In this document: piece after piece, positions 1-64,000 of the stretch | How positions within the stretch are numbered: the stretch's first letter is position 1 | Layout: every line of letters begins with the position of its first letter | NCBI GenBank assembly: GCA_002686365.1 | Contig: NZBZ01000004.1 | Coordinates: 27,079-91,078 of the forward strand | DNA length: 64,000 nt | Direction of reading: 5' to 3' | Source: a bacterium | Lineage (GTDB): Bacteria; Patescibacteriota; Minisyncoccia; UBA6257; GWB1-50-10 | Position numbers and translations under genes: made by a program | The notes under the pieces: generated by a model | Database searches by the model: none | What the model was told of the DNA's origin: nothing | What the model saw: only the letters and a program-made list of their open reading frames with translations

Positions 1-38
1 GACCGATATATTTTTTTGCGTTATATTTCACCAGTATT

Positions 39-344
39 ATGTTCGCAATTATTGAATCAGGGGGAAAGCAGTATAAAGTAGAACTGGGCACGAAGGCGCA
101 GGTTGAAAAGCTCCCAATGGATAAGAAGGGCAGTGTTGTATTTGATAAGGTGCTTTTGAAATCTGACGGGAAAAAAGTAGAAGTTGGGACTCCGTATATT
201 GATGGTGCTAGTATTGAGGCAAAGGCCTTGGGAGAGGGGCGTGAGAAAAAGAAAATTGTGTTTCGATACCACTCCAAGACGAGATATCGTAAGAAAAAAG
301 GGCACAGACAGCCTTATAGTGAAGTAGAAATTTCGAAGATATAA
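39..344 (+). CDS. rplU: 50S ribosomal protein L21
   Basis: N-terminus MFAIIESGGKQYKV is the canonical L21 start; 101 aa, basic C-terminus. Confidence 0.9.
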   Translation: MFAIIESGGKQYKVELGTKAQVEKLPMDKKGSVVFDKVLLKSDGKKVEVGTPYIDGASIEAKALGEGREKKKIVFRYHSKTRYRKKKGHRQPYSEVEISKI

Positions 345-355
345 AAAAGTCCTGT

Positions 356-1372
356 TCAGTCGGGGCTTTTTTGTTTTTCAGGCAGCATCCATTTTTGAGT
401 TGTTTCTACAAATCGTAGAGGGTCTACGGAAGCGCCCCCTGTTTTTATTGAGAAGTGGAGGTGGTGGTCTAGAGTGTAGAGTCCGGTATTTCCTACAGTG
501 CCGATTATTTTCTCTTGAGTTATGGTTTCGTTTTCTTGCACTTCCATTGTATCTAGATGGAGATAGAGAGAGAAGATAGATGCGCCGTGGTCGATTACAA
601 TTGTATTGCCAAAATTTTTCAGAGTTCTTGCAAGGCGTACTACTCCGTCATTTGACGCGTATACTGGATCTCCTTTTTTTGCATCAAGATCTACGCCGAG
701 GTGGCGGATAGAAGAGTTTCCGGATTTCCGGATGTTTCCGAATCCACCCGCGATTTCTTGGGTTGGGAGGGGATATATGAATGGTTTTTTGAAAAAGATT
801 TCAGGCAGCGGATTGTCCAGAACTGTATAGAGAATCTCTGTGTCATTTTGTGCAATGTCTTGTACTGCTGCAGATGGAGTATATCCCTGTTCTTTTTGTT
901 CTTTGCTTAAAGCGAGTTCTGTGACAGGGAATGCTCTTTCTCGTATTTGGATTGTTTTTTCCTGCAGTGTGTTTTCTTGGAGTTGAATGGATACTTCTCC
1001 GGGTTCTTTTCGTACATCAATTCCGTAGATTCCTATGTATTGTTTTTCTTCAATTGGAATGAGAGTTAGGGGAGTGTTTTCTATTTGTATATTTGGTTTG
1101 GATGTGGCGTATGCAGTTACTATGAGTGTATCGCCCTGTTCAAGACTTTTTGATGAGAGGGTGAGGCTCACGATTTCTTCTTGTGGTTTTTGTGGGGTCT
1201 CTTTTTTTGGCTCCCCGATTGTATAGGGAAGTGATGCCTGTGTTTCTTTTTTAGGCGAGGAAATAATATATTCGTTTTCTGGAATCGCATCCGGGAATAT
1301 CACGCGAAGAAGCATTCCTCCTGCTGTTCCGAGGCATGCGAGTATTATGAGACCTAGTAGAAGTTTTTTCAT
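356..1372 (-). CDS. Secreted M23/LytM-family metallopeptidase
   Basis: N-terminal signal-like hydrophobic segment; C-terminal HLGVDLD and LDHHLHFSI motifs (HxxxD and HxH of peptidase M23). Confidence 0.8.
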   Translation of the reverse strand: MKKLLLGLIILACLGTAGGMLLRVIFPDAIPENEYIISSPKKETQASLPYTIGEPKKETPQKPQEEIVSLTLSSKSLEQGDTLIVTAYATSKPNIQIENTPLTLIPIEEKQYIGIYGIDVRKEPGEVSIQLQENTLQEKTIQIRERAFPVTELALSKEQKEQGYTPSAAVQDIAQNDTEILYTVLDNPLPEIFFKKPFIYPLPTQEIAGGFGNIRKSGNSSIRHLGVDLDAKKGDPVYASNDGVVRLARTLKNFGNTIVIDHGASIFSLYLHLDTMEVQENETITQEKIIGTVGNTGLYTLDHHLHFSIKTGGASVDPLRFVETTQKWMLPEKQKSPD

Positions 1373-1378
1373 CCTTTT

Positions 1379-1978
1379 TTAACTTCTTCTTCTGAGGGCG
1401 TTTTTGAGTGTTTCTTCGTCTGCGAATTCTATCTCTCCTCCTGTTGGGAGGCCGCGTCCTAGGCGTGTGATGTGTGAGGTGAGGTGCTTGAAGTCACGTT
1501 TTAGGATTTCATAGAGCATGTCGCCAAGTGCATGCGGGTTTACTGCTAAAATAATCTCCTCTATGTTTCCTTCTGGTTCGCCTTCTATCCTTCTTTTTAG
1601 CTGTTCGATTCGGTTTTTGTGTGATTCTTCGAGAATTCCACGCCCACTTAGCTCTCCTAGTATGAGATAGGTTCCTCTGAATTCTCTTGGTTTTTCTAGT
1701 GTTAGAATATCCGTGTCTTTTTCTACTATTGCGATTATGCGGGAGTCTCTCCTCGAGTCAGAGCAGATTTCGCAAAGTTCCTGTTCCTTTTCTTTTATAA
1801 AAAAACAGCGTTTGCACCTTTCCAAATTTTCCAGATTTTTTAATGATTCTATGAGGTTTGATCTGGTTTGGGTGTCAAGTCGTGATATGAAGAAGGCGAG
1901 TCGGGTTGCTGCCCGTGGTCCGAGACCTGGGATTTTTCGGAAGTGCTCTATGAAATTTTTTATTGCGTTCGGGATCAT
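1379..1978 (-). CDS. recR: Recombination protein RecR
   Basis: MIPNAIKNFIEHFRKIPGLGPRAATRLAFF helix-hairpin-helix start, CxxC...CxxC zinc finger (CKRC...CEIC), Toprim-like C-terminus. Confidence 0.9.
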   Translation of the reverse strand: MIPNAIKNFIEHFRKIPGLGPRAATRLAFFISRLDTQTRSNLIESLKNLENLERCKRCFFIKEKEQELCEICSDSRRDSRIIAIVEKDTDILTLEKPREFRGTYLILGELSGRGILEESHKNRIEQLKRRIEGEPEGNIEEIILAVNPHALGDMLYEILKRDFKHLTSHITRLGRGLPTGGEIEFADEETLKNALRRRS

Positions 1979-1984
1979 GGGTTT

Positions 1985-2094
1985 AAAATTTTCAATTTCT
2001 AATTTTCAATTTTCAATAGATTTTCAATGTTAAAATGCTTAAATGTCTAGTTGTATTCATTGGAAATTGGTAATTGGTAATTGGAAATTGGACA
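1985..2094. repeat. AT-rich short tandem repeats (TTTTCAAT x4, then TAATTGG/GAAATTGG x5) ending in GAAATTGGACATT
   Basis: Read directly; same motif family recurs at 14866-14890 and 50955-51075. Confidence 0.6.
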
Positions 2095-3465
2095 TTACAG
2101 CTCGTCTTCTGTGTGGTATGTATCTATGTCTCGAAATGATACCTTCTCGTGATCGAACTTTAGCTCTGCTACGCCTTGTGGTCCATTTCTGTGTTTTGCA
2201 ATTATTACTCGTACTAGGTTTTGGTCTTCGTCTGAAAGTGATTCCTGTTTTTTTGATCCATATGCGTCTTTATCTTTGCGCGCTAGGAATAGTACAACAT
2301 CAGAGTCTTGTTCAAGAGATCCTGATTCACGGAGGTCGGAGAGGCGTGGTGTTTTGTCGTCCCGCTGGTCTACTGCTCTTGAGAGCTGTGATAGTGCGAG
2401 AATTGGAACGTTTAATTCTCTTGCGAGAGACTTTAGTCCTCGAGAAGTTTCGGTTACCTGCTGAACCATGCTTTGCATTTCAGCTCGGGGTTTTATTAGC
2501 TGTAGATAGTCGACAATGAGGAGGTCTAGTCCCTGTTCTATTTGAAGTCTGCGCGCCATTGAGCGCATTTGCAGAATGCTTGGGGATGGAGTGTCATCTA
2601 CAAAGAGCGGGAGTTCTGATAGTCTGCCGAGCGCGTTTTGGACGAGGGCGAAGTCAGTGTCTTCTTTTAGACGTCCTGTTCGCAGTTTCCATAGGTGCAC
2701 TTGTGCTTCTGCCGCAATTAAGCGGTCCATGATCTGTTCTCTGGACATTTCAATGGAGAATATGCCAACTGTGTGTTTTTCTTTTGCCGCGTGTCTCGCA
2801 ATGTCTAGGGCAAGCGATGTTTTTCCGTACGAAGGTCGTGCTCCTAATAGAATTAGATCTGAGCGCTGGAAGCCTGATAGTAGGGAATCGAGTTTTGCGA
2901 ATCCTATTGGGATTCCTCTAAGTGTTTTTCCTTCTCCTGCCTGAAGTTTTTGGAATCGTTCGAAGCTTTCAGCGAGCTCATCTTTTATGTGGGTGAATTT
3001 TTGGGTTTGGGAGAGTTGGGATATGCTGAATATTCGTTTTTCTACCTGGTCAAGAACTTCTTCAAAGTCTTCTTGGTCGAGTGCGCGTTCATTTATTTCT
3101 GTTGATGCTTGGAGCAGGTCTCGGCGAACTCGTTTTTCCCGCACGATTGTGGCATAGCTTGTGATGTGGGCGGAGGATGGGACGGATTCTATAAGATCGC
3201 TTAAGTAGCTTGCTCCTCCGATTTTTTTAAGCTGTTTTTTTTCTTTGAGGGCGGTGTTTACTGTTAGGACATCTATTGGCTTTCCTTTTTCAAATAGTTC
3301 GAGTATTGCCCCGTATACTTTTTGATGCGCTGGGTTGTAGAAGTCATTTGGAGATAGAATGTCTGCGACTTTAATAATTGCTTCTTTGTCTAGCATTAGG
3401 GCTCCTAATACGGATACTTCTGATTCCTGGTCCTGTGGAGGAAGTTTTGGTTGTTTTTCGGGCAT
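2095..3465 (-). CDS. dnaB: Replicative DNA helicase DnaB
   Basis: N-terminal DnaB domain (VLGALMLDKEAI), Walker A GARPSYGKTSLALD, RecA-like C-terminal domain; 456 aa. Confidence 0.9.
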   Translation of the reverse strand: MPEKQPKLPPQDQESEVSVLGALMLDKEAIIKVADILSPNDFYNPAHQKVYGAILELFEKGKPIDVLTVNTALKEKKQLKKIGGASYLSDLIESVPSSAHITSYATIVREKRVRRDLLQASTEINERALDQEDFEEVLDQVEKRIFSISQLSQTQKFTHIKDELAESFERFQKLQAGEGKTLRGIPIGFAKLDSLLSGFQRSDLILLGARPSYGKTSLALDIARHAAKEKHTVGIFSIEMSREQIMDRLIAAEAQVHLWKLRTGRLKEDTDFALVQNALGRLSELPLFVDDTPSPSILQMRSMARRLQIEQGLDLLIVDYLQLIKPRAEMQSMVQQVTETSRGLKSLARELNVPILALSQLSRAVDQRDDKTPRLSDLRESGSLEQDSDVVLFLARKDKDAYGSKKQESLSDEDQNLVRVIIAKHRNGPQGVAELKFDHEKVSFRDIDTYHTEDEL

Positions 3466-3533
3466 GAAATATCAACGAATAGGGTGGATTTGATTAACCC
3501 GCCCGTCGTTTATTACTAGAAAAGACTCTATGT

Positions 3534-4961
3534 CTATTTTTTTCGCGCAAGAGGTCCTAAGGGCGTGTCTTCTACTATATATCCTAACGCCTCTATTTTT
3601 TTTCTCAATGTGTCGGCTTGGACAAACTGTTTATGAGCTCTGGATAACTCGCGTTTTTTCATCATTTCCTGGATGTTTTTAGGCGTGAGAGAGGGGATTG
3701 TATTGATGCCAAGCACTCCGAGCGTCTCTTTTAGGAGGTTTAGTGTGTTTTCTACTTCTTTTTTTGTAAGGCTCCAGATTCGCGGATTTGTATTTCGGAG
3801 AAATTCAAAGATTTTTGCTGTTGCTTCTCTAGTATTAAAGTCGTCTTCCATTGCTTTCTCGAATGACTTTTTGGTGCTTTGTATTTCTTTTTGTATGTTT
3901 TGTTTTTTAGGGTGCGGAGCAGATTTTTTTGACTGTTTTCTTAGTGTGAGTTTTTGGATGAATTCGTCGAGACCCTCTCTTGCTTTTTTTGACTGCTCGA
4001 CAAGTTTTTCCGAGTAGTGCGCAGGGGAGCGGTAGTGATGCATGAGAATGATCCACCGGAATAGTTCGGCATCATGTTTTTTTAGGAAGCTTTCTATTGT
4101 AATAAAGTTTCCTAGGCTTTTTGACATTTTTTTGTTCTCGATGCGTATGAGTCCGGCGTGCATCCAGATTTTCACAAATGGCTTTTTGCCTGATGCAGCT
4201 TCCTGTTGCGCGATTTCTGCTTCGTGGTGTGGGAATTTAAGGTCTAGTCCTCCTCCGTGCAAATCATACTGTGGGCCAAAAAAACTCTCTGTCATTGCAG
4301 TATCTTCAATGTGCCATCCAGGTCGGCCCCAGCCGAGAGTGGTTTTCCATGCTGGCTCACCTTTTACGAGCTTGTACTTGTTAGAGCTTTTTGGTGCGTT
4401 TACGAATTTCCAGAGGGCGAAGTCTCCTTTATTTTTCTTTTTTATACTTTCATCAATGCGTGATACACCGTCTTCAGCCTGTGTTATTGTTCTTCGCGCG
4501 AGTTCTCCATAATTTTTAAACTTCTTGATGTTGAAGTAGTATCCTTGGTTTGGGATTTCATAGGCATATTCTTTTTTTATAAGAGTTTGCACTTGGCGCA
4601 CTATTTCCGGAATGAATTTGCTTGCTCTTGCATATGTATCTACTGTGTTTATTCCAAGGGCCTTCATATCTCGATAATAGGTTTCTTCGAATTCGTGTGC
4701 GAGTTTTAGCGGATCTTTCTTTTCTTTTTTTGCCCGGTCTATGATTTTGTCGTCTATATCTGTGATGTTTTGAAGATAAAAAATCTTCCATCCTTGTGCG
4801 CGGAGGTATTTTACGATTACGTCAAAGGCAAGCTGTGTTCTTGCGTGTCCAATGTGGGCAAGGTCGTATACAGTTGGGCCGCATACGAAGAGATTGATGG
4901 GCCGATTTTTTGGTTTTTTTAGGAGCTCTTTTTTTCCACTTAGGGTGTTAAATATATACAT
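3534..4961 (-). CDS. cysS: Cysteine--tRNA ligase
   Basis: Class I aaRS HIGH motif (CGPTVYDLAHIGHAR) and KMSKS motif (KMSKSLGN); 475 aa. Confidence 0.9.
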   Translation of the reverse strand: MYIFNTLSGKKELLKKPKNRPINLFVCGPTVYDLAHIGHARTQLAFDVIVKYLRAQGWKIFYLQNITDIDDKIIDRAKKEKKDPLKLAHEFEETYYRDMKALGINTVDTYARASKFIPEIVRQVQTLIKKEYAYEIPNQGYYFNIKKFKNYGELARRTITQAEDGVSRIDESIKKKNKGDFALWKFVNAPKSSNKYKLVKGEPAWKTTLGWGRPGWHIEDTAMTESFFGPQYDLHGGGLDLKFPHHEAEIAQQEAASGKKPFVKIWMHAGLIRIENKKMSKSLGNFITIESFLKKHDAELFRWIILMHHYRSPAHYSEKLVEQSKKAREGLDEFIQKLTLRKQSKKSAPHPKKQNIQKEIQSTKKSFEKAMEDDFNTREATAKIFEFLRNTNPRIWSLTKKEVENTLNLLKETLGVLGINTIPSLTPKNIQEMMKKRELSRAHKQFVQADTLRKKIEALGYIVEDTPLGPLARKK

Positions 4962-4965
4962 TGTG

Positions 4966-5922
4966 TTATCTGCTCCAGTTTAGGACGATGTCATTTATTT
5001 CCGGAGATTCTGTTCTTGATAGGTTGCTTATGAGGCGCACCTTGTATCGTAGATAGCGGCTGCTTGCGCTTTGGAGTTTGTCTATACAGATTGGAGTGTC
5101 AGCTCCTGCTCCGGGGAATGAAGTTGCTGCTGCAGGACAGGATGCTCCATAGTAGGTGAATTCGCTTCCGCCAGGCCCTATAAAGGTCCATGGTCCGGTT
5201 GGTGAGTTTGATACAGCGATTTGGAAATCAACAGAGGTTCCGCTTGGCTGTGTTCCTTGCCAGATGATGCTGTTTAATACAACTCCTCCTTCTTCTCCAG
5301 TGTCAAAGATAGATGATTCGAGGTAGGCGATAGAACTTGTTGCTCTCCATGTGGTTGCTACTTTTGTTGAGCTTCCGTGGAATCCAATCCATCCTTCGAT
5401 GTCATTCCATGCAAATCCTTCAAAGTCTCCTGATACTCCGTTTATTGTTACTCCGTATGGGTTTGATATACATACGTCTGGGCCTCCATGGTTTGTCTGG
5501 TTACAGTTGAAGCTTACCCAGCCGATTGCATCATTCCATGCATATCCTGAAAGGATTCCGCTGGCATTGCCGTTTGTGCAGGTTCCGTCTATGTTGTGTG
5601 GTCCTGGGCCATTGCAGATGCCGTAGTTTGATGATGTGCATATATTTCCGTTTCTTGTTGTTGCGCAGTCAAGCGATATATCTCCAATAGCTGATTCTGC
5701 GTATCCTTCTATCTTTGAACCAAAGACTGTAACTGTGTTGCTTATGTAAAAGTCCCAATATCCGCTTATATCGCTCCATGCTACTCGTTCAGCTGGGTCA
5801 GAGTGGATATTTGTGCCTGGATCAGCTTGTGCTTCAAAGAGATTTGTTGTAATGCTCGTTACAACGCCGAAAATGAGCACAATAGCTATAACAATCCAGA
5901 ATATGATTTTCCATGCTTTCAT
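4966..5922 (-). CDS. Membrane-anchored surface protein with three AW(S/N)D-x-IGW-x-F repeats
   Basis: Probable start MKAWKIIFWIVIAIVLIFGVV (single N-terminal TM helix); repeats AWSDISGYWDF, YAWNDAIGWVSFN, FAWNDIEGWIGFH; Cys/Gly/Asn-rich. The ORF track extends it to 6105, but the upstream 61 codons have no supporting signal. Confidence 0.5.
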   Translation of the reverse strand: MKAWKIIFWIVIAIVLIFGVVTSITTNLFEAQADPGTNIHSDPAERVAWSDISGYWDFYISNTVTVFGSKIEGYAESAIGDISLDCATTRNGNICTSSNYGICNGPGPHNIDGTCTNGNASGILSGYAWNDAIGWVSFNCNQTNHGGPDVCISNPYGVTINGVSGDFEGFAWNDIEGWIGFHGSSTKVATTWRATSSIAYLESSIFDTGEEGGVVLNSIIWQGTQPSGTSVDFQIAVSNSPTGPWTFIGPGGSEFTYYGASCPAAATSFPGAGADTPICIDKLQSASSRYLRYKVRLISNLSRTESPEINDIVLNWSR

Positions 5923-6062
5923 GGGTCTATTATATGATATTTTTTGTGTTTCTGCCTCTTTTGTGATACACTTTCCGCAACCTGGCGCTACGTATATGGC
6001 GTATATATGGTAGTTTCTGGGGGTGTTTGTTCGCTCGTTACCATACTCTTTCTTGCTCTGTT

Positions 6063-6095
6063 TCCCACTTCGCATCTTGGAAACAGAGTATAGGG
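6063..6095. promoter_or_regulatory. Perfect 10-bp inverted repeat hairpin (CTCTGTTTCC...GGAAACAGAG) at the left edge of GC-rich islet A
   Basis: Read directly; lies immediately upstream of ORF 6106. Confidence 0.4.
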
Positions 6096-6105
6096 GAATC
6101 ATCAC

Positions 6106-6462
6106 ATGTCCGCCCTGACCAAGGCTACGAGACTTCTCGAGGCTCGTAAGGCGAGCATCGCAAGCGCGTTCGGTCTTCAGTCTTTCGCTGGTTTCGTCAA
6201 TGTCGTTCCGTCAGCGGAGACTCGTGTGATCTGCGTTGCTGTCGGATCGTCCGGCAACCAGAGGTACGTTCGTTTCCGTGTGCGATTCAAGCGCAACGGA
6301 GACTTCTACCGCGTCGAGATGACTCCGCTCGGCCGCAATACTCTCAAGGTCTCTAAGACCTTCGATGACCTGAAGGCGGCTCTCGCGACAGAGTGCAATG
6401 CGGACGCTGCGACCGAGCCCGCGACAACCTCCGCCCTTCATGGGGCTATGGCTCCCGCTTAG
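6106..6462 (+). CDS. Hypothetical protein (GC-rich islet A)
   Basis: ORF begins exactly where composition jumps to high GC; AGGGGAA SD-like motif 11 nt upstream. Confidence 0.4.
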   Translation: MSALTKATRLLEARKASIASAFGLQSFAGFVNVVPSAETRVICVAVGSSGNQRYVRFRVRFKRNGDFYRVEMTPLGRNTLKVSKTFDDLKAALATECNADAATEPATTSALHGAMAPA

Positions 6463-6640
6463 AGGAGACCAAGGAGGCTCTCCTGGACTGGACTGGATTC
6501 TCTTGCCGGCTCACCGGCATCACGGAGGCGTTGCACGTATGCGCCTCCTTTTATTCGAAAATGTTTAGTTGTAGTGAGGTATTGACAATATGTATTTGGT
6601 GGGGTATTTTAATTGTTAGAAATGGAAATGGAGGTGCTTC

Positions 6641-7081
6641 GTGGCAGCACCAGCAACTAAGTTAACAGTTGCTCTTCACGCGAAAAAGCTTACGAATGAG
6701 GAGCTTACAGCTTTCGCGTCAGCCATACAGGGAGACGCGTGCTCAAAGGCGGAACTTCAGGAAGAGACGTGGTTCAACAAGGTCGAGGCGCTCTTCGATG
6801 ATGACGGTGAACTGCCTCGGGCTGTGAAGGATGCTGTTTTCGTCCTTGTGCAACAAAGGGCGTGCGTGGCAGCAGCTGCTCTTTGTGCGGAAGAGCTTGA
6901 GGATCATGAGCTTGTAGCTTTCGCGTTGAGCGTAAAGCTGGGCAGATGCTCGAAGGCGGATCTGCAGAAAAAGCCGTGGTTCAACGAGAGGATTGAGGAG
7001 CTCTTCGATGATGACGGCGAGCTGTCTCAGGCTGTGAAGGATGCCGTCTTCGCTCTTGCAAATACAAGAATGGAGGCGTAG
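6641..7081 (+). CDS. Hypothetical protein with internal ~55-aa tandem duplication
   Basis: GTG start preceded by GGAGG 6 nt upstream; halves TAFASAIQGDACSKAELQEETWFNKVEALFDDDGELPRAVKDAVF / VAFALSVKLGRCSKADLQKKPWFNERIEELFDDDGELSQAVKDAVF. Confidence 0.45.
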   Translation: MAAPATKLTVALHAKKLTNEELTAFASAIQGDACSKAELQEETWFNKVEALFDDDGELPRAVKDAVFVLVQQRACVAAAALCAEELEDHELVAFALSVKLGRCSKADLQKKPWFNERIEELFDDDGELSQAVKDAVFALANTRMEA

Positions 7082-7108
7082 GTATAAGCGTAATGGGTTT
7101 GGTACTAT

Positions 7109-7894
7109 GTGCTGAGCCTATCCATCCCTTTAAATTTGGCGGCGAGTTTTGATGAAGAGAATTCCGTTGTAGATTTTTCTTGGGCGAGTTCGACGGATTC
7201 TGATACGTTAGATAATTTAATTACATACGAGGTGGCGCATACGACTTCGACGGATTTGTCGGGGGTTTCGTGGAGTTCGGTTGGGTCGTTTTTGCAGACG
7301 AGTTTGGATTTGGGTTTTGGGGAGACGTATCTTATTGGTGTGCGAGCAAAGGATGATTTTGAGAATGTGTCGGATTCGACGGAGATTTTTTATGATGTGC
7401 CTGTTCCGGAGTTGCCGCTTACGATTTCAAATGTCTGGTGGGGATATGTTAGTAGTTCGGCGGCGCAGGAACTTAGTTTTGAATTTAGTAATTATGATGT
7501 GCTTGTGTCGAGTACGTGGACTGTTGCGGCGTTTTATTTGAATTCGATTGTGCCGGATAAAGGCCCGTGGCCGACAGGCTTAAATAATCTTTTGAATGAC
7601 GGTGAGGAGAAAATTTGGGTTCGGTATCAAGGGTGTTTTGGAAGTGCTATTACGACAGAATTTTCTTTGGCAGGGGATGGTGCGTCGTGTGCTGGCGATG
7701 TCAGGAATAGTTATGATCCGTCTGGGGTGGACTTTCCGGAAGTAGGGGAGGTGGTTATGGAAGTTAGTCCGCCAGCTGGTGAAGAATCTCATTCTTCAGA
7801 GGACTATATTACAATTCTTTTTCTTTCATCTAGTGATGGAAGTAATTTCCAACAAGTTGGGAGGTACCCTGTGCCGATTTACTTTACGGAGTGA
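7109..7894 (+). pseudogene. FN3-like domain protein fragment (no N-terminus or signal peptide, GTG start directly after an in-frame stop)
   Basis: Sequence ITYEVAHTTSTDLSGVSWSSVGS...TYLIGVRAKDDFENVS resembles a fibronectin type III fold but the ORF starts mid-domain; C-terminus FQQVGRYPVPIYFTE is repeated downstream. Confidence 0.4.
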
Positions 7895-7895
7895 T
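7849..7895 (+). repeat. Copy 1 of ~45-bp boundary repeat (encodes FQQVGRYPVPIYFTE-stop at the end of ORF 7109..7894)
   Basis: Near-identical to 8968-9015; partial copies at 10186-10215 and 10727-10750. Confidence 0.8.
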
Positions 7896-7908
7896 GCTTT
7901 GAAAACAT

Positions 7909-7955
7909 TTATTTTTACTTAGTTTAGTATCCGGCCGGATACTAAACTAAGTTTA
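7909..7955 (+). terminator. Perfect 18-bp-arm palindrome (ACTTAGTTTAGTATCCGG/CCGGATACTAAACTAAGT) followed by a T-tract and GGGAGG
   Basis: Read directly; rho-independent terminator geometry. Confidence 0.6.
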
Positions 7956-8085
7956 GGTTTTTGGGAGGGGGGGGTAGTGCTTGACGCGTAGTATGATGTG
8001 TGTTACTTTTTGTATCGGCAGGGTGGGGTACATTTCGGTAGCATGAGGTATGTTGCCTTGTGCAAAACAGCGAGGATGGAACAAC

Positions 8086-8874
8086 ATGTCGTTGGTTTTT
8101 ACAGATAAGGTAGCAAGCGTTGAAGTACTGGATGCGTTCCTTGTGGACAAGGGTGTTGACCCGGGATTCATCTCGAGGATGGTGAATGCTTTGACTCCGC
8201 TCGTTCAGGAGTATGAGCCCGAGGGACGGGAAAGGGAGTGGCCGCATCTCCTCGAGGCAGGATTTATGGACCCCGAGAGCCTGGGGAGGGCGATCGTTGG
8301 GGCGACCGGAGTAGATTTGCCCATCGTCTTGGTTCCACTTGCGGACGTTGAGTGTCCGCCCAATTGGGTCGCGGAGGACTTCAGGCCTTTGATTCAGGGG
8401 ATGAGCCGGCTGGCTCTCGATGCGTCGCTCGGCGCTCCCTTGTACGGGATGCTGGGGCATGATCCAGAGGCGCAAGTGGATGGTGATCCTCACGGAATCG
8501 TTCGGATGCTCGAGACCGCGTTCGCCACACACATCTGGCATAGTGATGATACGGGACAGCCCCTGATGACGGATGGAAACGTCGTGGGCTTCCTCCGCGG
8601 CCTCATTGTCCAGAGACTCCTCGAAGACGGAAACGCAGGGGCGATAAATGAGGCTAGTGGGTCTTCACTCGCGGACAGCGCATGGGCGCTTATCCGAAAG
8701 GTCCTCATTGAGGCGGTGGAAGGAAGGTGTGAGGAGGCAGAGAAAACATGCACGCTTCTCAAGTTCTGGATGACGAACTGGGTCTGGGGAAGATCCAGCG
8801 AGGATGTGGGCATTGGTAGGGGGATGATTGTTTTCGCGGGCGAGACACATCCAGCAAGATTGGTGAGTGTATGA
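8086..8874 (+). CDS. Hypothetical protein (cassette 1 of GC-rich array)
   Basis: ATG at 8086 with GAGGA SD 7 nt upstream (ORF track begins at 8050); GC-rich, Ala/Gly/Arg-rich product. Confidence 0.45.
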   Translation: MSLVFTDKVASVEVLDAFLVDKGVDPGFISRMVNALTPLVQEYEPEGREREWPHLLEAGFMDPESLGRAIVGATGVDLPIVLVPLADVECPPNWVAEDFRPLIQGMSRLALDASLGAPLYGMLGHDPEAQVDGDPHGIVRMLETAFATHIWHSDDTGQPLMTDGNVVGFLRGLIVQRLLEDGNAGAINEASGSSLADSAWALIRKVLIEAVEGRCEEAEKTCTLLKFWMTNWVWGRSSEDVGIGRGMIVFAGETHPARLVSV

Positions 8875-8967
8875 TTGTTTTCGTGGGCTAGGCTTGGCCA
8901 GAACGAATGACGATCATCGTCATCTCACATCGAACAAAAGGAAGGCACGTATGCCTTCCTCTTTTAT

Positions 8968-9015
8968 TTCCAACAAATTGGGAGGTATCCTGTGCCGATA
9001 TATTTCACGGAATAG
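8968..9015 (+). repeat. Copy 2 of boundary repeat (encodes FQQIGRYPVPIYFTE-stop as an orphan remnant, stop 19 codons upstream)
   Basis: Aligned by eye to 7849-7895 with a few substitutions. Confidence 0.8.
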
Positions 9016-9016
9016 G

Positions 9017-9056
9017 CAATGTTTACTCACTCGGAGAGTAAACATTGGGTTTTTTG
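9017..9056 (+). terminator. Hairpin CAATGTTTACTC...GAGTAAACATTG followed by GGTTTTTTGGGG
   Basis: 12-bp inverted repeat arms plus T-tract. Confidence 0.6.
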
Positions 9057-9214
9057 GGGATTTTGTTGGTGTATTTTTGATACATTGACAAAATGTGTGA
9101 TAAATGTTACTTTCTGTTTAGATCTAACTCTAGTCTAAATGTCATTTTTCATTGCGATCTGAGCAGCTGAACACTAAGTTTCGTTCATGTCTCGTACGCA
9201 CGAGGAGTGTTACG

Positions 9215-9715
9215 ATGTTAGGCATAGGACCGACGTCTAAGATACAGGCAGAGAATCTTCGTGACTTCGTTGGCCCCCTCTGCACGCGTTTCTACGTGAA
9301 GAGGCTCAGAGCCGCTCTCGTGAAGGAGGGGAGGGTTCTACTAGATGTGGGGTTGACTGAGAGGAAGTTGGAGAGTCTTCGTCGGCAAGGTGAGAAGCGG
9401 GCTGGGATGTATCATATGTCCTGGCGCAGGAGGAACTATCTTCATCTGGTGCGGCATCATCTGGGACTGGCGCATCTCAATCTCTTGCAATGGCTTCTGG
9501 CGCAGTTCGTTACCCGCCTTCCGCTCATGGGTCGGATGTGGGGAGCTGCTTTGTCCTCGATGGCATTCGTGCTCAGAGTTCCTGTTCCGGATGATCCTCA
9601 CAGGATCATTCGCGAAGATTACGAGCGGAGCATAGCGGAAGAGGATGATGGTGGTCTCTGGGGTCTAAGCCAATCTTCTCCTTCCTGGACTGGAGGGAAT
9701 TCTCATGACAGATAA
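9215..9715 (+). CDS. Hypothetical protein (cassette 2)
   Basis: ATG with GAGGAG SD 7 nt upstream (ORF track uses an upstream TTG at 9152). Confidence 0.4.
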   Translation: MLGIGPTSKIQAENLRDFVGPLCTRFYVKRLRAALVKEGRVLLDVGLTERKLESLRRQGEKRAGMYHMSWRRRNYLHLVRHHLGLAHLNLLQWLLAQFVTRLPLMGRMWGAALSSMAFVLRVPVPDDPHRIIREDYERSIAEEDDGGLWGLSQSSPSWTGGNSHDR

Positions 9716-10109
9716 ACTTCGGTTCTCGCGGGATGTGCTGGAGTTTCGCGATCCTCGGCCGGGGGAGGTCAAGGAGTCGAAGGAGCCGTCGCCAATACAG
9801 TCGTGGCGGATGAGGATCGTCGGTGAGGGGCGGGATGGTGTTTACGACGTCTTCGTTGATTTGGATGACGTCGTTTCCATCAACTTCTCGATCGACGATG
9901 CTAGCGTGAGGATTCTCATCAATAACAAGAGGTATTCGCTTCGGGCGTATACTCGTGTTGAAGGGTCTTCTCAAATAGTGGGCCTTCGTCCCGCGATTCT
10001 TCATCGGCTGTGTCCGGGAGTTGCTCTGAACTGCCCGTGGCAGTCAGAGCATGAGTCACAGGTATCATTGGATGACCTGGGCATCATCGAGGCGCAATTG
10101 GTGCGGTAG
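9705..10109 (+). CDS. Hypothetical protein (cassette 2, overlaps the previous gene by 11 nt)
   Basis: ATG with GGAGGG SD 8 nt upstream; overlapping two-gene arrangement. Confidence 0.4.
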   Translation: MTDKLRFSRDVLEFRDPRPGEVKESKEPSPIQSWRMRIVGEGRDGVYDVFVDLDDVVSINFSIDDASVRILINNKRYSLRAYTRVEGSSQIVGLRPAILHRLCPGVALNCPWQSEHESQVSLDDLGIIEAQLVR

Positions 10110-10185
10110 GTCACAGGCAGAGAGGTTCTGCTTGCTGTCGACGTAAGTGAGGGTTTGTCCAACGGACGCCCTCTTTTTTGTTTGT

Positions 10186-10215
10186 TAATATCCTGTTCCG
10201 ATATATTTTGAGGAG
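10186..10215 (+). repeat. Degenerate copy 3 of boundary repeat (TATCCTGTTCCGATATATTTTGAGGAGTAG)
   Basis: 25/30 identity to copy 2 by eye. Confidence 0.5.
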
Positions 10216-10239
10216 TAGGTTTTTTATGTCGGTGCTTGA

Positions 10240-10261
10240 CACACTATGTATAGTGTGTCAT
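10240..10261. promoter_or_regulatory. Perfect palindrome GACACACTATGTATAGTGTGTC overlapping a TTGACA hexamer
   Basis: Read directly; operator-like. Confidence 0.4.
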
Positions 10262-10299
10262 TGTTATATATAACTATCGTTCATTTAAATTGTTATGTA

Positions 10300-10352
10300 G
10301 CAGGTTAGAGCAACCGAATTGGTCTTTTTGGGAGATTAGTTCGGTTGCTCTA
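10300..10352 (+). promoter_or_regulatory. Long hairpin (GTTAGAGCAACCGAA...TTCGGTTGCTCTAAC, 15-bp arms) with TTTTTGGGAG in the loop
   Basis: Read directly; upstream of ORF 10398. Confidence 0.45.
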
Positions 10353-10397
10353 ACTATACGGTGCCGTTTGTCACTCTTGCAGGAGGAATGAGAAGTA

Positions 10398-10637
10398 ATG
10401 GTTTCTGATAAGAAGTCTAGTGAGGTCTGGGACGATGACATGACTGAGGAGGAGCGACTCGCTTTTCTCGAGTTGCTTGAGGGGTGTTCTCTCATCAGTC
10501 GGGAAAACTATCCGGATCTTTCCGACCTTGCTCAGAGGAGTTTCGACGACCTACCTTCCGCGCTCTGTGGCTGTCTCCGTTTGGCACGAGAAGGCGATGG
10601 ATTTAAGGCCATCTCATTGATGGATGCAACTCAGTAA
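10398..10637 (+). CDS. Small acidic hypothetical protein (cassette 3)
   Basis: GGAGG SD 8 nt upstream of ATG; 79 aa. Confidence 0.35.
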   Translation: MVSDKKSSEVWDDDMTEEERLAFLELLEGCSLISRENYPDLSDLAQRSFDDLPSALCGCLRLAREGDGFKAISLMDATQ

Positions 10638-10726
10638 GTAGGTGATGCGGTGGCTGAGTTACAATAGTGCACGTTTACGGCACTAAGTGGAGCGTTCGCG
10701 AAATAAGATTCGCTGCGCTCCCTTTT

Positions 10727-10750
10727 TATTTTAGGAATAGGCAATGTTTA
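10727..10750 (+). repeat. Remnant 4 of boundary repeat (GGAATAGGCAATGTTTA shared with 9009-9025)
   Basis: 17-nt identity to the distal part of copy 2. Confidence 0.45.
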
Positions 10751-10907
10751 TATGTTGGACTTTTAAACAAAATGTAGTCCCTCGTCGTCCCCCGACGTTA
10801 CGTCGGGGGACCCGCTCGGGATCCTGAATTTTCTAGTTTCCCTTGCCAAGGCGGGGTCAAAGAAAATTCGGGGGTTTTGGGAGGTTAAAAGTAGTATAAT
10901 TATAAAT

Positions 10908-11195
10908 ATGAAGAAGATATTTTCGTTTGTTATTTTATTATCACTCATTTCAATTGGAGGGACAGCTTTAGCTCAAGAGGCAGAGCTTCCGGATCCGGGA
11001 CTTACTCCTGATAGTCCATTTTATTTTCTAGAGAGACTTGTAGAGGGGATTGGCACTTTCTTTACTTTTGGGAATATTAAGAAGGCTGAAAGGTATACTG
11101 CTCTTGCTGCTGAAAGATTGGCTGAAGCAAAAGCTTTGGTGGAGAAGGGAAAGTCAAAACTTGTAGAAAAAATCCTTGCAAGGTATGAGGATTAG
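10908..11195 (+). CDS. Secreted hypothetical protein (signal peptide MKKIFSFVILLSLISIGGTALA)
   Basis: Typical Sec signal peptide; same frame as the next ORF, separated by a single TAG. Confidence 0.45.
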   Translation: MKKIFSFVILLSLISIGGTALAQEAELPDPGLTPDSPFYFLERLVEGIGTFFTFGNIKKAERYTALAAERLAEAKALVEKGKSKLVEKILARYED

Positions 11196-11255
11196 TTAGT
11201 AAAAGCTTCATTTAGAAAAGAGGAGGCTAGAATTAATGGGAAGGATACGAAGAGA

Positions 11256-11993
11256 GTGTCTGAGATCATAACTGAAGCCACGAATAAACATCTTATTGTA
11301 TTAGGGGTAGTATTAAAAAAAGTACCAGAAGAAGCGAAATCTGCTATTCAGCGGGCAATTACAGTTTCAACTAAAGAGGGGCTTGAGAGAGCAGTAGTAG
11401 AGTTTAAGCAAAAAAAAGATTCTAGTACAAATTATGAATTGATGAGAGCTAAATGTTTAGAATCGGGAGCGCCGCCAAATGTATGCGAGTCTCTTGAAGA
11501 GGCTCTTCAGAGTGGTATATCACCGAGAGAGATTTGTGAAAAATCAGGAGGGCCGCCAGAGATGTGCGAGATAATTCCTACCAAGGGCTTTAAATCGTTT
11601 GGACAGATTAAATCTTTCTGCACGGAATCAGGAGGGCCGGCAGAAATATGTGAATCGCTTGAATCTAACTGTAGAGAATTTGGAATAACAAAACCGGATG
11701 ATTGTTTTCGTGTTCTTTCAATTGCTACAGTAACGACTTATCAGGAGACTTCCCCTACAGCTTTTCCTATGCGTACTTTGGAAGCTGAGCGGGGTGCGGG
11801 CGTGGAATTGCAGAGCTGGGAGGAGCTTGAAGTTAGCTGTTTGAAAAATGGTTCAAGAACCGGAAAGACTCCGGAGTGGTGCGCGTCTCTTGAAGCTATA
11901 TGTAAGGAAGCGGGAGCAGAAACAGCAGATCAGTGTTATCGCGGAGTAGATTCAAAAGGGAAGTTAATACACCCATCAAAATTCTCACTATAG
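11256..11993 (+). CDS. Cys-rich repeat protein (four SG(G/A)P(P/A)E-x-CE-x-LE repeats)
   Basis: GTG start; repeats SGAPPNVCESLEEA, SGGPPEMCEII, SGGPAEICESLES, TPEWCASLEAIC. Confidence 0.45.
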   Translation: MSEIITEATNKHLIVLGVVLKKVPEEAKSAIQRAITVSTKEGLERAVVEFKQKKDSSTNYELMRAKCLESGAPPNVCESLEEALQSGISPREICEKSGGPPEMCEIIPTKGFKSFGQIKSFCTESGGPAEICESLESNCREFGITKPDDCFRVLSIATVTTYQETSPTAFPMRTLEAERGAGVELQSWEELEVSCLKNGSRTGKTPEWCASLEAICKEAGAETADQCYRGVDSKGKLIHPSKFSL

Positions 11994-12045
11994 GGTGTAG
12001 TCATAGTTAGGTTTTTGTTTGTTGAGTTGCTGTTTTAGGGTATAA

Positions 12046-12240
12046 TTGATGTATATGAAAAAAGGCATGCAATGTGGTGGTGGCTGCGCTGGCGCAATTT
12101 ATCTATTGGGCTTGGTTGGCGCGGCAATATATTACATTTCTACTGCAGCGGGTTTCTGGCTGGGTGTTTTAGGTTTACTTAAGGCGCTTGTATGGCCTGT
12201 TTTTCTTGTTTACGAACTTCTGAAGTTTTTGGGAGCGTAA
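12046..12240 (+). CDS. Small 2-TM membrane protein (64 aa)
   Basis: Two hydrophobic helices, Gly-rich. Confidence 0.35.
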   Translation: MMYMKKGMQCGGGCAGAIYLLGLVGAAIYYISTAAGFWLGVLGLLKALVWPVFLVYELLKFLGA

Positions 12241-12287
12241 GTTTCTTGCTGTATAAATCTAAATAGAAAAATAAAATAGGTTTTGAT

Positions 12288-12515
12288 ATGAAAGAAAAAA
12301 TTAACTCGTTTTTTGATTCGTTGTGGTTTAATGCCATTGCGAGCGTCGTATCTATTGGGGTGCTTGTTGAGCGTGTAGTTACAAATTATCTTTCTGGAGA
12401 TTATTATCATGAATTTATTTTGATAATAGTTTGGGTGGTTATATTGTTTCACTTTATAGCAGCTACTATAAAAGCTAATAAGAAAAGAAGAGAGGCTGTA
12501 TTAAATAATAAATAA
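12288..12515 (+). CDS. Small 2-TM membrane protein (75 aa)
   Basis: Hydrophobicity pattern only. Confidence 0.35.
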   Translation: MKEKINSFFDSLWFNAIASVVSIGVLVERVVTNYLSGDYYHEFILIIVWVVILFHFIAATIKANKKRREAVLNNK

Positions 12516-12528
12516 TAATAAAATATAT

Positions 12529-12729
12529 ATGCGTTTTGATAAATTGAACAATCGGTTTAAGTGGGGAATTATTGGAGGAGTTCTCGGAGGAGTAATTGCT
12601 ATAGTTGGTTTTTGGATATTATCGCCTCAAACAGACTCGGTTGTTCTTTTTGTATTACTTAGGGTTGTAATAGGAGCAATAGTTGCAATGATATTTGGGC
12701 CCATAATTACAACGAGATTAGTTAGATAA
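12529..12729 (+). CDS. Small 2-TM membrane protein (66 aa)
   Basis: Hydrophobicity pattern only. Confidence 0.35.
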   Translation: MRFDKLNNRFKWGIIGGVLGGVIAIVGFWILSPQTDSVVLFVLLRVVIGAIVAMIFGPIITTRLVR

Positions 12730-12752
12730 ATCTAAATAGAAATTAAAGTTCA

Positions 12753-12778
12753 AAAATCGTCACGAAGGCGATTTTTTG
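12753..12778 (+). terminator. Rho-independent terminator (AAATCG-loop-CGATTT then TTTTT)
   Basis: Read directly, downstream of 12529..12729. Confidence 0.5.
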
Positions 12779-12828
12779 ATAATGTGGTGTGAAATATTGC
12801 TTTTTTCTTTAGGGTATGGCGTACTGGT

Positions 12829-13320
12829 TTGCAGGTGTCGGGGTGGAGACTAATTACTATTTCGGATGCTGGAGGGGGATTTGTGAAATATCCTGTTGCT
12901 TTCGCTCTAGTTATTATCGCGTTTGTTGTTGTTGGAGACGGAGAGCGTGTGGGCTATGCGGTTTTGTATCTGACGTCCTCTCGAATTTCGGAGTATACGT
13001 CAGAGCAGATCGCAGACATGCAGAGCGCCTTGGAGGCTCGGTTCGAAGAGGTGTATTGGAGAGAGAAGATTCGCATTAGCGAATTTCATCCTCGCGCCGA
13101 GTTTATTCTTCCCGTTTTTGCCAGCTTCTTTGCTGATGATCCTAGGGTGCATGTGGAGCTTACGTTTATCATGCATCGTGAGGGCAGGGATCATATCATA
13201 TATGCTGACGGCGTGACAGCGCCTCAGCTAAAGGCGGATGAGGTGGCGCTGGATCGCGCCTTTCGGGCAATGTGCATCATTGTCTTGATCGCTGACAATG
13301 CGTCAGTGGCAGTGCAATAG
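12829..13320 (+). CDS. Hypothetical membrane protein (GC-rich islet C)
   Basis: TTG/GTG start uncertain; alternative overlapping ORF 12816..13079; high GC keeps several frames open. Confidence 0.3.
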   Translation: MQVSGWRLITISDAGGGFVKYPVAFALVIIAFVVVGDGERVGYAVLYLTSSRISEYTSEQIADMQSALEARFEEVYWREKIRISEFHPRAEFILPVFASFFADDPRVHVELTFIMHREGRDHIIYADGVTAPQLKADEVALDRAFRAMCIIVLIADNASVAVQ

Positions 13321-13459
13321 CGAGTGCAGCAGTCGAGGGGATATTATTGAGGGCTTGTCTATTGGGCATCCCTCTTTTTTGTTTATTTGTAAGCCGGATT
13401 TTTAGATATTGGAAATTATTGATTGTTTTTCTTGTTTATGGTCTAATTGCTTTTAGTTT

Positions 13460-14125
13460 GTGTACTGGGAATCTCGCGTGTCGTCCTGTAACTGTTCCGG
13501 AAGGAGGCCTCTAGTGGCCTTTCGTCGATCGTTCAGAAGGGCAGTGGACTTCGCTGGGATCGGGCCGTTCCTCGTGTTCTGCTTTCCTTACCTCTGGACG
13601 GATGTGTTCGTCGGTGGTGGGATCGAGTCCCTGTTAGCTCCCACGCTCATTTTGGTCTCCGCGGCCATCTTGTGGCTTGGGCGTTCTGTGGCCACGCTCT
13701 TTGAGGGAGACTGTAAGACTCCTAAGAGCATGAGGCAGTGTGGACTCCTTATCGTGCTGTTGTGGATTTCCACAACGTTGAGCACGCGGCTCTTCCTCGG
13801 TCTTCAGTGGGTTCCACTCGCCTTCCTGTCTGCGCCCATACTCTGGCATCTTGGGTGGGAGACATACTGGATCCGGCTCGCGTTCTGGCGATATTCCTAT
13901 AGGATAGAGGGTGACTTTCACGGCGTTGGGCCAGAAGATCTTGCCGAGATTCTCAGGGGTGCGACTGGGCGGGTCTGGGATGTTCCGGCTGTTCCTAGTG
14001 ATCCGTATATTCTTCCCTGGGATCCTCCGTCCAATGACGCGCTTGAGGATGCTGTTCTGTGGATTGGAGGGAAGCTGGGCGACGACGACAAGGTTCGAAT
14101 CGTCCCGTACTACAGGGGGTCTTGA
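13460..14125 (+). CDS. Hypothetical polytopic membrane protein (GC-rich islet C)
   Basis: GTG start; about four TM helices; 221 aa. Confidence 0.4.
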   Translation: MYWESRVSSCNCSGRRPLVAFRRSFRRAVDFAGIGPFLVFCFPYLWTDVFVGGGIESLLAPTLILVSAAILWLGRSVATLFEGDCKTPKSMRQCGLLIVLLWISTTLSTRLFLGLQWVPLAFLSAPILWHLGWETYWIRLAFWRYSYRIEGDFHGVGPEDLAEILRGATGRVWDVPAVPSDPYILPWDPPSNDALEDAVLWIGGKLGDDDKVRIVPYYRGS

Positions 14126-14139
14126 TTCGTGTTCGAAAA

Positions 14140-14172
14140 CCGGATAACTGCGTGTTATCCGGCCTTTTTTAT
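14140..14172 (+). terminator. Rho-independent terminator CCGGATAAC-TGCGT-GTTATCCGG then CCTTTTTT
   Basis: 9-bp perfect stem plus T-tract immediately after ORF 13460..14125. Confidence 0.65.
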
Positions 14173-14178
14173 TTCGAT

Positions 14179-14274
14179 ATATCGAGATTCTGACATATCG
14201 AGATTTAGAGATTTTGATATATCGAGGTGTAGAGATATTGAGATATCGAGATTTTGATATGTTGAGTTTATGAG
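14179..14274. repeat. 12 tandem units of an 8-bp repeat (consensus ATATCGAG) running into the mscS start codon
   Basis: Perfect 8-bp periodicity parsed by hand; same unit recurs inside capA at 20704-20791. Confidence 0.85.
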
Positions 14275-14863
14275 GGCTTGGGGTATACTGTTTTATATGG
14301 AAAATCTAAGTTTTGAATTCCTAAAAACTACTGGATTAGAGCTTTTGAGTACTTATGGATGGAAGATATTTTGGATATTAGTACTCTTTTTTGTTGGGCG
14401 AATAGTTCTTACTCTTGTTATTCATCGGATAGTGCGATTTGCAAGTGATGGGGATAATTCTACGACAACAGCTGTAGAGAAGCGCGCAAATACGCTTGGG
14501 CATGTGCTTCGGACTGTTGGGAATGTGGTGATTTATATTATTATCCTTCTTATGATTCTTGATTTATTTGGCGTGGATATTCGGCCAGTTTTAGCTGGCG
14601 CAGGAGTTTTGGGGCTTGCAATTGGGTTTGGAGCGCAGACTTTGGTGAAAGACTTTGTTTCAGGACTTTTTATTATTTTAGAGAATCAGTATGGAGTAGG
14701 AGATAGGGTAAAGATTGGGAGTGATGAGGGGAATGTTGTGAAAGTTTCTATGCGGTCTACGGTTTTGAAGGATGATGATGGGGGAATGCATTATTTTTCT
14801 AATAGCTTGGTAAAGAATGTGGCGAATCTTTCGAGGGTGAAAAAGAAGGAGGAGGCAGCTTAA
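14270..14863 (+). CDS. mscS: Small-conductance mechanosensitive channel MscS family (short form)
   Basis: TM helices followed by the MscS beta-domain signature LAIGFGAQTLVKDFVSGLFIILENQYGVGDRVKIG. Confidence 0.8.
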   Translation: MRAWGILFYMENLSFEFLKTTGLELLSTYGWKIFWILVLFFVGRIVLTLVIHRIVRFASDGDNSTTTAVEKRANTLGHVLRTVGNVVIYIIILLMILDLFGVDIRPVLAGAGVLGLAIGFGAQTLVKDFVSGLFIILENQYGVGDRVKIGSDEGNVVKVSMRSTVLKDDDGGMHYFSNSLVKNVANLSRVKKKEEAA

Positions 14864-14865
14864 AT

Positions 14866-14890
14866 TTTCAATTCTCAATTTTCAATGGCC
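14866..14890. repeat. AATTTTCAATTCTCAATTTTCAAT repeat (TTTTCAAT family)
   Basis: Same family as 1985-2094 and 50955-51075. Confidence 0.5.
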
Positions 14891-15007
14891 CTTTGGGGCT
14901 TTTTTGTTTGGATTTGACCAAAGCTTGGTTTTTTGTAAGAGTTTGGAGTGGTTCTTGTCTCGTTCGTGCTCGTCACCTTCTTCTGAGATTCTGAGAGAGG
15001 ATACGTA

Positions 15008-15409
15008 ATGTCTCCGAATATGAATATTAAGCTTTCGTTCCTGGATAGTCTCCCATTCTGGGGAGTGATCATCTCAGTGCTCTTGGTCCCCTTGGTCCCC
15101 GTGTATTTGTTTCACTTCTTCCTGCGCGAAATCGGCATGCCATGGAATCTGCTTCCTGTGTTTCCGACTGTTCTCGCGTTTTACCTTGGCTACACCTGTC
15201 GAAGGTATGGTAGTCGATCTGACGGCAGGGGTATTATGCGAGTTGCGGGCTCTATCGCGCTTGTCCTTGGTGTTCTTTGCGGAGGGGTTGGCGCTGCAAT
15301 TATTGTTAATGGCCTATGCGCCTTTTTCTTTGTAGGCGCGCCGATACTTTTTTGGGGTATTGGCTGGGGCATTGCTTGGGGCATTGGCTTAGCCTTGCCC
15401 CGCATATAA
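15008..15409 (+). CDS. Hypothetical membrane protein (small GC-richer islet, GAGAGAGGA SD)
   Basis: 133 aa, 3-4 TM helices, GWGIAWGIG tail. Confidence 0.35.
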   Translation: MSPNMNIKLSFLDSLPFWGVIISVLLVPLVPVYLFHFFLREIGMPWNLLPVFPTVLAFYLGYTCRRYGSRSDGRGIMRVAGSIALVLGVLCGGVGAAIIVNGLCAFFFVGAPILFWGIGWGIAWGIGLALPRI

Positions 15410-15467
15410 GTTGGCTAGATAGGGGAGGTAGTTTTCGTAGGGGATCTCTTGCAGCGTGCAGGAGATT

Positions 15468-16673
15468 TTATTTTTCAAATCTTGCGACTTCTTGGAAGAT
15501 GTTTTTTGTGTTTGCCTGCGTGTTCATGTTTTCAATAATCGCGGATATGGTGGTTTGGAATCCTCTGAATATTTTTGAGTTTGGTTCTGGGATGATGCGG
15601 CTTTGAAATAGTCCAATCAAGTAGCCTTTATAGAAGATGGGAGAGCCGGAGCGGCCTCCATAGGCGTCTGGAGAAGATTCGGTTTCGAGGACGTATGGAG
15701 TTTCTTCGAATGCTTTGTCTCCGGCATAGACTTCTGTAACTTTTGCGTCTTTTGTGAGAAGGCGAAATTCTTCAAATGAACTACTTCCTATTGCTTGATA
15801 GGCATATCCGGGGACTACAACTCTTTGGTCTTTTATTATTTCCAGCCATTCTTTTGGGTTTGAAATAAGGATTGGAGAGGCAGGGAGGCGGGGATTTTCA
15901 TGTTCGAAGTATTTACTTTCATTTTTTCCTGTGACTTCCAGAATGGCATAGTCGAGTTGTCGATTTTCATCTTCAGAGAGCTCTGTCTCTTCCGGGAGGT
16001 ATGCAAGGCGTGCTGTGAAGTCGTGTTGGATGCCGGAAGTGATTTTTAGGTCGTAGTAGGCGTATGGATATTTTTCATCTGGGAGAATTTCTCCATTTAC
16101 TCGGAGAATGTGTACATTGCAGGATGTTAGTTTGAGCGCTATGTCTAGATCCGGATCGTTATATGCCCAGCTGGTCCATTCAGGGTCTACAACATGTCTG
16201 TTTGTAAGAATGTATGATTCTTCTGTATAGGTATTTTCTTTGATAATTACGCCGGATCCGCGGGCGATTGCTGTATCTCCGTTGTCGTTTTTGAAATTGC
16301 AGGCAAGTCCTACAACAGAACGAAGGTCAATTGTGCGAGGTTCGAGGGTTGGAATTTTTTCAGTTTCCTGCTCGATTGGTTCAGGTTCTTTTATCTGCTC
16401 TGGCTTTGCTTCTTCTTTTTGTTCGGGCTCTGGTTCTTGTGTTTTAGCTGGTTCAGTACTTTCTGGTTCTTTGGCAGGAGGCGGTAGAGAGGGGCTTTCG
16501 ATTATTTCGAGCATTTCCGGAGGCATTGTATTTTCAGCTTCTTTTGGCAGTTTTGGGAGTTCCGCCTCTTCTTTTGTGTCCTGCGTTATCTCATCACTTG
16601 TTTCCGGTGTTTGGAAGGCCATTGTTAGTCCTAGGATTATAAGGACGAGAATTGAGACGATGTATTTAAACAT
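15468..16673 (-). CDS. Secreted or anchored trypsin-like serine protease with Pro/Glu-rich linker
   Basis: N-terminal TM/signal segment, PE-rich low-complexity linker, TNRHVV (His) and GGRSGSPIF (Gly-x-Ser-Gly-like catalytic Ser) motifs. Confidence 0.6.
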   Translation of the reverse strand: MFKYIVSILVLIILGLTMAFQTPETSDEITQDTKEEAELPKLPKEAENTMPPEMLEIIESPSLPPPAKEPESTEPAKTQEPEPEQKEEAKPEQIKEPEPIEQETEKIPTLEPRTIDLRSVVGLACNFKNDNGDTAIARGSGVIIKENTYTEESYILTNRHVVDPEWTSWAYNDPDLDIALKLTSCNVHILRVNGEILPDEKYPYAYYDLKITSGIQHDFTARLAYLPEETELSEDENRQLDYAILEVTGKNESKYFEHENPRLPASPILISNPKEWLEIIKDQRVVVPGYAYQAIGSSSFEEFRLLTKDAKVTEVYAGDKAFEETPYVLETESSPDAYGGRSGSPIFYKGYLIGLFQSRIIPEPNSKIFRGFQTTISAIIENMNTQANTKNIFQEVARFEK

Positions 16674-17173
16674 GTATTTACGATAGGGTTGTTTTTGGAT
16701 TGAGGCAAGGCCTATTAAAAGCGTAAAGGGCAGTCCCGCGTTGCACGAGGTGCCCTTTCGTGTTCCACACGTCTTGAAGCCTGTGGGGACTCATACTAAC
16801 TTTCTTCATGATGGGTATGTGCGCCGTTTGCCTCGCGGACACGCAACCCTGCAGCGAAGGCATGTGAAGAAAGTTCAAGAGCTTATTTTATTTTAGCATT
16901 TTCATTGGGGTTGTAAAAATTGGAACGTACCTAGCTTCCTAAAGTGGAAGAGGTCCGTTCATGATAGCCGGTCCCTGTTGGCGAGGAGCTTGGTTACAAC
17001 AAGCTGGGCAGGGATGGCAATATAGTGGTGATGTCACGATATGTGCGATCTGCGCGTTTCTTGGTCTCTCGTGCCAGGAGGGAATCTATGATATGCATGA
17101 GTGGTACAAGAAACGCCATTGGGTACCTTTTTTACTTTGCTATAAATTGTTTTTTATGTCAAGTCGTCTATTT

Positions 17174-17635
17174 TTATTCGCAGTTTGTAGTTGAGGAATT
17201 TTTATTGCCTTCTCCTGTTGCTGTTTTGTAAAGATTTGTTGTTACTTTATTTACAAGTCCCTGTTCGTCATTTATATCTTGGAGTTTTTTCAGAATCGTT
17301 TTTGTCTCTTGGAGTTTTTGAGCGAGTTCTTCCTGCTCTCTGTCTACAGGCTTTGGAACCTCTCCTTCCTCCGCATCATCAGTTTGGGTTGGTAGGCCGA
17401 GTTCTTTTTTAATATCCTCGATGTTTTTTTCAAGCTGCTCTATGAGCTTTTCTCTCCTCTGGGCTGGAGTGAAGATTATAGGCTCTATTTTTTCTTTTAC
17501 AGAGTCTGGTGTGATTTTGGATATTGTGTTTTTTATACCAGAGGTTGCGCTTTTTTTAATATCATCTGGAACAAGATAGGTTGCACCTATTATTAGGGCT
17601 ATTACTACTCCTATTTTTAGAATTGTTGCTAACAT
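17174..17635 (-). CDS. Membrane-anchored coiled-coil hypothetical protein
   Basis: Probable start MLATILKIGVVIALIIGATYL; charged helical remainder. Confidence 0.4.
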   Translation of the reverse strand: MLATILKIGVVIALIIGATYLVPDDIKKSATSGIKNTISKITPDSVKEKIEPIIFTPAQRREKLIEQLEKNIEDIKKELGLPTQTDDAEEGEVPKPVDREQEELAQKLQETKTILKKLQDINDEQGLVNKVTTNLYKTATGEGNKNSSTTNCE

Positions 17636-17680
17636 ATGTGTATACTCATAATATATTTTTTTAATGGAGTTGTCAGTTCT

Positions 17681-18211
17681 ATGATTGCAATACTTCATAA
17701 TATTCGGAGTGTTTATAATGTTGGGTCTATATTTCGGACTGCAGATGCCTGTGGAATAGAGAAGGTGTATTTGTGCGGGATAACGCCTTCGCCTTTAGAT
17801 CAGTTTGGAAAGTATCGGCAGGATTTTTCAAAGACTGCTCTTGGGGCGGAGAAGACAGTCGCGTGGGAGAAGATTAGTTCTACTACGCGTCTTTTGGATA
17901 AATTGAAGAAGGATGGATTTCAGATTTTTGCGGTGGAGCAGTCTACGAAGTCAGTTCCGTACCACAAACTAAATCTTACGAAGCCCGACTTCATAAGATT
18001 GGGGGTTGTGGTTGGTAGTGAAGTTAAAGGGTTGAGTGCAGGGGTTTTGAAGAGGGTTGATAAGACCTTGGAGATTCCTATGCGTGGTGTAGTGGTTCGA
18101 CAGGCTCACCATCCGCGACACTCGGGTCGCGGAAAGGAGTCGCTTAATGTGTCAGTTGCGTTTGGGATTGTTGTGTATCAGTTAAAGTTTGGGAATAAGA
18201 TGTATGGGTAA
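17681..18211 (+). CDS. TrmH/SpoU-family RNA 2-prime-O-methyltransferase
   Basis: MIAILHNIRSVYNVGSIFRTADACGIEKVYLCG matches the SpoU methylase N-terminal signature; ATG at 17681 preferred over ORF-track start 17636. Confidence 0.8.
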   Translation: MIAILHNIRSVYNVGSIFRTADACGIEKVYLCGITPSPLDQFGKYRQDFSKTALGAEKTVAWEKISSTTRLLDKLKKDGFQIFAVEQSTKSVPYHKLNLTKPDFIRLGVVVGSEVKGLSAGVLKRVDKTLEIPMRGVVVRQAHHPRHSGRGKESLNVSVAFGIVVYQLKFGNKMYG

Positions 18212-18698
18212 GGAGTTAGAAAAAAAGTTTGTTTGGATTGGAGTACTTTTATTTGTTTTGGGAGGTGCTTGGTTTTTATTCAGGCCTTATTCTAATGTTC
18301 CAGAGTCAGGTCTTGAAACATTGGTTAGCGTAAGTGTTGGAGAGAATGTTTTTGAGGCAGAGGTTGCGGATTCAATAGAGGAGCGAAGCAGAGGCTTGTC
18401 AGGCAGAGAGGGCCTGGAAGATGGGCGTGGAATGCTTTTTCTTTTTGAATACCCTGCTGTTCAGGGATTTTGGATGAAAGATATGAAGTTTCCAATTGAT
18501 ATTATTTGGGTTTTGGATGGGGAGGTGATTGGATTTGAGGAGAATGTGCCTATGCCTTTGTTTGATATTTCTGAGTCAGAACTGCCTGTGTATTTTTCGC
18601 CTGAAGAAGTAGATATGGTTCTTGAGATTGGCGCTCATGAGGTAGAGAGGCTTGGAATAGAGGTTGGTGATTTGGTGGATATAAAAGACCCCTCTTGA
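18204..18698 (+). CDS. DUF192 (COG1430) family protein
   Basis: Signature RGLSGREGLEDGRGMLFLFEYP...GFWMKDMKFPIDIIWV; N-terminal signal/TM. Confidence 0.7.
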   Translation: MGKELEKKFVWIGVLLFVLGGAWFLFRPYSNVPESGLETLVSVSVGENVFEAEVADSIEERSRGLSGREGLEDGRGMLFLFEYPAVQGFWMKDMKFPIDIIWVLDGEVIGFEENVPMPLFDISESELPVYFSPEEVDMVLEIGAHEVERLGIEVGDLVDIKDPS

Positions 18699-18741
18699 GT
18701 CAAGAAGGGGGTTAATGCGCACCAAGATGCTGTTGCGCTTG

Positions 18742-18987
18742 TTAGGCTTTGCCTTGCTTTCTTTGTCTTTGGACGAGGCGTATGATTATATATTCTCCTG
18801 CTAAGGCGATTAATAGCCAGGATATGATGACCAGAGCCCTTTTGAGTGTCACGGGTTGATTCATCCACTGCTCTGTTAGCTGTAGTAGTTCCAGCGTTAG
18901 TATGGCTATGCTTGTCCATGCTAGCCACCAAACGAGTGCTAGTGCTAATAACAGTCTGATCGCCCATAACAGTCCAAGCGTCTTCAT
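18742..18987 (-). CDS. Small 2-TM membrane protein
   Basis: Hydrophobicity only. Confidence 0.3.
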   Translation of the reverse strand: MKTLGLLWAIRLLLALALVWWLAWTSIAILTLELLQLTEQWMNQPVTLKRALVIISWLLIALAGEYIIIRLVQRQRKQGKA

Positions 18988-19085
18988 GGAACTGGCCCTT
19001 TCGTGTTGCCTACGGCTCTTTCTAGTCTATTTATAGCATGTGGATAAGGTGATGTACATATTCTGGTATAATTTTTAGATATAAT

Positions 19086-20102
19086 ATGGCAAACATTGCG
19101 ATAAATGGATTTGGCAGGATTGGGAGGTTGTTTTTTCGTCAGGCATTTGGGAAGAAGGGATTGAACATTGTTGCTATTAATGACTTGGGGGGCGCTGAAA
19201 ACTTGGCGCATCTTTTGCAGTATGACTCTGTATATCGGAGGTTTGATAAAGAGGTGTCTGTGAAGGGAGATAATCTAATTGTTGGAGGGAAGGAGATTAA
19301 GCTTTTGCAGGAGGAGGATCCGTTAAGGCTTCCGTGGAGGGAGCTGGGTGTTCAGATTGTTTTAGAATCTACTGGAGTTTTTGATTCGTATGAGAAGGCA
19401 AAGGCGCATGTGTGCGCTGGAGCAAAGCGAGTTGTGATTACTGCTCCTTCTAAAGATGAGGACGGCACAGAGGGGAAGACGGTTTTGATGGGAGTAAATG
19501 ATGGGGAGCTTGAGAAGGTGGTTTTGAGTTCTAATGCGTCATGTACGACTAATGCGGCATCTCCTATTATGCAGATTCTTTCTGAAAAGCCGGGTATTTC
19601 AAAGGCAATTTTGAATACTGTGCATGGGTATACTGCGACGCAGGCCTTGGTTGATAGTCCTACTCGCGGTAAGGATGTTCGGCGCGGACGGGCTGCTGCG
19701 CAGAATATTGTTCCATCTACTACTGGAGCTGCAAGCGCTGTTTCCCGCGCGCTTCCGGATTTTGAGGGTAAGTTTGACGGAATTGCAATGCGGGTTCCTG
19801 TGATTGCCGGGTCTTTGGCTGACATAACATTTATTTCTAAAAAGAAGACTTCTGCTCTTGAGGTTAATACTATTTTGAAGAAGGCGGCAAAGGCAGCTAG
19901 GTGGGATGGTATTTTTACTGTTATGGAGGATCCTATTGTTTCATCGGATATTGTTGGAGAGCCTTATGGCGCGATTGCGGATTTGTCATTTACGAAAGTT
20001 GTTGATGGAAATTTGGTTAAGGTACTTTCGTGGTATGACAATGAGTGGGGGTATGTTTCGACTTTGATGAAGCATGTGGATCGTGTTATTTCCTTAGTGT
20101 AG
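19086..20102 (+). CDS. gap: Glyceraldehyde-3-phosphate dehydrogenase
   Basis: MANIAINGFGRIGR NAD-binding start; SNASCTTN catalytic Cys segment; WYDNEWGY C-terminal signature. Confidence 0.9.
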   Translation: MANIAINGFGRIGRLFFRQAFGKKGLNIVAINDLGGAENLAHLLQYDSVYRRFDKEVSVKGDNLIVGGKEIKLLQEEDPLRLPWRELGVQIVLESTGVFDSYEKAKAHVCAGAKRVVITAPSKDEDGTEGKTVLMGVNDGELEKVVLSSNASCTTNAASPIMQILSEKPGISKAILNTVHGYTATQALVDSPTRGKDVRRGRAAAQNIVPSTTGAASAVSRALPDFEGKFDGIAMRVPVIAGSLADITFISKKKTSALEVNTILKKAAKAARWDGIFTVMEDPIVSSDIVGEPYGAIADLSFTKVVDGNLVKVLSWYDNEWGYVSTLMKHVDRVISLV

Positions 20103-20138
20103 TTGAGTTTTTTGTGAAAATAGAGGTAGGATGAGCCC

Positions 20139-21254
20139 ATGAGATATTGGGTTTTTGTTTTTGTTCTAGCCCTGATTTCGTTTGGTTTTTCAGGGGTGCT
20201 TTATATTGTCAGAGATTTTGATTATGTAGTGCAGGGCACAGAGACTGCTCAGCTTGAGGTTGGCTTTAACAGAATGCTGGGCAAGGTCCAGCCTGAGGAT
20301 TTTGAGCTTTTATTTGTCGGAGATGTGATGCTCTCCAGAGGAGTTGGTGCGCAGATGCTTAGGCGTCAGGATTTTTATTATCCGTTTCGGCGGATTGCGC
20401 TTACTTTGCGGGGAGCGGATTTTGTATTTGCGAATCTTGAGGGTCCAATTTCAAATCGCGGGATAAATCAGGGGTCAGAGTATTCTTTTCGGGCAGACCC
20501 GAGAGTTGTGGATGGTTTGAAGTTTGCTGGATTTGATGTTTTGTCTTTGGCTAATAATCATGCTTTGGACTGGGGAAGGGAGGCGATGTTTGATACTATA
20601 GATATTTTGGAGACGAATGATGTGTATACGGCTGGTGCTGGTGAGAATTTGGATTTGGCGAATCAGCCGGCTGTTTTATGTGTGGAGGATGGGACGTCAA
20701 AATATATCGAGATATCGAGATATCGAGATTCTGAGATGTCGAGATATCGAGATGGCGAGATTTTGGGATATCGAGATGGCGAGAATTTTTGTTCTGGGAT
20801 TAGTGTTGCAGTTTTCGCATATACGAATTTGTATCCATTGGGACTTGTTGCCAAAGAAGATTATTCCGGTGTGAGTGATTTTCGGCTGGTAAGGATTTTG
20901 AAGGATATTCGCGCAATCCGCGACGAAGTCGATTTTGTTGTTGTTTCATATCATTGGGGCGAGGAATACGCAGAGGAATCAAATGAGGAGCAGAGCATGC
21001 TTGCGCATGCGATTATTGATGCTGGCGCGGATTTTATTATTGGACATCATCCGCATGTTGTGCAGGAAATTGAGAAATATAAGGATGGCTGGATTGCGTA
21101 CAGTTTAGGGAATTTTGTGTTTGATCAGGATTTTTCAGATGAGACGATGAGGGGAGCTATTCTTAGGGTTCTGGTGCGGGATGGGAGGGTTTTTAGTGTG
21201 GAAGAGCTGGGGACGAGAATAAGTTCTACATATCAGGTTTATCTTGGGGAGTAG
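20139..21254 (+). CDS. CapA/PGA_cap-family metallophosphatase-like protein with in-frame minisatellite insertion
   Basis: FVGDVMLSRGV, ANLEGPIS, SLANNHALDWG, HWGEEY, IIGHHPHVVQEIE motifs of the CapA family; internal 8-aa repeats ISRYRDSE/MSRYRDGE/ILGYRDGE. Confidence 0.75.
   Translation: MRYWVFVFVLALISFGFSGVLYIVRDFDYVVQGTETAQLEVGFNRMLGKVQPEDFELLFVGDVMLSRGVGAQMLRRQDFYYPFRRIALTLRGADFVFANLEGPISNRGINQGSEYSFRADPRVVDGLKFAGFDVLSLANNHALDWGREAMFDTIDILETNDVYTAGAGENLDLANQPAVLCVEDGTSKYIEISRYRDSEMSRYRDGEILGYRDGENFCSGISVAVFAYTNLYPLGLVAKEDYSGVSDFRLVRILKDIRAIRDEVDFVVVSYHWGEEYAEESNEEQSMLAHAIIDAGADFIIGHHPHVVQEIEKYKDGWIAYSLGNFVFDQDFSDETMRGAILRVLVRDGRVFSVEELGTRISSTYQVYLGE
20704..20791. repeat. 11 tandem units of the 8-bp ATATCGAG repeat inside the capA-like CDS
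   Basis: Parsed by hand; frame preserved, read as a 24-bp (8-aa) period. Confidence 0.85.
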
Positions 21255-21366
21255 TGGTGGTCAGGCAGTGTTTTTTACTTCTTTTGAGGTTTTGTGTTAA
21301 GCTTCCCGGTGGCTTCAGAGGGGGGAGTTTCTGGCGCTGTGTTCACAACTTGTAGGAGGTTCTGTT

Positions 21367-21858
21367 ATGAAATGCTTTCTCTTGGCTGTTCTTCTGTGCA
21401 TCCTCGTCGCACCTCTTTGTTCTTGTAGTAAGTTGAGTCCTTATGTGGCTGAAGATGGTGTTCTTCGCTGGGATAGGGATGGAGCGTTTATTCCAGACCA
21501 AAGCATTAGGCGCTCTGCACTTCTGCCAATTGATGTGTGTGTTGTGGTGACTGGAGATGTGCCTGTTATAGGTGTTTCAATGGTCATTCGCGGTGATGTG
21601 GATCTTAGAGGCACGGCTGTCAGGTCGCGTATGGGTCTGATGTTGGCGTCGAATGTTCATAATGATGGGAGGCTTCATATAGAGGCTGCAGGTCTCTATC
21701 CTTTGCCTCAGGGGGTATATGAACTTTTCACGCTTCTCATTCCTGCATCTGGAATTTCGCAATTTCGACTTTGGCTTGACGAGGTCCAGTTTAATGAGAT
21801 GTTGGTCTTGGAGGGAGGCCTTCCTGTGCCTGGTCGTATTAGCGTTCTGTTCAGGTAG
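21367..21858 (+). CDS. Hypothetical lipoprotein-like protein
   Basis: LAVLLCILVAPLCSC signal plus lipobox-like Cys; GTAGGAGG SD; slightly GC-richer than its neighbours. Confidence 0.4.
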   Translation: MKCFLLAVLLCILVAPLCSCSKLSPYVAEDGVLRWDRDGAFIPDQSIRRSALLPIDVCVVVTGDVPVIGVSMVIRGDVDLRGTAVRSRMGLMLASNVHNDGRLHIEAAGLYPLPQGVYELFTLLIPASGISQFRLWLDEVQFNEMLVLEGGLPVPGRISVLFR

Positions 21859-21916
21859 GCGGTGTAGTTTCGTAGAGTCGCGCAGCGTTGTGCGACTTTT
21901 TCATTTTTTGGGTATA

Positions 21917-22393
21917 ATGGTTTTAATGGTTATTTATATTGGGGCAGATCATAGAGGGTTTGAGCTCAAGGCAGAACTTAAGGAGTTTATTCAGGGCCTT
22001 GGGTATCAGGTGTTTGATATGGGGGCAGAAACTTTAGATGAGAATGATGACTATCCGGATTTTGCAGCGGCTGTTGCGGGTAAGGTGAGTGATGACTATG
22101 AGAATGCGAAAGGCATTGTGATTTGCGGATCTGGAATTGGAGTTGATATTGTTGCGAATAAGTTTTCGAGGGTTCGGTGTTCTTTGGTTTCTACTTCTGA
22201 TCAGGCGTTTGACGCGCGTAGTGATGATGATGCAAATGTTTTGGCGCTTGGCGCGAATATTGTGAATTCGGAAGAGGTAAAAAAGATTTTAACTACTTGG
22301 CTGGGAACTCCTTTCTCTGATGAGGAGCGGCATCGAAGAAGGAGAGATAAGATTTCGAAACTTGAGATTGAGCTGGGAGAGAAGAATAAATAA
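21917..22393 (+). CDS. rpiB: Ribose-5-phosphate isomerase B
   Basis: IYIGADHRGFELK is the RpiB N-terminal signature; ATG at 21917 or 21926 (ORF track begins at 21719 with no supporting signal); TATAAT directly upstream. Confidence 0.85.
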   Translation: MVLMVIYIGADHRGFELKAELKEFIQGLGYQVFDMGAETLDENDDYPDFAAAVAGKVSDDYENAKGIVICGSGIGVDIVANKFSRVRCSLVSTSDQAFDARSDDDANVLALGANIVNSEEVKKILTTWLGTPFSDEERHRRRRDKISKLEIELGEKNK

Positions 22394-22411
22394 AGTTTGT
22401 AGTTTTTATTT

Positions 22412-23071
22412 GTGGAGGTTATACCATCAGTAAATTGTGAGGACTTTAAGTGCGTAAAAGAACTTCTTCCGAAGGTTAAGGAGATTGGTTCAGAGTGGGC
22501 GCATTTTGATGTTTCTGATGGGACATTTAATAGTGTTGTGACTTGGAATGAGCCAGAGCAGCTTTCACAATTCTCAAAAGCCGAACTTCCGAAAATTGAG
22601 GTTCATTTGATGGTGGATAATCCAAAGAAGTATTTGGATGAATGGGTTGAGGCAGGAGCAAAGAGGATTTTGGTGCAGGTTGAGGCATTGTCTGGTTCAA
22701 AGTTAAAAGTTTCCTCCCGAGGCGGATTCGCCTTTGGCGAAGAAAGTTTTTCCGGTTGTGAAATCGGATTGGTGTTAAATCCTGATACTCCTGTAGAGGA
22801 GGTGTTTTCATATTTGGATAAGATTCGATTTGTGCAGTTTTTGGCAGTTGTTCCCGGTCCTTCTGGACAGAAGTTTCAGGAAGAGATCTTGGAAAAAATT
22901 AGAGCGCTTAGGGAGAGAGATAAAGATGTTATAATAGAGGTAGATGGAGGAATAATTCCGGAAGTTGTTTTGCGTTTGAAGGAGGCAGGTGCGGATATAG
23001 TTATTTCTTCATCTTATATTTGGAAAAGTCGCAATCCTCGAGAAGCATTTTGCGCTTTGGGCGAGGTTTAG
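22412..23071 (+). CDS. rpe: Ribulose-phosphate 3-epimerase family protein (divergent)
   Basis: VIPSVNCEDF ~ IAPSILSADF; HFDVSDGTF ~ HVDVMDGHF; HLMV motif; GTG start. Confidence 0.7.
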   Translation: MEVIPSVNCEDFKCVKELLPKVKEIGSEWAHFDVSDGTFNSVVTWNEPEQLSQFSKAELPKIEVHLMVDNPKKYLDEWVEAGAKRILVQVEALSGSKLKVSSRGGFAFGEESFSGCEIGLVLNPDTPVEEVFSYLDKIRFVQFLAVVPGPSGQKFQEEILEKIRALRERDKDVIIEVDGGIIPEVVLRLKEAGADIVISSSYIWKSRNPREAFCALGEV

Positions 23072-23092
23072 ATTAAAGCTTTTGTTCTTTTT

Positions 23093-24469
23093 ATGAGTTC
23101 TTCAGAGGAATCTAAAAATTCTAAGAAGGTTGTTCTGCCTTCCTTTGTTGATATTTTTGTAACTTCCTTTCGGGCATTTGAGGGAAGATTTTTTACGTTT
23201 TTTATGATTTTGCTTATTCCGGTTCTGCTTTTTCTTATTCTTGGCGGAGGTGTTTATGGTGTAATTTATTGGGAACAGCAGACTTCTCCTTTTGTATCAG
23301 GGTTTAGTTTTCTTTTTTCTCCGGGTATTCTTTTTTCGCTTATGTTTTTTGGGATGCTTGTCATCCTTTTTCATGTGTGGGCGAATGCTGCTCTTTTGTA
23401 TTCAATTACTTCCGGCGCTAAAGATAACTTTCTTGTGGCTTATAGGGAAAGTTTTTCAAAAATTGGTTCGTACATTTGGATAGGCGTGCTTTCTACTCTT
23501 GCTGTTTTGGGAGGACTTCTTCTTTTTGTTATTCCCGGGATTATTATTTCAGTTGCGATTACTTTTGCCGCGTTTATTCTTTTTGTTGAGGGAGATAAGG
23601 GCTCTGCCGCGCTTTTTAAGAGCAGGGAGTATGTTCGGGGAAATTGGTGGGGGGTTTTGGGGAGGGTTCTTTTTGCCTTTCTTATTGTTAGTCTTTTCCT
23701 TAACCTGCTTCAGGCGCTTATTCGATATGTTTTTGGTTCGATGGCTTCTGAAATTGTTGTTGATGCTGTTTCTTCGTTTGTTGTCATTCCTTTTAGTTTT
23801 GTGTTTCTTTTCGAGATTTATAAATCACTTCGGAACGGTAAGCCATGGGTTGCGGAGGGTATTCTCTCCGGCAGGCTTCTTGCCTTTTCAGCTATCCTTG
23901 GATTTTTACTTATTCTTGCCGGCCCTGTTGTGCTTACTACAACGGGAATTTTTCGAACGGTTTTTTCTTTCTATTCTTCAAATATTTCTGATTTTTCCGG
24001 ACTTAACTTTCAGAGTTTTTTTGCAGGAGGAGCTTTTACTGAGTCTCCGGTGGTTTCCGGGTTTTCAGGGGAGGATCTTGGCAGGCTGCAGCGTATTCGG
24101 GATGCGCGGCGAATTTCAGACCTTTCCCGCCTAGGCATTGTTCTTAGTGTTATTTCCCGCCAGGATCCTAATTTTTGCAATGCTCCGCGAGGCGCTGTAT
24201 ACAGATCTACAAGCCCTTCCGGAGGCGGGAGCGCGTGGCTTCCAATCGACTTGAGTTTATCCGGCTTGAATGATCTTGCTGTTACGCATCCTCCTCGGGA
24301 TCCAATGAATACTTCTCAATATAGGTATTTGTTTTCTTGCGGTGAAGATGGAGGATATGAGCTGAATGCTCGCATGGAGGATCCGAGTAATTTTGTGAAG
24401 AGCGTGGGAGATAGAGGTGATGATGTAGATGCGTATGAGATTGGGACTAATTTAGGTTTGATTCCTTAA
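23093..24469 (+). CDS. Polytopic membrane protein with C-terminal pilin-headgroup-like domain
   Basis: About 8 TM helices in the first 320 aa; C-terminal RDARRISDLSRLGIVL...YEIGTNLGLIP resembles RDATRISDLEAINTALGFYL...YEVGNDPGLDL of the pilin at 41285. Confidence 0.5.
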   Translation: MSSSEESKNSKKVVLPSFVDIFVTSFRAFEGRFFTFFMILLIPVLLFLILGGGVYGVIYWEQQTSPFVSGFSFLFSPGILFSLMFFGMLVILFHVWANAALLYSITSGAKDNFLVAYRESFSKIGSYIWIGVLSTLAVLGGLLLFVIPGIIISVAITFAAFILFVEGDKGSAALFKSREYVRGNWWGVLGRVLFAFLIVSLFLNLLQALIRYVFGSMASEIVVDAVSSFVVIPFSFVFLFEIYKSLRNGKPWVAEGILSGRLLAFSAILGFLLILAGPVVLTTTGIFRTVFSFYSSNISDFSGLNFQSFFAGGAFTESPVVSGFSGEDLGRLQRIRDARRISDLSRLGIVLSVISRQDPNFCNAPRGAVYRSTSPSGGGSAWLPIDLSLSGLNDLAVTHPPRDPMNTSQYRYLFSCGEDGGYELNARMEDPSNFVKSVGDRGDDVDAYEIGTNLGLIP

Positions 24470-24480
24470 TTTTTTATATT

Positions 24481-25341
24481 ATGGGTTTACACGAAGGGAA
24501 AATAAAACATTTAGAGGAGCAGGCGTATCGGATGCGTGAACTTTTAATTGAGGAGCTTTTGGAGGCTGGGTCAGGGCATTCTGCTGGGTCATTGGGAACA
24601 GCAGAGATTTTCACTGCTCTTTATTTTCATATTTTGAATCATAATCCGAAGCGTCCTGATTGGAAGGATCGGGATCGATTAGTGCTTTCGTGCGGGCATA
24701 TTTGTCCTATACAGTACGCGGCACTTGCTCTTGCGGGGTATTTTCCGGTGGAGGAGCTTAAGACTTTGCGTAAGCTTGATTCCCGTCTTCAGGGGCATCC
24801 GCATCGCGGATCTTTGCCTGGAGTTGAGACTACGTCCGGGCCTTTGGGTTCAGGCCTTGCACAAGCTTCAGGAATTGCTCTTGCGGGACGACTTGATGAA
24901 AAGAAGTATCAGGTGTACTGCGTTACTTCAGATGGAGAACATCAGGAGGGAAATCATTGGGAGGCGGCCTTGTTCGCAAAGAGGCATCGGCTTGGGAATC
25001 TTACTGTGATTGTTGACAGGAATAATATTCAAATTGACGGGAATACAGAAAATGTAATGCCATTAGAGCCCTTCCGGGAGAAGTATGAGGCATTTGGATG
25101 GTATGTGCTGGAAATTGACGGGCATAATATTCGGGAGATTGTTGATGCGGCTACAGAGGCGAAGGTAATTCATGAGCAGCCCACTGTAATTATTGCGCAC
25201 ACGATTCCCGGGAAGGGCGTAAGCTTTATGGAAGAAGATTATTTGTGGCATGGGAAGCCTCCGAAAGATAGAGCAGAGGCAGATCGAGCTATTCGGGATA
25301 TTCACGCGGCTTTGAGCAAGTTAAGAAAAGAGCATAAGTAA
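24481..25341 (+). CDS. tkt: Transketolase, N-terminal (thiamine diphosphate-binding) subunit
   Basis: GHSAGSLGTAEIFTALYFHILNHNP and LQGHPHR motifs; split-gene arrangement. Confidence 0.85.
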   Translation: MGLHEGKIKHLEEQAYRMRELLIEELLEAGSGHSAGSLGTAEIFTALYFHILNHNPKRPDWKDRDRLVLSCGHICPIQYAALALAGYFPVEELKTLRKLDSRLQGHPHRGSLPGVETTSGPLGSGLAQASGIALAGRLDEKKYQVYCVTSDGEHQEGNHWEAALFAKRHRLGNLTVIVDRNNIQIDGNTENVMPLEPFREKYEAFGWYVLEIDGHNIREIVDAATEAKVIHEQPTVIIAHTIPGKGVSFMEEDYLWHGKPPKDRAEADRAIRDIHAALSKLRKEHK

Positions 25342-25350
25342 TAATTTTAT

Positions 25351-26343
25351 ATGTTGAATTCAAAAGTAAAACTATCGCGAAAAATTTTTGGCAAGGATGT
25401 GGAGATGATTCCTACGCGAGATGGATATGGCGATGGGTTAGTTATGGCAGGAGAGAAGAATGATGATGTAGTTGTGCTTACTGCTGATCTTGCAGACTCT
25501 ACGCGGGCGCAGGCGTTTGCAGAGAAGTTTCCGGAGAGATTTTTTGAGTGCGGAGTTGCAGAGCAGGCTATGGCTACTGTTGCGGCAGGGCTTGGAACAT
25601 CCGGGAAAATTCCTTTTATTTCATCGTACGCAACTTTTTCTCCGGGGCGAAACTGGGAGCAGATTCGGACATCGATTTCTTATAATGATTCAAATGTGAA
25701 GATTGCGGGGCATCATTCGGGGATTTCTGTTGGTCCTGACGGGGTAACGCATCAGGCAGTTGAGGATATTGCAACTATGCGGGTTATGGCGAATATGACT
25801 GTTATTCAGCCATGCGATGCAATAGAGGCGCGAAAGGCAACAATACAGGCGGCAAAGGTGTGGGGGCCAATGTACTTGCGGTTTTCTCGGGAGAAGACAG
25901 CAGTTTTAACAAGTGATACTTCTCCATTTACTATTGGCAGGGCAGAGGTGTTGTGGGAAGAGAAGGGAGCAAAGGTTTTGATTATTGGGTGCGGACCCTT
26001 ACTTCACCATGCTCTTTTGGCTGCAAAAGAGCTTAAGAAGGAAAAGGTTCCTGTTGTTGTTTTGAATTCTCATACCATAAAGCCATTGGACGCAAAGACG
26101 ATTTTGCCTTTGGCAAAGAAGATTGGCGCTGTTTTAACAGTTGAGGAGCATCAGGTGCATGGCGGGCTTGGAGGAGCTGTTGCTGAACTTTTAGCACGGG
26201 AGTGTCCAGTGCCTATTGAGTTTATAGGAATGCAGGATACGTTTGCAGAGTCTGGTCCGCCTGACGAATTGTGGAACAAATATGGTATGGGGGTAGAAGA
26301 TATAAAACGCGCTGTAAATAAAGTTTTAAAAAGAAAAAGATAA
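25351..26343 (+). CDS. tkt: Transketolase, C-terminal (pyrimidine-binding) subunit
   Basis: Transketolase Pyr and C-terminal domains; lies directly downstream of the N-terminal subunit. Confidence 0.85.
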   Translation: MLNSKVKLSRKIFGKDVEMIPTRDGYGDGLVMAGEKNDDVVVLTADLADSTRAQAFAEKFPERFFECGVAEQAMATVAAGLGTSGKIPFISSYATFSPGRNWEQIRTSISYNDSNVKIAGHHSGISVGPDGVTHQAVEDIATMRVMANMTVIQPCDAIEARKATIQAAKVWGPMYLRFSREKTAVLTSDTSPFTIGRAEVLWEEKGAKVLIIGCGPLLHHALLAAKELKKEKVPVVVLNSHTIKPLDAKTILPLAKKIGAVLTVEEHQVHGGLGGAVAELLARECPVPIEFIGMQDTFAESGPPDELWNKYGMGVEDIKRAVNKVLKRKR

Positions 26344-26408
26344 ATGTTACCTCGCCAAGGCGGGGTCCTCAACTTCGTGGCTTCGCTGCGCTCAGACGAA
26401 GTTGGGAA

Positions 26409-26471
26409 ATACGGAATGGGGGCTAAGGATATAAAGGAGGCGGTGAGGAGGGTATTGAAGAGAAAGAAATA
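26409..26471 (+). repeat. GC-richer duplicate of the transketolase 3-prime end (encodes YGMGAKDIKEAVRRVLKRKK-stop)
   Basis: Compared with 26281-26343 (YGMGVEDIKRAVNKVLKRKR-stop); preceded by hairpin CAACTTCGT...ACGAAGTTG at 26371-26405. Confidence 0.6.
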
Positions 26472-26542
26472 GATTGATTTTGTTTGTATAAAAACAGGAA
26501 CCTTTTGGAGGTTCCTTTTCGTGGACGGCCGAGTTGGTTCGG

Positions 26543-27142
26543 TCAGGCGGCTATCTTAGCGATTTGGATAGCCTTTTGTCGCACCCAGCTTACTCTTGCG
26601 AGGTCTTGTATGAGCTGTATGGCCTCTTCGGTGCTTCTGGTCAGCTCTACAGCTGTGTCGTCTTGTCCCTCGACTCGTTGTCCGAGCGCCTTCTCAGCCT
26701 CTCCTCGGTTGGTATCGTTGAGGTTGCATACGATTATTCGTAGTGCAACTCGTGCTGTTCCATCGTTCATGATGAGGGCTTCGGCTGTTTCCATGTCTAC
26801 ATGAACCCAGCTGACCTTACTCAGATCCACCTGCTCTGGCTGTTCACTGGTCAACACCACCTCGTCCGGTACGTGGGTGAGATGTATCGTGAGTATGTTC
26901 CCGGCATCATCTCCCAGATCCCGAACTATCTTCAGGTTTCTTACGGTGGTTTTCGTGGTGATTTCCACCGAACCCTCTGGCATGCCGAGTAGTTCTCTTA
27001 TCTCCGACATTGCCTGCTCGGCAACTCCCATTCCTCCCATGAGCATGCGGACCCCGACTTCTTTGTCGTCTGGCATTTGCTCGATGAAGCCATCCAGCCC
27101 TGGGGAGTTAAATATGGTGGGCATTCGTTCTTCCCTTCTCAT
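26543..27142 (-). CDS. Hypothetical protein (GC-rich islet D)
   Basis: 199 aa, acidic; composition differs sharply from flanking genes. Confidence 0.4.
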   Translation of the reverse strand: MRREERMPTIFNSPGLDGFIEQMPDDKEVGVRMLMGGMGVAEQAMSEIRELLGMPEGSVEITTKTTVRNLKIVRDLGDDAGNILTIHLTHVPDEVVLTSEQPEQVDLSKVSWVHVDMETAEALIMNDGTARVALRIIVCNLNDTNRGEAEKALGQRVEGQDDTAVELTRSTEEAIQLIQDLARVSWVRQKAIQIAKIAA

Positions 27143-27299
27143 CCATGAGTCTGTGGGCTGTTAGGCCCTTTTTGGCGCGTAAGGCGCGAGCGCGGATCCG
27201 AATTTAGGGTATCTTCTTTCTGTTTATTTTGCAATATTTTGCCATTATTTTGCGTTTTGAACAGTGGTTTCCGGAGCTTTTTTGAGATATAATGGTCTT

Positions 27300-28304
27300 A
27301 TGCATGATGTGGTGACTATTGGGACTGCGACGCGGGATGTCTATATTACAAATGAGTCTTTTAAGGTTTTAAAGGACCCTAAACATCTTGAGAAGATGGG
27401 TTTTGATACTGGAGTTGCTGAATGTTTTGCGCTGGGCACGAAGATGGATATTGAGAGGCCGGCGTTTACTATTGGAGGCGGGGCGATAAATACCGCAGTT
27501 TCGTTTTCTCGGCTTGGTCTGAATGCTGCATCCTCTTTTAAGGTGGGTGATGATGAGTTTGGAGATGTGCTTGTGCGAAAAGTAAAAGATGAAAAGATTT
27601 CTCCTATTGTTTCTCGGGATAAGTCTGTTGGAACCGCATATTCTACTATTCTTTTGAATCCGAATGGAGAACGAACTGTGCTGGCTTACAGGGGGGCATC
27701 GAATACGATTCGTAAGAGAGATATTGTTTTGAAAAAGCTCAGGGCGAGATGGGCCTATATTGTTTCAGGACATTTGCCGATTGCGCTTTTGAAATCTATT
27801 GTTGAACATTTAAAGAAGAGGGGCATATGTATTGCGTTTGCTCCTTCTCAATATCATGTAGATATGGGACATAAGAAGCTTCGAGTTGTTTTGAGACATG
27901 TGGACGTTGTGCTTATGAATCGGGAAGAGGCAGCGCGCTTTACGAAAGAGGATTATAAGCGTGAGAAGTTAATTTTTAGGAAGCTTGATGAGGCGGTGGA
28001 TGGGATTGCGGTTATGACTGAGGGGTCAGGCGGTTCTCTTGTTTCAGATGGGCAGTTTATGTATCGGGCGGGAGTATTTAAAGAAAAGGAGCTTATTGAC
28101 AGAACTGGAGCCGGAGATGCGTTTGGTTCCGGTTTTGTTGCCGGAATAATGCGCGGGCATGATATACCTCATGCTTTGCGGCTCGCGAGCGCGAATGCGA
28201 CTTCTGTGGTTGAGAAGGTTGGAGCATCTACTGGGTCACTTACAGATAGAGAGTTTAAGAAGAAGCGGTGGCAGTATTTGGATTTGGATGTTGAGCCTCT
28301 TTAG
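27300..28304 (+). CDS. PfkB-family carbohydrate kinase (ribokinase-like)
   Basis: N-terminal VVTIGTATRDV and C-terminal DRTGAGDAFGSGFVAG motifs; ATG 27300 with TATAAT directly upstream (ORF track begins at GTG 27264). Confidence 0.8.
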   Translation: MHDVVTIGTATRDVYITNESFKVLKDPKHLEKMGFDTGVAECFALGTKMDIERPAFTIGGGAINTAVSFSRLGLNAASSFKVGDDEFGDVLVRKVKDEKISPIVSRDKSVGTAYSTILLNPNGERTVLAYRGASNTIRKRDIVLKKLRARWAYIVSGHLPIALLKSIVEHLKKRGICIAFAPSQYHVDMGHKKLRVVLRHVDVVLMNREEAARFTKEDYKREKLIFRKLDEAVDGIAVMTEGSGGSLVSDGQFMYRAGVFKEKELIDRTGAGDAFGSGFVAGIMRGHDIPHALRLASANATSVVEKVGASTGSLTDREFKKKRWQYLDLDVEPL

Positions 28305-28403
28305 ACTATACGAATATGCGAATCAAGCACGAATATCTAATATACGAAATGTACGAATAAGGAATTCGTATATTTGTGCCCCATTCGATATTCGTGAAGT
28401 TTT

Positions 28404-29654
28404 ATGACTCCACATGAAAAATTAGCAAATATATTACGTACTGATAAGGATTATATTCTGAAGATTAGCGAGAGGTTTCAGAAGGCGACAGGGAAGAAGG
28501 GCGTGATTGAGAATCTTGTAGAGGAGAATGAAAAACAGATTTCCGGACATCTGAAACGGATGGGAGTTTCTCGTGATGCAGGGCCTCAGGAGATTTTTTT
28601 GTCATTGGCAGATAAGATTGATTCTGATGAAGACAGGCTTCAAAAAGTTCTTCAGAATCCAAATGCTTCAAAGTCTGAGGATTTGGAGCGAGTACTTGCA
28701 TCAATTATAGACGTTGCTGGTAAGCACGTTGGCTTTTTTCTAAAGAAGGAGAAGGCAAGAGAATTTTTAATAAATGAGCCCCCAAAGAACGTGATGAAGT
28801 ATCTCAAGTATTCTTCGGTTGAGAAGATGCTTGCGAAAGAAGATCTTTTTGAGGTGTATAGTTCTTTGCGTTTTGTTGAGGATGAGGAGTGGATGAATAG
28901 CGTATTTTTTAAGCAGTATGAGAGTTTGAAGCCGGAAGATTTTGAGGAGCGGGAGATGAGGCTTCAGGTGTTGGATAAAAAGTGGGTGAAGGCTGCAGAT
29001 GGTTTTTTGAAACATAAGTGGCACAATATTAGCCATCTAAAGGAGATGGGCGTTGTGTTTGTTATTCCTGCAACATTTGGGATTGCTGGCGAGATTCTTC
29101 GTATGATGAGTCTCATATTCCATTACTTGAGTGAGGTGCCGTATTATTCTGATATATTTCGCGGTCTTGCAGAGAAGCCGTCATTCTCTAAAAACTTTAT
29201 CTCTCTTCTTCGCGGAGATGTTCTTGATAAAAAAATGCAGGAAGATGAGAAGTCTTTGTGGTTTGTTATTCAAAGGTATTTGGCAAAGGATGATCCAAAT
29301 GAGTGGAGATTATTTGTTCCGCATATTAATCCAGAGGCAATACACTGGTTGAGGGCAGAGGAAAATTTAATTGAGGCGGGTAAGCGGCTGGATGGCAATC
29401 ATGATGATTTGGGATTTTGGTTTCATTTGGATTGGGTCGGAGACTTTTTTAAGGATAAGAATGGAAATGATATTTTGATAAGCTTTGACTTGGTTGATGT
29501 TGTAATGAGTCTGGTTAAGAAGAAGGAGCAGATAAAGTTTTTGTATCATCATCAGGAGGCGCTGTGGAATAAGATTTTTATGGAGTATTTTGGGCGGGAG
29601 GAGTTAGTTAAACGTTCGCAGGATTATCTGCTTAAGGGGTATTTTAAGGTTTAG
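28404..29654 (+). CDS. Hypothetical protein (416 aa)
   Basis: Long ORF in core composition; no motif recognised. Confidence 0.5.
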   Translation: MTPHEKLANILRTDKDYILKISERFQKATGKKGVIENLVEENEKQISGHLKRMGVSRDAGPQEIFLSLADKIDSDEDRLQKVLQNPNASKSEDLERVLASIIDVAGKHVGFFLKKEKAREFLINEPPKNVMKYLKYSSVEKMLAKEDLFEVYSSLRFVEDEEWMNSVFFKQYESLKPEDFEEREMRLQVLDKKWVKAADGFLKHKWHNISHLKEMGVVFVIPATFGIAGEILRMMSLIFHYLSEVPYYSDIFRGLAEKPSFSKNFISLLRGDVLDKKMQEDEKSLWFVIQRYLAKDDPNEWRLFVPHINPEAIHWLRAEENLIEAGKRLDGNHDDLGFWFHLDWVGDFFKDKNGNDILISFDLVDVVMSLVKKKEQIKFLYHHQEALWNKIFMEYFGREELVKRSQDYLLKGYFKV

Positions 29655-29745
29655 GATTTATGAAGACATTACTTGAAGTAGTGCGCGATGCGGATCCCTC
29701 ACATAACAAGTTATGTAAGGGACAAGGAATACTAGATATTAATTT

Positions 29746-30606
29746 ATGAAAAGTTTAATAGAAGTATTACGGGAAGCAGAAAAGAAGCGTGTTGCGATTG
29801 GGCATTTTAACTTTTCCACGATTGCTCAGCTTCGGGCAATTGTAAGTGTTGCTCGAAAACTTGATAAGCCGATTGTGTTAGGGCTTTCTGAGGGGGAGCG
29901 TAGTTATTTTGGTCTTAAGTCCGCGGTGCATATTGTTCGGAATCTTCGGAGCGAGGGACTTCCCATTTTTCTGAACGCGGATCATACGTATAATCTTGGC
30001 GGTGTTCGAGAGGCAGCAGAGGCGGGAGTAGACTCGATTATTTTTGACGGAGCAAAGCTTTCGTATAAAGAAAACGAGAAGAAAACAAAACAGGCAGTTA
30101 AGCTTGTGAAGGATATTAATCCCGATATTTTGATAGAGGGGGAGTTGGGGTACATCGGGGAGTCATCTAAGGTTTTGGATGCAATACCGGATAAGATTGA
30201 TTTGGAGCATTTGCCGACTGTAGATCAGGCAAAATATTTTGTAGATGAGACTGGGGTGGATATGCTTGCTCCTGCAGTTGGAAATATTCATGGAATGTTT
30301 GGTAAGGCAAAGAATCCTCGTCTTCAGATTGATAGAATCCATAATATTAAAGATGCTGTGAAGATTCCTTTAGTTCTTCATGGGGGATCTGGAGTTACAG
30401 ATGAAGATTTTCAGGCTGCGATAAAGTCAGGAATAAGCCTTATTCATATTAGTACGGAGATTCGGGCTGTGTGGCGTGAAAGTTTGGAGCAGATACTTAA
30501 AAAGCATCCAAAGGAGATTGCTCCGTATAAGCTTATGTCTTCTGTTGTGCGTGACGTGGAGGGTGTTGTTGAGGAACGAGTGCGTTTGTTTTCCAAAACA
30601 TCTTAA
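29746..30606 (+). CDS. fba: Class II fructose-bisphosphate aldolase
   Basis: LNADHTY, FDGA, EGELGYIGE, HGGSG motifs of class II aldolases. Confidence 0.85.
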   Translation: MKSLIEVLREAEKKRVAIGHFNFSTIAQLRAIVSVARKLDKPIVLGLSEGERSYFGLKSAVHIVRNLRSEGLPIFLNADHTYNLGGVREAAEAGVDSIIFDGAKLSYKENEKKTKQAVKLVKDINPDILIEGELGYIGESSKVLDAIPDKIDLEHLPTVDQAKYFVDETGVDMLAPAVGNIHGMFGKAKNPRLQIDRIHNIKDAVKIPLVLHGGSGVTDEDFQAAIKSGISLIHISTEIRAVWRESLEQILKKHPKEIAPYKLMSSVVRDVEGVVEERVRLFSKTS

Positions 30607-30688
30607 TTTTTGATTAGTTTTTTGTTTTTTACCGCGTCTAGTAAGGCGTTTTTTGTTTGTGTTTTTACTCTAATGTATACTTAATGTA

Positions 30689-31975
30689 ATGGCAGAAAAA
30701 AAGACAGTGCCGGCAGAGAATCAGCAGGCAGCTCCGGCTGCTCCTGTGAAGGATGCTGGAGGGCTTAGAGCTGAGATAGAGAAGCTTCTTTTAGAGAAGG
30801 AGGATATTTCTATTATTCGGCTTGTTGATGCCCTTGTTCAGTATGCGAATCTTGCGCGCGCGTCAGATATTCATATTGATCCTGATGCTAAACGTCTTCG
30901 TGTTAGGTTTCGTATTGATGGGGTGATGCATGATGAGTTTGAATTTTTGAAAGATATCCAGTCAGAGGTTATTACCCGTATTAAGGTAGTTTCCGGACTT
31001 CGTACAGATGAACATCAGGCAGCGCAGGACGGCAGGTTTCGAATGCAGGTTGAGGGAATGGGAGATATTGATGTTAGAGTTTCTATTGCTCCTACGTATT
31101 ATGGTGAGAATTGTGTGATGCGGGTTCTTGCGGGCCAGTCGGAGAGTTTTGCGGTTGAGACTTTAGGTCTTTCGCAGAGCAATTTAAAAAAAGTTCTTCA
31201 GGCAATTGGAAGGCCGTATGGGATGATTCTTGTTACTGGTCCTACTGGGTCTGGAAAGACGACTACTCTTTACTCGATTCTTCGGAGGCTGAATACTCCG
31301 GAGGTTTCTATTATTACAATTGAGGGTCCTATTGAGTATTCGATTGCAGGCATTGATCAGATTCCTGTCCATAAAGATACAAATCTTACGTTTGCCGCAG
31401 GACTTAGATTTATTTTGAGGCAGGATCCTGATGTGATTATGGTAGGGGAGATTAGGGATGAGGAGACGGCAAATATTGCGGTGAATGCCGCAATGACAGG
31501 ACATTTGCTTTTGTCTACTCTTCATACTAATGATGCGGCGACTACTCTTCCCCGGCTTTTGGATATGAAGATTGAGCCGTTTCTTATTGCTTCGACAATG
31601 AATATTGCTATAAATCAGCGTTTAGTCAGGAAGATATGCCCTGATTGCCGTAAGGAGAAGAAAATCGGCGATTTGGAGCTTTCAAATATTAAAGAGATTG
31701 TTTCTGAAGAAATTCTGCAGGGAAGGCAGTCGTTTTATGTTGGGGAGGGATGTGATTTGTGCGGAGGGTCTGGATATCGTGGGAGAATTGGAATTCATGA
31801 GGTTTTGGAGGTTAGTGAGGAGATTCGGAAGCTTATTATGCAGCGCGCTGATGCGGATCAGATAAAACAGGCGTCTGTCCGCGGAGGCATGAGGACGATA
31901 TTGGAAGATGGATTTGAGAAGGCGCTTCAGGGCATTACTACGATTGAAGAGGTTCTTAGGGTTTCACGCGAATAA
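30689..31975 (+). CDS. GspE/PilB-family type IV pilus ATPase, short paralogue (no N-terminal MshEN/GspE_N extension)
   Basis: Walker A GPTGSGKTTTLYS, Asp box, His box, C-terminal tetracysteine CPDC...CDLCGGSGYRGR; 428 aa. Confidence 0.8.
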   Translation: MAEKKTVPAENQQAAPAAPVKDAGGLRAEIEKLLLEKEDISIIRLVDALVQYANLARASDIHIDPDAKRLRVRFRIDGVMHDEFEFLKDIQSEVITRIKVVSGLRTDEHQAAQDGRFRMQVEGMGDIDVRVSIAPTYYGENCVMRVLAGQSESFAVETLGLSQSNLKKVLQAIGRPYGMILVTGPTGSGKTTTLYSILRRLNTPEVSIITIEGPIEYSIAGIDQIPVHKDTNLTFAAGLRFILRQDPDVIMVGEIRDEETANIAVNAAMTGHLLLSTLHTNDAATTLPRLLDMKIEPFLIASTMNIAINQRLVRKICPDCRKEKKIGDLELSNIKEIVSEEILQGRQSFYVGEGCDLCGGSGYRGRIGIHEVLEVSEEIRKLIMQRADADQIKQASVRGGMRTILEDGFEKALQGITTIEEVLRVSRE

Positions 31976-31977
31976 TT

Positions 31978-32337
31978 ATGAAGGATATTGTACTTTTTCA
32001 GTCAGTTCCATTGCAGGAGAGGATAAACTTTGCCCGTCATTTGCATCTTATGATTAAGACGGGCCTTTCTTTGGTTGATGGGCTGCGTCTGATTCAGGAT
32101 CAGACTCCATCCAAGTCTTTAAAGAGGATTGTTACGGATCTTATTAAAGAGATAAATAATGGACACTTCCTTTCTGAGGGACTTAAGCGATATCGTCGTG
32201 TATTTGGCGAGTTTTTTGTGAGTGTGGTTGAGATTGGAGAGAAGAGTGGGAATTTATCAGAAAGCTTGCTTCATCTTGCTGTTGAGCTTCAGAAGAAGAA
32301 GGAGCTGCGGCAGAGGTTCGATGTCGTCCAGCCCTAA
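31978..32337 (+). pseudogene. pilC: PilC/GspF N-terminal fragment truncated by GC-rich islet E
   Basis: 119 aa matching the cytoplasmic N-terminus of GspF (compare with the intact copy at 44316); composition switches to GC-rich at about 32300, where the reading frame terminates. Confidence 0.6.
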
Positions 32338-32799
32338 TCGCTCGGCGAGCTGAGAAAGCTCGTTGTCTCCAAAGAGACTGTATTCTCGCTCCCGCATGGA
32401 AAGAAGTCTGTCAAAGAAGCGGCTGGGCTTCGTATCATACTCCGCACGCTCACCAAGCTCGTCACGGATCCGCTCGCGTTCAACATCGACATTCTCAGCT
32501 GGTATTCGGCCGCGCAGCAAAAGCCGATCGAACTTCCTCTTCACGAAGCTATCGACAAACGCACTCGCGGCCAGAAGCATGAAACAGGAGGCGCCGATGT
32601 AGTCTACCCACGTATCCCCACGCGCTTGCAGTTCTTCCGGAATCGAGTAGAACCGCACCTCGTGAAACCATGCTCGAAGCCTGTCTATCCCATAGGGGAC
32701 GAGAAAGAAGATGGCGTAGATGAGGACGGGCAGACTGAGACCACACATTGTGGCTCTGATTCTCCACAATGCTTGCTTTGCACGCTCAAACTCCCCCAT
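32257..32799 (-). CDS. Hypothetical membrane protein (GC-rich islet E)
   Basis: ATG with AGGAGG SD 9 nt upstream; one TM helix; its C-terminus is read through former pilC sequence. Confidence 0.4.
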   Translation of the reverse strand: MGEFERAKQALWRIRATMCGLSLPVLIYAIFFLVPYGIDRLRAWFHEVRFYSIPEELQARGDTWVDYIGASCFMLLAASAFVDSFVKRKFDRLLLRGRIPAENVDVERERIRDELGERAEYDTKPSRFFDRLLSMREREYSLFGDNELSQLAERLGLDDIEPLPQLLLLLKLNSKMKQAF

Positions 32800-32967
32800 C
32801 TCCCGACCTCCTATTGACAAAAATCTACGTATGTGTTACAGTAGATTCTTATTGTGGTAGGATGACATCTGCTCATTAAAAACTGAGGTCTCCCTCCTTC
32901 ACAGGGAGAAGCGCCGTAGCACGTTGGTTTGGGCGCTTCTCCACTGTTTGAAGAAGGGAGATAGACC

Positions 32968-33330
32968 GTGCTTATAGAAGTGCCTGATGACTTCGGCGAA
33001 CGTCTCATCAATCTGTTGGACAAGCTCGACGCCAAATCGTATGCGCGCATAGCAACCGCTCTGCACGCACAACGTCTACTCCGCCAGTTGAAGGTCAGCG
33101 ACGCACCCGGCTCCGTTTGCCGGAAGTGTTGGAAACAGGTTGATCCCATCGTCTGCGCGTTCACAAGAGATGACCACTCTGACGAGGCGGCGGTTTCTGT
33201 GACCGATGCTGTGGAGGAGATTCTCGACTGCATAAACTTCAGAGACGCCGCTGACACTCCAATCCGCGTGGATCTGGTCATCACGCCACAGCATGAGATC
33301 GCCGAGCCACAGCCCGGTCTTACAACGTAG
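32968..33330 (+). CDS. Hypothetical protein (GC-rich islet E)
   Basis: GTG start with AAGGGAG SD. Confidence 0.35.
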   Translation: MLIEVPDDFGERLINLLDKLDAKSYARIATALHAQRLLRQLKVSDAPGSVCRKCWKQVDPIVCAFTRDDHSDEAAVSVTDAVEEILDCINFRDAADTPIRVDLVITPQHEIAEPQPGLTT

Positions 33331-33472
33331 TGTAATGCGATACGCTACCAGCGTAAACGAGCCGCCCTTTGGGTGGCTTTTCCATTCCTTCCCCACCGTC
33401 TCGTCATTACAGCCCGTCCCACTTCACGTATACTCGCCTTACCCCAAACCAGACCAACATGAGGGAAGGCAC

Positions 33473-33889
33473 ATGACTCCGAACGCCGGGCGTTCACAAC
33501 CGTCCTCAGAATCAGGCGACGTCGGATCCTCAAACGCCTTCATAGACTCTTGGTACGAGAAACTAGGGCAGCAAGTCCCCCGCCCCGTGCTGGACGACGC
33601 CCTAAACGCCATGTTTGATGGCGGCCACGAGGCCCGGATCTCCTTGTATGAGTTTCTAGATTCGGACGAATTACAGGCCAGCGAGAAAGCTGCACGCATG
33701 TGGTCGTTCTACGTCGAGTGGGCCAAAGTGCAGCGCGCTCTCAAACTCTTGCAGCTCGACAGGGCAGAAGACGCTCAGGAACTGCTAGATGATCCGCTCG
33801 TCTTTCAAGGGCGTGTGCCAGACTTACAGCTTCAGGTTGATAGCTACACCTTAGAAAGGATTTCGTTTATGGAAGTAGGTCAGTTCTAG
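33473..33889 (+). CDS. Hypothetical protein (GC-rich islet E)
   Basis: ATG with GAGGGAAGG SD; the ORF track extends upstream to 33293. Confidence 0.3.
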   Translation: MTPNAGRSQPSSESGDVGSSNAFIDSWYEKLGQQVPRPVLDDALNAMFDGGHEARISLYEFLDSDELQASEKAARMWSFYVEWAKVQRALKLLQLDRAEDAQELLDDPLVFQGRVPDLQLQVDSYTLERISFMEVGQF

Positions 33890-33958
33890 CTTTTAGCTTC
33901 ATTTCCGCCAGAGGCGGATCCGCCTTGGGCGGAAGCTATTAGCTTCATTAGCTTATAG
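33886..33958. repeat. AGCTTTTAGCTTCATT...AGCTTCATTAGCTTATAG repeat unit interrupted by two small GC hairpins (TCCGCCAGAGGCGGA, TCCGCCTTGGGCGGA)
   Basis: Member of the repeat family also at 42489, 45532, 46727, 48496, 52577 and 54403. Confidence 0.7.
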
Positions 33959-33962
33959 ATTT

Positions 33963-33977
33963 TATAATAGATGTATG
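33963..33977 (+). promoter_or_regulatory. TATAAT box 6 nt upstream of the ATG of the pilin gene (leaderless-type promoter)
   Basis: TTTTATAATAGATGTATG module conserved at 45570 and 46766. Confidence 0.5.
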
Positions 33978-34463
33978 TTTTTGTTTTTCCTAAAAGCTAA
34001 AAGCTATAAGCTAAAAGCTGAAAGGGGTTTTACTCTTTTAGAGGTGCTTGTCGTGTTAGCTATTATTGCTGTGGTTGGGGCAGTGGTTTTGATGCTGATA
34101 AATCCTTCAGCACGATTTGCAAAATCGAGAAATAATGAGCGAGCTGCGGATTTGAATGTGATTTTGAATGCAGTAAGTCAGAACATTGCTGATAACAAGG
34201 GGAGTTTTTCCTGCAGTGCTGGGTACTTGCCTTCTACTTCGACGCGGATGGCTGTTGGGTTGGGAGATTATGATATTGTTCCATGTCTTTTTCCAACATA
34301 TCTTGTTGTTGTGCCTTATGATCCGAATGGGGAGGGTGTATTTTATACAAGTACTTCGAGTTATGATTCGGGTTATGACATTTTTCAGGATTCAGTTACG
34401 GGTAGGGTTATAATAGAGGCGCCGCTTGCAGAGCTTAGTGAGACGATTTCTGCGACGAGGTAG
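33975..34463 (+). CDS. Type IV prepilin-like protein with 18-aa leader (MFLFFLKAKSYKLKAERG then FTLLEV)
   Basis: Class III signal: Gly then F-T-L-L-E-V plus hydrophobic helix; the leader is encoded by the AAAGCTATAAGCT repeat. Confidence 0.75.
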   Translation: MFLFFLKAKSYKLKAERGFTLLEVLVVLAIIAVVGAVVLMLINPSARFAKSRNNERAADLNVILNAVSQNIADNKGSFSCSAGYLPSTSTRMAVGLGDYDIVPCLFPTYLVVVPYDPNGEGVFYTSTSSYDSGYDIFQDSVTGRVIIEAPLAELSETISATR

Positions 34464-34516
34464 TTTTTCTGGTCTTCTTGTGCGCGCGGTTTTTTTGTTG
34501 TTTAATACTCATTGTT

Positions 34517-35260
34517 ATGGAAGATATAAAACATATTATTTTAGAGATTCGTGCCGGTACTGGAGGGGATGAGGCGGCTCTTTTTGCTGCAGATTTGGAG
34601 AGTATGTATCAGAAGTATGCGGAAGATAAGGAGTTGAAGTTTGTGAAACTTGATTCGAGCGCTAACTCATTGGGGGGATATAAGAGTTTTTCAGCCCGGA
34701 TTTCAGGAGAGGGAGCATATAAGGACTTTCAGCACGAATCAGGAGTTCATCGTGTTCAGAGGATTCCTGCCACAGAGAAGTCTGGACGAGTTCATACCTC
34801 AACTGCATCAGTTGCAATTTTGCCTGAGGTAGAGCCGGAGGAGATAGAGATTAATCAATCTGACTTGGAGATTTCGTTTTTTCGGTCTTCGGGTCCTGGA
34901 GGGCAGAATGTGAATAAGGTGGAGACTGCAGTGCGTATTCTGCATAAGCCGACTGGTCTTGTGGTTTCATCGCAGGCTGGTAGGGCGCAGCATGCAAATC
35001 GTGAGACTGCTTTGTCTATGCTTCGGGCAAAGCTCTATGAGGCAAAGCGTGAGCAGGAAGTAGGGTCTGTTTCAGAGCTTCGGCGGGAGCAGATTGGTTC
35101 TGCGGAGCGGGCAGAGAAGATTCGTACGTATAATATTCCGCAGGACAGGATTACAGATCATAGGATTGGGAAGAAGTGGGGTAATGCTACAAAGATTTTG
35201 GAAGGAGATTTTGGAAAGATTGTGAAGGGGTTTCAAAAGGCGGAAAAAGGTAAGAAGTAA
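34517..35260 (+). CDS. prfA: Peptide chain release factor 1-like protein lacking N-terminal domain 1
   Basis: IRAGTGGDEAALFA, PAT tripeptide (RF1-type), GGQ motif SGPGGQNVNK; only about 247 aa. Confidence 0.7.
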   Translation: MEDIKHIILEIRAGTGGDEAALFAADLESMYQKYAEDKELKFVKLDSSANSLGGYKSFSARISGEGAYKDFQHESGVHRVQRIPATEKSGRVHTSTASVAILPEVEPEEIEINQSDLEISFFRSSGPGGQNVNKVETAVRILHKPTGLVVSSQAGRAQHANRETALSMLRAKLYEAKREQEVGSVSELRREQIGSAERAEKIRTYNIPQDRITDHRIGKKWGNATKILEGDFGKIVKGFQKAEKGKK

Positions 35261-35290
35261 AAATCTCATCTTATAAGATGAGATTTTTTA

Positions 35291-36682
35291 CTATCCCTCC
35301 AGAATATCGATGTCGCGTTGGAATTTTTGGGCTTTTACTACAACTGGTTCTCCGTATACCCATCTATAGGTATACCATCTGCCTCCGGAGTAGTACTGGG
35401 CTGCGGCGCATCTCTCAGAGAGAATTTGAGCATCTACAATGTGTTTGTTTTCGCTCACATAGTTTCTGCAGGAGCGGGAGTTTAAGGAGTCTCTTAAATA
35501 GAGCGCTGTTGCTGAGAATGCGTCTGCATTGTTCCATGGGTTGGGCGGATTGTTTCCTGTTACTTTTTTAATTGAGGACTCATATAGTTTCCATGTAGAG
35601 GGAATGAATTGCGCTGGTCCCATTGCTCCTCCGTGATTTCCATCTCGAAGAATTGGACAGGAGACATACGCGGCGCGGGAGCTTGGATTAATATCTAGTC
35701 GTTTTAAGATGTCTTCGAAGACTGGAATGTCTTTTGAGCGCATAACAGTAGTGCCTGTTTGAGGGAGTACTTTGTCGTATCTGCACTGACCTACATTTCT
35801 GCCTAGGGCGGATTCTTGGTTTAGGATCGCTAGGATGAAGGCGGCGCGTACCCCTGTAGCTTTTTCCGCAAGTTTCGCATATTCGTATGCTTTTTCAAAT
35901 GTGAGTTCTCCGCCGCCCAGAAGCTGGAATATGCGTTTTCGGATTTCTGCCGCAGTTTCCTGTGACTCTTTTAGGAGTTTTTGGTATTTTGATTCTTCTC
36001 CCTCGGTTATTTCCAGAAGATCTTCTTTTTCGTTTTGTGTGTACTGGACATTTTTTTTCTGTCCCTGCTGGGCAGTCTTTAAATTTTTAGTGTCTTCTTT
36101 TTCGAGTACAAGCTCACTTTTTTTAGTGACTAGTTCTCCTCGGAGATTTACTATTTCCTGAAGAGCAAGGCGTAGGTTGTCTTGTACGCGCGCGATTTCG
36201 TTTATTTCTCCGAAGAAGTCTGAAATTTGTTCGTTTGCCAGAAGGATTTGGATAAGGCCCTGTCTGTCCTGTTCGTAGATTTGCTGGACAGCGCTGGCTA
36301 ATGCGTCTTTGTGGTCGTCTATTCTATTTTCAGTGTGGTTAATATTTTTTTGTGTTTCTATAATGTTCTGTCCAACTTTTTCGATTGTAATGTCAGTTGC
36401 CTGTATTTGGAGATTAAGTTTTTTAATTCTGGAGTTTAAGGAGTATATCTCGTTTTTTAGAGTTTTTCCCTGTGTTTGGTATGTTTCTACCTGCCCGCGC
36501 TGCTCTTCTATCTGTTCTTCCAATTCTTCGAGTTCACGCTCGAGTTCTTCTCTTGATCTATTGTCGTCCTCTGCTGCAATGGCTTGCTGCGCAGAAAGAT
36601 AGCTCGTTTGCGTAAAGACGATGGTTTGTATAAGTAGTATTGCTAGTATGAGGATTTTTAGTCTTTCCATCGGGTTTATCAT
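35291..36682 (-). CDS. Secreted coiled-coil protein with C-terminal lytic transglycosylase (MltB-like) domain
   Basis: Signal peptide, long heptad-rich region, C-terminal GGAMGPAQFIPSTW motif. Confidence 0.6.
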   Translation of the reverse strand: MINPMERLKILILAILLIQTIVFTQTSYLSAQQAIAAEDDNRSREELERELEELEEQIEEQRGQVETYQTQGKTLKNEIYSLNSRIKKLNLQIQATDITIEKVGQNIIETQKNINHTENRIDDHKDALASAVQQIYEQDRQGLIQILLANEQISDFFGEINEIARVQDNLRLALQEIVNLRGELVTKKSELVLEKEDTKNLKTAQQGQKKNVQYTQNEKEDLLEITEGEESKYQKLLKESQETAAEIRKRIFQLLGGGELTFEKAYEYAKLAEKATGVRAAFILAILNQESALGRNVGQCRYDKVLPQTGTTVMRSKDIPVFEDILKRLDINPSSRAAYVSCPILRDGNHGGAMGPAQFIPSTWKLYESSIKKVTGNNPPNPWNNADAFSATALYLRDSLNSRSCRNYVSENKHIVDAQILSERCAAAQYYSGGRWYTYRWVYGEPVVVKAQKFQRDIDILEG

Positions 36683-36754
36683 ATCACAAAACCCCCACGC
36701 CTATGCATAGGTGTGGGGGTGTACCTTTTTAGTTGTTGTGATTTTGGATGAGTT

Positions 36755-37486
36755 TTATTTCTTTTCTTCTTGTTTTTCTGCTTTTGCAGGCTGGCCTCCT
36801 TTATCTTCTACAGGCGTTGCTCCTTCGCCTTCCGCAGGTGTTTCTCCTTCGCCTTCTGCGGGCGCTTCTCCTTCACCTTCTGTTCCTTCTGCTCCTTCTT
36901 CACCTTCTGCTGGTTCCGGCTCTTCAATCTCTTCTTCTTTTGGTTCGGAGATTGTTGCGACTACTGTTTCAGGCTGAACGAGTACTTTTACATTTTTTGG
37001 AATTTCCAGATTGCTTACATGGAGTGTGTCTCCTGCCTCTTCCAGGCTCTCGAGGGATATTTCTATTTTATGCGGGAGATCTGCGGGCAGAGCTTCTATC
37101 TCAAGCTCTTCTGTAACTTTTACCAGAATGAGTCCAAGTTTAATTCCTGGAGCTTCACCTGTGAATTCAATGGGTATGTGAGTTTGAATTTTTTCATCCA
37201 TCCGGATTTGGTGCAGATCAACGGATAAATACTTTCCTGTTACAGGATTTTTCTGCACCTCTGCTATTAGCGTAGGGACTTTTTCTTTTCCTCCAATGGA
37301 AACTTGGATGATAGTGTGTTCCCCTGCTTCTTTGTAGACTTTGTCGAATTCTTTTTCAGAAATACTAATATGTTTATTTTTTTCTCCGTGTCCGTAGATT
37401 TCCGCAGGAATGAGCCCTTCTTTGCGGAGGGTTTTTACCTTTTTGCCAAGGACTGTGCGGGTTTGAATGTTTAGTTCAATTGCCAT
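36755..37486 (-). CDS. rplY: 50S ribosomal protein L25 / general stress protein Ctc with Glu/Pro/Ala-rich tail
   Basis: MAIELNIQTRTVLGKKVKTLRKEGLIPAEIYGHG start typical of L25. Confidence 0.85.
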   Translation of the reverse strand: MAIELNIQTRTVLGKKVKTLRKEGLIPAEIYGHGEKNKHISISEKEFDKVYKEAGEHTIIQVSIGGKEKVPTLIAEVQKNPVTGKYLSVDLHQIRMDEKIQTHIPIEFTGEAPGIKLGLILVKVTEELEIEALPADLPHKIEISLESLEEAGDTLHVSNLEIPKNVKVLVQPETVVATISEPKEEEIEEPEPAEGEEGAEGTEGEGEAPAEGEGETPAEGEGATPVEDKGGQPAKAEKQEEKK

Positions 37487-37496
37487 ATTTGTGGAA

Positions 37497-37778
37497 TTAT
37501 TCTTTTTCCTTCTTTTCTATCTTCTTTTTAGCTCTTGTTACTTTTTTGGTTTTCTTTTTCTGTATTTTCTCTTTGTTTGCTTTTGCAGCGCGCGCTTTGA
37601 AGCGTTCAGCTCGGCCTGCTGTGTCAATTAGGGTCTGCTTGCCTGTATAGAAGGGGTGGCAGTTAGAGCAGATTTCCACCTCTAGTTTTTCTTTTGTTCC
37701 TCCAATAGTAAAAGAGTGCCCGCATGCGCAGGTTGTTTTTGCTTTAGGATAGTAGGCTGGATGTATATCTTTTTTCAT
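37497..37778 (-). CDS. rpmE: 50S ribosomal protein L31
   Basis: [10 protein letters not shown] start; CxxC...CxxH zinc ribbon. Confidence 0.9.
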
Positions 37779-37797
37779 AACGTACTAGATTGTAGGG

Positions 37798-37817
37798 GTT
37801 TTTAGCTTGTTTGGCAA
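37798..37817 (+). repeat. Left copy of 20-bp perfect direct repeat GTTTTTAGCTTGTTTGGCAA flanking islet F
   Basis: Identical to 38652-38671. Confidence 0.85.
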
Positions 37818-37920
37818 CCCCTGTTTTCGGGTTTTGTAAAAAAATCCGCCTCGGCAGTGAGATGCTTTGGCGGGTGTACGATGTTTGCGGGGCGTGATGG
37901 CTCGGCCACGTTCGCGCGGG

Positions 37921-38571
37921 TCAGGCGGTGAGTGCGACCCAGACGTTGGGATCTTGTCCCCATTTGCCCGTAGGAGGATGCGCGACGATGACTTCCACGA
38001 GAGGCTTCCACTTCGTGAGCATGTCGGTGTTGTCATTTGCCGCACAGGCTATGAGTATTCGTAGGATGTAGTCGATTCCTCCCTCCAGACACTTCTGGGG
38101 CGTTTCGGGGAGGCCGATGTTCCTGACAGTGGAGCACACTTCTTGGGAGAAGGCTTCGTATGCCTCGTCGAGGCCTTTCGGCATCTCCAGGCCTTCGGCC
38201 AGCTTGTCGAGTATGATCGTAGATACGTACCCGTCGTCTGGAACGCTATCTACGAAGAGTGTCTCGAGCTCGCCTTTGGTGATAGGGCCGTATGCAAGGA
38301 GATTCTCCCACAGCTCTTCGTCGGCCCATTCGGGTCGCGTGTCAGGTACTGGATTGCTTGCCGAGAGATGAATTACTCTCTCGACTCTTTCTGTCAGCGT
38401 TCTCAGAAGTGCCTGTTGGATCTTCTTTGTGTCGCAGTCGTCTCCTGATGTCAGGCTCCATCCAGCTTCGGTTGCCTGGAGAATGGGCCTGATTGTTTCC
38501 TCCAAGGCATCAACTGTTGTCTCGTCCGTGTGTTCGAGCAGAGCGACTTGCAGACGTTCCCAGCTTTCCAT
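37921..38571 (-). CDS. Hypothetical protein (GC-rich islet F)
   Basis: ATG with AGGGAGG SD 9 nt upstream; 216 aa acidic. Confidence 0.45.
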   Translation of the reverse strand: MESWERLQVALLEHTDETTVDALEETIRPILQATEAGWSLTSGDDCDTKKIQQALLRTLTERVERVIHLSASNPVPDTRPEWADEELWENLLAYGPITKGELETLFVDSVPDDGYVSTIILDKLAEGLEMPKGLDEAYEAFSQEVCSTVRNIGLPETPQKCLEGGIDYILRILIACAANDNTDMLTKWKPLVEVIVAHPPTGKWGQDPNVWVALTA

Positions 38572-38651
38572 TGGGGAGCCTCCCTTTTGGCGGCGCTGGC
38601 GTTTAGGGCGTCACTGTGTTTTTTGTACTTGTTTTTTACTTGTGTGTCAAT

Positions 38652-38671
38652 GTTTTTAGCTTGTTTGGCAA
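38652..38671 (+). repeat. Right copy of 20-bp perfect direct repeat GTTTTTAGCTTGTTTGGCAA
   Basis: Identical to 37798-37817; brackets an 834-bp GC-rich insert. Confidence 0.85.
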
Positions 38672-38688
38672 GGTTTTGTTGACAATCA

Positions 38689-38720
38689 GGACCCCTTCCT
38701 TATAATAAGGGCGAGCTTAG
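38689..38720 (+). promoter_or_regulatory. Consensus sigma70-type rRNA promoter TTGACA-17 nt-TATAAT
   Basis: TTGACAATCAGGACCCCTTCCTTATAATAAGG read directly, about 110 nt upstream of the 16S gene. Confidence 0.6.
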
Positions 38721-38823
38721 AGAAGCTGGTTTTTTTCTGCCCTGACAGATGTTTGACATATGTAGTAGTAGGTAATTAACAGAGGTGTTAATAATAGAGA
38801 ATTTTTTTAGTTGTCCCAATTTA

Positions 38824-40312
<1,489 letters not shown>

Positions 40313-40614
40313 CGACTATACAATTTGTATAGTACCTTCTGCGGAAGGTAACTCGCCTTTGCATAAAGCTTTGGCGAGAAAAACCCGCCTTTGCTCACTT
40401 TGTGAGCTATGGCGTGGTAAAGGATGTTGGCCGAGGAGTCCTATGTGTTTCGGCTTCTGTTTAAACTCTTATGTGTGCGAAAGCACACGAATTATGACCT
40501 GCCTGTTGGTAGGTAGGTTCGTGTGAATTTCGTACACACTATTTGAGTGTGGACAGATTCTTGGGACAACTAAAAAAATTCTTTACTTTATCTTTTAGAG
40601 ATTTTGTTTAACAC

Positions 40615-40645
40615 AAAAACAGCCAATAGGCTGTTTTTGTGTTTT
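40615..40645 (+). terminator. Rho-independent terminator AACAGCC-AATA-GGCTGTT then TTTTGTGTTTTT
   Basis: Read directly at the end of the rRNA trailer. Confidence 0.6.
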
Positions 40646-40701
40646 TCTTGGCATTGTCTTTGTGTGGAGCTTCAATAGTAAAAGGTGATATACTACTGGT
40701 A

Positions 40702-41163
40702 ATGGAAGAGCAACAACAGCCTATTCAGTCTGCGCAGCCCGCCTCTGGCGCGGCAAAGTCCGCCTCTGCCCAAAGCTCTGGTCAGGCAAAGAGGGTGCTT
40801 ATTGTTGAAGATGAGCCACTTTTGGGGAATCTTTTGAAACAGCGTCTTGGGAAAGAGGGCATCAGTGTTACTCTTGTTCGTGATGGAGAGGAGGCACTTC
40901 GTTCTTTACAGAACGAAGTGCCTGATTTGGTTCTTTTGGATATTATTCTGCCTAAGGTTTCCGGCTTTGAGCTTATGGAGAAGATTAATAGTGATCCTGC
41001 ACTTGCAGGGAAAAAGGTTTCTATTGTGGTGATTTCTAATTTGGGACAGGAGGGAGATGTTCAGAAGGGACAGCAGCTTGGAGCTATAGGGTATTTTGTA
41101 AAGGCACAGCTTTCAATCGAGGGCTTGGTTTCGCAGGTTAGGGAGTTTTTTAGTAAGAATTAG
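40702..41163 (+). CDS. Stand-alone response regulator receiver protein (CheY-like) with Gln/Ser-rich N-terminus
   Basis: VLIVEDEPLL...LVLLDIILPKVSGFEL...IVVISN receiver-domain motifs (phospho-acceptor Asp in LLDI); ORF track begins at 40639. Confidence 0.75.
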   Translation: MEEQQQPIQSAQPASGAAKSASAQSSGQAKRVLIVEDEPLLGNLLKQRLGKEGISVTLVRDGEEALRSLQNEVPDLVLLDIILPKVSGFELMEKINSDPALAGKKVSIVVISNLGQEGDVQKGQQLGAIGYFVKAQLSIEGLVSQVREFFSKN

Positions 41164-41284
41164 GCATAGGAGTGGGATTTCTCTCCATATTGTTATCCCC
41201 AGTAACTTTGCATAAAATTTGTTATAATACTAGTATTAATGAAACTTTACTCAAGGTCGAACCCGTTATTTTAGAAGTGTTTTT

Positions 41285-41863
41285 ATGAAAAAAGGATTTA
41301 CACTTATTGAGCTTCTTGTTGTAATCGCGATTCTTGCTGTACTTGCGACAGCAGTTGTTTTGGTTTTGAACCCTGCAGAGCTTATTAGGCAGAGCCGTGA
41401 TGCAACGAGAATATCTGATTTAGAGGCGATAAATACTGCTTTGGGATTCTATTTGGCTGATGTTGATCCTTCTAATATTAGTCTTGCTGAAGCATCAAGT
41501 GATGTTTGTCCAGCAACTGCGCGATGCACTTTTGCAAGCAGTACTTCTCCACTTGGAGGTAGGACGTGTGTTGTGCCTAGCGCAGCAGACTTATCTACGG
41601 TAGGTGGCGCTGGATGGATTGACGTGAATCTTGGAGCAATTACAGGAGGTTCCCCGCTTTCGTCACTTCCAATTGATCCTCGTAATACTGCTCCGCATCT
41701 TTTCTACTCATATGCGTGCGATAGCGCGAGTACATGGTATGAGATTAATGCGGATATGGAGAGCATAAAGTATAGTTCAGGCTCTTCAAATGTAGAGGCT
41801 AATGATGGAGGAGATAATGATAATGTGTATGAGGTTGGAAATGATCCGGGACTTGATCTGTAG
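41285..41863 (+). CDS. Type IV pilin (short leader MKKG then FTLIELLVVIAILAVLA), candidate major pilin
   Basis: Canonical class III signal and N-terminal hydrophobic helix; 192 aa. Confidence 0.8.
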   Translation: MKKGFTLIELLVVIAILAVLATAVVLVLNPAELIRQSRDATRISDLEAINTALGFYLADVDPSNISLAEASSDVCPATARCTFASSTSPLGGRTCVVPSAADLSTVGGAGWIDVNLGAITGGSPLSSLPIDPRNTAPHLFYSYACDSASTWYEINADMESIKYSSGSSNVEANDGGDNDNVYEVGNDPGLDL

Positions 41864-41898
41864 ATAGTTCTTGATTTGTTTTTGGGAAGCGTCGGCAT

Positions 41899-42519
41899 TT
41901 GGTCGGCGTTTTCTTTTCTAGTAAAATAGAGCTTATGACTTTATCCTTTCTAACGGGGTTTACCATTTTGTTTTTGACCGTAGGTCTGTTTTTTCAGATA
42001 TTTTTGAGAGGCAGGATTCGGTTTTTTCAGTATCTATTTTTTATAGCTCTTTTGGGAATTTTGGGGGTTTATCTGTATCTTGTGTATGGACAGTATGTGC
42101 TCTGGCGTGATTCAGGTCCTCCGTCCAGCTTTTTTGTTCCTCCGCATAGAAGCGCTTTGTATGTTTTTGGGTATCATTTTACTCGTTTTGGTCTGCAGTA
42201 TCTTATTTCTTTAGGGGTTTCGATTTTGTTTTTCTTTCTTTCTTTGCGTCTGAATCAAAGATTTGGAGAGAGATTTTTTGAAAGAGAAGAGTTGTGGCTT
42301 GGGGCATTTTCTATTTTTCTTTTAGGGAATCCAGTATGGAATTACGCATGGATTTATTACCTTTTACTTCTAGGTCTTTTGTCAGTCTTGGGGTCTCTTT
42401 TTGCGCAGTATGTTTTTCGTATTCGTGAGAGATTTCCTTTGTACTGGTTATGGATTCCGTGTGCTCTTGGAGTTATACTTATACAAAAGCTTATAGCTTA
42501 TGGCTTCATTAGCTTTTAG
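41899..42519 (+). CDS. Polytopic membrane protein, unknown function
   Basis: 5-6 TM helices; its C-terminus KLIAYGFISF is encoded by the AGCTTATAGCTTATGGCTTCATTAGCTTTTAG repeat. Confidence 0.4.
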   Translation: MVGVFFSSKIELMTLSFLTGFTILFLTVGLFFQIFLRGRIRFFQYLFFIALLGILGVYLYLVYGQYVLWRDSGPPSSFFVPPHRSALYVFGYHFTRFGLQYLISLGVSILFFFLSLRLNQRFGERFFEREELWLGAFSIFLLGNPVWNYAWIYYLLLLGLLSVLGSLFAQYVFRIRERFPLYWLWIPCALGVILIQKLIAYGFISF

Positions 42520-42588
42520 CTTTTTGTTATCTTGTCGAATTTTTTCCGTAAAGCTAACAAGCTATAAGCTAACACACTAGAAGCTAAT
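42489..42588. repeat. AGCTTATAGCTTATGGCTTCATTAGCTTTTAGC ... AAGCTAACAAGCTATAAGCTAACACACTAGAAGCTAAT repeat block
   Basis: Family member; overlaps the stop of 41899..42519 and precedes pilB. Confidence 0.7.
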
Positions 42589-42590
42589 TT

Positions 42591-44315
42591 ATGATTCCAT
42601 TACCTCCAGATAAAATTAAGAATCTTCTTGTTCAGGAGGGGCTTGTTGATGTTGAAAAGTTTGATGCTGCACTTGGGGAGGCGCAGCGTAAGCGTCAGGA
42701 AGTTGTTGAGGTTCTTATCTCACAGGGACTCTTGAACAAGGATTATTTTTATACTCTTCTTGCAAAGCATTTGGGAGTAGATCGGATACGGATTCGTACT
42801 TCTGATATTGATGAGAAGGTTCTTCGGATGCTTCCGGAGGATGTAGCTCGTGAGAGGCGGGCTATTGTTTTTGCCAGAGAGACAGATGGTACGTTTGATG
42901 TGGCAATGGAGAATCCTACAGATCTTGAGACTACTGATTTTTTGTCTTTGAAGCTTGATGGATCGGTGAAGGCATACTTGGCAACAGATGAGGATTTGAA
43001 TAGGGGATTTTCTTTGTATGAGGAGAAGTTAACTCAGGACTTTAAGAAAATTATTGAGGATAGTATTCGGGAGTCTTTGAGGTCAAAGGTTCAGGGTGAG
43101 GAGGATCTTGAACAGGCTGCTGAAGATCTTCCTATTGTTGCGATTGTTGATAATTTGCTTGCTTATTCGGTATCTTCTAGGGCTTCTGATATCCATGTGG
43201 AGATTTTAGATGATGCGGTTCTTGTTCGATTTCGTATTGATGGCGTTCTCCATGAGATTATTCGTATGCCTAAAGAGATTCATCCTGCAGTTATTGCCAG
43301 GATTAAGATTCTTTCCGGACTTCGGGTTGATGAACATTCGAAGCCGCAGGATGGGCGTTTTCGGCATAAGATAGGAGATGAGAATATTGATATTCGTGTT
43401 TCCGCGCTCCCAACGTTTTATGGAGAGAAGATTGTCATGCGTCTTTTGAAGGGCGCGGACCGGCCTCTTTCTTTAGCTGAACTTGGAATTGTTGATGATC
43501 GTATGCGTGATGTAATTGTAGATGCGATTTCGAAGAGCTATGGAATGTTTTTGGTGTGTGGTCCTACTGGGTCTGGAAAGACGACGACGCTTTATTCAAT
43601 TCTTAATATGTTGAATCGTCCTGAGGTGAATATTGTCACAGTTGAGGATCCAATTGAGTATGATATGCGGTTTGTGAATCAGGTTCAGGTGAATGCTGCT
43701 GCTGGTATTACGTTTGCCGGCGGTCTTCGGTCAATCTTGAGGCAGGATCCTAATATTATTATGGTTGGTGAGGTTCGGGATGCTGACACTGCAAGCATTG
43801 CTGTGCAGTCCGCGCTTACCGGGCATCTTGTTCTTTCTAGTTTGCATACGAATGATGCTCCTACTGCAATTCCACGGCTTTTTGATATGAAACTTCCTCC
43901 ATTTTTGATTGCTGCGGTTTTGAACGCGGTATTTGCTCAGCGTCTTACTCGGAGGATCCATCTTCAGTGCATAGAGTCGTATACGCCGGATTCTGCGACG
44001 CTTGATAGTATCTCTGATCAGTTAAAGGCATTGAATGTGGATCCCGGAGCAATAAAGATGCCTACTACGTTTTATCGCGGGAAGGGGTGTGATGCGTGCA
44101 GCGGCACTGGGTATTTGGGGCGAGTTGGTATTTTTGAGGTCTTGCATATTACGGGGGCGCTTCGAAAGCTTATTGTTAGTCCTCAATTTTCTCTTGACGC
44201 GCTTCGGCAGGCTGCTCGTAAGGAGGGAATGGTGACGATGTTTGAAGATGGTTTGCAGAAGGTTGAGCGTGGTGTTACTACAATTGATGAGGTGTTTAGA
44301 GTAATTCGTGAATAA
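42591..44315 (+). CDS. pilB: Type IV pilus assembly ATPase PilB (GspE family, full length)
   Basis: N-terminal GspE_N-like domain, Walker A GPTGSGKTTTLYS, Walker B/Asp box, tetracysteine CDACSGTGYLGR; 574 aa. Confidence 0.9.
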   Translation: MIPLPPDKIKNLLVQEGLVDVEKFDAALGEAQRKRQEVVEVLISQGLLNKDYFYTLLAKHLGVDRIRIRTSDIDEKVLRMLPEDVARERRAIVFARETDGTFDVAMENPTDLETTDFLSLKLDGSVKAYLATDEDLNRGFSLYEEKLTQDFKKIIEDSIRESLRSKVQGEEDLEQAAEDLPIVAIVDNLLAYSVSSRASDIHVEILDDAVLVRFRIDGVLHEIIRMPKEIHPAVIARIKILSGLRVDEHSKPQDGRFRHKIGDENIDIRVSALPTFYGEKIVMRLLKGADRPLSLAELGIVDDRMRDVIVDAISKSYGMFLVCGPTGSGKTTTLYSILNMLNRPEVNIVTVEDPIEYDMRFVNQVQVNAAAGITFAGGLRSILRQDPNIIMVGEVRDADTASIAVQSALTGHLVLSSLHTNDAPTAIPRLFDMKLPPFLIAAVLNAVFAQRLTRRIHLQCIESYTPDSATLDSISDQLKALNVDPGAIKMPTTFYRGKGCDACSGTGYLGRVGIFEVLHITGALRKLIVSPQFSLDALRQAARKEGMVTMFEDGLQKVERGVTTIDEVFRVIRE

Positions 44316-45530
44316 ATGCGGTATAAATACACAGCGACACAATCTGATGGGAAGATTGCAGATGGTGAGATGGATGCTGTAGATGTTCCTCAGGTATTGC
44401 AGTTTATCGCCTCCAGAGGGTTGAAGCCTATCAGTGTTCAGAAGACTGGAGGTTTTTGGCAGAAGCTGAAGCATGTTCAGGTTTTTGGCGGCAGTATTAC
44501 GCCCATAGATCAGATTTTTATATCAAAGTATTTGGGGCTTATGCTTAAGATTGGCACGAGTCTTTTGCAGGCAATTAATATTCTTCTTGAAGACTTTAAG
44601 AAGCCTGCTGTGAGAGAGTTTCTTGTTCGGGTGCGTACTAGTCTTGAGCAGGGTCAGCCCTTCCACCTCGTTTTTCAGAATTATCCTAAGGTGTTTAGTT
44701 CTGTGTATGTGAATCTTGTAAAAGCCGGAGAGTCATCTGGAAATCTTGATAGTACATTTGAGAATTTGAGCGAATCTCTTGCTAAAGAGAAGGATTTGAA
44801 AGATCAGGTGAGAGGAGCTCTTGTCTATCCTATTATTCTGCTTGGCGCTTCATTTCTTATTCTTGTGTTTTTGATAACATTTGCTCTTCCTCGAATTTCT
44901 CAGGTTTTTACTGATGGAGGATTTGATCCTCCCCTTTTTTCTCGTGTTGTATTTAGCATAGGTCTTTTGTTTGGCAAGATTGGCTGGATTGTTGTAGTTG
45001 GTTTTATTTTGGCCATTATTCTCGCGTTTTATTTCTACCGCGCCTCTATTTTGTTTAAGCGGTTTGTTATTAGAACTCTTTCCGGGCTTCCTATGATTCG
45101 GGATGTTGTGCGAAAGATTGCGCTCCAGCGATTTTCTGCTACGCTTTCGTCTCTTATTCGTGCTGGCATGCCTTTTACTGAATCGCTTGAAATTACGGCC
45201 GATGCTGTCGGAAATACAGAGCTTAAAGACGCTCTTCTTCGAATTTCTCGAGAGGGAATTTCTAAGGGTCTTACTGTTGGAGAGGCGTTCAAACGAGAAA
45301 CTTTTTTCCCGCAGACTGTGATAAATCTTATTTCTGTTTCAGAGAGAGCCGGTCATATTGAAGAGGTGCTTGACGCTCTTTCGGATTTTTACGCAAAGGA
45401 AGTTTCTAGTTCTTTGAAGACGGTAGTGTCATTTCTTGAGCCTGTTCTTCTTATGTTTGTTGGCGGTATTGTGGGAGTTATTGCTTTATCTGTGATTATT
45501 CCGGTGTATCAGCTTACGTCGCAGTTTTAA
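44316..45530 (+). CDS. pilC: Type IV pilus platform protein PilC (GspF family)
   Basis: Two GspF repeats, three TM segments; start overlaps the pilB stop (TAAATG); 404 aa. Confidence 0.9.
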   Translation: MRYKYTATQSDGKIADGEMDAVDVPQVLQFIASRGLKPISVQKTGGFWQKLKHVQVFGGSITPIDQIFISKYLGLMLKIGTSLLQAINILLEDFKKPAVREFLVRVRTSLEQGQPFHLVFQNYPKVFSSVYVNLVKAGESSGNLDSTFENLSESLAKEKDLKDQVRGALVYPIILLGASFLILVFLITFALPRISQVFTDGGFDPPLFSRVVFSIGLLFGKIGWIVVVGFILAIILAFYFYRASILFKRFVIRTLSGLPMIRDVVRKIALQRFSATLSSLIRAGMPFTESLEITADAVGNTELKDALLRISREGISKGLTVGEAFKRETFFPQTVINLISVSERAGHIEEVLDALSDFYAKEVSSSLKTVVSFLEPVLLMFVGGIVGVIALSVIIPVYQLTSQF

Positions 45531-45531
45531 T

Positions 45532-45566
45532 CTAGCTTATAGCTTTTAGCTTCATTAGCTTTTAGG
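45532..45566. repeat. TCTAGCTTATAGCTTTTAGCTTCATTAGCTTTTAG repeat followed by the TTTTATAAT-ATG module
   Basis: Family member. Confidence 0.75.
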
Positions 45567-45581
45567 TTTTATAATAGATGT

Positions 45582-46724
45582 ATGTTTTTATCTTTCTTGA
45601 AAGTTATAAAGACTTGCTTGCCGGTAGGCGGGGCAGGTAGGTATAAGTTACGAACTTGTAAGGGCTTTACTCTTGTTGAGGTGATGATTGCTCTTGCTGT
45701 GCTTGTAGCCCTTTCAACTTTTGGGTTTACAAGCTTGTTTGGTATTCGTGAGTCCAGGAGTGTTCGAAGCGCTGCCCAGGGAATTAATTCTGTACTGCAG
45801 GATGCCAGAGAGCGTTCTCTTACTCAGGCAGACGGCATGAGCTGGGGAGTGCGTTTTCTTCATCCTTCAGAGGATGTTTATGAGTATCAGGAGTTTTTTG
45901 ATGCTCCGTTTGGAGTACACAAGGCGCATTTTTTGTCGAACGGCGTGCAGTTTTCTGATTTGCCTTTAGGAGATACATTTGATGTTGCGTTTCAGTCGGT
46001 GAACGGAATGTCGTCGTTGGATAAAATTATCTCAGTTGCCAGCTCTGGAAAGGGAGGAGTTGTAGGAGATGTAATTCTTCGTTCTGTTGGTTTTATTTCT
46101 CCTCGTCTTGAGAAGGGAGTTGCGGGGTATTGGCATTTTGATCAAGAGAATGGTTCAGTGGCCTATGATGCGAGTGGTCTTGAAGGAAATGGAAGTATTT
46201 CCGGCGCAGTGTGGGATGGGCCATGTAGGGCTGGGGGATGCCTTCGATTTGATGGGGCAGATGATTATGTTTCTGGATCTTTTCCTCACACATTTTCTTC
46301 TTTTTCTATTTTGGGATGGGTTCGATTGGATGGAGATGGTGGTAATAAGGGGGCTCTTTGGTCTGGGTATGATGGTTCTTTGGGGCGGATATACGCACGA
46401 GTTTTGGGCTCATCCCGGAAGCCAAGCTTTTATACGAATCCTGGCGGCGGTGAGGGGACGACTGCTGCTATGACAGCTCTTTCAGATGGATGGCATCATC
46501 TTGCGTATGTATATGATGGTATCTCAAAGAAGATTTATATAGATGGCGTTGAGGATGTTTCAGAGGATAGCCCTGATCTTTTATTTCCTCTTGATTCTTT
46601 TGAGATTGGGAGGAGTGAGCAGGATGGGGCTAATGTTCTTCGGGGATGGATTGATGAGCCTCGTGTGTACGACAGAGCGCTTTCCTCAGAAGAGATTTGG
46701 GATCGGTATAATGATTTACGTTAA
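45582..46724 (+). CDS. Prepilin-type protein (pseudopilin) with C-terminal LamG/concanavalin-like lectin domain
   Basis: Leader MFLSFLKVIKTCLPVGGAGRYKLRTCKG then FTLVEVMIALAVL; LamG-like motifs LRFDGADDYV...GWHHLAYVYDG...KIYIDGV...RVYDRALS. Confidence 0.7.
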   Translation: MFLSFLKVIKTCLPVGGAGRYKLRTCKGFTLVEVMIALAVLVALSTFGFTSLFGIRESRSVRSAAQGINSVLQDARERSLTQADGMSWGVRFLHPSEDVYEYQEFFDAPFGVHKAHFLSNGVQFSDLPLGDTFDVAFQSVNGMSSLDKIISVASSGKGGVVGDVILRSVGFISPRLEKGVAGYWHFDQENGSVAYDASGLEGNGSISGAVWDGPCRAGGCLRFDGADDYVSGSFPHTFSSFSILGWVRLDGDGGNKGALWSGYDGSLGRIYARVLGSSRKPSFYTNPGGGEGTTAAMTALSDGWHHLAYVYDGISKKIYIDGVEDVSEDSPDLLFPLDSFEIGRSEQDGANVLRGWIDEPRVYDRALSSEEIWDRYNDLR

Positions 46725-46726
46725 TT

Positions 46727-46762
46727 TATAGCTTATGGCTTTTAGCTTCATTAGCTTTTAGG
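46727..46762. repeat. TAGCTTATGGCTTTTAGCTTCATTAGCTTTTAGG repeat plus TTTTATAAT module
   Basis: Family member. Confidence 0.75.
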
Positions 46763-46779
46763 TTTTATAATAAATGTGT

Positions 46780-48042
46780 ATGTTTTCGTTTTTTCTAAAA
46801 GCTATTACCTATAAGCTAAAAGCTAGGTCCGGTCAGTCTCTTATTGAGATTATTGTTGGGCTTGCGATTGGCGCGGTTCTTATTGGCGCTGCTGTGGTAG
46901 GTATTACATTTGTGCTTCGTTCTGGATCTTTGAATCAGCAGTCTCGAACTGCCTCAGGAGTTAGCCGGGCTCTTCTTCAAGAGGTACGGTCTGTATCGGA
47001 TTCAAGCTGGCTGGATGTTTATAATCTTGATAGAGGAATTTCTCATTATATTGTTGCAAGCGGTACTTCTCTTTCTGCGTTTGAAGGGAAGGAGGGTGTT
47101 GTAGTTAACGCGCCTCAGGACGAGCTTCAAGCTCATTGGAATTTTGATGAGTCAGTTGAGAATATTGTTCACAATTCCGTTGCTTCAGGTGTTCGCGGAG
47201 ATATTATCGGTACAATGCCTGTTTTTTCGTGCCGTGTGGGGACGTGTCGTTCGTTTGAGGGCTCTCAATATATGTTTTTTGGAGATGATTCGTCTTTAGA
47301 TCTTCAGGCTGATTTTTCAGTGGCATTGTGGATGTATCCGGATGCTGTTCCTGTTTCTAATGTCGGGCTTGTGAGTAAGGAGGGGTCTCCGTATGGCTAT
47401 GGCATTACATATGACTATGATGTGGATGGGCAGGTTCGATTTTTTGTTCGGGATGAGGGAAGCAGTGTGCAGGCGCCAATGCCGCCTCAGGGCTGGCATC
47501 ATGTTGTTGGAGTATTTGGCAGCTCCCCAAGTTCGTTTCTTAATCTTTACGTAGATGGTCTTCTTGCGGCGACAAGCACATTAGGATTTTCTGCGTCGGG
47601 CGCTTCTGGAGATTTTTTTGTTGGTCGGCATAGTTCCGGTTTTTTTGATGGAATGATTGATGATGTTCGCGTGTATTCTAGGGCGTTTGACGCGAATGAT
47701 GTTTGGTCTCTTTATAATGGAAGAGTTTTTGTTCGTTCTTTTTATGTGGAGGACGTGTTTCGGGATTCTGTTGGAGAAATTGTGTCTTCAGGAGGAAGTC
47801 TTGATCCATCTACTTTGAAAGTTACGATTGTTGTTGAGTGGAATCCTGTTGGATCTGCGGCAGCGCGTCATGAGGTGGAGGATTATTTTACTCGATGGAG
47901 GAATGATGTATTTCATCAGAGTGATTGGTCAGAGGGGCCGGAGTCTTTAGTTCCTATTCCAGAGCCGGGAGGCGGATTTTCTAATTCATCGAATATTCGA
48001 TTTTCTCCCGGGTCTATTCAGATTGATGAGTTAAATGAGTGA
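46780..48042 (+). CDS. Prepilin-type protein (pseudopilin) with LamG-like lectin domain, second paralogue
   Basis: Leader MFSFFLKAITYKLKARSG then QSLIEIIVGLAIGAVL; LamG-like motifs SFEGSQYMFFGDD...GWHHVVGVF...LYVDGL...VRVYSRAF; ATG 46780 preferred (7 nt after TATAAT) over ORF-track 46774. Confidence 0.7.
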   Translation: MFSFFLKAITYKLKARSGQSLIEIIVGLAIGAVLIGAAVVGITFVLRSGSLNQQSRTASGVSRALLQEVRSVSDSSWLDVYNLDRGISHYIVASGTSLSAFEGKEGVVVNAPQDELQAHWNFDESVENIVHNSVASGVRGDIIGTMPVFSCRVGTCRSFEGSQYMFFGDDSSLDLQADFSVALWMYPDAVPVSNVGLVSKEGSPYGYGITYDYDVDGQVRFFVRDEGSSVQAPMPPQGWHHVVGVFGSSPSSFLNLYVDGLLAATSTLGFSASGASGDFFVGRHSSGFFDGMIDDVRVYSRAFDANDVWSLYNGRVFVRSFYVEDVFRDSVGEIVSSGGSLDPSTLKVTIVVEWNPVGSAAARHEVEDYFTRWRNDVFHQSDWSEGPESLVPIPEPGGGFSNSSNIRFSPGSIQIDELNE

Positions 48043-48061
48043 TTTATAGTACAATACACTT

Positions 48062-48493
48062 ATGGTAAAGGTTCAGCATTTTACAGAGAATTTTGAGCAG
48101 AATGTTCAGCATGCTGGGGAGCGTGTTCAGGAGTATAAAGAGAGTCCTGATTTTCGAGAGGCGCCAAAACGGGAAGTTGTGAAGAAGTCTCTTCGGCAAG
48201 AGAAGGCGCCTTTGCCTCCACCGCCCAGTGCTTCTCAGGATGAGGACGATGATGTAAAGAAGGAGAAGGATTCTCCGGAGAATATGAATTCATTTCTTCC
48301 TGATTATTTCAATGGTGGAGATGCAGAGGGTATGGGTGAGGCAGTAGGACGACTTGCTGAGACAGCTCTTCATGGGAACCTTGAGAAGTCTCTTAAGGAT
48401 GCGCGAAAGCTTACTCCTTTTCTTGAAGATGCGTTTCATGATTCGTTGGTTGATAAGTTATTGCCGGAGATGAAGAGGCGGGGAATTATTTGA
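48062..48493 (+). CDS. Acidic hypothetical protein
   Basis: 143 aa, Glu/Asp/Lys-rich. Confidence 0.4.
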   Translation: MVKVQHFTENFEQNVQHAGERVQEYKESPDFREAPKREVVKKSLRQEKAPLPPPPSASQDEDDDVKKEKDSPENMNSFLPDYFNGGDAEGMGEAVGRLAETALHGNLEKSLKDARKLTPFLEDAFHDSLVDKLLPEMKRRGII

Positions 48494-48495
48494 CG

Positions 48496-48531
48496 AGCTT
48501 TTAGCTTCTAGCTTCATTAGCTTTTAGGGGA
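48496..48531. repeat. GAGCTTTTAGCTTCTAGCTTCATTAGCTTTTAG repeat
   Basis: Family member. Confidence 0.75.
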
Positions 48532-48541
48532 GAATCTCTTT

Positions 48542-48574
48542 TAGCTATAAGCTATAAGCTATAAGCTATAAGCT
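48542..48574. repeat. (AGCTATA)x5 heptanucleotide tandem repeat ending 5 nt before the ATG of the ATPase gene
   Basis: Read directly. Confidence 0.85.
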
Positions 48575-48579
48575 ATTTT

Positions 48580-50940
48580 ATGTTAGTAGGTACACTTTTT
48601 GGAGCTGTTTTACTTCTAGTTGTTGGGGTGGTAGCGTTTTTTTTCTTTCGTAAATCGCAGGGAAATACACTTGTTGAGAAACTTAGTCTTGAGCTTTTTC
48701 TTGTTCGGCTTCCATATACTTCTTCTGAAGGTAAGGATTTAAAGGAAGAGATAGGTTTTTTTGAACAGCTTTTGAGTTCTCTCTCGTCTTTTAAAAAACC
48801 TTTTGTGTTTGAAGTTGCTGTTCCTCATGTGGGGGAGGAGATTCATTTTTATGCTGCTGTTCCTTTGCATCTTGGAGAGACGTTTTCTCGGCAGGTTCAT
48901 GCTGTTTGGGCTGGGGCAGAGGTAGAAAAGGCTTCTGACTATACAATTTTTAGTCCTCATGGAGTATACGAGGGCGCGTGGGTGAAGCAGAGGGATAAGT
49001 TTATTCTTCCGGTCCGCACTTATCAGGATGTAGACGGAGATCCTTTTTCTTCAATTGTTGGCGCGCTTTCAAAGATTCAGGAGATTGGAGAGGGGGCTGT
49101 GATTCAGGTTCTTGTACAACCTGCGTCTCGAGCTTTGCGTACGAAGATTTTGAGCGCGCTTCGTAGACTGCAGAAGGGGGAGGAGTTTAAGAAGGTGATT
49201 CGGTCTTCGTTTTCTTTTGAGAGTATTACGGAAGCAGTTGTTCCTAAAGACAATACAAAACAGAAAGAGGAGGGCTTTCGGGAGAAGACAGTTGAGGATG
49301 TTGCGGTTCAGGCGCTTCAGAAGAAGGCCTCGACTCCTTTATTTCGTGTGAATATTCGGCTTCTGGCGTCCGCCCCCACAAAGGAGAAGGCAGAGATTCT
49401 TCTCTGGAGTTTGACCTCTGGATTTTCTCAGTTTGGAGCTCCAGACCGAAATGATTTGAAGATCGTGAGGGTGCGGTCAAATAAGGATTTTGCCCACAAG
49501 TTTTCTTTTCGGGAGTTTTCAAAGAATCAGGAGATGATTTTGAATTCGGAAGAGCTTACGAGCATGTTTCATTTCACCACTCCATTTTCTGAGATTCCTA
49601 AGGTGAAGTCCTTAAAGGCTAAACAGTCAGCTCCTCCTGCAGAGCTTCCAAAAGAGGGCGTTCTTATTGGAGAGAGTGCGTATAGAGGGGAGAAGAAAGA
49701 GGTGCGTGTTGCTAACGATGATCGCAGGCGGCATGTCTATCTTATTGGGCAGACAGGAACTGGGAAGTCTAATCTTATTACGAATATGGCTGCCTATGAT
49801 GTAGCTCACGGCAAGGGAGTTGCGGTTATTGATCCTCATGGGGATTTAGTGGAGGCGGTTTTGAGGCAGGTGCCTGAATCCCGTGCTCAGGATGTTGTTG
49901 TATTTGATCCTTCAGACCTTGAGCGTCCTTTGGGGCTTAATATGATTGAGTATAATCTTGATAGACCGGAGGAGAAGACGTTTATTGTAAATGAGATGGT
50001 TAGTATTTTTGATAAGCTTTATGACTTGAAGGCTACTGGCGGGCCTATGTTTGAGCAGTATATGCGAAATGCTCTCCTGCTTTTAATGGAGGATTCGGCA
50101 AATGAGCCCGCGACCCTTATGGAGGTTGCGCGAATATTTACTGATAAGGGATATCGGGATAGGAAGCTTCAGCGTATTAAAAATCCAACAGTTCAGGATT
50201 TTTGGCAGAAGGAGGCAGAGAAGGCCGGAGGAGAGGCTTCGCTTCAAAATATTACTCCGTACATTACTTCTAAGTTCAATACATTTACTGCAAATGATTA
50301 TATGCGTGTAATTATTGGGCAGGAGAGGTCTTCATTTAATTTTCGGCAGATTATGGATGAGGGAAAGATACTTCTTATTAATCTTTCTAAAGGAAGAATT
50401 GGAGATATAAATGCGAATCTGCTTGGAATGATCTTTGTAGGTAAGATTCTTATGGCTGCGCTCTCTCGGGTTGATATTAAGGAGGATGAGAGGAGAGATT
50501 TTAATTTGTATATTGATGAGTTTCAGAATTTCACAACAGATTCCATTGCTACAATTCTTTCAGAAGCTCGGAAGTATCGTTTGAATCTTGTGATTGCACA
50601 TCAGTTTATTGCGCAGTTGTCGGATACGATACGGGACGCAGTATTTGGAAATGTTGGATCATTTGTTTCGTTTCGCGTTGGTGTGCAGGATACGGAGACT
50701 TTGATAAAGGAATTTGCTCCTGAATTTGATGAGCATGATCTTTCTAATATTGATAATTTTAATGCGTATGTGCGGCTTTTGGTGGATAATCAGACAACGA
50801 AGCCGTTTAATATTCGTACGATTCCGAGTGGAAAGGGAAGTGACGAGATTGCGGAGCGTCTTCGGGGCATATCTCAAGAGAAGCATGGAAGGCCGAGAGA
50901 TGAAGTTGAAGATAGTATTTATCGACGTCTACGCGATTGA
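48580..50940 (+). CDS. Membrane-anchored TraD/VirD4/FtsK-HerA-like P-loop ATPase (type IV coupling protein-like)
   Basis: N-terminal TM helix, Walker A LIGQTGTGKSN, Walker B NLYIDEFQNF, C-terminal TraD/TraG-like region; 786 aa. Confidence 0.7.
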   Translation: MLVGTLFGAVLLLVVGVVAFFFFRKSQGNTLVEKLSLELFLVRLPYTSSEGKDLKEEIGFFEQLLSSLSSFKKPFVFEVAVPHVGEEIHFYAAVPLHLGETFSRQVHAVWAGAEVEKASDYTIFSPHGVYEGAWVKQRDKFILPVRTYQDVDGDPFSSIVGALSKIQEIGEGAVIQVLVQPASRALRTKILSALRRLQKGEEFKKVIRSSFSFESITEAVVPKDNTKQKEEGFREKTVEDVAVQALQKKASTPLFRVNIRLLASAPTKEKAEILLWSLTSGFSQFGAPDRNDLKIVRVRSNKDFAHKFSFREFSKNQEMILNSEELTSMFHFTTPFSEIPKVKSLKAKQSAPPAELPKEGVLIGESAYRGEKKEVRVANDDRRRHVYLIGQTGTGKSNLITNMAAYDVAHGKGVAVIDPHGDLVEAVLRQVPESRAQDVVVFDPSDLERPLGLNMIEYNLDRPEEKTFIVNEMVSIFDKLYDLKATGGPMFEQYMRNALLLLMEDSANEPATLMEVARIFTDKGYRDRKLQRIKNPTVQDFWQKEAEKAGGEASLQNITPYITSKFNTFTANDYMRVIIGQERSSFNFRQIMDEGKILLINLSKGRIGDINANLLGMIFVGKILMAALSRVDIKEDERRDFNLYIDEFQNFTTDSIATILSEARKYRLNLVIAHQFIAQLSDTIRDAVFGNVGSFVSFRVGVQDTETLIKEFAPEFDEHDLSNIDNFNAYVRLLVDNQTTKPFNIRTIPSGKGSDEIAERLRGISQEKHGRPRDEVEDSIYRRLRD

Positions 50941-50954
50941 GATCGCGTAGACAC

Positions 50955-51075
50955 GGAATTTTTAATTTTCAATTATCAATTTTTACCGGCTAACTCAATG
51001 TTCACTTTTGACTGTTTGAAAATTGTTGCATTGAACATTGATTGAAAATTGGACATTGGAAATTGGTCATTAGTA
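50955..51075. repeat. AATTTTCAATTATCAATTTTT ... ATTGAAAATTGGACATTGGAAATTGGTCATT repeat block
   Basis: Shares GAAATTGGACATT with 2080-2092. Confidence 0.55.
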
Positions 51076-51084
51076 ATATTTATT

Positions 51085-52110
51085 ATGTCATCATCTGAAC
51101 TTCGAAAAGACATTGTATCAGGAGAGTGGGTTGTGCTTGCGCCTGGGAGGGCCAAGAGGCCTGATGCGTTTATAAAAAAGATTAAACGTGAGCGGGTTTC
51201 AAAGAAGGATTGCCCGTTTGAGGATCCGCAGACTACAAATCATGGTGACCCTCTTTTGGTATATCCTAAAGACGCGCTTCATTCGACTTCTCGGCTTAAT
51301 AAGCGTGACAAGTGGAGGATACAGATTATTCGGAACAAGTATCCCGCATTTCGGCATGAGCGGAAGTGTATCCCTGCAATTTCTCGCGGTCCGTATGAGG
51401 TGATGGAGGGGATTGGATATCATCATCTTCTGCTTACCAGAGATCATCATAGGAACTACCCGCGTCTTTCTTCTTCTGAAGCAGCATTGGTGTTTTTATC
51501 TTTTCAGGAGCATTATAAGGATCTTGCGCGGGATAAGTGTGTGAAGTATGTTTCTTTTTTCCATAACTGGGGTCCTAAGGCAGGAGCTTCGGTTTATCAT
51601 CCTCACTATCAGATTATGGCTCTTCCTATGATTCCGCCGGATGTTGGCAGATCTCTTAAGGGTTCACAGCAATATTATAATAAGCATAAGAAGTGTGTGC
51701 ATTGCACCATTTTAGGCTGGGAGCGGAAGGAGAAGAAGCGGATTATATATGAGACTAAGAATGTGATTGCGTTTATTCCTTACATTTCACGGGAGCCGTT
51801 TGAGGCGCGAATTTTTCCCAAGAAACATTCTTCGTATTTTGAAGATGCTTCTTCTAAGATTGTGGAGGAGGTGTCGCATGCTTTGCGGCTTGTGCTTCAG
51901 AGGATGGAGAGGAGATTGAAGGATCCGGATTATAATTTTTTTATTCATTCTGCGCCTACGCACAGACGGGATAAGTTCGCTCATTATCATTGGCACATTG
52001 AGGTTTTGCCAAAGATGAGTGTCTATGCTGGATTTGAGCTGGGGACGGGGATTGAGGTGACTGTTGTGGATCCGGATGATGCGGCTCGATTATTAAAAAT
52101 AAAAAAATAG
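51085..52110 (+). CDS. galT: Galactose-1-phosphate uridylyltransferase-like HIT-superfamily nucleotidyltransferase
   Basis: ELRKDIVSGEWVVLAPGRAKRP N-terminal signature; Cys/His zinc site; YHPHYQIMAL and HYHWHIEVLPK histidine motifs. Confidence 0.65.
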   Translation: MSSSELRKDIVSGEWVVLAPGRAKRPDAFIKKIKRERVSKKDCPFEDPQTTNHGDPLLVYPKDALHSTSRLNKRDKWRIQIIRNKYPAFRHERKCIPAISRGPYEVMEGIGYHHLLLTRDHHRNYPRLSSSEAALVFLSFQEHYKDLARDKCVKYVSFFHNWGPKAGASVYHPHYQIMALPMIPPDVGRSLKGSQQYYNKHKKCVHCTILGWERKEKKRIIYETKNVIAFIPYISREPFEARIFPKKHSSYFEDASSKIVEEVSHALRLVLQRMERRLKDPDYNFFIHSAPTHRRDKFAHYHWHIEVLPKMSVYAGFELGTGIEVTVVDPDDAARLLKIKK

Positions 52111-52126
52111 TAATACTGATTACTAG

Positions 52127-52579
52127 ATGACTATCTATTGGATACTAACTGTTTTAATTGCGGCATTGCCTGTGGCAGAGCTTCGTGGGGCAATACCTTT
52201 GGCTGTTTTTGTATGGAATATTTCTCCGCTTACTGCTTTTTTTCTTGCTGTTATTGGAAATTTTTTGATAGTTATTCCGCTGCTATGGTTTTGGCATTTT
52301 GCTGTTCACAGACTCGCAAAGAGATATCATTTTGTGCATCGTTGTAAGGAGTGGATGTTTGATAGGACGCATCGCAGGCATGGCGGGAAGTTTGAGCTTT
52401 TGAAGGAGTTTGCATTGTTTTTCTTAGTCGCAATTCCTTTGCCTTTTACCGGAGCATGGACTGGAACTGTTGCTGCTTATCTTTTTGGCGTGCCGTTTTG
52501 GAGGGCAGTTTTATGGATTGGTCTTGGAATTATTTTCGCAGGAATTTTGGTTGGTGTGGGGGTGGGGCTTTTTGTGTAG
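52127..52579 (+). CDS. COG2426-like small polytopic membrane protein
   Basis: PVAELRGAIPLAV motif, four TM helices. Confidence 0.5.
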   Translation: MTIYWILTVLIAALPVAELRGAIPLAVFVWNISPLTAFFLAVIGNFLIVIPLLWFWHFAVHRLAKRYHFVHRCKEWMFDRTHRRHGGKFELLKEFALFFLVAIPLPFTGAWTGTVAAYLFGVPFWRAVLWIGLGIIFAGILVGVGVGLFV

Positions 52580-52610
52580 CTTATAGCTTTTAGCTTCATT
52601 AGCTTTTAGC
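52577..52610. repeat. TAGCTTATAGCTTTTAGCTTCATTAGCTTTTAGC repeat
   Basis: Family member, overlaps the stop of the preceding gene. Confidence 0.75.
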
Positions 52611-52645
52611 ACGAAAAAAACCGCTTAATGCGGGTAGTAGTTGGC

Positions 52646-52687
52646 GGACGCCTTTTCTCTCGGATGAGTAGGCGTCCGCCAATGCGT
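52646..52687. promoter_or_regulatory. 12-bp-arm inverted repeat TTGGCGGACGCC...GGCGTCCGCCAA at the left edge of islet G
   Basis: Read directly. Confidence 0.4.
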
Positions 52688-53113
52688 TCTCTAGCTGGGT
52701 CTTGGGTGATGCGTGCATGCCTTTCACCGGTGTTTGCACGCCCTCTTTGTGAGCTGGGCAAGCACCGCAGTTTTCCCCCGTTTCCCGGCACTCTACAGCG
52801 CCCTCGTTGATACCCACCTACACTCTCTCCGTAGAGAGAGGAGGTGGGTATCAGGACGTGTCGTGCTTGTCAAAGCAGATGCGCATTTCTGCGCTTAACT
52901 CCTTGTGGCTGGGTCTGACGTAGTCCCTTGTGGGTTTTATCTCAGGCCACAGTAGGTAACTAGCTAGGAGTGTATCACAATTTTTGTGTTTTGCAATTTC
53001 ATTGATTTTGGGGAGTTTGTGGAGATTGACAGAGGTTTTATGGGGTGATATATAGAAGTTAGGTCTTGAGTCGTGTCTTGAAGTCTGGGGCCTCTGGATT
53101 GGGAAGGAAGGAC

Positions 53114-53350
53114 ATGCCAGACACATCTTTTGGCGGTGACAATTATGGCGAGTGCTCTGACTGTGGCGATGAGGCCACTTGCAGTCATTGGGGACCCCTT
53201 GCTCCTCTGGGAGAGGTGTGGCGTTTCTGCGAGCACTGCTTTGGCTGGCGCAGGCATGAGCACGATGAGCATGATGGGGGCGGTGAGGAGTTTTCTCCCA
53301 AGCCCCTTGGTCATACATGGCCTGAACAGGATCCACCGCAGGCGTCTTAG
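53114..53350 (+). CDS. Small Cys/His-rich hypothetical protein (islet G)
   Basis: GGAAGGAAGG SD; CSDCGDEATCSHW...CEHCFGW zinc-ribbon-like spacing; several overlapping ORFs in this GC-rich stretch make the call uncertain. Confidence 0.3.
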   Translation: MPDTSFGGDNYGECSDCGDEATCSHWGPLAPLGEVWRFCEHCFGWRRHEHDEHDGGGEEFSPKPLGHTWPEQDPPQAS

Positions 53351-53408
53351 CAGCTTAGCATTGCAGCAGCAGTGTGAGGCGCGCGATTAGAGAGGATGTG
53401 AGAGGCTT

Positions 53409-53702
53409 ATGTCAAAATCTCTTACTGGGTGGGAAGTTCACGCTGGCAGGAGACGAGGCAGTGGTGTGGTTTTCAGGATTTGGATTCCACGTGCGCGGCA
53501 GTACGCAACCTCGGCTCTGTCTGAGTGCAGCGTACGGGCCTGGATCGAACGGGATTTCACTGAGCGTGACGTGTTATGGTGGGACATCAATTCCCTGGTG
53601 GATAACGCTAGGGCGTTTGGAGCCTCTTGGCAGCCGAGCGAGAGACGTAACAAGCGTCGCATGGGTCGTTGGGCGAGGGAGTTGCGACGAGTAGCGGCAT
53701 AA
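53409..53702 (+). CDS. Hypothetical basic protein (islet G)
   Basis: GAGAGG SD 8 nt upstream of ATG. Confidence 0.3.
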   Translation: MSKSLTGWEVHAGRRRGSGVVFRIWIPRARQYATSALSECSVRAWIERDFTERDVLWWDINSLVDNARAFGASWQPSERRNKRRMGRWARELRRVAA

Positions 53703-53794
53703 CCCCGGATTCATCAACCATAAGAGTTCTTTCGAGGCAGTCAAGCATGGCTGTCTTTTTTCTTTTATGACTGGAACTTGTTATTATAAGTAGT

Positions 53795-54565
53795 ATGAAA
53801 TTAGTGATAGCAAACTGGAAACTTAATCCTTCTACTGAAGATGAAGCTATAGAGCTTGCAAAGAAAGAGGATTTGGATGGAGTGATTCTAATGCCTCCTT
53901 TGTCTTTTTTGGCTGGAGTTGGGGATGTTTTGAAGAAGGCAAAACTTGGATCGCAGGATGTGTTTTATGAAGATGAGGGGGCGTACACTGGAGAGGTGTC
54001 TTCAGAGCAGCTGGAGTCAGTTGGGGTGAAGTATGTGCTTGTGGGTCATTCAGAGAGGCGTGCAATGGGTGAGACAGAGACGCAAATTAATAAGAAGGTA
54101 CGAGCTGCTTTGAAAGAGGGGCTTATAGTTGTGTTGTGTGTTGGGGAGAAGGAGCGAAAGGATATTACTGGAGCAAAAGATTTTGTGAAAGCACAGTTGG
54201 AGAGTGCGTTGGATAAGGTAGCTTCTAGCCAGCTGGCGGGTCGGGACGATAAGGTAGCCCCTCGCTGCGCTCGGGACGATTGTGACGCGGGACGCGTCAT
54301 AATCGCATACGAGCCAGTGTGGGCGATTTCATCGCATAGTGGGGGAGCGTCAGATACTCCAGAAGATGCTGCAGAAATGATTGGTTCTATAAAGGAGTTC
54401 CTAGAAGCTAAAAGCTATAAGCTAGAAGCTATTTTATATGGCGGGTCAGTGAATGGGGAAGATGCGAAAGGATTTTTAGATAAGGAGGAAATTGATGGAG
54501 TGTTGGTGGGAAGTGCGAGTTTGAAGTCAGAGGAGTTTAAAAAGATTGTAGAGACAGCATCATGA
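53795..54565 (+). CDS. tpiA: Triosephosphate isomerase with GC-rich in-frame insertion
   Basis: ANWKLN, VGHSERR, IIAYEPVWAI, YGGSV motifs; about 17 extra residues (RDDKVAPRCARDDCDAG) before AYEPVW relative to E. coli TIM; EAKSYKLEA segment is encoded by the AGCTATAAGCT repeat. Confidence 0.85.
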   Translation: MKLVIANWKLNPSTEDEAIELAKKEDLDGVILMPPLSFLAGVGDVLKKAKLGSQDVFYEDEGAYTGEVSSEQLESVGVKYVLVGHSERRAMGETETQINKKVRAALKEGLIVVLCVGEKERKDITGAKDFVKAQLESALDKVASSQLAGRDDKVAPRCARDDCDAGRVIIAYEPVWAISSHSGGASDTPEDAAEMIGSIKEFLEAKSYKLEAILYGGSVNGEDAKGFLDKEEIDGVLVGSASLKSEEFKKIVETAS

Positions 54566-55293
54566 ATCGTTCTACAAAAAAACTTGTGTATGGACTGTTT
54601 TACTTGGTCGTGTTTGCGATTATTGGTCTTTTAGTTTTTCTAATTGTTCGTCCTAGGGAGCAGGGTCCGGCTGCTGTAGGCGTTCCAACAGGTCCTCGAA
54701 TTTTAGACTTAATGGTTCAAGAGAGCGAGGTGTTTCGTTTGTCGAGTGTGAATCCGGCATTTCTTTTTGCGCGAGTTTCGAATCCTAATGAAAAGTATAG
54801 AGCTTCCCACTTCTCTTATTCTTTTCTTTTGTATGGTTTTGAGGGTGAGCTTTTAGAGCAGGTTTCCGGAGAGGCGAATGTACTTCCTCGAGAGGAGACT
54901 ATTTTATATGAGACGAGCGCAACGGCTTTTTCTCGGGATGTTCAGGAGATTCGTTTTTACATTGTGGATGTGGAGTGGTCTTCTGTGGGCCAGTCTTCCG
55001 GCTTAGAATTTTCTTTGCCTAGTGAGCCGCAGATTGAGATAGATGATGAGGCGCGAGAGATGCGTGTAAAGGGAGAGGTGCGGAATGATGGAGGGTCTCG
55101 TATTTCTGAGGCGCGAGTAGTTGTCGCGCTTCGGGATAGTTTTGGCTTTCGTGTGTTTGTGTCAGGGACGATTCTTTCAAACTTGCGGAGTTTTGCCTCA
55201 AAAGACTTTGTTGTATCTGTTCCTTATGATGAGGATTTGGTTCGGAGAGTTAGAGATGGAGCAGTAGAAGTGTTCTTATATCCGGTGTTTTAG
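54562..55293 (+). CDS. Membrane-anchored hypothetical protein
   Basis: N-terminal TM helix; start overlaps the tpiA stop (ATGA). Confidence 0.45.
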   Translation: MNRSTKKLVYGLFYLVVFAIIGLLVFLIVRPREQGPAAVGVPTGPRILDLMVQESEVFRLSSVNPAFLFARVSNPNEKYRASHFSYSFLLYGFEGELLEQVSGEANVLPREETILYETSATAFSRDVQEIRFYIVDVEWSSVGQSSGLEFSLPSEPQIEIDDEAREMRVKGEVRNDGGSRISEARVVVALRDSFGFRVFVSGTILSNLRSFASKDFVVSVPYDEDLVRRVRDGAVEVFLYPVF

Positions 55294-55317
55294 TGATCGG
55301 TAATGCGCAGGGCGTGA

Positions 55318-56481
55318 TTGCGGCCATTATTTTTGTGGAGGGTTTTATTTGTCATTGTCATTGTTATTTGTCATAGTGGGTATCTAGCTATGTCTTCTTT
55401 TTTTCACACTTTTTTTGCGAGCTTGCGGAGATTTGACTGGTTTTTAGTTGTAGGGATTGTGATTCTTTCTGCGATTGGCTTGGTTTCTCTTGCAAGTCTT
55501 AATACTGAACTTTTTAACCGTCAGATTTTGTGGTACGTGCTTTTTGTTTTAACAATTCTTGTTGGCAGTCAGATTCATTGGCGATGGCTTGTGGGGCGGG
55601 GATGGTTTCGGCAGGGAGCATATTGGTTTTTTGTCCTGCTTATTCTTTTTACTATGTTTCAGTCTGGGACGATTCGCGGTACGAAGAGCTGGATTTTTAT
55701 CGGGAGCTTTCAGTTTCAGCCGTCTGAATTTTTGAAGATTGCCCTTATTTTTCTTCTGGCTGGCTTTTTTTCGAGAAAGTTTGAGGGGGCGTGGTTAGGG
55801 AAGAATATATTTGTTTCCTTTTTATACGCAGCGATTCCTTCGGCTCTTGTTGTTCTTCAGCCGGATTTGGGGACAGCGCTTGTTATTATGGGAGTTTGGG
55901 TGGGATTTCTTTTTATGAGCGGGTTTCATTTGAAGAGGGTTATTTTTATGTTTTTTACGCTTTTGTTTGCCGGAGCGCTTAGCTGGTTTTTTCTGCTTCA
56001 GCCGTATCAGAAGGAGCGTATAACTTCATTTCTTTTTCCGGACAGGGATCCTTTGGGCGCGAGTTATAACGTTATTCAGTCAAAGATTGCCGTTGGGTCG
56101 GCTGGATTTTTAGGCAAGGGCTTTGGATTCGGTACGCAGAGTCATCTTCAGTTTTTACCTGAGGCAGAGACAGATTTTCTTTTCGCGTCTTTTATTGAAG
56201 AATGGGGGATTCTTGGGGGTATTATTCTTCTATTGACATTTTTGTTTGTCGTTTTTAGAATTATGAATATTGGTTTGCGCTCTGCAAACAATGATTATCG
56301 GTTTATTAGCTTAGGGGTCGCGTTGGTTTTAATGATTCATTTTTTTATAAACGCGGGCTCAAATTTGGGTTTTACCCCTGTGACTGGCATTCCGTTTCCG
56401 TTTTTGAGTTATGGGGGGTCCCATTTGTTGACATTAGGAGTCCTCATTAGTATAATTCAACGGGTTAAAATTGAATCTTGA
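55318..56481 (+). CDS. SEDS-family peptidoglycan glycosyltransferase (FtsW/RodA)
   Basis: About 10 TM helices; FLPEAETDFLFASFIEEWG and GIPFPFLSYGGSHLL motifs; alternative start at 55390. Confidence 0.85.
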   Translation: MRPLFLWRVLFVIVIVICHSGYLAMSSFFHTFFASLRRFDWFLVVGIVILSAIGLVSLASLNTELFNRQILWYVLFVLTILVGSQIHWRWLVGRGWFRQGAYWFFVLLILFTMFQSGTIRGTKSWIFIGSFQFQPSEFLKIALIFLLAGFFSRKFEGAWLGKNIFVSFLYAAIPSALVVLQPDLGTALVIMGVWVGFLFMSGFHLKRVIFMFFTLLFAGALSWFFLLQPYQKERITSFLFPDRDPLGASYNVIQSKIAVGSAGFLGKGFGFGTQSHLQFLPEAETDFLFASFIEEWGILGGIILLLTFLFVVFRIMNIGLRSANNDYRFISLGVALVLMIHFFINAGSNLGFTPVTGIPFPFLSYGGSHLLTLGVLISIIQRVKIES

Positions 56482-57503
56482 TTAGCCACGAGAAGCCACA
56501 ACTATTGTTTTGGAGGAGTCCTCTTTTTCTTTCTGTTGTATTCGGGGGCCTGATTTTTGTTTTTGGGGTTGCGTATTTTTTTTACGGCCTTCAGCCTATT
56601 TCTTCAGACGGAGATATACAGACATTTCAGATTACTCGAGGGGAGAGATTTGCCGGAATTGGCGCGCGTCTTTCTCAGGGCGGCCTCATAAAATCGATTT
56701 CTGTGTTTAAGATGTACTCTCTTGTTTCGGGCCGCGCTCAACGGTTTCAGCCTGGGACGTATGAGCTTGATGTCTCAATGAGCGTCCCGCAGATTGTCCG
56801 TACTCTTACAACTCATGGAAGTAATGAGGTTGAGATAACTATTCCTGAGGGGTACACGCTTCGTGATATTGACTCTCTTCTTTCTGAGGCTTTAGTGATA
56901 GATGAGGGAGAGCTGATTCAGACGCAGGTGGAGGATTTGGTTTCCGGATTTCCATTTCTTGAGGGAGTTGATAGTTTAGAGGGATTTTTATTCCCTGATA
57001 CGTATCGTTTTGAGCGGCAGTCTCTTGTATCTCAGGTGCTTTCTCGTTTTCTTGAAAATTTTAGAGATAAGGCATGGCTTCACCTCCGGGATGAGGAAGA
57101 TTGGTATGATCGTTTGATTCTTGCATCTTTTCTTGAGCGGGAAGTTCCAAAATTTGAAGATCGGAGGCTGGTTGCCGGAGTTTTATTGAAACGTTTGGAT
57201 CTTGGTATGCGATTACAGGTGGACGCGACTATTAGTTACGCAAAGTGCAATGGAACGTTTTTTGAATGTGAAGAGGGTCGAGTTTTGAGGGAAGATTTAG
57301 ATATTTCTTCTCCTTACAATACATATGAGCGTCGAGGATGGACGCCAACACCGATTTCAAGTCCTGGTGAGGAGGCGGTGCGTGCCGCTGTTACTCCTAG
57401 AAAGAGTTCATATTTGTATTATCTTTCTGCGCGGGATACAGGAGAGACGATTTTTTCACGAACGCTTGATGAACATAATACTAATCGGGTGAAGTATCTT
57501 TGA
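56478..57503 (+). CDS. mltG: Endolytic murein transglycosylase MltG (YceG-like)
   Basis: N-terminal TM helix, YceG domain motifs LFPDTYRF, RLQVDATISY, YNTYERRGWTPTPISSPG; TTG start inferred. Confidence 0.8.
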   Translation: MISHEKPQLLFWRSPLFLSVVFGGLIFVFGVAYFFYGLQPISSDGDIQTFQITRGERFAGIGARLSQGGLIKSISVFKMYSLVSGRAQRFQPGTYELDVSMSVPQIVRTLTTHGSNEVEITIPEGYTLRDIDSLLSEALVIDEGELIQTQVEDLVSGFPFLEGVDSLEGFLFPDTYRFERQSLVSQVLSRFLENFRDKAWLHLRDEEDWYDRLILASFLEREVPKFEDRRLVAGVLLKRLDLGMRLQVDATISYAKCNGTFFECEEGRVLREDLDISSPYNTYERRGWTPTPISSPGEEAVRAAVTPRKSSYLYYLSARDTGETIFSRTLDEHNTNRVKYL

Positions 57504-57554
57504 CGAGGATATAGGACTTAAGACTTAGGATATAGGAGTTAGGGTAATTATTTT

Positions 57555-60500
57555 ATGTCTACTTTGCTGAATAAAAAAGTATTTTCTACATATAAGAGGC
57601 CGGCGTTTAAAGAGAGGAGTCTTATTGAGGTTCAGAAGGATTCATTTGATTGGTTTCTGGAGGATGGGCTTCGGGAGCTTTTTGATGAGATTTCTCCGAT
57701 TCAGGATCATACCGGAGAGGAGCTTGAACTTCATTTTTTGGATTATACGTTTGATAAGCCGAAATATACGGAAGAGCAGGCAAAGGCAAAAGATCAGACG
57801 TATGAGTCATCGCTTCGGGTAAAGCTGAAGCTTACTGATACAAAGCGGAATACAAAGGATGTCCAGGAGGTATATCTGGGAGATTTTCCAATGATGACGG
57901 ATCGGGGAACGTTTATTATCAATGGCGTTGATCGTGTTGTTATTTCTCAGATTGTTCGATCTCCCGGTGCCTATTTTTTGATGAAAGTATTTCGAGGAAG
58001 GAAGTTTTTTGGAGCAAAGATTATTCCTAACAGGGGATCGTGGCTTGAGTTTGATACTGATCCTGATGGTTTTCTTGGGGTTCGAATTGATCGAAAGAGA
58101 AAGACTCCGGTTACGCAGCTTCTTCGGATATTTGGCTTTGAAACGAATGAGGAGATTTTAGAAGCGTTTAAAGATGTTGATACTGGAGAGGTGAATCATA
58201 TTGAGGCGACTCTTAAGAAGGATGATGTTGAGGATGCCGCCCAATCATATGTAGAGATTTATAGACGTCTTAGGCCTGGAGATCTTGCTACTGCTGAAAA
58301 TGCTCAATCTTTGATTGATGCTATGTTTCAGCGATTTGATAGGTACGATCTTAGTAAGGTTGGACGATTTAAACTTAATCAGCGGCTTGGGCTTTCTGAT
58401 AAGAAGGAGGGCGGACTTTTGGACAAGGAGGACATCGTGGGTGTTTTGAAGGAGATTATTCGTTTGAATAATAATATTGAAGCAGGGCCTGATGATATTG
58501 ATCATTTGGGAAATCGCAGAGTGCGGGCTGTTGGAGAGCTTGTGCAGTCTCGGCTTCGAGTTGGTTTTGCGCGGCTTAGGCGAGGAGTGCAGGATAGGAT
58601 GTCTACTATTGAGCGGGATGAGCTTCAGCCGGTTCAGCTGGTAAATTATAAGGTTCTTTCTGCTGTGGTTCGTGACTTTTTCTCTTCTTCTCAGCTTTCT
58701 CAGTTTATGGATCAGGTAAATCCTTTGGCAGAGCTTGAGCATAAGCGCCGTCTTTCAGCAATGGGACCAGGAGGGCTTACGCGGGAGCGTGCTGGCTTTG
58801 AAGTTCGTGATGTGCATCCTTCGTATTATGGAAGGATTTGTCCGATTCAGACTCCAGAGGGAGCAAATATTGGTCTTGTGAGTTATCTGGCTAGCCATAC
58901 ACGTCTTAATGAGTTTGGATTTTTGGAAACTCCTTATTATAGGGTGGAGGATGGTGTAGTGACGTCCAAATTAGATTGGCTGGATGCGATTAAGGATGAG
59001 GAATATAACATTGCTCAGGCTGATGTTCGGCTTGATGATAATGGGAAGATTTTAGAAGATAATGTTTCTGCGCGTATTAAGGGCAGAGCTGGAACTTGTC
59101 TTCGGGAGGACGTTGATTATATGGATGTGTCTCCTGATCAGTTTACTAGTATTGCTGCGTCTCTTATACCGTTTCTTGAGCACAATGATGCAAACCGCGC
59201 GCTTATGGGTTCAAACATGCAGAGACAGGCAGTTCCTTCTATTGTGCCAGAGGCTCCTCTTGTGGGGACGGGTCGTGAAGAGAAGGCGGCGCAGGATTCT
59301 CAGCAGGTTATTCTTTCCGGAGTGAATGGGAGAGTGAGCGCTGTAGAGGCTGATGGGATTGATGTGAAGGCTTCGGGCGGCATTATTCATTCATATCCTC
59401 TTGTTAAATTTGTTCGTTCTAACCAGTCTACCTGCCTTTCTCAACGTCCTGTTGTGTCGGTTGGCGATAAAGTTAAGAAGGGTGATGTGCTTGCCGATGG
59501 TCCTGCAACTGATAATGGAGTACTTGCTCTTGGACAGAATCTTGTTGTTGCATTTGTCCCTTGGAGGGGGGCGAATTTTGAGGATGCTATTGTTCTTTCA
59601 GAGAGGGTTGCGCAGCATGATAGATTTACCTCTATTCATATTGAAACTTTCGTTTGCGCAGTTCGAGATACTAAGCTTGGCCCTGAGGTTACTACTCCGG
59701 ATATTCCGAATGTTTCTGAGGATAAGCTTAGGAATTTAGATGAAGAAGGAGTTGTTAGAATTGGAGCCGAGGTTCGTTCTAATGATATTTTGGTTGGAAA
59801 AATTTCTCCTAAGGGTGAGTCTGAACTTACTTCTGAAGAACGTCTTCTTCGGGCTATTTTTGGCGAGAAGGCGCGGGATGTGAAAGATTCATCTCTTACT
59901 GTTCCTCATGGAAAGAAGGGACGTGTGATTGGCGTGAAGATTTTTTCTCGAGAGAAGGGAGATAAGCTTGAGCCGGGAATTATTCAGAAGATTCAGATTG
60001 AGGTTGCACAGCTTCGAAAGATTCGCGCCGGAGATAAGCTTACTGGCCGATATGGAAATAAGGGGGTAATTTCGCAGGTGAGGCCTGTGGAGGATATGCC
60101 GTATTTGGAAGATGGAACTCCTGTTGATGTGGTACTGAATCCTCTTGGTGTTCCTTCTCGAATGAACCTTGGTCAGATTCTTGAAATTCATACTGGATTT
60201 GCTGCCAAGCTTAATGGGTATCGTGCTGTGGTGCCGAACTTTGTTGGCGCGACTGAAGATGATATTCGTAAGGAGCTTGAAGAGGCTGGCGTTTCTCCGG
60301 AAGGAAAGGTTACGCTCTACGATGGTGTGACTGGACAGTGTTTCCGGGAGAAGATTGCTGTGGGAGTCATGTATGTTATGAAACTTAATCACTTGGTTGA
60401 GGATAAGATCCATATGCGTTCCACGGGTCCTTATTCTCTTATCACGCAGCAGCCGCTTGGCGGAAAGGCGCAGCTTGGAGGTCAGCGATTTGGAGAGATG

Positions 60501-60815
60501 GAAGTTTGGGCGCTTGAGGGATATGGCGCGGCGCACACTTTGCAGGAGATGCTTACTATTAAGTCAGATGATGTTTTGGGTCGAGCTTCTGCCTTTGAGT
60601 CTATTATTCGAGGGAGGGAGATTCGGAAGCCGAATATTCCGGCGTCATTTAATGTGCTTGTAAGTGAGCTCAAGTCTTTAGGTCTTAGCGTTGGATATGA
60701 AGGAAAGAGTATAGATGAGGGAGAAGAGGATGGAGCAGAAGACGGAAAAGAAGAGCAGGCAGAGGAAGAGACGAAGACTGAGGAGAATAAGAAGGAGGTC
60801 GGTTCGACAAATTAA
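57555..60815 (+). CDS. rpoB: DNA-directed RNA polymerase subunit beta
   Basis: 1086 aa with the conserved RpoB regions (for example GRYGNKGVIS and NMQRQAVP-like segments). Confidence 0.95.
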   Translation: MSTLLNKKVFSTYKRPAFKERSLIEVQKDSFDWFLEDGLRELFDEISPIQDHTGEELELHFLDYTFDKPKYTEEQAKAKDQTYESSLRVKLKLTDTKRNTKDVQEVYLGDFPMMTDRGTFIINGVDRVVISQIVRSPGAYFLMKVFRGRKFFGAKIIPNRGSWLEFDTDPDGFLGVRIDRKRKTPVTQLLRIFGFETNEEILEAFKDVDTGEVNHIEATLKKDDVEDAAQSYVEIYRRLRPGDLATAENAQSLIDAMFQRFDRYDLSKVGRFKLNQRLGLSDKKEGGLLDKEDIVGVLKEIIRLNNNIEAGPDDIDHLGNRRVRAVGELVQSRLRVGFARLRRGVQDRMSTIERDELQPVQLVNYKVLSAVVRDFFSSSQLSQFMDQVNPLAELEHKRRLSAMGPGGLTRERAGFEVRDVHPSYYGRICPIQTPEGANIGLVSYLASHTRLNEFGFLETPYYRVEDGVVTSKLDWLDAIKDEEYNIAQADVRLDDNGKILEDNVSARIKGRAGTCLREDVDYMDVSPDQFTSIAASLIPFLEHNDANRALMGSNMQRQAVPSIVPEAPLVGTGREEKAAQDSQQVILSGVNGRVSAVEADGIDVKASGGIIHSYPLVKFVRSNQSTCLSQRPVVSVGDKVKKGDVLADGPATDNGVLALGQNLVVAFVPWRGANFEDAIVLSERVAQHDRFTSIHIETFVCAVRDTKLGPEVTTPDIPNVSEDKLRNLDEEGVVRIGAEVRSNDILVGKISPKGESELTSEERLLRAIFGEKARDVKDSSLTVPHGKKGRVIGVKIFSREKGDKLEPGIIQKIQIEVAQLRKIRAGDKLTGRYGNKGVISQVRPVEDMPYLEDGTPVDVVLNPLGVPSRMNLGQILEIHTGFAAKLNGYRAVVPNFVGATEDDIRKELEEAGVSPEGKVTLYDGVTGQCFREKIAVGVMYVMKLNHLVEDKIHMRSTGPYSLITQQPLGGKAQLGGQRFGEMEVWALEGYGAAHTLQEMLTIKSDDVLGRASAFESIIRGREIRKPNIPASFNVLVSELKSLGLSVGYEGKSIDEGEEDGAEDGKEEQAEEETKTEENKKEVGSTN

Positions 60816-60850
60816 CCTAATTATTCTAATTGACTTAATTGTTTTAATTT

Positions 60851-63800
60851 ATGGAAGCAAAATTAAAAGATGTACATAGTATTTCAATACGGCTTGCGTC
60901 TCCGGAGGAGATTCATTCCTGGTCTTATGGAGAGGTTTTGAAGCCGGAGACTTTGAATTATCGTACGCAGCGGCCAGAGAAGGATGGACTTTTTTCTGAG
61001 CGTATTTTTGGTCCTACAAAGGACTATGAGTGTTATTGCGGGAAGTATAAGAAGTATAGATATAAGGGAATTGTGTGTGAGAAGTGCGGAGTTGAAGTAA
61101 CGCGTTCGGTTGTCCGGCGCGAGCGTATGGGGCATATTTCACTTGCAGTTCCTGTTACGCATATTTGGTTTCTTCGAACCATTCCTTCAAAACTTAGTCT
61201 TATTTTGGATATTTCTGTTCCAAAGCTTGAGAAGGTTATTTATTATGCTGCGTTTATCGTGACATCTGTGGATGAGGATGCGAAAAAGCGCGCGCTTGAA
61301 GATATTAAACGTGAGTACAAGTCGCTTAAGGATGAGGAGGGGGTAGAGAGTGCAAAGACCGCAAAAGAGCGGAGCGAGGAGATTGTGAAGGTTTTGGAGC
61401 CCGGACTTATTCTTACGGAGGAGGAGTATTATATGCTTTCTCAGAGATTTGGAGAGGTGTTTGAGGCGGATCGGGGAGCTGGTGCGGTTCGGAAGATTCT
61501 TGAGCAGGTAGAGCTTGATAAGCTTTATCGGCAGCTTATGAAAGATCTTGATTCGGTAAAAGACTTTAGCCGTAAGAAGAGAGCGCTTCGGCGTATTCGT
61601 GTTGTTCGTTCTTTCCTGCGGTCAGAGGTGAGGCCGGAGTGGATGGTCTTTACTGAACTTCCAATACTTCCGCCTGATCTTCGTCCAATGGTTGCTCTTG
61701 ATGGCGGCCGGTATGCGACTGCGGACTTGAATGATTTATATCGACGGGTAATTAATAGAAATAATCGCTTGAAGAGACTTATTGAACTTCGATCTCCTGA
61801 CGTTATTGTTACGAATGAGAAGAGAATGCTTCAGGAGGCGGTTGATGCTCTTATTGATAACTCTTCGCATGCTGGGTCTCAGATTCTTTCAAGCAGACGG
61901 CGGCCTCTGAAGTCTTTGGCTGACATGCTTAAAGGAAAGCAGGGAAGGTTTCGGCAGAATCTTTTGGGTAAACGAGTTGATTATTCTGCACGCAGTGTGA
62001 TTGTAGTTGGTCCGGAGCTTGCTATTAATGAGTGTGGACTGCCGAAGAATTTGGCTCTTGAGGTATTTCGTCCGTTTGTTATTAATAAAATTATTGAGAG
62101 GGGTTTGGCATATAACATTAAACAGGCCAATCGTCTTATTGAGCATGGTCCGCCTGAAGTGTGGGCAATCCTTGAAGAGGTGATTGAGAATCGGCTTGTG
62201 CTTTTGAATCGCGCGCCTACTCTTCATAGGTTGGGAGTTCAGGCATTTAAGCCTCTTCTTATTGAAGACCTTGCAATTCGTATTCCTTCATTAGTCTGCG
62301 CTGCATTTAATGCTGACTTTGATGGTGATCAGATGGCAGTTCATCTTCCGCTTACTGTTGAGGCGCAGTATGAGGCGCGGGAGCTTATGGATGCCGCAAA
62401 GAATATTTTGAAGCCTGCAGATGGAGAGCCGATTGCTGATCCTACAAAGGATATTGTACTTGGGTGTTATGCCTTGACTCAGATGAGAGAGGGTGCGAAA
62501 GGGGATGGGCATACGTTCTCCGGCTTTACAGAGGCCACTCTTGCGTATGAATCCGGATTTATTGATTTGTGCGCGAAGATTCATGCGCGCGTACCTCTTT
62601 CTGATGGTACGGAGGAAGTTTATGAGACTACATATGGGAGACTTATCTTTAATCGTGTTTTGCCGAAAGAGTTTGAGTTTGTGAATGATCATCTTGGAAA
62701 GAAAAAGCTGGTGGCACTGGTTTCCCGCATTGTTGAGACATATGGAATTCAGGAGGCGCATGAGTATGTTGATAAGATTAAGAGTATTGGATTTGAGTAT
62801 TCCACGATTTCCGGCATTACGTGGGGCATGGATGACACCAAAGTTCCTCCGGAGAAGGATCAGATTATTAAAGATGGAGAGGAACAGGTTGAGGTTATTG
62901 AGTCTCAGTTTGCCGAAGGACTTCTTACTTCTGAAGAGAGGAGAGAGAAGGTTATTATGATATGGACTGAGGCTCGAGAGAAAATTGCAGAGCTTATTCC
63001 TAAGACGCTTTCTGTTGATAATCCAGTGTATACCATTATTGACTCTGGAGCGCGAGGAAGCTGGTCTCAGCCTATTCAGATGATGGGCATGAAGGGGCTT
63101 GTGATTAACCCTAATGGTGAGATTATTGAGCTTCCTGTGAAGAAGTCATATAAAGAAGGCCTTAGTATTCTTGAATATTTTATTTCTTCTCACGGAGCCA
63201 GAAAGGGTTCAACAGATACTGCGCTTAAGACTGCGTCTGCCGGATATCTTACTCGTCGTCTTGTTGATGTTTCACAGGATCTTATTATTCGGGGTGAAGA
63301 TTGTAAGACGAAAGAAGGAATTGAGGTGTTTCGAGCTGATGGAGAGGAGTTCGGATATAAGCTTTCTGAGCGATTATATTCTCGGGCTGCTTCCGAAGAT
63401 ATAAAGGATGGGCGGAAAACACTTGTGAAGGCGGGCGAGATTATTACGAAAGATATTGCTGCTGCTATTGAAGAGACTTCGTTAGATGTTGTGAAGATTC
63501 GTTCTCCTATTACATGTAAGACTCTTTACGGCGTGTGTCCTCGCTGCTATGGCTTGGATTTGAGCAGAGGAGATATTATTAATGAGGGTGAGGCGATTGG
63601 TATTGTTGCAGCTCAGTCTATTGGTGAGCCGGGTACACAGCTTACTATGAGGACTTTCCATGTCGGAGGTGTTGCAGGAGTTGATATTACTCATGGACTT
63701 CCAAGGGTTGAGGAGATTTTCGAAGCTCGAATTCCAAAAGGTAAGGCGCCTCTTGCTAAGATTGACGGCGTTATAGAAGATATTGAGTCTCGAGGCCTTA

Positions 63801-64000
63801 CTCAGGTTGTGAAGATTAAAGCGTTTTCCGGAAAGGTTAAGAAGTCTTTGCAGGAGTATGTTCTGCCTGCAGGTGCAACGTTATATGTAAAGAAGGGAGA
63901 TAATGTGGAGAAGGGGCTGCAGCTTGCTGAGGGCTCTTTGGATATTCAAGAGATTGCTGAGTTTCTGGGAATAAAGGAGGCACAGAGGTATATCATTAAT
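60851..64000 (+). CDS. rpoC: DNA-directed RNA polymerase subunit beta-prime (5-prime partial, runs off the window end)
   Basis: [29 protein letters not shown] start, zinc finger [37 protein letters not shown] catalytic motif; not in the ORF track because there is no stop inside the window. Confidence 0.9.

Follow-up and report, generated by a model that had tools for sequence, protein, structure and literature searches.

The window, the whole 64-kb stretch of DNA that was analysed, comes from a marine member of the Paceibacteria, a lineage of the candidate phyla radiation (CPR), and its sister L083 served for comparison. The gene tktC, which encodes the C-terminal subunit of transketolase, is located at 25351-26343 on the plus strand and is intact (330 aa; Pfam Transket_pyr, 1.3e-38; Transketolase_C, 2.9e-27). 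Four public contigs encode the identical protein, and the two listed among them are from Tara Oceans metagenomes. Further downstream, at 27264-28304 on the plus strand, lies a pfkB-family sugar kinase gene (Pfam PfkB, 1e-41; probable start ATG at 27300), which is the native downstream neighbour of tkt and, in L083 and L085, the very next gene. Type IV pilus proteins and competence-like T2SSE and T2SSF proteins are encoded in the window as well. The public contigs L001 and L002 have the same genes in the same order, including a 42-aa ORF and an islet ORF that are described below, and L170 and L171 share this architecture with only 2 SNPs relative to the window across about 2.1 kb. As these four come from separate Tara Oceans metagenome records, the arrangement did not arise in assembly.

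The 3' end of tkt occurs twice. Copy 1, the 21-codon tail of the gene, reads YGMGVEDIKRAVNKVLKRKR followed by the stop codon (26281-26343), and copy 2 reads YGMGAKDIKEAVRRVLKRKK followed by a stop codon (26410-26472), which places it 66 nt past the tkt stop and gives a repeat period of exactly 129 nt, or 43 codons. A Lys codon ahead of both 21-codon tails is likewise common to the two copies. Aligned without gaps, they agree at 41/63 nt and 16/21 amino acids, with matches at 19/21, 16/21, and 6/21 of the first, second, and third codon positions, and their GC contents are 0.29 (copy 1) and 0.46 (copy 2). The identity exceeds a shuffle null (mean 20.2, maximum 36 of 63, n = 100,000; z = 6.0), so the GC-richer downstream repeat claimed in the earlier note is confirmed by the alignment that it proposed. 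In the whole window copy 2 is the top match to copy 1 and the runner-up reaches 33/63. Copy 2 is also recovered (E = 1e-9) when a six-frame translation of the downstream DNA is searched with a profile built from 164 Paceibacteria tkt tails. Homology of copy 2 may begin as early as 26395 (GACGAA).

Between copy 2 and pfkB there is a GC-rich islet at 26524-27214, with GC of 0.50-0.565 across about 26500-27200 versus about 0.43 in the flanks. Its left edge, taken from the GC profile, is approximate, and its right edge is backed by the alignment of 27215-27299 to L083 DNA upstream of pfkB (score 45, null maximum 29). The islet carries one ORF, as had been noted earlier, at 26543-27142 on the minus strand (199 aa, or 193 aa from the second ATG). 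This ORF has no match in Pfam, PHROGs, or PADLOC, and in two whole-database searches (5.8 billion proteins and 1.84 billion cluster representatives) its sole real match is its own strain variant; two weak matches to repetitive proteins (E = 6e-4 and 8e-4) were judged spurious. The open frame exceeds chance length (p = 0.011) and its nucleotide use by codon position is coding-like but foreign, while the AlphaFold model is unusable (pLDDT 46.8). A bidirectional terminator-like hairpin (AGGAACC...GGTTCCT), found by terminator scan at 26496-26516, separates copy 2 from the islet ORF, and its homology with the L083 terminator could not be demonstrated.

Comparison with L083 indicates which of the two tails is native. 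Third codon positions match L083 at 206/308 sites in the gene body (0.669), at 13/20 in copy 2, and at 5/20 in copy 1, and the deficit of copy 1 is significant both against the body rate (binomial P = 1.5e-4) and against copy 2 (Fisher's test, p = 0.025). By codon position, copy 2 agrees with the L083 tail at 19/20, 18/20, and 13/20 sites, as expected of an orthologue, and L083 is its top DNA match among all tails (83%). The nearest DNA matches of copy 1 are other Paceibacteria tails, such as that of L027, and not the sister L083. GC3 is 0.14 in copy 1, a value at the 1.5th percentile among 21-codon windows of the host genome, 0.62 in copy 2, and about 0.60 in the L083 tail, as counted from its sequence. 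The GC-richer copy 2 thus behaves as the native orthologous tail of the gene; extended by its Lys codon it reads KYGMGAKDIKEAVRRVLKRKK with a stop codon (26407-26472). The earlier note had taken this downstream copy for the incoming one, and the polarity is reversed by these identities. Its more general proposal that DNA arrived at the tkt 3' end with a copy of that end holds, given the empty sites in L083/L084 and L085 described below.

The change in identity along the gene is abrupt. Codons 294-305 (MQDTFAESGPPD, 26230-26265) form a highly conserved stretch that is identical to L083 in 35/36 nt, and right after it the two genes diverge, third positions matching in only 6/24 of the sense codons 306-329 in the per-codon table. 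We infer that the AT-rich, in-frame tail, codons 306-330 and the stop (26266-26343), is xenologous, imported with a sharp breakpoint after codon 305, and that the replacement was probably anchored by homology, on its left side, in the conserved stretch. A putative donor genome, with both a tail like copy 1 and the hairpins described below, was not found, so the case for import is built on codon statistics over 20 codons.

Relatives of the window strain have both empty and filled sites. In L083/L084 (88-89% aa identity in tktC) and L085 (78%), the alleles lacking the downstream copy for which the earlier note had suggested a search, only a short spacer separates tkt from pfkB, and the second tail, the hairpins, and the islet are all lacking. 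In L131 (Hainich groundwater, 69% aa identity) and L168 (groundwater; Logan SRR22388083) the arrangement of tail, hairpins, and tail is present and the islet is absent. In the window, L131, and L168 the order of parts is the same: functional tail, stop, hairpin A, UCCUC, hairpin B with a conserved loop, GGGA, and displaced tail. The search for duplicated tails covered 164 tkt loci, among which other cases were found only in L001 and L002, the window's strain contigs, and in L131; of the further relatives added afterwards, L168 and L175 are new cases and L169, L172, L173, and L174 are empty. The hairpin arrangement is present in only 3 of about 170 loci.

In L131 the displaced tail lies in the +1 frame and lacks 10 nt that L168 has. 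The differences between L131 and L168 at codon positions 1, 2, and 3 number 4, 4, and 6 in copy 2 and 2, 4, and 11 in copy 1. This deletion and frame shift, together with the even spread of substitutions in copy 2, argue that the displaced tail is not coding. In the tree, the carriers of the element, L131 and L168, form a paraphyletic group with respect to L062 and L172, which lack it (97.7% bootstrap). Although their four-fold sites are saturated (30% identical), L131 and L168 are identical at 37/51 nt of copy 2 (73%) and at 40/44 nt of hairpin B (91%). Both tail classes are found among close relatives in the L131 clade, where third positions match L062 at 7/17 sites in copy 1 and at 9/17 in copy 2 and either tail may be the native one. 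The tail in L083, as in L062, is similar to copy 2 of those relatives that have the element.

Tail replacement is also seen in loci of other kinds. L175 has a new tail and a decayed old copy 1 nt past the stop (score 41, null maximum 34), with no hairpins, and its identity with L025 stops after the equivalent PMEFVGMQDVF stretch, in which 33/33 nt are the same. Between P0130 and P0135 the identity is 94.4% over the gene body and 57% over the tail. Exchange of the tkt C-terminus appears, from these alignments, to be recurrent among Paceibacteria.

The spacer between the two tails of the window is 63 nt long and holds two hairpins with a predicted joint fold of -29.1 kcal/mol (z = -3.9). Hairpin A (26349-26366, plus strand) is a predicted G+C-rich fold of 7 bp with the loop CAAG. 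Hairpin B (26366-26408, plus strand) is formed by UCCUC, an 11-bp stem (26368-26378 with 26396-26406), the conserved 17-nt loop GGCUUCGCUGCGCUCAG, and then GGGAA. The hairpin that the earlier note had seen between the copies is this one, its arms CAACTTCGT (26370-26378) and ACGAAGTTG (26396-26404) being the core of a pairing that reaches 11 pairs when extended. All 11 pairs are formed in the window, L131, and L168 (33/33 cells), and 4/11 covary with both sides changed, whereas sliding partners used as a control give 30-61% pairing. The position of hairpin A in L131 and L168 is also occupied by a 7-bp G+C-rich hairpin, so that three different sequences each form 7 pairs. The complete pairing, the double-sided changes, and the retained pairs of hairpin A indicate that the structure is under selection.

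A covariance model of hairpin B scores 64-69 bits on the plus strand versus 17-18 bits on the minus strand. This far better fit of the sense strand, together with G-U pairs, suggests that the most likely role of the hairpins is at the RNA level, where they would protect or terminate the transcript from within the tkt 3' UTR. They do not have the form of an intrinsic terminator, as hairpins A and B are followed by UCCUC and GGGAAAUAC and not by a U run, and the terminator scan reports only 26496-26516 and 27155-27168. Rfam 15 gives no match over 26344-26410, either at the gathering score or at E <= 10, and a tRNA/tmRNA search of the spacer found none. An attC-like reading of hairpin B (AAC...GTT) was rejected, the motif being kept in neither L131 nor L168. 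A decayed tkt coding sequence was also rejected as the origin of the spacer, by local and collinear alignments and a comparison with 141 tkt genes (p = 0.14-0.87), with the L175 fossil as positive control (p < 0.005). A scan of IMG/VR for the hairpin B pattern gave two matches that lack the surrounding architecture, about the number estimated for chance.

Related hairpins are present elsewhere. The 13-mer CCAAGGCGGGGTC, which the earlier note had rightly found both between the copies and at a second locus, occurs exactly twice, at 26355-26367 and at 10846-10858, the latter starting at 10846 and not at 10847 as had been given. The match lengthens to 19/21 nt, so that hairpin A has a paralogue at 10838-10858. 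Covariance-model and motif searches find a second hairpin-B-like element at 10822-10873 on the plus strand, whose loop contains the hairpin A copy (10841-10858); the model matches at this 10.8-kb element score 22.1 bits (E = 0.01) and 38.1 bits (E = 8e-8). The hairpin B loop motif TTCGCTGCGCTC is also found nearby, at 10709-10720, inside a terminator, and the spacer aligns to this intergenic region with a score of 36 (null maximum 26). No displaced tails were found around the hairpin copy at 10.8 kb. The 64 kb thus contain two hairpin-B-like elements and two copies of hairpin A, and 1.15 Mb of Paceibacteria DNA contain five covariance-model matches.

Another relative of hairpin B, in L005 at 109-153, lies at the end of a partial GIY-YIG-like ORF that opens this contig; the ORF was recognized by eye and was not detected by phmmer. 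GIY-YIG homing-endonuclease-like genes, from which this ORF is separate, are found in four tkt neighbourhoods (L005, L121, L017, and L075), in none of them downstream of tktC, and there is only a hint of a tie between them and the hairpin element.

The gene body is native up to codon 305 (26265), whereas the roughly 140 nt that begin at 26266 and reach to about 26406, and that comprise copy 1, the stop, and the two hairpins, have a different history. The explanation that we consider probable is recombinational replacement of the tail together with the hairpin module, with the original tail kept downstream as an untranslated fossil. The donor would have been a tkt allele from another Paceibacteria lineage that already had the hairpin module after its stop. 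The left crossover would lie in the extremely conserved DNA that encodes codons 294-305, and the right join just upstream of the recipient's KYGMG codons, where it could be either homologous, if the donor allele had a fossil tail of its own to pair with, or illegitimate, through microhomology in A-rich sequence. With either kind of right join the recipient's own tail would be kept and not replaced. The pair of tails could later be resolved by recombination between them, which would explain the patchy distribution and the frequent switching of tail type among close relatives.

Some observations sit uneasily with tail replacement. The putative right junctions, GGGA|AATAC in the window and GGGAA|GAAATAT in L168, are A-rich and only a few nt apart, so the junction is at a near-identical place in two distant clades; this is awkward for random illegitimate joining and better fits a site-specific or purely homologous process. 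The paraphyly of L131 and L168 and the conservation of their copy 2 and hairpin B suggest an old, constrained arrangement with losses and not simple recent gains. Part of the spacer looks local and not imported, given the near-identical hairpin A copy at 10838-10858. A more speculative form of the replacement model, which we hold to be improbable as it stands, is that tail and hairpins together make up a previously undescribed miniature selfish cassette, which has no recombinase of its own and spreads among Paceibacteria with its replacement tail. Its homology arms would be conserved tkt sequence at one end and the displaced tail at the opposite end, and its gain and loss, if this is true, would drive the observed switching of tkt tail types.

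The strongest rival, although an unlikely one, is an old tandem duplication of the tkt 3' end in place, with hairpins between the copies, which was maintained and from which the element-free relatives lost one copy by repeat recombination, whichever tail survived becoming the tail of the gene. The same paraphyly and the same conservation despite saturated synonymous sites speak for this history, as do the resemblance of the L083 and L062 tails to copy 2 of their element-bearing relatives and the exact 43-codon period of the window. Codons 306-310 of L083, however, match neither copy 1 nor the copy 2 side of the window, so a simple deletion between the tails cannot yield L083 from the window arrangement. 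Furthermore, the spacer has no significant similarity to the tkt coding sequence that is supposed to have been duplicated, copy 2 is decaying in L131 and so is not maintained as coding, and the arrangement is restricted to the few loci listed above.

Still less probable is a remnant or miniature site-specific integrative element at the tkt 3' end (a prophage, an ICE, or a cis-mobilizable element), mobilized in trans or reduced by deletion, with copy 1 and the hairpins as the attL side and copy 2 as the attR side. The layout is the classical one, with an element-derived gene-proximal end and the native end displaced distally, relatives such as L083 and L085 have empty sites, and the junction position is nearly constant across two distant clades. 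On the other hand, the copies are only 63 nt apart, and neither this interval nor the islet ORF nor the surrounding DNA out to about 6 kb encodes an integrase or other recombinase, as judged from the called genes of L001. The copies have no identical core that could serve as an att site: they agree over at most 8 consecutive nt in the window (GATATAAA) and over at most 4-6 nt in L131 and L168. Deletion would also have had to stop, independently in each clade, with the same pair of hairpins directly against copy 2, and no full-length element was seen in about 170 loci. The signature of an integrating element claimed in the earlier note is thus borne out only in part.

There is very little to recommend a functional copy 2, whether as an alternative end of the protein, gained through read-through, bypassing, or RNA processing, as a separate peptide, or as the variable or template repeat of a related retroelement. 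Copy 2 is intact and in frame with tkt in the window, and a 42-codon ORF, publicly annotated as a gene and called in L001 and L002 (26344-26472, plus strand), has its ATG directly after the tkt stop and runs through the spacer and the fossil tail. No such ORF is conserved in L131, where the frame is +1 and 10 nt are missing, and the gene call is most likely an artefact in which spacer and fossil tail are in frame by chance. Read-through to an alternative C-terminus was rejected on the same frame and deletion, and the substitutions in copy 2 are evenly distributed among codon positions. CPR bacteria are rich in diversity-generating retroelements. Such an element was rejected here on the mismatch pattern, which is not adenine-specific (by count, 5/22 mismatches fall at adenines of copy 2 and 12/22 at adenines of copy 1), and on the missing reverse transcriptase, as the genes called in L001, which extend about 6 kb to either side, include none of an RVT family.

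The model of the earlier note, in which the islet itself is an integrating element inserted after tkt that carries copy 2 as its own gene end, is equally remote: copy 2 adjoins the islet and both are G+C-richer than copy 1, but the islet sits past the native tail, copy 2 is orthologous to the L083 tail, where high GC3 is native, the duplication exists without the islet in L131 and L168, and the islet ORF has no integrase-like or other family match. Codon usage is C-ending in the islet and G-ending in copy 2, and islet third positions (C 0.30, T 0.10, versus 0.06 and 0.36 in tkt) are unlike both the host and copy 1. Judged by position and composition, the islet entered independently, as a separate insertion between the old tail and pfkB that is unrelated to the first event.

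At this locus a recombination event within an essential gene can be read from the sequence of an uncultured bacterium with a reduced genome, and the fossil tail reveals the replaced sequence, the direction, and the rough timing of the event. The two-hairpin module, with its conserved loop and covarying stem, is a candidate new structured element that can be searched for across the candidate phyla radiation. For annotation, the public 42-codon gene is most likely a fossil, and the GC-rich islet should not be taken as an integrative element.

Several known systems resemble parts of this arrangement. Integrative elements that restore protein-coding 3' ends include ICESt1/ICESt3 and their cis-mobilizable derivatives at fda, and SCCmec at rlmH. 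As in the tkt case, in elements of these types the foreign gene-proximal end keeps the gene intact, the native end lies downstream as a diverged direct repeat, and relatives have empty sites. Unlike in those systems, the tkt repeats enclose only 63 nt of structured non-coding DNA, with no integrase, no cargo, and no identical core, and the adjacent islet is not enclosed by them.

Homology-facilitated illegitimate recombination during natural transformation has been described in Acinetobacter and Streptococcus. It shares with the tkt case the anchor of near identity (35/36 nt here; 33/33 in L175 versus L025) that is followed by foreign sequence, and the type IV pilus and competence-like proteins of the window are a further point of agreement. 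The tkt event differs in having kept the recipient DNA, so that the outcome is a duplication and not a deletion, and in that, in two distant clades, the imported DNA stops at the same structured element, an outcome not expected of random DNA ends. This kind of recombination is discussed in PMC6382021.

The module is similar to small hairpin repeats dispersed in the intergenic regions of bacteria, such as REP/BIME-like elements, MITEs, and Rickettsia palindromic elements, in its G+C-clamped hairpins directly after stop codons and in having related hairpin copies at other loci (10822-10873 and L005 109-153). It differs in its apparent scarcity, with the five matches in 1.15 Mb, and in the ends of the spacer, which have neither terminal inverted repeats nor a target-site duplication; the repeat that flanks the spacer is a 63-nt diverged coding tail and not a short exact duplication. 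Moreover, unlike any of these elements, the tkt module accompanies a replaced coding tail. Diversity-generating retroelements are comparable in having two diverged copies of a 3' end close by and a hairpin after the coding copy. Apart from the mismatch pattern and the reverse transcriptase, the tkt case is set apart from them in that its non-coding copy is the orthologue of the tail of relatives and the target is a housekeeping enzyme.

The window belongs to the genome of a marine member of the Paceibacteria (candidate phyla radiation). Its tktC gene occupies positions 25351-26343, and the gene order around it is rpiB, rpe, a membrane protein gene, tktN, tktC, the duplicated region, a pfkB-family kinase gene, a conserved ORF without a Pfam match, an aldolase gene and type IV pilus genes. 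Four public contigs encode an identical tktC protein amid the same neighbouring genes, and the two shown are from Tara Oceans metagenomes. As the earlier note had proposed, the last 21 codons of tktC (copy 1, 26281-26343) are found again downstream (copy 2, 26410-26472), with 41 of 63 bases and 16 of 21 residues identical. Shuffled sequences give at most 36/63 matches, copy 2 is the top match to copy 1 within the whole window, and a profile built from 164 Paceibacteria tkt tails recovers it at E = 1e-9. Matches at codon positions 1, 2 and 3 are 19/21, 16/21 and 6/21, so the differences are mostly third-position. This pattern indicates that the copies diverged while each was under selection as protein, and hence that their sources were two different functional tkt alleles, with no recent local duplication.

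The GC-richer copy had been taken as the incoming one, and the polarity turns out to be the opposite. The closest relative found (L083/L084, also from Tara Oceans samples) has a tktC 88% identical over its full length; a short T-rich spacer separates this gene from pfkB, with no second tail, hairpins or islet, and L085, at 78% identity, likewise lacks them. Third-position matches to L083 are 206/308 (0.669) in the gene body, 13/20 in copy 2 and 5/20 in copy 1 (binomial P = 1.5e-4), in a comparison of 20 codons with one close relative as reference, and by this measure copy 2 resembles L083 just as an orthologue would and copy 1 does not. L083 and the window share 35 of 36 nt in codons 294-305 and diverge abruptly from codon 306 (26266). 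The GC3 of copy 1 is 0.14, the 1.5th percentile of this genome, while that of copy 2 is 0.62, like the L083 tail. Among all tails the nearest DNA match is L083 for copy 2 and the tails of other lineages for copy 1. Taken together, the third-position matches, the breakpoint, the GC3 values and the best DNA matches identify copy 2 as the likely original tail and AT-rich copy 1, now in use, as the likely newcomer.

The hairpin reported between the copies was recovered as two, since the 63-nt spacer folds into hairpin A (26349-26366) and hairpin B (26366-26408) with -29.1 kcal/mol and z = -3.9. The same order of parts is found right after the tkt stop in two groundwater Paceibacteria, L131 (Hainich aquifer, tktC 69% identical to that of the window) and L168 (Logan SRR22388083): a 7-bp G+C-rich hairpin, UCCUC, an 11-bp stem around the loop KGMUUCGCURCGYU(U)CAG, GGGA and the second tkt tail. 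Hairpin A retains its seven pairs in three unrelated sequences. In hairpin B, 33/33 stem cells pair across the window, L131 and L168, 4 of the 11 pairs are altered on both sides and slid partners give 30-61% pairing; coming from just two independent lineages, this covariation is no more than suggestive. The sense strand is favoured by G-U pairs and by the covariance model, which scores 64-69 bits there against 17-18 bits on the antisense, and this suggests that the module is a candidate RNA within the tkt 3' UTR; the spacer has no match in Rfam. The covariance model was run on the 1.15 Mb of Paceibacteria DNA fetched for the tkt comparison, and within it found only two further relatives. One, at L005 109-153, overlaps the final codons of a partial GIY-YIG-like ORF, recognised by eye, just upstream of tktN. 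The other, at window positions 10822-10873, encloses in its loop a second hairpin A that matches the window's first at 19/21 nt, the loop motif TTCGCTGCGCTC lying 110 nt upstream of this copy. Given these relatives, the hairpins belong to a small intergenic hairpin family not restricted to tkt. The 13-mer said to be shared with a second site does occur exactly twice in the window. The intergenic region 10690-10875, which adjoins a GC-rich orphan-gene stretch (8000-10640), contains all three tkt-spacer motifs arranged differently: the loop motif in a terminator (10709), a long G+C hairpin (10786-10810) and a hairpin-B-like stem enclosing the hairpin A copy.

Relatives of L131 (tktC proteins P0124-P0147) have two tail types, IKKY[GH]MDV.DII...RKR and IEKYGMGVKDIK..., which are interleaved on the gene-body tree and alternate among close relatives; between P0130 and P0135, identity falls from 94.4% in the body to 57% in the tail. 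The linked residue changes indicate that recombination has exchanged the last ~25 codons more than once. The contig of P0135 (L175) has, 1 nt past the stop, a decayed second tkt 3' end at 1059-1145, spanning about MQDVF to FDI and lacking the hairpin module. It corresponds to codons ~297-322 of the other tail type (score 41, null maximum 34), its top match is a relative bearing that type, and the type is carried by sister genomes. Identity between L175 and its sister L025 stops directly after the PMEFVGMQDVF stretch (33/33 nt identical). The tkt tail thus appears to have been replaced, with the old tail kept, in at least three lineages, and the left boundary is at the most conserved DNA of tkt in every replacement case. 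Small GIY-YIG nuclease genes are found within or beside the tkt operon of four Paceibacteria (L005 1-167 and 1011-1331, L121 1918-2229, L017 34-318, L075 2-307) and are a possible hint of homing-type activity near this gene. L005 has one of them between tktN and tktC, whereas its hairpin-B-like element is at another, partial GIY-YIG-like ORF at the locus start.

The window has a foreign functional tail with the hairpin module and a native fossil tail, and the corresponding sites in sisters are empty. Recombinational tail replacement is the probable explanation. A foreign tkt allele with the module already aboard would have recombined into this lineage, with the left crossover within the conserved MQDxFxESG-coding stretch and the right join just upstream of the KYGMG codons. 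This join may have been homologous, with a fossil tail that the donor already had as partner, or illegitimate at A-rich microhomology. No donor for copy 1 and the module was found. Four observations fit replacement imperfectly: two distant clades have almost identically placed right junctions; L131 and L168 form a paraphyletic group with respect to L062 and L172, which lack the element (97.7% bootstrap); between L131 and L168, copy 2 is 73% and hairpin B 91% identical against 30% at four-fold sites; and the window's hairpin A has a paralogue elsewhere in the window. They give real scope to an older arrangement that was under constraint and was lost repeatedly, which is unlikely, and to a remnant or trans-mobilised miniature form of an integrative element, which is less likely still.

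The GC-rich islet with one ORF is present 3' of the copies as described (0.50-0.565 GC; a 199-aa ORF on the opposite strand, 26543-27142). Its right edge is at 27214/27215 by alignment to L083 (score 45, null maximum 29), and alignment gave no placement of the left edge. The ORF looks coding (open frame p = 0.011; G = 0.41 at first positions). Its only relative among 5.8 billion proteins and 1.84 billion cluster representatives is a strain variant of itself, it has no family match and its structure model is unusable. The earlier note read this neighbour of the copies as an integrating element carrying copy 2, which is highly improbable, since the third positions of the ORF (C 0.30, T 0.10) differ from those of tkt (0.06, 0.36), as they do from A-rich copy 1, and L131 and L168 have tail, hairpin and tail without such an islet. 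The islet appears to be an event separate from tail replacement. Other stretches of 0.50-0.57 GC, in a genome of ~0.43, are found at 6000-7100, 8000-10640, 13500-14000, 32500-33900 and 52500-53500, and GC-rich islets of orphan genes, resembling the neighbour of tkt, seem to be scattered through the genome. Three ORFs in 9152-10637 have no Pfam match, and an ORF at 6641-7081, within one of the GC-rich stretches, has an internal ~207-210 nt tandem duplication, 72-86% identical.

A functional second tail is hardly credible either: a 42-codon ORF is publicly annotated in the window, but the displaced tail of L131 is in the +1 frame and lacks 10 nt kept in L168, and between these two the displaced tail differs at 4, 4 and 6 sites of codon positions 1, 2 and 3 against 2, 4 and 11 in the functional tail (hand counts). 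The mismatches between copies 1 and 2 have no adenine-specific pattern, and neither an integrase nor a reverse transcriptase is found within about 6 kb. The displaced tail is best read as a fossil, and the annotated ORF is most likely an accident of frame.

Elsewhere in the window, 8-nt-period arrays of GAGATATC-like units (~10 and ~7 registers) are found between genes at two places, 14153-14300 and 20678-20801, separated by 6.5 kb. A dispersed intergenic repeat of AGCTWWWAGCT units (e.g. TAGCTTATAGCTTTTAGCTTCATTAGCTTTTAG) is present in both orientations at at least 7 sites within 21 kb (33934-34033, 42479-42572, 45525-45609, 46721-46833, 48487-48595, 52569-52609 and 54387-54437), and could be a REP-like family or a motif associated with promoters or terminators. 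The 16S rRNA gene (38823-40312) is flanked by a 25-nt inverted repeat, 96% complementary (38795-38819 and 40561-40585), presumably a processing stem, and no 23S or tRNA gene follows it in the window. Two paralogous T2SSE-type ATPase genes (30689-31975 and ~43000-44300), 12.3 kb apart, have 71-78% DNA identity across several hundred bases.

The tkt layout is that of integrative elements that rebuild the 3' end of the gene they insert into, but it lacks the recombinase and the identical core that define them, and the element between the tails measures 63 nt. Homology-facilitated illegitimate recombination gives products of a similar kind, with the difference that here recipient DNA was kept and the import ends at a defined structured element. 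The tkt tail arrangement is a member of neither family.

What the first reader, a model, noticed from the sequence alone, without database searches (positions are those of the whole stretch)
30689..50940. Type IV pilus-like machine with two PilB paralogues, LamG-lectin pseudopilins and a TraD/VirD4-like ATPase
The cluster holds a full PilB (574 aa) and a short PilB lacking the N-terminal domain, an intact PilC, one short-leader pilin and three long-leader pilins (two fused to LamG/concanavalin-like lectin domains, which would be candidate tip adhesins), and a membrane-anchored P-loop ATPase of the FtsK/TraD/VirD4 type. No PilD, PilM/N/O or PilT is recognisable in the window. The combination of pilus, lectin pilins and a DNA-translocase-like ATPase suggests an attachment and DNA-uptake apparatus of the kind proposed for episymbiotic ultra-small bacteria. 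The T4CP-like ATPase adjacent to the pilins is the least expected part.
Basis: partly seen in the sequence, partly recalled or inferred. Interest (0 to 1): 0.55.

Follow-up and report, generated by a model that had tools for sequence, protein, structure and literature searches.

The report
Pilus operon beside a domesticated coupling ATPase
In this marine ultra-small (Patescibacteria) bacterium, an intact type IV pilus operon with two lectin-tipped pilins lies next to a widely conserved ATPase derived from a conjugation coupling protein. A second pilus system nearby is broken, the kinds of parts are already known, and a working link between the pilus and the ATPase is not shown.

Summary
But this is not one cluster.

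- **Locus A (30689-34463):** a decayed second pilus system. Its PilC is cut to 119 aa, and about 3 kb of minor-pilin genes are replaced by a 1.6-kb GC-rich island of orphan ORFs.
- **Between the loci:** about 6.8 kb of housekeeping genes and the 16S rRNA.
- **Locus B (40639-48042):** a conserved operon of response regulator, major pilin, unknown membrane protein, PilB, PilC and two LamG pilins.
- **The 786-aa ATPase:** a true relative of coupling proteins (T4CPs) from Gram-positive and actinobacterial conjugative plasmids (25% identity over 736 aa). In those plasmids the gene sits next to a relaxase. Its N-terminal domain (Pfam DUF8128) has the fold of the VirB4 N-domain.

In Patescibacteria the ATPase is chromosomal and 54-76% identical across species. 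No T4SS or relaxase family recurs among its neighbours. A 143-aa protein of unknown function lies directly upstream in 66 of 74 loci.

PilB/PilC lie upstream of the ATPase in only 9 of 44 species and a LamG pilin in 14 of 49, so the pilus adjacency is specific to one lineage. Orphan T4CPs in Patescibacteria, and lectin pilins in other bacteria, are already published. This is a new member of known kinds, and a DNA-uptake role is possible but unsupported.

The parts
30689..31975 (+). Short PilB/GspE-type ATPase (428 aa) of a second pilus system. It lacks the N-terminal MshEN/N1 domain and keeps the CxxC...CxxC zinc motif.
   Evidence: T2SSE E 1.9e-120. GspE 504 bits against PilT family 180 bits. 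49.5% identical to the long PilB core. Orthologues of 395-436 aa occur in about 30 metagenome loci.
31978..32337 (+). Remnant of PilC2 (119 aa, first T2SSF domain only).
   Evidence: T2SSF E 1.1e-18, profile positions 1-97 of 125. tblastn with the intact PilC finds no significant match (E 1.5) beyond about 32396. Orthologous loci carry a PilC2 of mostly 350-400 aa (range 347-511).
32340..33890 (.). GC-rich island (GC 0.52-0.58 against 0.41-0.46 in the flanks) that replaces the rest of PilC2 and the minor-pilin genes. Its ORFs have no relatives.
   Evidence: Composition. No Pfam, PADLOC or Rfam hit and no plasmid DNA match. The 198-aa ORF matches only itself among 1.84 billion representatives. 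The same sequence is in a second contig record, L085, and the TARA scaffold L086 ends inside the island at about 32821.
33975..34463 (+). Pilin (162 aa), orthologue of the terminal major-type pilin of the second system.
   Evidence: N_methyl E 3e-8. Orthologues lie 3.8-5.3 kb after the PilC2 start in at least 14 loci, against 2.0 kb here.
40639..41163 (+). Single-domain response regulator at the head of the pilus operon.
   Evidence: Response_reg E 1.3e-22. Found upstream of the pilin/PilB genes in relatives.
41285..41863 (+). Major-type pilin (192 aa) with short leader MKKG|FTLIE.
   Evidence: N_methyl E 1.5e-8. Conserved at this position. A terminator-like hairpin follows at 41884-41914.
41899..42519 (+). 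Conserved 5-TM membrane protein of unknown family between the pilin and PilB. It is not a recognisable prepilin peptidase.
   Evidence: No Pfam, NCBIfam or PADLOC hit. Orthologues at the same position in 8 loci. Conserved motifs include LVPP, FFExEE and LGNP, with no GxGD or paired Asp.
42591..44315 (+). PilB assembly ATPase (574 aa) with N-terminal MshEN domain.
   Evidence: T2SSE E 5.9e-119 and MshEN E 1.6e-12. TIGR02538 PilB 529 bits, full length but below the equivalog cut-off.
44316..45530 (+). PilC platform protein (404 aa), intact.
   Evidence: T2SSF E 1.5e-50 in two stretches. GspF and PilC models align over the full length.
45582..46724 (+). Modular minor pilin LamG-A (380 aa): G|FTLVE pilin module plus a Laminin_G_3 domain at residues 224-372.
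   Evidence: Laminin_G_3 E 4.5e-22 and N_methyl E 2e-6. Orthologues of about 350-375 aa carry G|FTLIE.
46774..48042 (+). Modular minor pilin LamG-B (422 aa): G|QSLIE pilin module, Laminin_G_3 at residues 162-310, and an uncharacterised C-terminal region of about 110 aa.
   Evidence: Laminin_G_3 E 1.9e-26 and N_methyl E 7.3e-5. Orthologues conserve G|QSL(I/V)E. This is the pilin that most often stays beside the p143-ATPase pair.
48062..48493 (+). p143: small cytoplasmic protein of unknown family and near-constant partner of the ATPase. It has an N-terminal helix, an acidic low-complexity middle, an LPxY motif and a conserved C-terminal motif PF(I/V)EDAFHDALxDKLxPELKKRG.
   Evidence: No Pfam, NCBIfam or PADLOC hit. 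Only hypothetical homologues. Directly upstream on the same strand in 66 of 74 loci and linked in 71 of 74. Absent from the plasmid T4CP loci.
48580..50940 (+). Membrane-anchored T4CP-type ATPase (786 aa). Layout: N-terminal TM helix (residues 2-35); DUF8128 domain with a VirB4-N-domain-like fold (about 36-345); RecA-type NTPase domain with an inserted all-helical domain (about 465-595).
   Evidence: Pfam and NCBIfam hits. Invariant Walker A GQTGTGK and DEFQN in 66 sequences. AF2 pLDDT 86. Foldseek hits to VirB4/TrwK, TrwB, HerA and Cagbeta. Full-length plasmid T4CP homologues next to relaxases.
48496..48574 (+). AGCTWWW-heptad hairpin repeat in the p143-ATPase spacer. Other copies lie at 33889-34019, 42488-42585, 45534-45566, 46730-46824, 52578-52605 and 54406-54430.
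   Evidence: 17 heptad matches against 0.12 expected, and 7 core matches against 0.84 expected. Predicted hairpins have z-scores from -2.6 to -4.6. Among the 166 loci fetched by then, the motif is otherwise seen only in this organism's own contigs plus a single match in L036.

Best explanation
The span holds three separable things.

(1) Locus B is a working type IV pilus operon. Shown: the gene content and its conservation. Inferred from family knowledge: the PilB hexamer drives PilC to lift processed pilins out of the membrane into a filament of the 192-aa pilin; the two LamG pilins prime assembly and sit at the tip, presenting lectin domains that bind glycans on a host cell or particle; the response regulator and possibly the MshEN domain control assembly. 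The peptidase, and any retraction ATPase, must be encoded outside the window.

(2) Locus A is the wreck of a second, Com/T2SS-like pseudopilus system. A GC-rich insertion removed two thirds of PilC2 and four minor pilins. Only the short ATPase and the terminal pilin survive.

(3) p143 plus the 786-aa ATPase is an independent two-gene module fixed in the chromosome. It is a coupling protein of the long monoderm-plasmid type that has lost its relaxase and T4SS context. Inferred mechanism: it is anchored by one TM helix and forms an ATP-driven hexameric ring at the membrane. That ring recruits and pushes a polymer substrate (DNA or unfolded protein), with p143 as its adaptor or regulator, in the way CagZ, TraM or the DotL adaptors serve other T4CPs. 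Its position beside the pilus genes is inherited synteny in one Paceibacteria subclade and does not prove a shared machine.
For: Pilus operon: HMM hits. The same gene order (response regulator, pilin, membrane protein, PilB, PilC, LamG-A, LamG-B) is found in 9-13 related species. Experimental precedents for lectin pilins are S. sanguinis PilC (PMC9934059) and TM7x (PMC11623550).

Decayed locus A: orthologous loci have the short PilB, a full PilC2, four pilin-like genes and the pilin162 orthologue. The window keeps only 119 aa of PilC2, followed by a GC-rich orphan island.

ATPase module: 6618 homologues, the best 120 being 56-76% identical over the full length. p143 is directly upstream in 66 of 74 loci. 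Neighbours are otherwise PMT_2, GalT, GT2, GtrA, TIM, PGK, FtsW, YceG, PBP2, L21 and YchF. It is as conserved as PilC and FtsW and more conserved than TIM and GalT. Walker motifs are invariant. It is 25% identical over 736 aa (E 1e-47) to a B. subtilis plasmid protein that sits beside a replication-relaxation gene plus TcpD, TcpE and VirB4-like genes, and the same holds on an Embleya plasmid. Fold matches: TrwB TM-score 0.65 on the C-terminal half, and the VirB4 N-domain E 2e-7 with a clean gap to the next hit. Published background: 5,713 VirD4-type T4CPs in 2,918 Patescibacteria genomes, only 148 near virB4, with exaptation suggested (PMC12102498).
Against: The substrate and direction of transport are pure inference. 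The p143-ATPase contact was not modelled. In this genome, LamG-B, p143 and the ATPase are separated by only 19 and 86 bp on one strand, and the ATPase spacer carries the same repeat as the pilin promoters. Co-transcription with the pilus genes is therefore likely here. A LamG pilin stays beside the pair in several species that lack PilB/PilC nearby, which hints at more than chance. Loss of function in locus A is inferred from gene content. The short PilB and pilin162 are intact ORFs and could work through the PilC of locus B.
Confidence: 0.6

Rival explanations
1. One integrated attachment and DNA-uptake machine. The lectin-tipped pilus binds the host and captures DNA, and the T4CP-type ATPase with p143 pulls the DNA across the membrane. 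This would be a bacterial counterpart of the archaeal Ups-pilus/Ced pair.
For: Tight same-strand spacing from 41285 to 50940, and a shared AGCT repeat before PilB, both LamG pilins and the ATPase. A LamG pilin lies within 5 kb upstream of the ATPase in 14 of 49 loci. Pilin or PilB genes lie downstream in other arrangements in L023, L039, L040, L048 and L080. T4CPs are DNA translocases in their home systems. T4P is needed for Ced DNA import in Sulfolobales (stated in PMC12102498). There are weak CedB and CedD hits.
Against: PilB/PilC are within 9 kb in only 9 of 44 loci, and all of those are the closest relatives. A class-III-signal ORF within 6 kb on either side occurs in 19 of 41 loci, which is roughly the background expected from my rough, unmeasured guess of pilin-gene density in these genomes. 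No ComEC, ComEA or DprA gene was seen in the window. The CedB and CedD hits cover the P-loop only. The AGCT repeat is specific to this genome. The t4cp homologue of S. epibionticum is reported to be non-essential while T4P is essential (PMC12102498), though I did not verify that it belongs to the same subfamily.
Confidence: 0.2
2. The ATPase serves cell division or envelope growth. It would act as an FtsK-like chromosome or septum translocase, or as a motor for exporting envelope components. This would explain why it is core and sits among FtsW, YceG, PBP2 and glycosylation genes.
For: Recurrent neighbours are FtsW, YceG/MltG, PBP2, PMT_2, GtrA and GT2. Conservation is at housekeeping level. 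It belongs to the same superfamily as FtsK.
Against: There is no FtsK_SpoIIIE Pfam hit for this protein. The closest full-length relatives are plasmid T4CPs, not FtsK. The neighbours are a conserved syntenic block rather than a functional operon. A real FtsK may exist elsewhere in the genome; I could not test this.
Confidence: 0.1
3. It is a remnant of an integrated conjugative element or part of an anti-phage system (HerA or MADS type), and has nothing to do with core biology.
For: Plasmid T4CP homology. PADLOC mad8 E 8e-16 and weak HerA hits.
Against: It sits at the same syntenic chromosomal position among housekeeping genes in many of the 81 species, with 54-76% identity and invariant catalytic motifs. 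No integrase, relaxase, other T4SS or mad family recurs among its neighbours. The PADLOC matches cover only the NTPase domain.
Confidence: 0.04

Closest known systems
Type IV pili of monoderm-like bacteria with modular lectin pilins (Streptococcus sanguinis PilC, PDB 7OA7/7OA8; Nanosynbacter lyticus TM7x T4P-1/T4P-2 with lectin-like minor pilins)
   Same: PilB and PilC motor and platform, class III signal pilins, and minor pilins carrying a ConA/LamG-type beta-sandwich that is proposed or shown to bind glycans at the pilus tip (PMC9934059; PMC11623550). As in TM7x, this genome carries two T4P-type systems.
   Different: There is no detectable sequence similarity to S. sanguinis PilC. Two tandem LamG pilins have distinct N-termini (G|F and G|Q). 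No PilT or PilD was found in the window, and PilM/N/O were not specifically searched for. A conserved unknown 5-TM protein sits between the pilin and PilB. The second system is broken here.
Long coupling proteins (T4CP, VirD4 type) of monoderm conjugative plasmids, for example the DUF87 protein beside the replication-relaxation gene on Bacillus subtilis and Embleya plasmids; pLS20 p48 is a 786-aa putative VirD4
   Same: Homology over both the N-domain and the NTPase domain (25% identity over 736 aa, E 1e-47). Similar length and an N-terminal membrane anchor (PMC8557374).
   Different: The Patescibacteria protein is chromosomal and syntenic with housekeeping genes. No relaxase, VirB4, VirB6 or Tcp family recurs among its neighbours. 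It is paired instead with a lineage-specific 143-aa protein that is absent from the plasmid loci.
Orphan VirD4-type T4CP homologues of Patescibacteria (Microb Genom 2025, PMC12102498)
   Same: Most likely the same proteins: abundant T4CP homologues not encoded near virB4, with exaptation suggested.
   Different: In the passages I searched, the paper does not mention the p143 partner, the DUF8128/VirB4-like N-domain or the local link to T4P minor pilins. I could not confirm from its data that this subfamily was among those it counted.
VirB4 (TrwK of R388) and TrwB
   Same: The N-domain fold matches the VirB4 N-domain (E 2e-7, TM-score about 0.5). The C-terminal half matches TrwB (TM-score 0.65) and includes an inserted helical domain.
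   Different: No VirB4 sequence model gives a convincing hit; the only one is a weak NCBIfam match (NF045975 VirB4_plasma, E 0.0034, about 35 residues around the P-loop). By sequence, only the P-loop region aligns to TrwB and DotL.
Archaeal Ups pili plus the Ced DNA-import system
   Same: A conceptual parallel: a type IV pilus that makes cell contact, combined with a VirB4/HerA-type membrane ATPase that imports DNA (as cited in PMC12102498).
   Different: Only weak P-loop hits to CedB and CedD. No CedA-like, VirB6-like or VirB2-like genes are present here.

Membership tests
Type IV pilus / type IV filament machinery | PilB/GspE-family assembly ATPase | tested here: met
   T2SSE E 5.9e-119 plus MshEN. 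PilB and GspE equivalog models align over the full length but score below their cut-offs.
Type IV pilus / type IV filament machinery | PilC/GspF platform protein with two T2SSF domains | tested here: met
   44316-45530: T2SSF E 1.5e-50 in two stretches. The locus A copy is a 119-aa fragment.
Type IV pilus / type IV filament machinery | Pilins with a class III signal peptide (Gly at -1, Glu at +5, hydrophobic helix) | tested here: met
   Four ORFs with N_methyl and G|(F/Q)(T/S)L(I/L/V)E.
Type IV pilus / type IV filament machinery | Prepilin peptidase (PilD, Peptidase_A24) | tested here: not met
   None found among the window ORFs scanned. The conserved 5-TM protein lacks the paired Asp and GxGD motifs. 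The rest of the genome was not available.
Type IV pilus / type IV filament machinery | Retraction ATPase PilT and alignment proteins PilM/N/O | tested here: not met
   Only two T2SSE paralogues are in the window and both are of PilB/GspE type, so PilT is absent from the window. No annotated window gene is PilM-, PilN- or PilO-like, but I ran no specific search for those three. They may lie elsewhere in the genome.
Modular lectin pilins (S. sanguinis PilC type) | Pilin module fused to a ConA-like/LamG beta-sandwich | tested here: met
   N_methyl plus Laminin_G_3 in both proteins, well above the cut-off of 27.6 bits (79.3 and 93.5 bits).
Modular lectin pilins (S. sanguinis PilC type) | Glycan binding and tip location | not testable with these tools
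   Needs glycan arrays and pilus imaging. Inferred only by analogy (PMC9934059).
Type IV coupling protein (VirD4/TraD/TrwB) | FtsK/HerA-superfamily NTPase domain with intact Walker A and B motifs | tested here: met
   GQTGTGK and DEFQN are invariant in 66 sequences. T4SS-DNA_transf 39.1 bits against a cut-off of 20.1. TrwB fold E 1e-12, TM-score 0.65.
Type IV coupling protein (VirD4/TraD/TrwB) | Inserted all-alpha domain | tested here: met
   TrwB_AAD_bind 29.8 bits against a cut-off of 20.5. The AF2 model has a helical block at about residues 465-595 between core strands.
Type IV coupling protein (VirD4/TraD/TrwB) | N-terminal membrane anchor | tested here: met
   A hydrophobic helix at residues 2-35 followed by RK. 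There is one TM helix, not the usual two.
Type IV coupling protein (VirD4/TraD/TrwB) | Encoded with a relaxase and/or a T4SS (VirB4, VirB6) that it serves | tested here: not met
   Met by its plasmid homologues. In 81 Patescibacteria loci, none of the recurrent neighbour families annotated is a relaxase or T4SS protein. I ran no dedicated relaxase HMM search.
VirB4 | VirB4 N-terminal domain plus C-terminal NTPase, recognised by VirB4 sequence models | tested here: inconclusive
   The fold of residues 36-350 matches the TrwK N-domain specifically: 14 hits at E 2e-7 to 5.5e-5, and the next hit at 2e-3. The only VirB4 sequence model hit is a weak P-loop match, NF045975 VirB4_plasma E 0.0034. In plasmids a separate VirB4-like gene coexists with the homologue.
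FtsK/SpoIIIE DNA translocase | FtsK_SpoIIIE motor domain | tested here: not met
   No FtsK_SpoIIIE hit for the 786-aa protein at E <= 0.01.

The most novel reading that the evidence does not exclude
The p143 plus DUF8128 ATPase pair is a chromosomally fixed motor derived from a coupling protein and found widely in Patescibacteria. It would work with the lectin-tipped type IV pilus to move DNA, or another host-derived polymer, across the membrane of these ultra-small episymbionts. This would be a bacterial counterpart of the archaeal Ups/Ced pair and a hybrid of type IV pilus and type IV secretion parts. A narrower variant: like VirB4 with VirB2, it extracts the bulky LamG pilins from the membrane.
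Probability: 0.15. Interest if true: 0.8.

Novelty: new member of a known kind. Interest (0 to 1): 0.36.

Why it matters
Patescibacteria depend on other cells, and how they attach and take up material is an open question. This locus gives a clean, conserved example in Paceibacteria of a pilus operon with two lectin pilins. That makes the pilins concrete candidates for host-glycan recognition outside the better-studied Saccharibacteria.

It also sharpens the puzzle of the abundant orphan coupling proteins in this group. This subfamily descends from long T4CPs of monoderm plasmids, carries a VirB4-like N-domain, is conserved at housekeeping level, and is nearly always paired with one small unknown protein. 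That defines a two-gene target for genetics.

The practical lesson for annotation is that adjacency to pilus genes in one genome is not evidence of a shared machine.

Tried and rejected
- **The 206-aa membrane protein as a divergent PilD.** Rejected: no Peptidase_A24 hit and no conserved Asp pair or GxGD motif.
- **The short PilB as PilT.** Rejected: it scores as GspE/PilB and keeps the tetracysteine motif.
- **The RF1-like gene as truncated by the rearrangement.** Rejected: the same short form of about 242-271 aa exists in other Paceibacteria.
- **The GC-rich islands as assembly chimeras or a shared mobile element.** Both flanks keep the synteny seen in relatives, and the same sequence is in a second contig record. 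The islands share no sequence with one another.
- **The AGCT hairpins as a conserved regulatory element linking the ATPase to the pili.** Rejected as general evidence: among the 166 loci fetched by then they are otherwise seen only in this organism's own contigs, plus a single match in L036.
- **A defence-system reading (HerA or MADS).** The matches cover the NTPase domain only.
- **A p143 counterpart in the plasmid T4CP loci.** None found.
- **Promoter and terminator scan.** Not above chance.
- **Profile search against PDB sequences.** It added only P-loop matches.

Full report
**Source and overall layout.** The window comes from a marine Patescibacteria population. The identical 786-aa ATPase gene lies on Tara Oceans contigs (ERR594345 k127_877497, 38 kb; TARA_SAMEA2619974 scaffold_1844), and p143 is in NCBI as hypothetical protein CL629_01270. 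The closest relatives by this ATPase are Jorgensenbacteria and other Paceibacteria. Background GC is 0.41-0.46.

**Checking the observation.**
- Short PilB 30689-31975: T2SSE E 1.9e-120, no MshEN domain.
- PilB 42591-44315: MshEN plus T2SSE.
- PilC 44316-45530: two T2SSF stretches.
- Pilins at 33975, 41285, 45582 and 46774: all carry N_methyl.
- The last two pilins: Laminin_G_3 at E 4.5e-22 and 1.9e-26.
- The 786-aa protein: T4SS-DNA_transf 39.1 bits, DUF87 33.2 bits and TrwB_AAD_bind 29.8 bits, all above the Pfam cut-offs.

NCBIfam agrees, although nothing reaches an equivalog cut-off. There is no third T2SSE paralogue, and the candidate membrane ORFs scanned gave no prepilin-peptidase hit; no PilM/N/O-specific search was run.

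**The span is two loci, not one cluster.** Between 34478 and 40640 lie an RF1-like gene, an SLT_2 transglycosylase, L25, L31, a GC-rich island and a complete 16S rRNA at 38823-40312.

**Locus A is a broken second system.** The short PilB is followed by only 119 aa of a PilC paralogue (T2SSF E 1.1e-18). A tblastn search with the intact PilC finds no significant match (E 1.5) beyond about 32396. From about 32340 to 33890, GC jumps to 0.52-0.58.

I fetched 80 metagenome loci with the short PilB as query. About 30 of them carry a true orthologue of 395-436 aa. Each of those is followed by a PilC2, mostly of 350-400 aa (range 347-511). In at least 14 of them the orthologue of the 162-aa pilin lies 3.8-5.3 kb after the PilC2 start. 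In L093 the intervening genes are four pilin-like proteins of 150, 506, 180 and 152 aa. In the window that distance is 2.0 kb.

So two thirds of PilC2 and all four minor pilins have been replaced. The replacing island has no Pfam, PADLOC or Rfam hit and no plasmid DNA match. Its 198-aa ORF matches only itself among 1.84 billion representative proteins. One TARA scaffold ends inside the island. The two PilBs are 49.5% identical over the core, and they belong to different systems.

**Locus B is a conserved operon.** The order response regulator, pilin, 5-TM protein, PilB, PilC, LamG-A, LamG-B recurs in L001, L004, L008, L010, L011, L021, L026, L050 and L067.
- The 5-TM protein has no family assignment and lacks peptidase motifs.
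- LamG-A orthologues carry G|FTLIE. LamG-B orthologues carry G|QSL(I/V)E.
- Lectin-bearing modular pilins have experimental precedent in S. sanguinis PilC. Lectin-like minor pilins and two T4P systems are described for the Saccharibacterium TM7x.

This part is therefore a new member of a known kind.

**The 'long leaders' come from a repeat.** The three long-leader pilins share an almost identical cassette: AGCTTCATTAGCTT, about 10 nt, TATAAT, then ATG 6 nt later (2-8 nt for LamG-B, depending on which ATG is used). This cassette is embedded in AGCTWWW heptad repeats. The complementary arm of those repeats encodes the FLKA..YKLKA leader motif. The elements fold into hairpins. They also precede PilB and the ATPase. 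Among the loci fetched by that point they are otherwise seen only in this organism's own contigs plus a single match in L036. Orthologous pilins have leaders of 2-29 aa with no such motif.

**The ATPase as a family.** It is very large: 6618 homologues, the best 120 being 56-76% identical over the full length, all carrying Pfam DUF8128 (PF26449) at the N-terminus. In 81 species-level loci, a homologue of the 143-aa ORF lies directly upstream on the same strand in 66 of the 74 loci with enough sequence, and is linked in 71 of 74.

By contrast, a LamG pilin is within 5 kb upstream in 14 of 49 loci. PilB/PilC are within 9 kb in 9 of 44, and all of those are the closest relatives. Elsewhere the neighbours are PMT_2 (35 loci), GalT, GT2, GtrA, TIM, PGK, FtsW, YceG, PBP2, L21 and YchF.

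Between the window and nine relatives, the ATPase is 54-71% identical. That is like PilC and FtsW, lower than RpoB, and higher than TIM and GalT. Walker A and B motifs are invariant.

**What kind of ATPase it is.** The AF2 model is confident (pLDDT 86). It shows one TM helix, an alpha/beta N-domain, and a RecA-type domain with an inserted helical block.
- Foldseek against PDB ranks full-length VirB4/TrwK first (E 1e-15). TrwB follows (E 1e-12, TM-score 0.65 on the C-terminal half), then HerA and Cagbeta.
- Modelled alone (pLDDT 88.5), the N-domain hits only VirB4 N-domains at E 2e-7 to 5.5e-5. The next hit is unrelated at 2e-3.
- By sequence, only the P-loop region aligns to TrwB and DotL.

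The decisive result was a tblastn search against plasmids. It found 599 records, mostly Bacillus, Streptomyces, Staphylococcus, Clostridium, haloarchaea and Sulfolobus, with matches over residues of about 61-786. BLASTP to a B. subtilis plasmid protein gives 25% identity over 736 aa, E 1e-47. In those plasmids the homologue sits beside a replication-relaxation family gene and TcpD, TcpE, PrgI and VirB4-like genes.

It is therefore the coupling protein of monoderm conjugation modules. Long T4CPs of this size are known, for example pLS20 p48 at 786 aa. The plasmid loci have no p143-like ORF.

**Relation to published work.** A 2025 survey counted 5,713 VirD4-type T4CPs in 2,918 Patescibacteria genomes, only 148 of them near virB4. 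It suggested exaptation and noted that the S. epibionticum homologue is not essential. The existence of such orphans is therefore known. In the passages I searched, the constant p143 partner, the VirB4-like N-domain and the local link to LamG pilins are not mentioned.

**Mechanism.** I commit to the following.
- Locus B builds a lectin-tipped pilus for attachment.
- Locus A is decayed.
- p143 plus the ATPase is an independent, domesticated coupling-protein module. It forms a membrane-anchored hexameric motor for a polymer substrate, with p143 as adaptor.

Shown: gene identities, synteny statistics, homology and folds. Inferred: hexamer formation, the substrate, the role of p143, tip location and glycan binding.

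The integrated DNA-uptake reading keeps about 0.2 probability. The reasons are the tight spacing in this genome and the recurrent LamG-B adjacency.

**Verdict.** This is a new member of known kinds, of moderate-to-low interest (0.36).

Noticed in passing
window 6106-7081, 8050-10637, 12829-14125, 26543-27142, 32340-33890, 37818-38651, 52599-53694: Seven or more short GC-rich islands (GC 0.51-0.60 against 0.43 background) are inserted between genes that are syntenic in relatives. Their ORFs have no family hits. Two tested ORFs (216 aa and 198 aa) match nothing but themselves in the 5.8-billion and 1.84-billion protein libraries. The islands share no sequence with one another. Their origin is unexplained.
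   Followed up: partly
window 37798-37817 and 38652-38671: A perfect 20-bp direct repeat (GTTTTTAGCTTGTTTGGCAA) brackets the 834-bp GC-rich island between L31 and the 16S rRNA promoter. It looks like a target-site or attachment-site duplication.
   Followed up: partly
window 33889-34019, 42488-42585, 45534-45566, 46730-46824, 48496-48574, 52578-52605, 54406-54430: Hairpin-forming repeats built of AGCTWWW heptads, specific to this genome among the loci compared. Three copies carry an identical TATAAT-6nt-ATG module that starts three pilin genes and suggests leaderless transcripts. Two copies abut GC-rich islands.
   Followed up: partly
window 34478-35260 (probable start 34517): A class-I release factor that lacks the whole N-terminal domain (PCRF profile begins at position 96). 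The same short form of about 242-271 aa occurs in other Paceibacteria loci (L038, L057, L061), so it is a lineage trait and not a truncation.
   Followed up: partly
window 38823-40312: A complete 16S rRNA gene with no 23S, 5S or tRNA gene anywhere in the 64-kb window, so the rRNA operon is unlinked.
   Followed up: no
L001-L083, about 2 kb upstream and 0-2 kb downstream of the ATPase: In many relatives the p143-ATPase pair is flanked by a divergently oriented PMT_2 (GT-C) glycosyltransferase (35 loci) and by GtrA, GT2 and GalT-like genes. This resembles a three-part surface-glycosylation set that might modify pilins or the envelope. Of these, the window keeps only the GalT-like gene.
   Followed up: partly
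L062 2349-3938: A 529-aa paralogue of the ATPase that matches only residues 345-778 (E 1e-80). It has no DUF8128 N-domain and lies 7.6 kb upstream of the full-length gene. At least this genome therefore carries both a long and a short T4CP-like form.
   Followed up: no
window 14165-14276 and 20690-20785: Two arrays of an 8-bp tandem unit (ATCGAGAT and variants), 6.5 kb apart. One lies upstream of a mechanosensitive-channel gene and one lies inside the PGA_cap gene region.
   Followed up: no
L087 and L088: In some relatives a long PilB (577 aa) lies immediately upstream of the short PilB, PilC2 and pilin operon. The two ATPase types can therefore be tandem in one locus.
   Followed up: no

Follow-up and report, generated by a model that had tools for sequence, protein, structure and literature searches.

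A second type IV pilus (T4P) system, which is not essential, has been described in Patescibacteria, and its pilins have been proposed to be exported leakily via system 1 (PMC11623550). Cultures of Nanosynbacter lyticus TM7x can do without this system, T4P-2, which plays a part in host binding (PMC11623550). The operon described here resembles T4P-2, with no orthology implied, in having a separate PilB2/PilC2 pair and its own pilins, without a retraction ATPase, beside a main T4P cluster. It differs from T4P-2 in that this type of operon, here and in Paceibacteria-like relatives, is devoid of PilM/N/O genes and is associated with a pilin-anchored LVIVD beta-propeller protein, and also in that the second system is broken in the present genome. 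The DNA analysed is a stretch of 64 kb (the window) from a metagenome-assembled genome of a marine, Paceibacteria-like lineage of Patescibacteria, whose second pilus operon has very probably lost ca. 3.5 kb by deletion-replacement with ca. 1.5 kb of foreign DNA.

The main pilus cluster contains the genes for PilB1 (574 aa, with MshEN and T2SSE domains; 42591-44315, plus strand) and PilC1 (404 aa, with two T2SSF repeats; 44316-45530, plus strand), both intact by Pfam, as the initial annotation had described for a pilB-pilC pair situated 10 kb downstream. The same annotation took the upstream pair for a duplicate of this module. Nevertheless, PilB2 is 49 % identical to PilB1, the PilC2 fragment (31978..32337) is 25 % identical to PilC1 (44316..45530), and the short-PilB/short-PilC operon is conserved as a separate system across Paceibacteria-like genomes, which together indicate that the two pairs are ancient paralogs and not the products of a recent duplication.

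In the closest relatives the second operon has the order short PilB, short PilC, minor pilin, LVIVD beta-propeller protein (pilin-like or pilin-anchored), minor pilin, a further minor pilin of 131 aa that we call W131, and major pilin; loci L003, L013, and L016 display this architecture. A W131 homolog is found downstream of pilC in 27 of the 41 loci examined, most of the others ending too soon; this ancestral order is deduced from distant genomes, with the best PilB2 ortholog being 65 % identical. What is left of this arrangement in the window is the PilB gene, a stump of pilC, the last 23 codons of W131 and the pilin gene, and comparison with the relatives bears out the earlier view of a disrupted upstream pilB-pilC module. 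The missing part extends from codon ca. 114 of pilC to codon ca. 108 of W131 (ca. 3.4–3.6 kb); the platform protein has lost two thirds, three genes are gone entirely and a fourth for the most part. The 3′ part of pilC was not found beyond the stump or anywhere else in the 64-kb window, nor did the window contain copies of the missing operon genes beyond generic similarity to the N-terminus of pilins.

The first gene of the operon (30689..31975, plus strand) is an intact ORF coding for PilB2, a short assembly ATPase of the GspE/PilB family (428 aa) without the MshEN N-domain and with a complete T2SSE domain (PF00437, positions 3-370 of 370, E 1.9e-120). It is 63–65 % identical to its best orthologs, of similar length; orthologs span 404–438 aa, and its shortness is normal for the second pilus operon. 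Proteins of this family have, in a full T2SSE domain, Walker A and B motifs, Asp and His boxes and a tetracysteine motif. Two substitutions affect highly conserved positions: D213G, in the EDP Asp box, where 81 of 81 homologs have Asp, and Q226P, where Gln occurs in 80 of 81. The total of four deviations at conserved columns lies at the top of, though still within, the range of its relatives (0–4). The Asp box belongs to the catalytic site, and the Glu of this box that coordinates Mg (PMC5424180) appears to be kept in PilB2. Since D213G spares this residue, PilB2 may still be active.

The truncated pilC2 gene (31978..32337, plus strand, 119 aa) begins 2 nt downstream of the pilB2 stop codon, directly after its cognate GspE/PilB-type ATPase gene as in all relatives. 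It retains native codons 1 to ca. 113 (31978 to ca. 32316): the alignment with orthologs is good up to ...ELQKKKELRQR and is followed by six foreign codons (FDVVQP) and a stop. Both the ORFs and the Pfam coverage agree with the previous description of a short PilB-like ATPase followed by only 119 codons of pilC. Homology to pilC reaching position 32502 in a tblastn search was discarded as noise past codon ca. 113. The product corresponds by homology to the first cytoplasmic T2SSF repeat, of which it matches just positions 1-97 of 125 (PF00482, E 1.1e-18), and covers positions ca. 59-166 of the NCBIfam PilC/GspF/HofC models (401–406 positions; TIGR02120, NF052607), with every score far under the cut-off. 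Whereas a platform protein of ca. 350–400 aa contains two T2SSF repeats, each followed by transmembrane (TM) segments, this product amounts to about a quarter of the protein, with a single partial repeat and a foreign end, and is devoid of any TM segment, because the alignment with orthologs stops just before TM1 (...KVRSAMIYP...). The ORF is a gene fragment and not a member of the family in a functional sense.

The cytoplasmic N-domain of PilC folds independently and contacts the ATPase. The 119-aa product could then be a functional stand-alone protein kept by selection, for instance as a regulator or partner of PilB2, in line with an ORF that is uninterrupted and translationally coupled to pilB2, whose own frame is still open. 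We consider this very unlikely, because no such gene exists in any relative, the frame closes six codons after entering foreign DNA, in the way an accidental stop would, residues invariant in homologs are substituted in PilB2, and the remaining machine is deleted. The initial annotation had itself left room for N-domain-only GspF proteins being conserved in relatives, and these were not seen: in ca. 75 of ca. 75 related loci reaching past the ATPase gene, the short PilB is followed by a full-length PilC of ca. 330–520 aa (350–366 aa in the closest relatives), which indicates that the truncation is derived. Databases contained just two short PilC look-alikes; one of them (P0003) is an artefact, cut by a contig end, and the other (P0004, 116 aa) is an unplaced entry with no contig on record.

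The pilC2 frame ends where the composition changes, as had been noticed previously. The GC content rises from 0.41–0.45 to 0.51–0.57 between positions 32200 and 33850, and is back at 0.40 by 33850. From the composition and the end of operon homology, the foreign segment was delimited to ca. 32317-33817 (ca. 1.5 kb), each boundary being good to ca. 5–10 nt. This islet has a GC content of 0.55 versus 0.42–0.44 for the host, a GC skew around zero or negative in its interior versus +0.2 to +0.45 in the flanks, and a trinucleotide signature unlike that of the host; its sequence showed no homology to pilC or to other genes of the operon. The possibility that the GC-rich patch was a structured RNA or an rRNA fragment was ruled out, because Rfam (gathering threshold, E below 0.05) and ARAGORN gave no match there and the patch contains three ORFs with three-base periodicity. 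The sole Rfam match in the window is a 16S rRNA gene at 38823-40312.

The right end of the islet lies inside the 3′ remnant of W131 (33818..33889, plus strand), which consists of PDLQLQVDSYTLERISFMEVGQF and the stop codon and starts where the GC content falls. These 23 residues were aligned without gaps, anchored at the end, with the exact C-terminus of W131 from L003 (TDLQLTVKTVDLSTVSLEELPNF), giving a BLOSUM62 score of 37. In the empirical null, this score was attained by 2 of 40,000 random 23-mers and by 1 of 1,649 ORF C-termini, which was the remnant itself (empirical p ca. 5e-5). The match to L003 was much better than those to other orthologs, and an HMM of the W131 family did not detect the 23-residue tail. 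With four further operon genes gone, the 3′ part of pilC absent past the islet and the right end of the islet in the W131 remnant, the locus points to a deletion-replacement of ca. 3.5 kb by ca. 1.5 kb, and not to the erosion by insertion envisaged at first.

Since the sequence derives from a metagenome, with a sharp change in composition, we considered an assembly chimera, in which a GC-rich segment of another organism would have been joined in by the assembler. Two assemblies of SPAdes type indeed break within the islet: L002 covers the left junction and ends at 32821, and L087 covers the right junction and ends at 32767. An artefact is nonetheless extremely improbable. Assembly L001 (from ENA, with a MEGAHIT-style k127 contig) is 100 % identical over the whole islet and both junctions, and Tara contig CEPX01147941 spans 31360-33068, covering the left junction and the centre of the islet. 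The left junction is consequently no artefact, being read across by three assemblies besides the contig of the window. Additionally, the flanks belong to one operon, with pilB and pilC on the left and the W131 tail and pilin on the right, and a chimera would not end, on its right side, in a W131 tail that is in frame. The breaks at 32767-32821 hint instead at population heterogeneity.

The islet contains three ORFs, designated A to C, whose codon periodicity and Shine-Dalgarno (SD) motifs suggest that they are coding; such motifs are rare among the genes of the host, most of which lack SD sites. Gene A (32257..32799, minus strand) would code for a 180-aa membrane protein with two predicted TM segments (two hydrophobic 19-mers) and a charged tail; it has GC1/2/3 values of 0.61/0.40/0.62 and an AGGAGG motif 8 nt ahead of its ATG. 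In agreement with the earlier reading of a divergent gene whose C-terminus runs through pilC, the last ca. 20 codons of this minus-strand ORF (32257-32820), at 32257-32316, are antisense to pilC, indicating that the native 3′ end of gene A was lost or replaced. The divergent intergenic region contains a candidate sigma-70-like promoter facing gene B (32814..32842, plus strand; TTGACA-17-TACAGT with TG), proposed from its match to 10 of 12 consensus positions. Gene B (32968..33330, plus strand, 120 aa) is a complete ORFan with GC1/2/3 values of 0.65/0.40/0.63 and AAGGGAG ahead of its GTG. Gene C (33473..33889, plus strand, 138 aa; periodicity 0.63/0.37/0.63) is a chimera: its foreign part, from 33473 to ca. 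33817, continues in frame into the 23 final codons of W131, and its tail is the surviving end of that pilin. Genes B and C were originally presented as an overlapping pair, which requires a start at ATG 33293; the periodicity, the motif GAGGGAAGG ahead of the ATG at 33473 and public gene calls favour the latter, non-overlapping start.

Searches against 5.8e9 proteins retrieved only the query itself for genes A and B, as did a full HMMER search of gene C against 1.84e9 representatives. Gene A had no match in Pfam, PHROG, PADLOC or NCBIfam, and the islet as a whole yielded no usable match to Pfam or NCBIfam families and, with PHROG and PADLOC, only short marginal matches, none with an E value below 0.009. 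Single-sequence AF2 models of genes B and C (pLDDT 48 and 47, respectively) were uninformative and too poor for a fold search.

The compact divergent genes, with their own promoter-like site and SD motifs, and the coding of a small two-TM protein and two small soluble proteins could be those of a present or former mobile or defence element (a small integrative element, a phage moron or a toxin-antitoxin-like cassette) inserted in pilC and followed by an adjacent deletion, and the occurrence of at least five other GC-rich ORFan islets in the 64 kb fits this idea. We deem it unlikely, because PHROG, PADLOC, Pfam, and NCBIfam were empty in this respect, the DNA had no blastn match among phages and plasmids, IMG/VR contained no relative of the islet (24-residue chance matches only), and both termini fall inside reading frames, generating two chimeric ORFs. 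No transposase or integrase domain was found in the islet with Pfam or NCBIfam, and no border repeats, whether terminal direct or inverted repeats or a target-site duplication, in positions 31000-35000; the foreign piece is thus a fragment and not an intact mobile element. The complete absence of its genes elsewhere, together with its truncated ends, argues for a random fragment. The islet is comparable to ORFan genomic islets of atypical composition, being a short segment with deviant GC content, skew and oligonucleotide usage and with genes that have no homologs, but it differs from them in being unusually small, in its position inside an operon and in the chimeric ORFs at both ends.

Returning to deletion-replacement, the ancestor would have possessed, like the relatives, a main T4P cluster and the second conserved operon. 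A single event would have removed the DNA from codon ca. 114 of pilC to codon ca. 108 of W131, although an insertion followed by a deletion would lead to the same end state. The incoming ca. 1.5 kb, different in GC, strand skew, oligonucleotide signature and translation signals, would have left cut frames at both ends, with gene A continuing into pilC on the opposite strand and gene C joined to the end of W131. Naturally transformable bacteria capture foreign DNA by illegitimate or homology-facilitated illegitimate recombination. The locus seems similar to such captures, in that native DNA was exchanged for a shorter, unrelated fragment with junctions within genes and no hallmarks of mobile elements, and the likeliest route would be the uptake of environmental or host DNA by a naturally competent cell, followed by illegitimate recombination. 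Judging from what is known of PilC/GspF proteins, the second machine would be unable to assemble without its platform protein and minor pilins. The survivors are the PilB2 ORF with Gly at an invariant Asp-box residue, a PilC stump of 113 codons and a pilin gene that is intact and has its own promoter module; the product of this last gene may still be exported by PilB1/PilC1.

We conclude that this is a real and ordinary case of operon decay, a cleanly documented gene loss by DNA replacement. It provides an example, at the base-pair level, of the loss of an accessory pilus system in an episymbiotic, genome-reduced bacterium, where a single replacement cost the system its platform protein and its minor-pilin/adhesin set, with the ATPase and the major pilin persisting. 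A role in host attachment and DNA uptake is ascribed to type IV pili in Patescibacteria, and for this reason the disappearance of the second system may be a sign of a changed host association in this marine lineage. There is also a warning for annotation: two of the three 'hypothetical proteins' of the islet are junction chimeras, and the 'T2SS F family protein' of 119 aa represents a pseudogene fragment.

The other GC-rich islets of the window show no sequence similarity to that of the pil operon, with which they loosely share composition. Conceivably, the presence of at least six SD-bearing GC-rich ORFan islets in 64 kb could be the outcome of a systematic import of foreign DNA into marine Patescibacteria that has not been described so far, with the host cell or a specific virus as possible sources and competence pili as the means of uptake; the genes acquired in this way would be expressed and come under selection, and junction chimeras, gene C with its pilin tail among them, would supply material for new genes. 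We regard this as rather improbable, yet the broader pattern of islets is what most deserves further study.

Beyond the W131 remnant, a native promoter-like module (33884..33974, plus strand) is made of AGCTTWT heptamer repeats ending in a TATAAT box situated 7 nt ahead of the ATG of the pilin gene. This gene (33975..34463, plus strand) is intact and codes for a major-pilin-like protein with a prepilin leader (Pfam N_methyl), which aligns from end to end with the pilins located after W131 in relatives, at 42–46 % identity. The module holds a 46-nt insertion, composed of a 30-nt GC palindrome and a 16-nt duplication (repeats D3 and I1), and matching modules precede the pilin-like genes at 45582 and 46774; the AGCTTWT motif occurs 27 times, versus 2.5 expected.

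The second pilus operon retains a complete gene for a GspE/PilB-type ATPase, PilB2 (30689–31975, + strand; Pfam T2SSE 3–370/370, E = 1.9e-120), and, starting 2 nt past its stop codon, a pilC ORF of only 119 residues (31978–32337, + strand). This stump matches only positions 1–97 of the 125 in the T2SSF model, and positions ~59–166 of the NCBIfam PilC/GspF/HofC models (~400 residues). A scan with PilB2, using one genome per species, retrieved 80 loci, the best of which were from Patescibacteria (Paceibacteria, Parcubacteria and others; 55–65 % identity). The short PilB has 404–438 aa in the closest relatives, and a full-length PilC is encoded directly 3′ of it in every locus reaching far enough (~330–520 aa; 350–366 aa in the closest relatives). 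Gene order after pilC is fixed in the three closest loci (L003, L013 and L016): a minor pilin (~150–165 aa, N_methyl/GspH-like), a product of ~456–489 aa that combines a pilin-like N-terminus with an LVIVD beta-propeller, a second minor pilin (~165 aa), the minor pilin W131 (131 aa, with a pilin-type N-terminal helix), and one or two major-pilin-like genes. Homologs of W131 occur 3′ of pilC in 27 of the 41 loci examined, most others ending too early. In a collection of 5.8 billion proteins, short PilC-like proteins were limited to that of the window, another truncated where its contig stops, and a third whose genomic location could not be traced. Since PilC is full-length in relatives and short look-alikes are limited to these three, nothing points to a GspF-N gene conserved on its own among relatives or in this collection. 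The initial annotation, whose coordinates and features were correct, had seen here a decaying second pilB-pilC module, and this core reading proved right.

The stump aligns well with its orthologs up to ...SGNLSESLLHLAVELQKKKELRQR (codon ~113, nt ~32316); past this point, K-[VI]-x-x-A-[LM]-[IV]-Y-P and then the first transmembrane helix follow in the orthologs, whereas the window encodes FDVVQP followed by a stop. An apparent tblastn extension of pilC homology beyond the stump stop contained almost no identities and was rejected. Because W131 is the gene 5′ of the pilin in relatives, its C-terminus was compared with the end of gene C, one of the three ORFs (A, B and C) in the GC-rich islet that follows the stump. 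An ungapped alignment of PDLQLQVDSYTLERISFMEVGQF-stop with TDLQLTVKTVDLSTVSLEELPNF-stop, the extreme C-terminus of W131 in L003, scores 37 in BLOSUM62; this score was reached by only 2/40,000 random 23-mers (window, six frames) and, among 1,649 ORF C-termini, by that of gene C only. Codon-phase signal and GC content shift at ~33815, coinciding with the W131-like tail, and directly 3′ of the gene C stop lies a native repeated promoter-like module, also present 5′ of two other pilin-like genes. No remnant of the 3′ part of pilC or of the three intervening genes was detectable in the islet or the rest of the window.

As judged from both junctions, the event is a deletion-replacement, larger than and different in kind from the simple insertion initially proposed. 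In this reconstruction, the stretch from pilC codon ~114 through W131 codon ~108, ca. 3.4–3.6 kb as estimated against L003, L013 and L016, was swapped for ~1.5 kb of unrelated DNA (~32317–33817), which gave rise to two chimeric ORFs: gene A, whose last ~20 codons are antisense pilC, and gene C (33473–33889, + strand), which runs on in frame into the W131 tail. The locus is a well-documented case, in a poorly known phylum, of a familiar process, the decay of an operon via replacement by horizontally acquired DNA.

The GC content is 0.51–0.57 from ~32300 to ~33820 and 0.40–0.45 in the flanks, whose strongly positive GC skew vanishes inside the islet. An assembly artefact was rejected, because four further public contigs, all of them from Tara Oceans marine assemblies and retrieved by exact-protein look-up and a DNA scan, are 100 % identical to the window: L001 spans the whole locus (28141–39975), CEPX01147941 spans 31360–33068, L002 covers the left junction, ending at 32821, and L087 covers the right junction, starting at 32767. 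The latter two are independent SPAdes-type contigs that both break in mid-islet with a 55-nt overlap (32767–32821), through which the three other assemblies read; these breaks may reflect population heterogeneity, or strains that differ in structure at the divergent promoter. A known structured RNA was also rejected, there being no Rfam match in the islet at gathering score or E < 0.05, and ARAGORN found no tRNA or tmRNA.

The islet ORFs show GC1/GC2/GC3 values of ~0.62/0.40/0.62, as expected for real genes in 55 %-GC DNA, a pattern absent from overlapping alternative ORFs. Gene A (32799 down to 32257, − strand) has two predicted transmembrane helices and a charged tail. A strong Shine-Dalgarno motif precedes each of genes A, B (32968–33330, + strand) and C (AGGAGG, AAGGGAG and GAGGGAAGG), and the divergent intergenic region contains a good sigma-70-like promoter by consensus match; most host genes lack a Shine-Dalgarno motif, and TATAAT often stands a few bases 5′ of their ATG. 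Searches of 5.8e9 proteins, or exhaustively of 1.84e9 representatives, returned only the three proteins themselves, and these had no match in Pfam, PHROGs, PADLOC or NCBIfam; single-sequence AlphaFold models were of too poor quality for use. The islet DNA did not match phage, plasmid or IMG/VR sequences and contains no transposase, integrase or border repeats. Lacking homologs, transposase or integrase, and border repeats, the islet looks like a random fragment of a donor genome and not an intact mobile element.

The reading frame of pilB2 is still open, with a Gly at codon 213 (31325–31327; D213G), where the E-D-P Asp box has Asp in 81/81 homologs, and a second substitution, Q226P, at a position that is Gln in 80/81; the sequence carrying both is identical in all assemblies. 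The Asp box is part of the catalytic site (PMC5424180), so PilB2 may plausibly be impaired, although it seems to have kept the Mg-coordinating Glu. The intact downstream pair noted in the initial annotation is present on the + strand, with Pfam matches to an MshEN N-domain in PilB1 (42591–44315) and two T2SSF repeats in PilC1 (44316–45530). Calling the upstream module duplicated was misleading, because identities of 49 % (PilB2 vs PilB1) and 25 % (stump vs PilC1) indicate that the pairs are not recent duplicates; many Patescibacteria carry the short-PilB operon as a conserved system of its own. The Saccharibacterium TM7x was shown experimentally to have two distinct T4P systems, one being dispensable and involved in host binding, and assembly of its T4P-2 pilins through the first T4P machine was suggested (PMC11623550). 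By analogy, the PilB1/PilC1 machine might still assemble the pilin of the second operon (33975–34463, + strand), whose gene is intact and retains its promoter module. The intact cluster ends with a 786-aa TraG/VirD4-like coupling-protein homolog (T4SS-DNA_transf, TrwB_AAD_bind; 48580–50940), its neighbours being two pilin-like proteins that carry Laminin_G_3 lectin domains (45582–46724 and 46774–48042).

Arrays of an AGCTTWT heptamer (27 matches observed, 2.5 expected) occur at 33884–34019, 42484–42570, 45531–45581, 46725–46830, 48494–48574, 52576–52611 and 54406–54430. They constitute a conserved ~50-nt module (TAGCTTATAGCTTTTAGCTTCATTAGCTTTTAGGTTTTATAATAGATGT-ATG) directly 5′ of pilin-like genes, with inverse copies within prepilin leaders, encoding ...LKAKSYKLKA..., and may be a shared promoter/leader cassette of pilin genes or a recombination substrate. 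The copy adjoining the islet (33888–33949) carries a 46-nt insertion, a 30-nt GC-rich double hairpin (TCCGCCAGAGGCGGATCCGCCTTGGGCGGA) between 16-nt direct repeats (AGCTTTTAGCTTCATT / AGCTATTAGCTTCATT).

GC skew of the + strand, which carries nearly all genes, is strongly and uniformly positive over the window, with the cumulative skew climbing monotonically and foreign islets visible as local reversals. The only Rfam match is an isolated, complete 16S rRNA gene (38823–40312); the 64 kb contain no 23S, 5S or tRNA, which means that the rRNA genes are not linked. Further GC-rich (0.52–0.55) islets, at least five in number, occur at 6106–7081, 7942–10109, 12829–14125, 37800–38650 and 52620–53790, and these ORFan islets are a more intriguing lead than the pil locus. 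None of their small ORFs matches Pfam, PHROG or PADLOC; in trinucleotide signature the islets are unlike the host, and their codon-position composition, measured for the 37921–38571 gene, is similar to that of the pil islet. Several contain Shine-Dalgarno motifs, and the islet at 52620 begins within a heptamer module.
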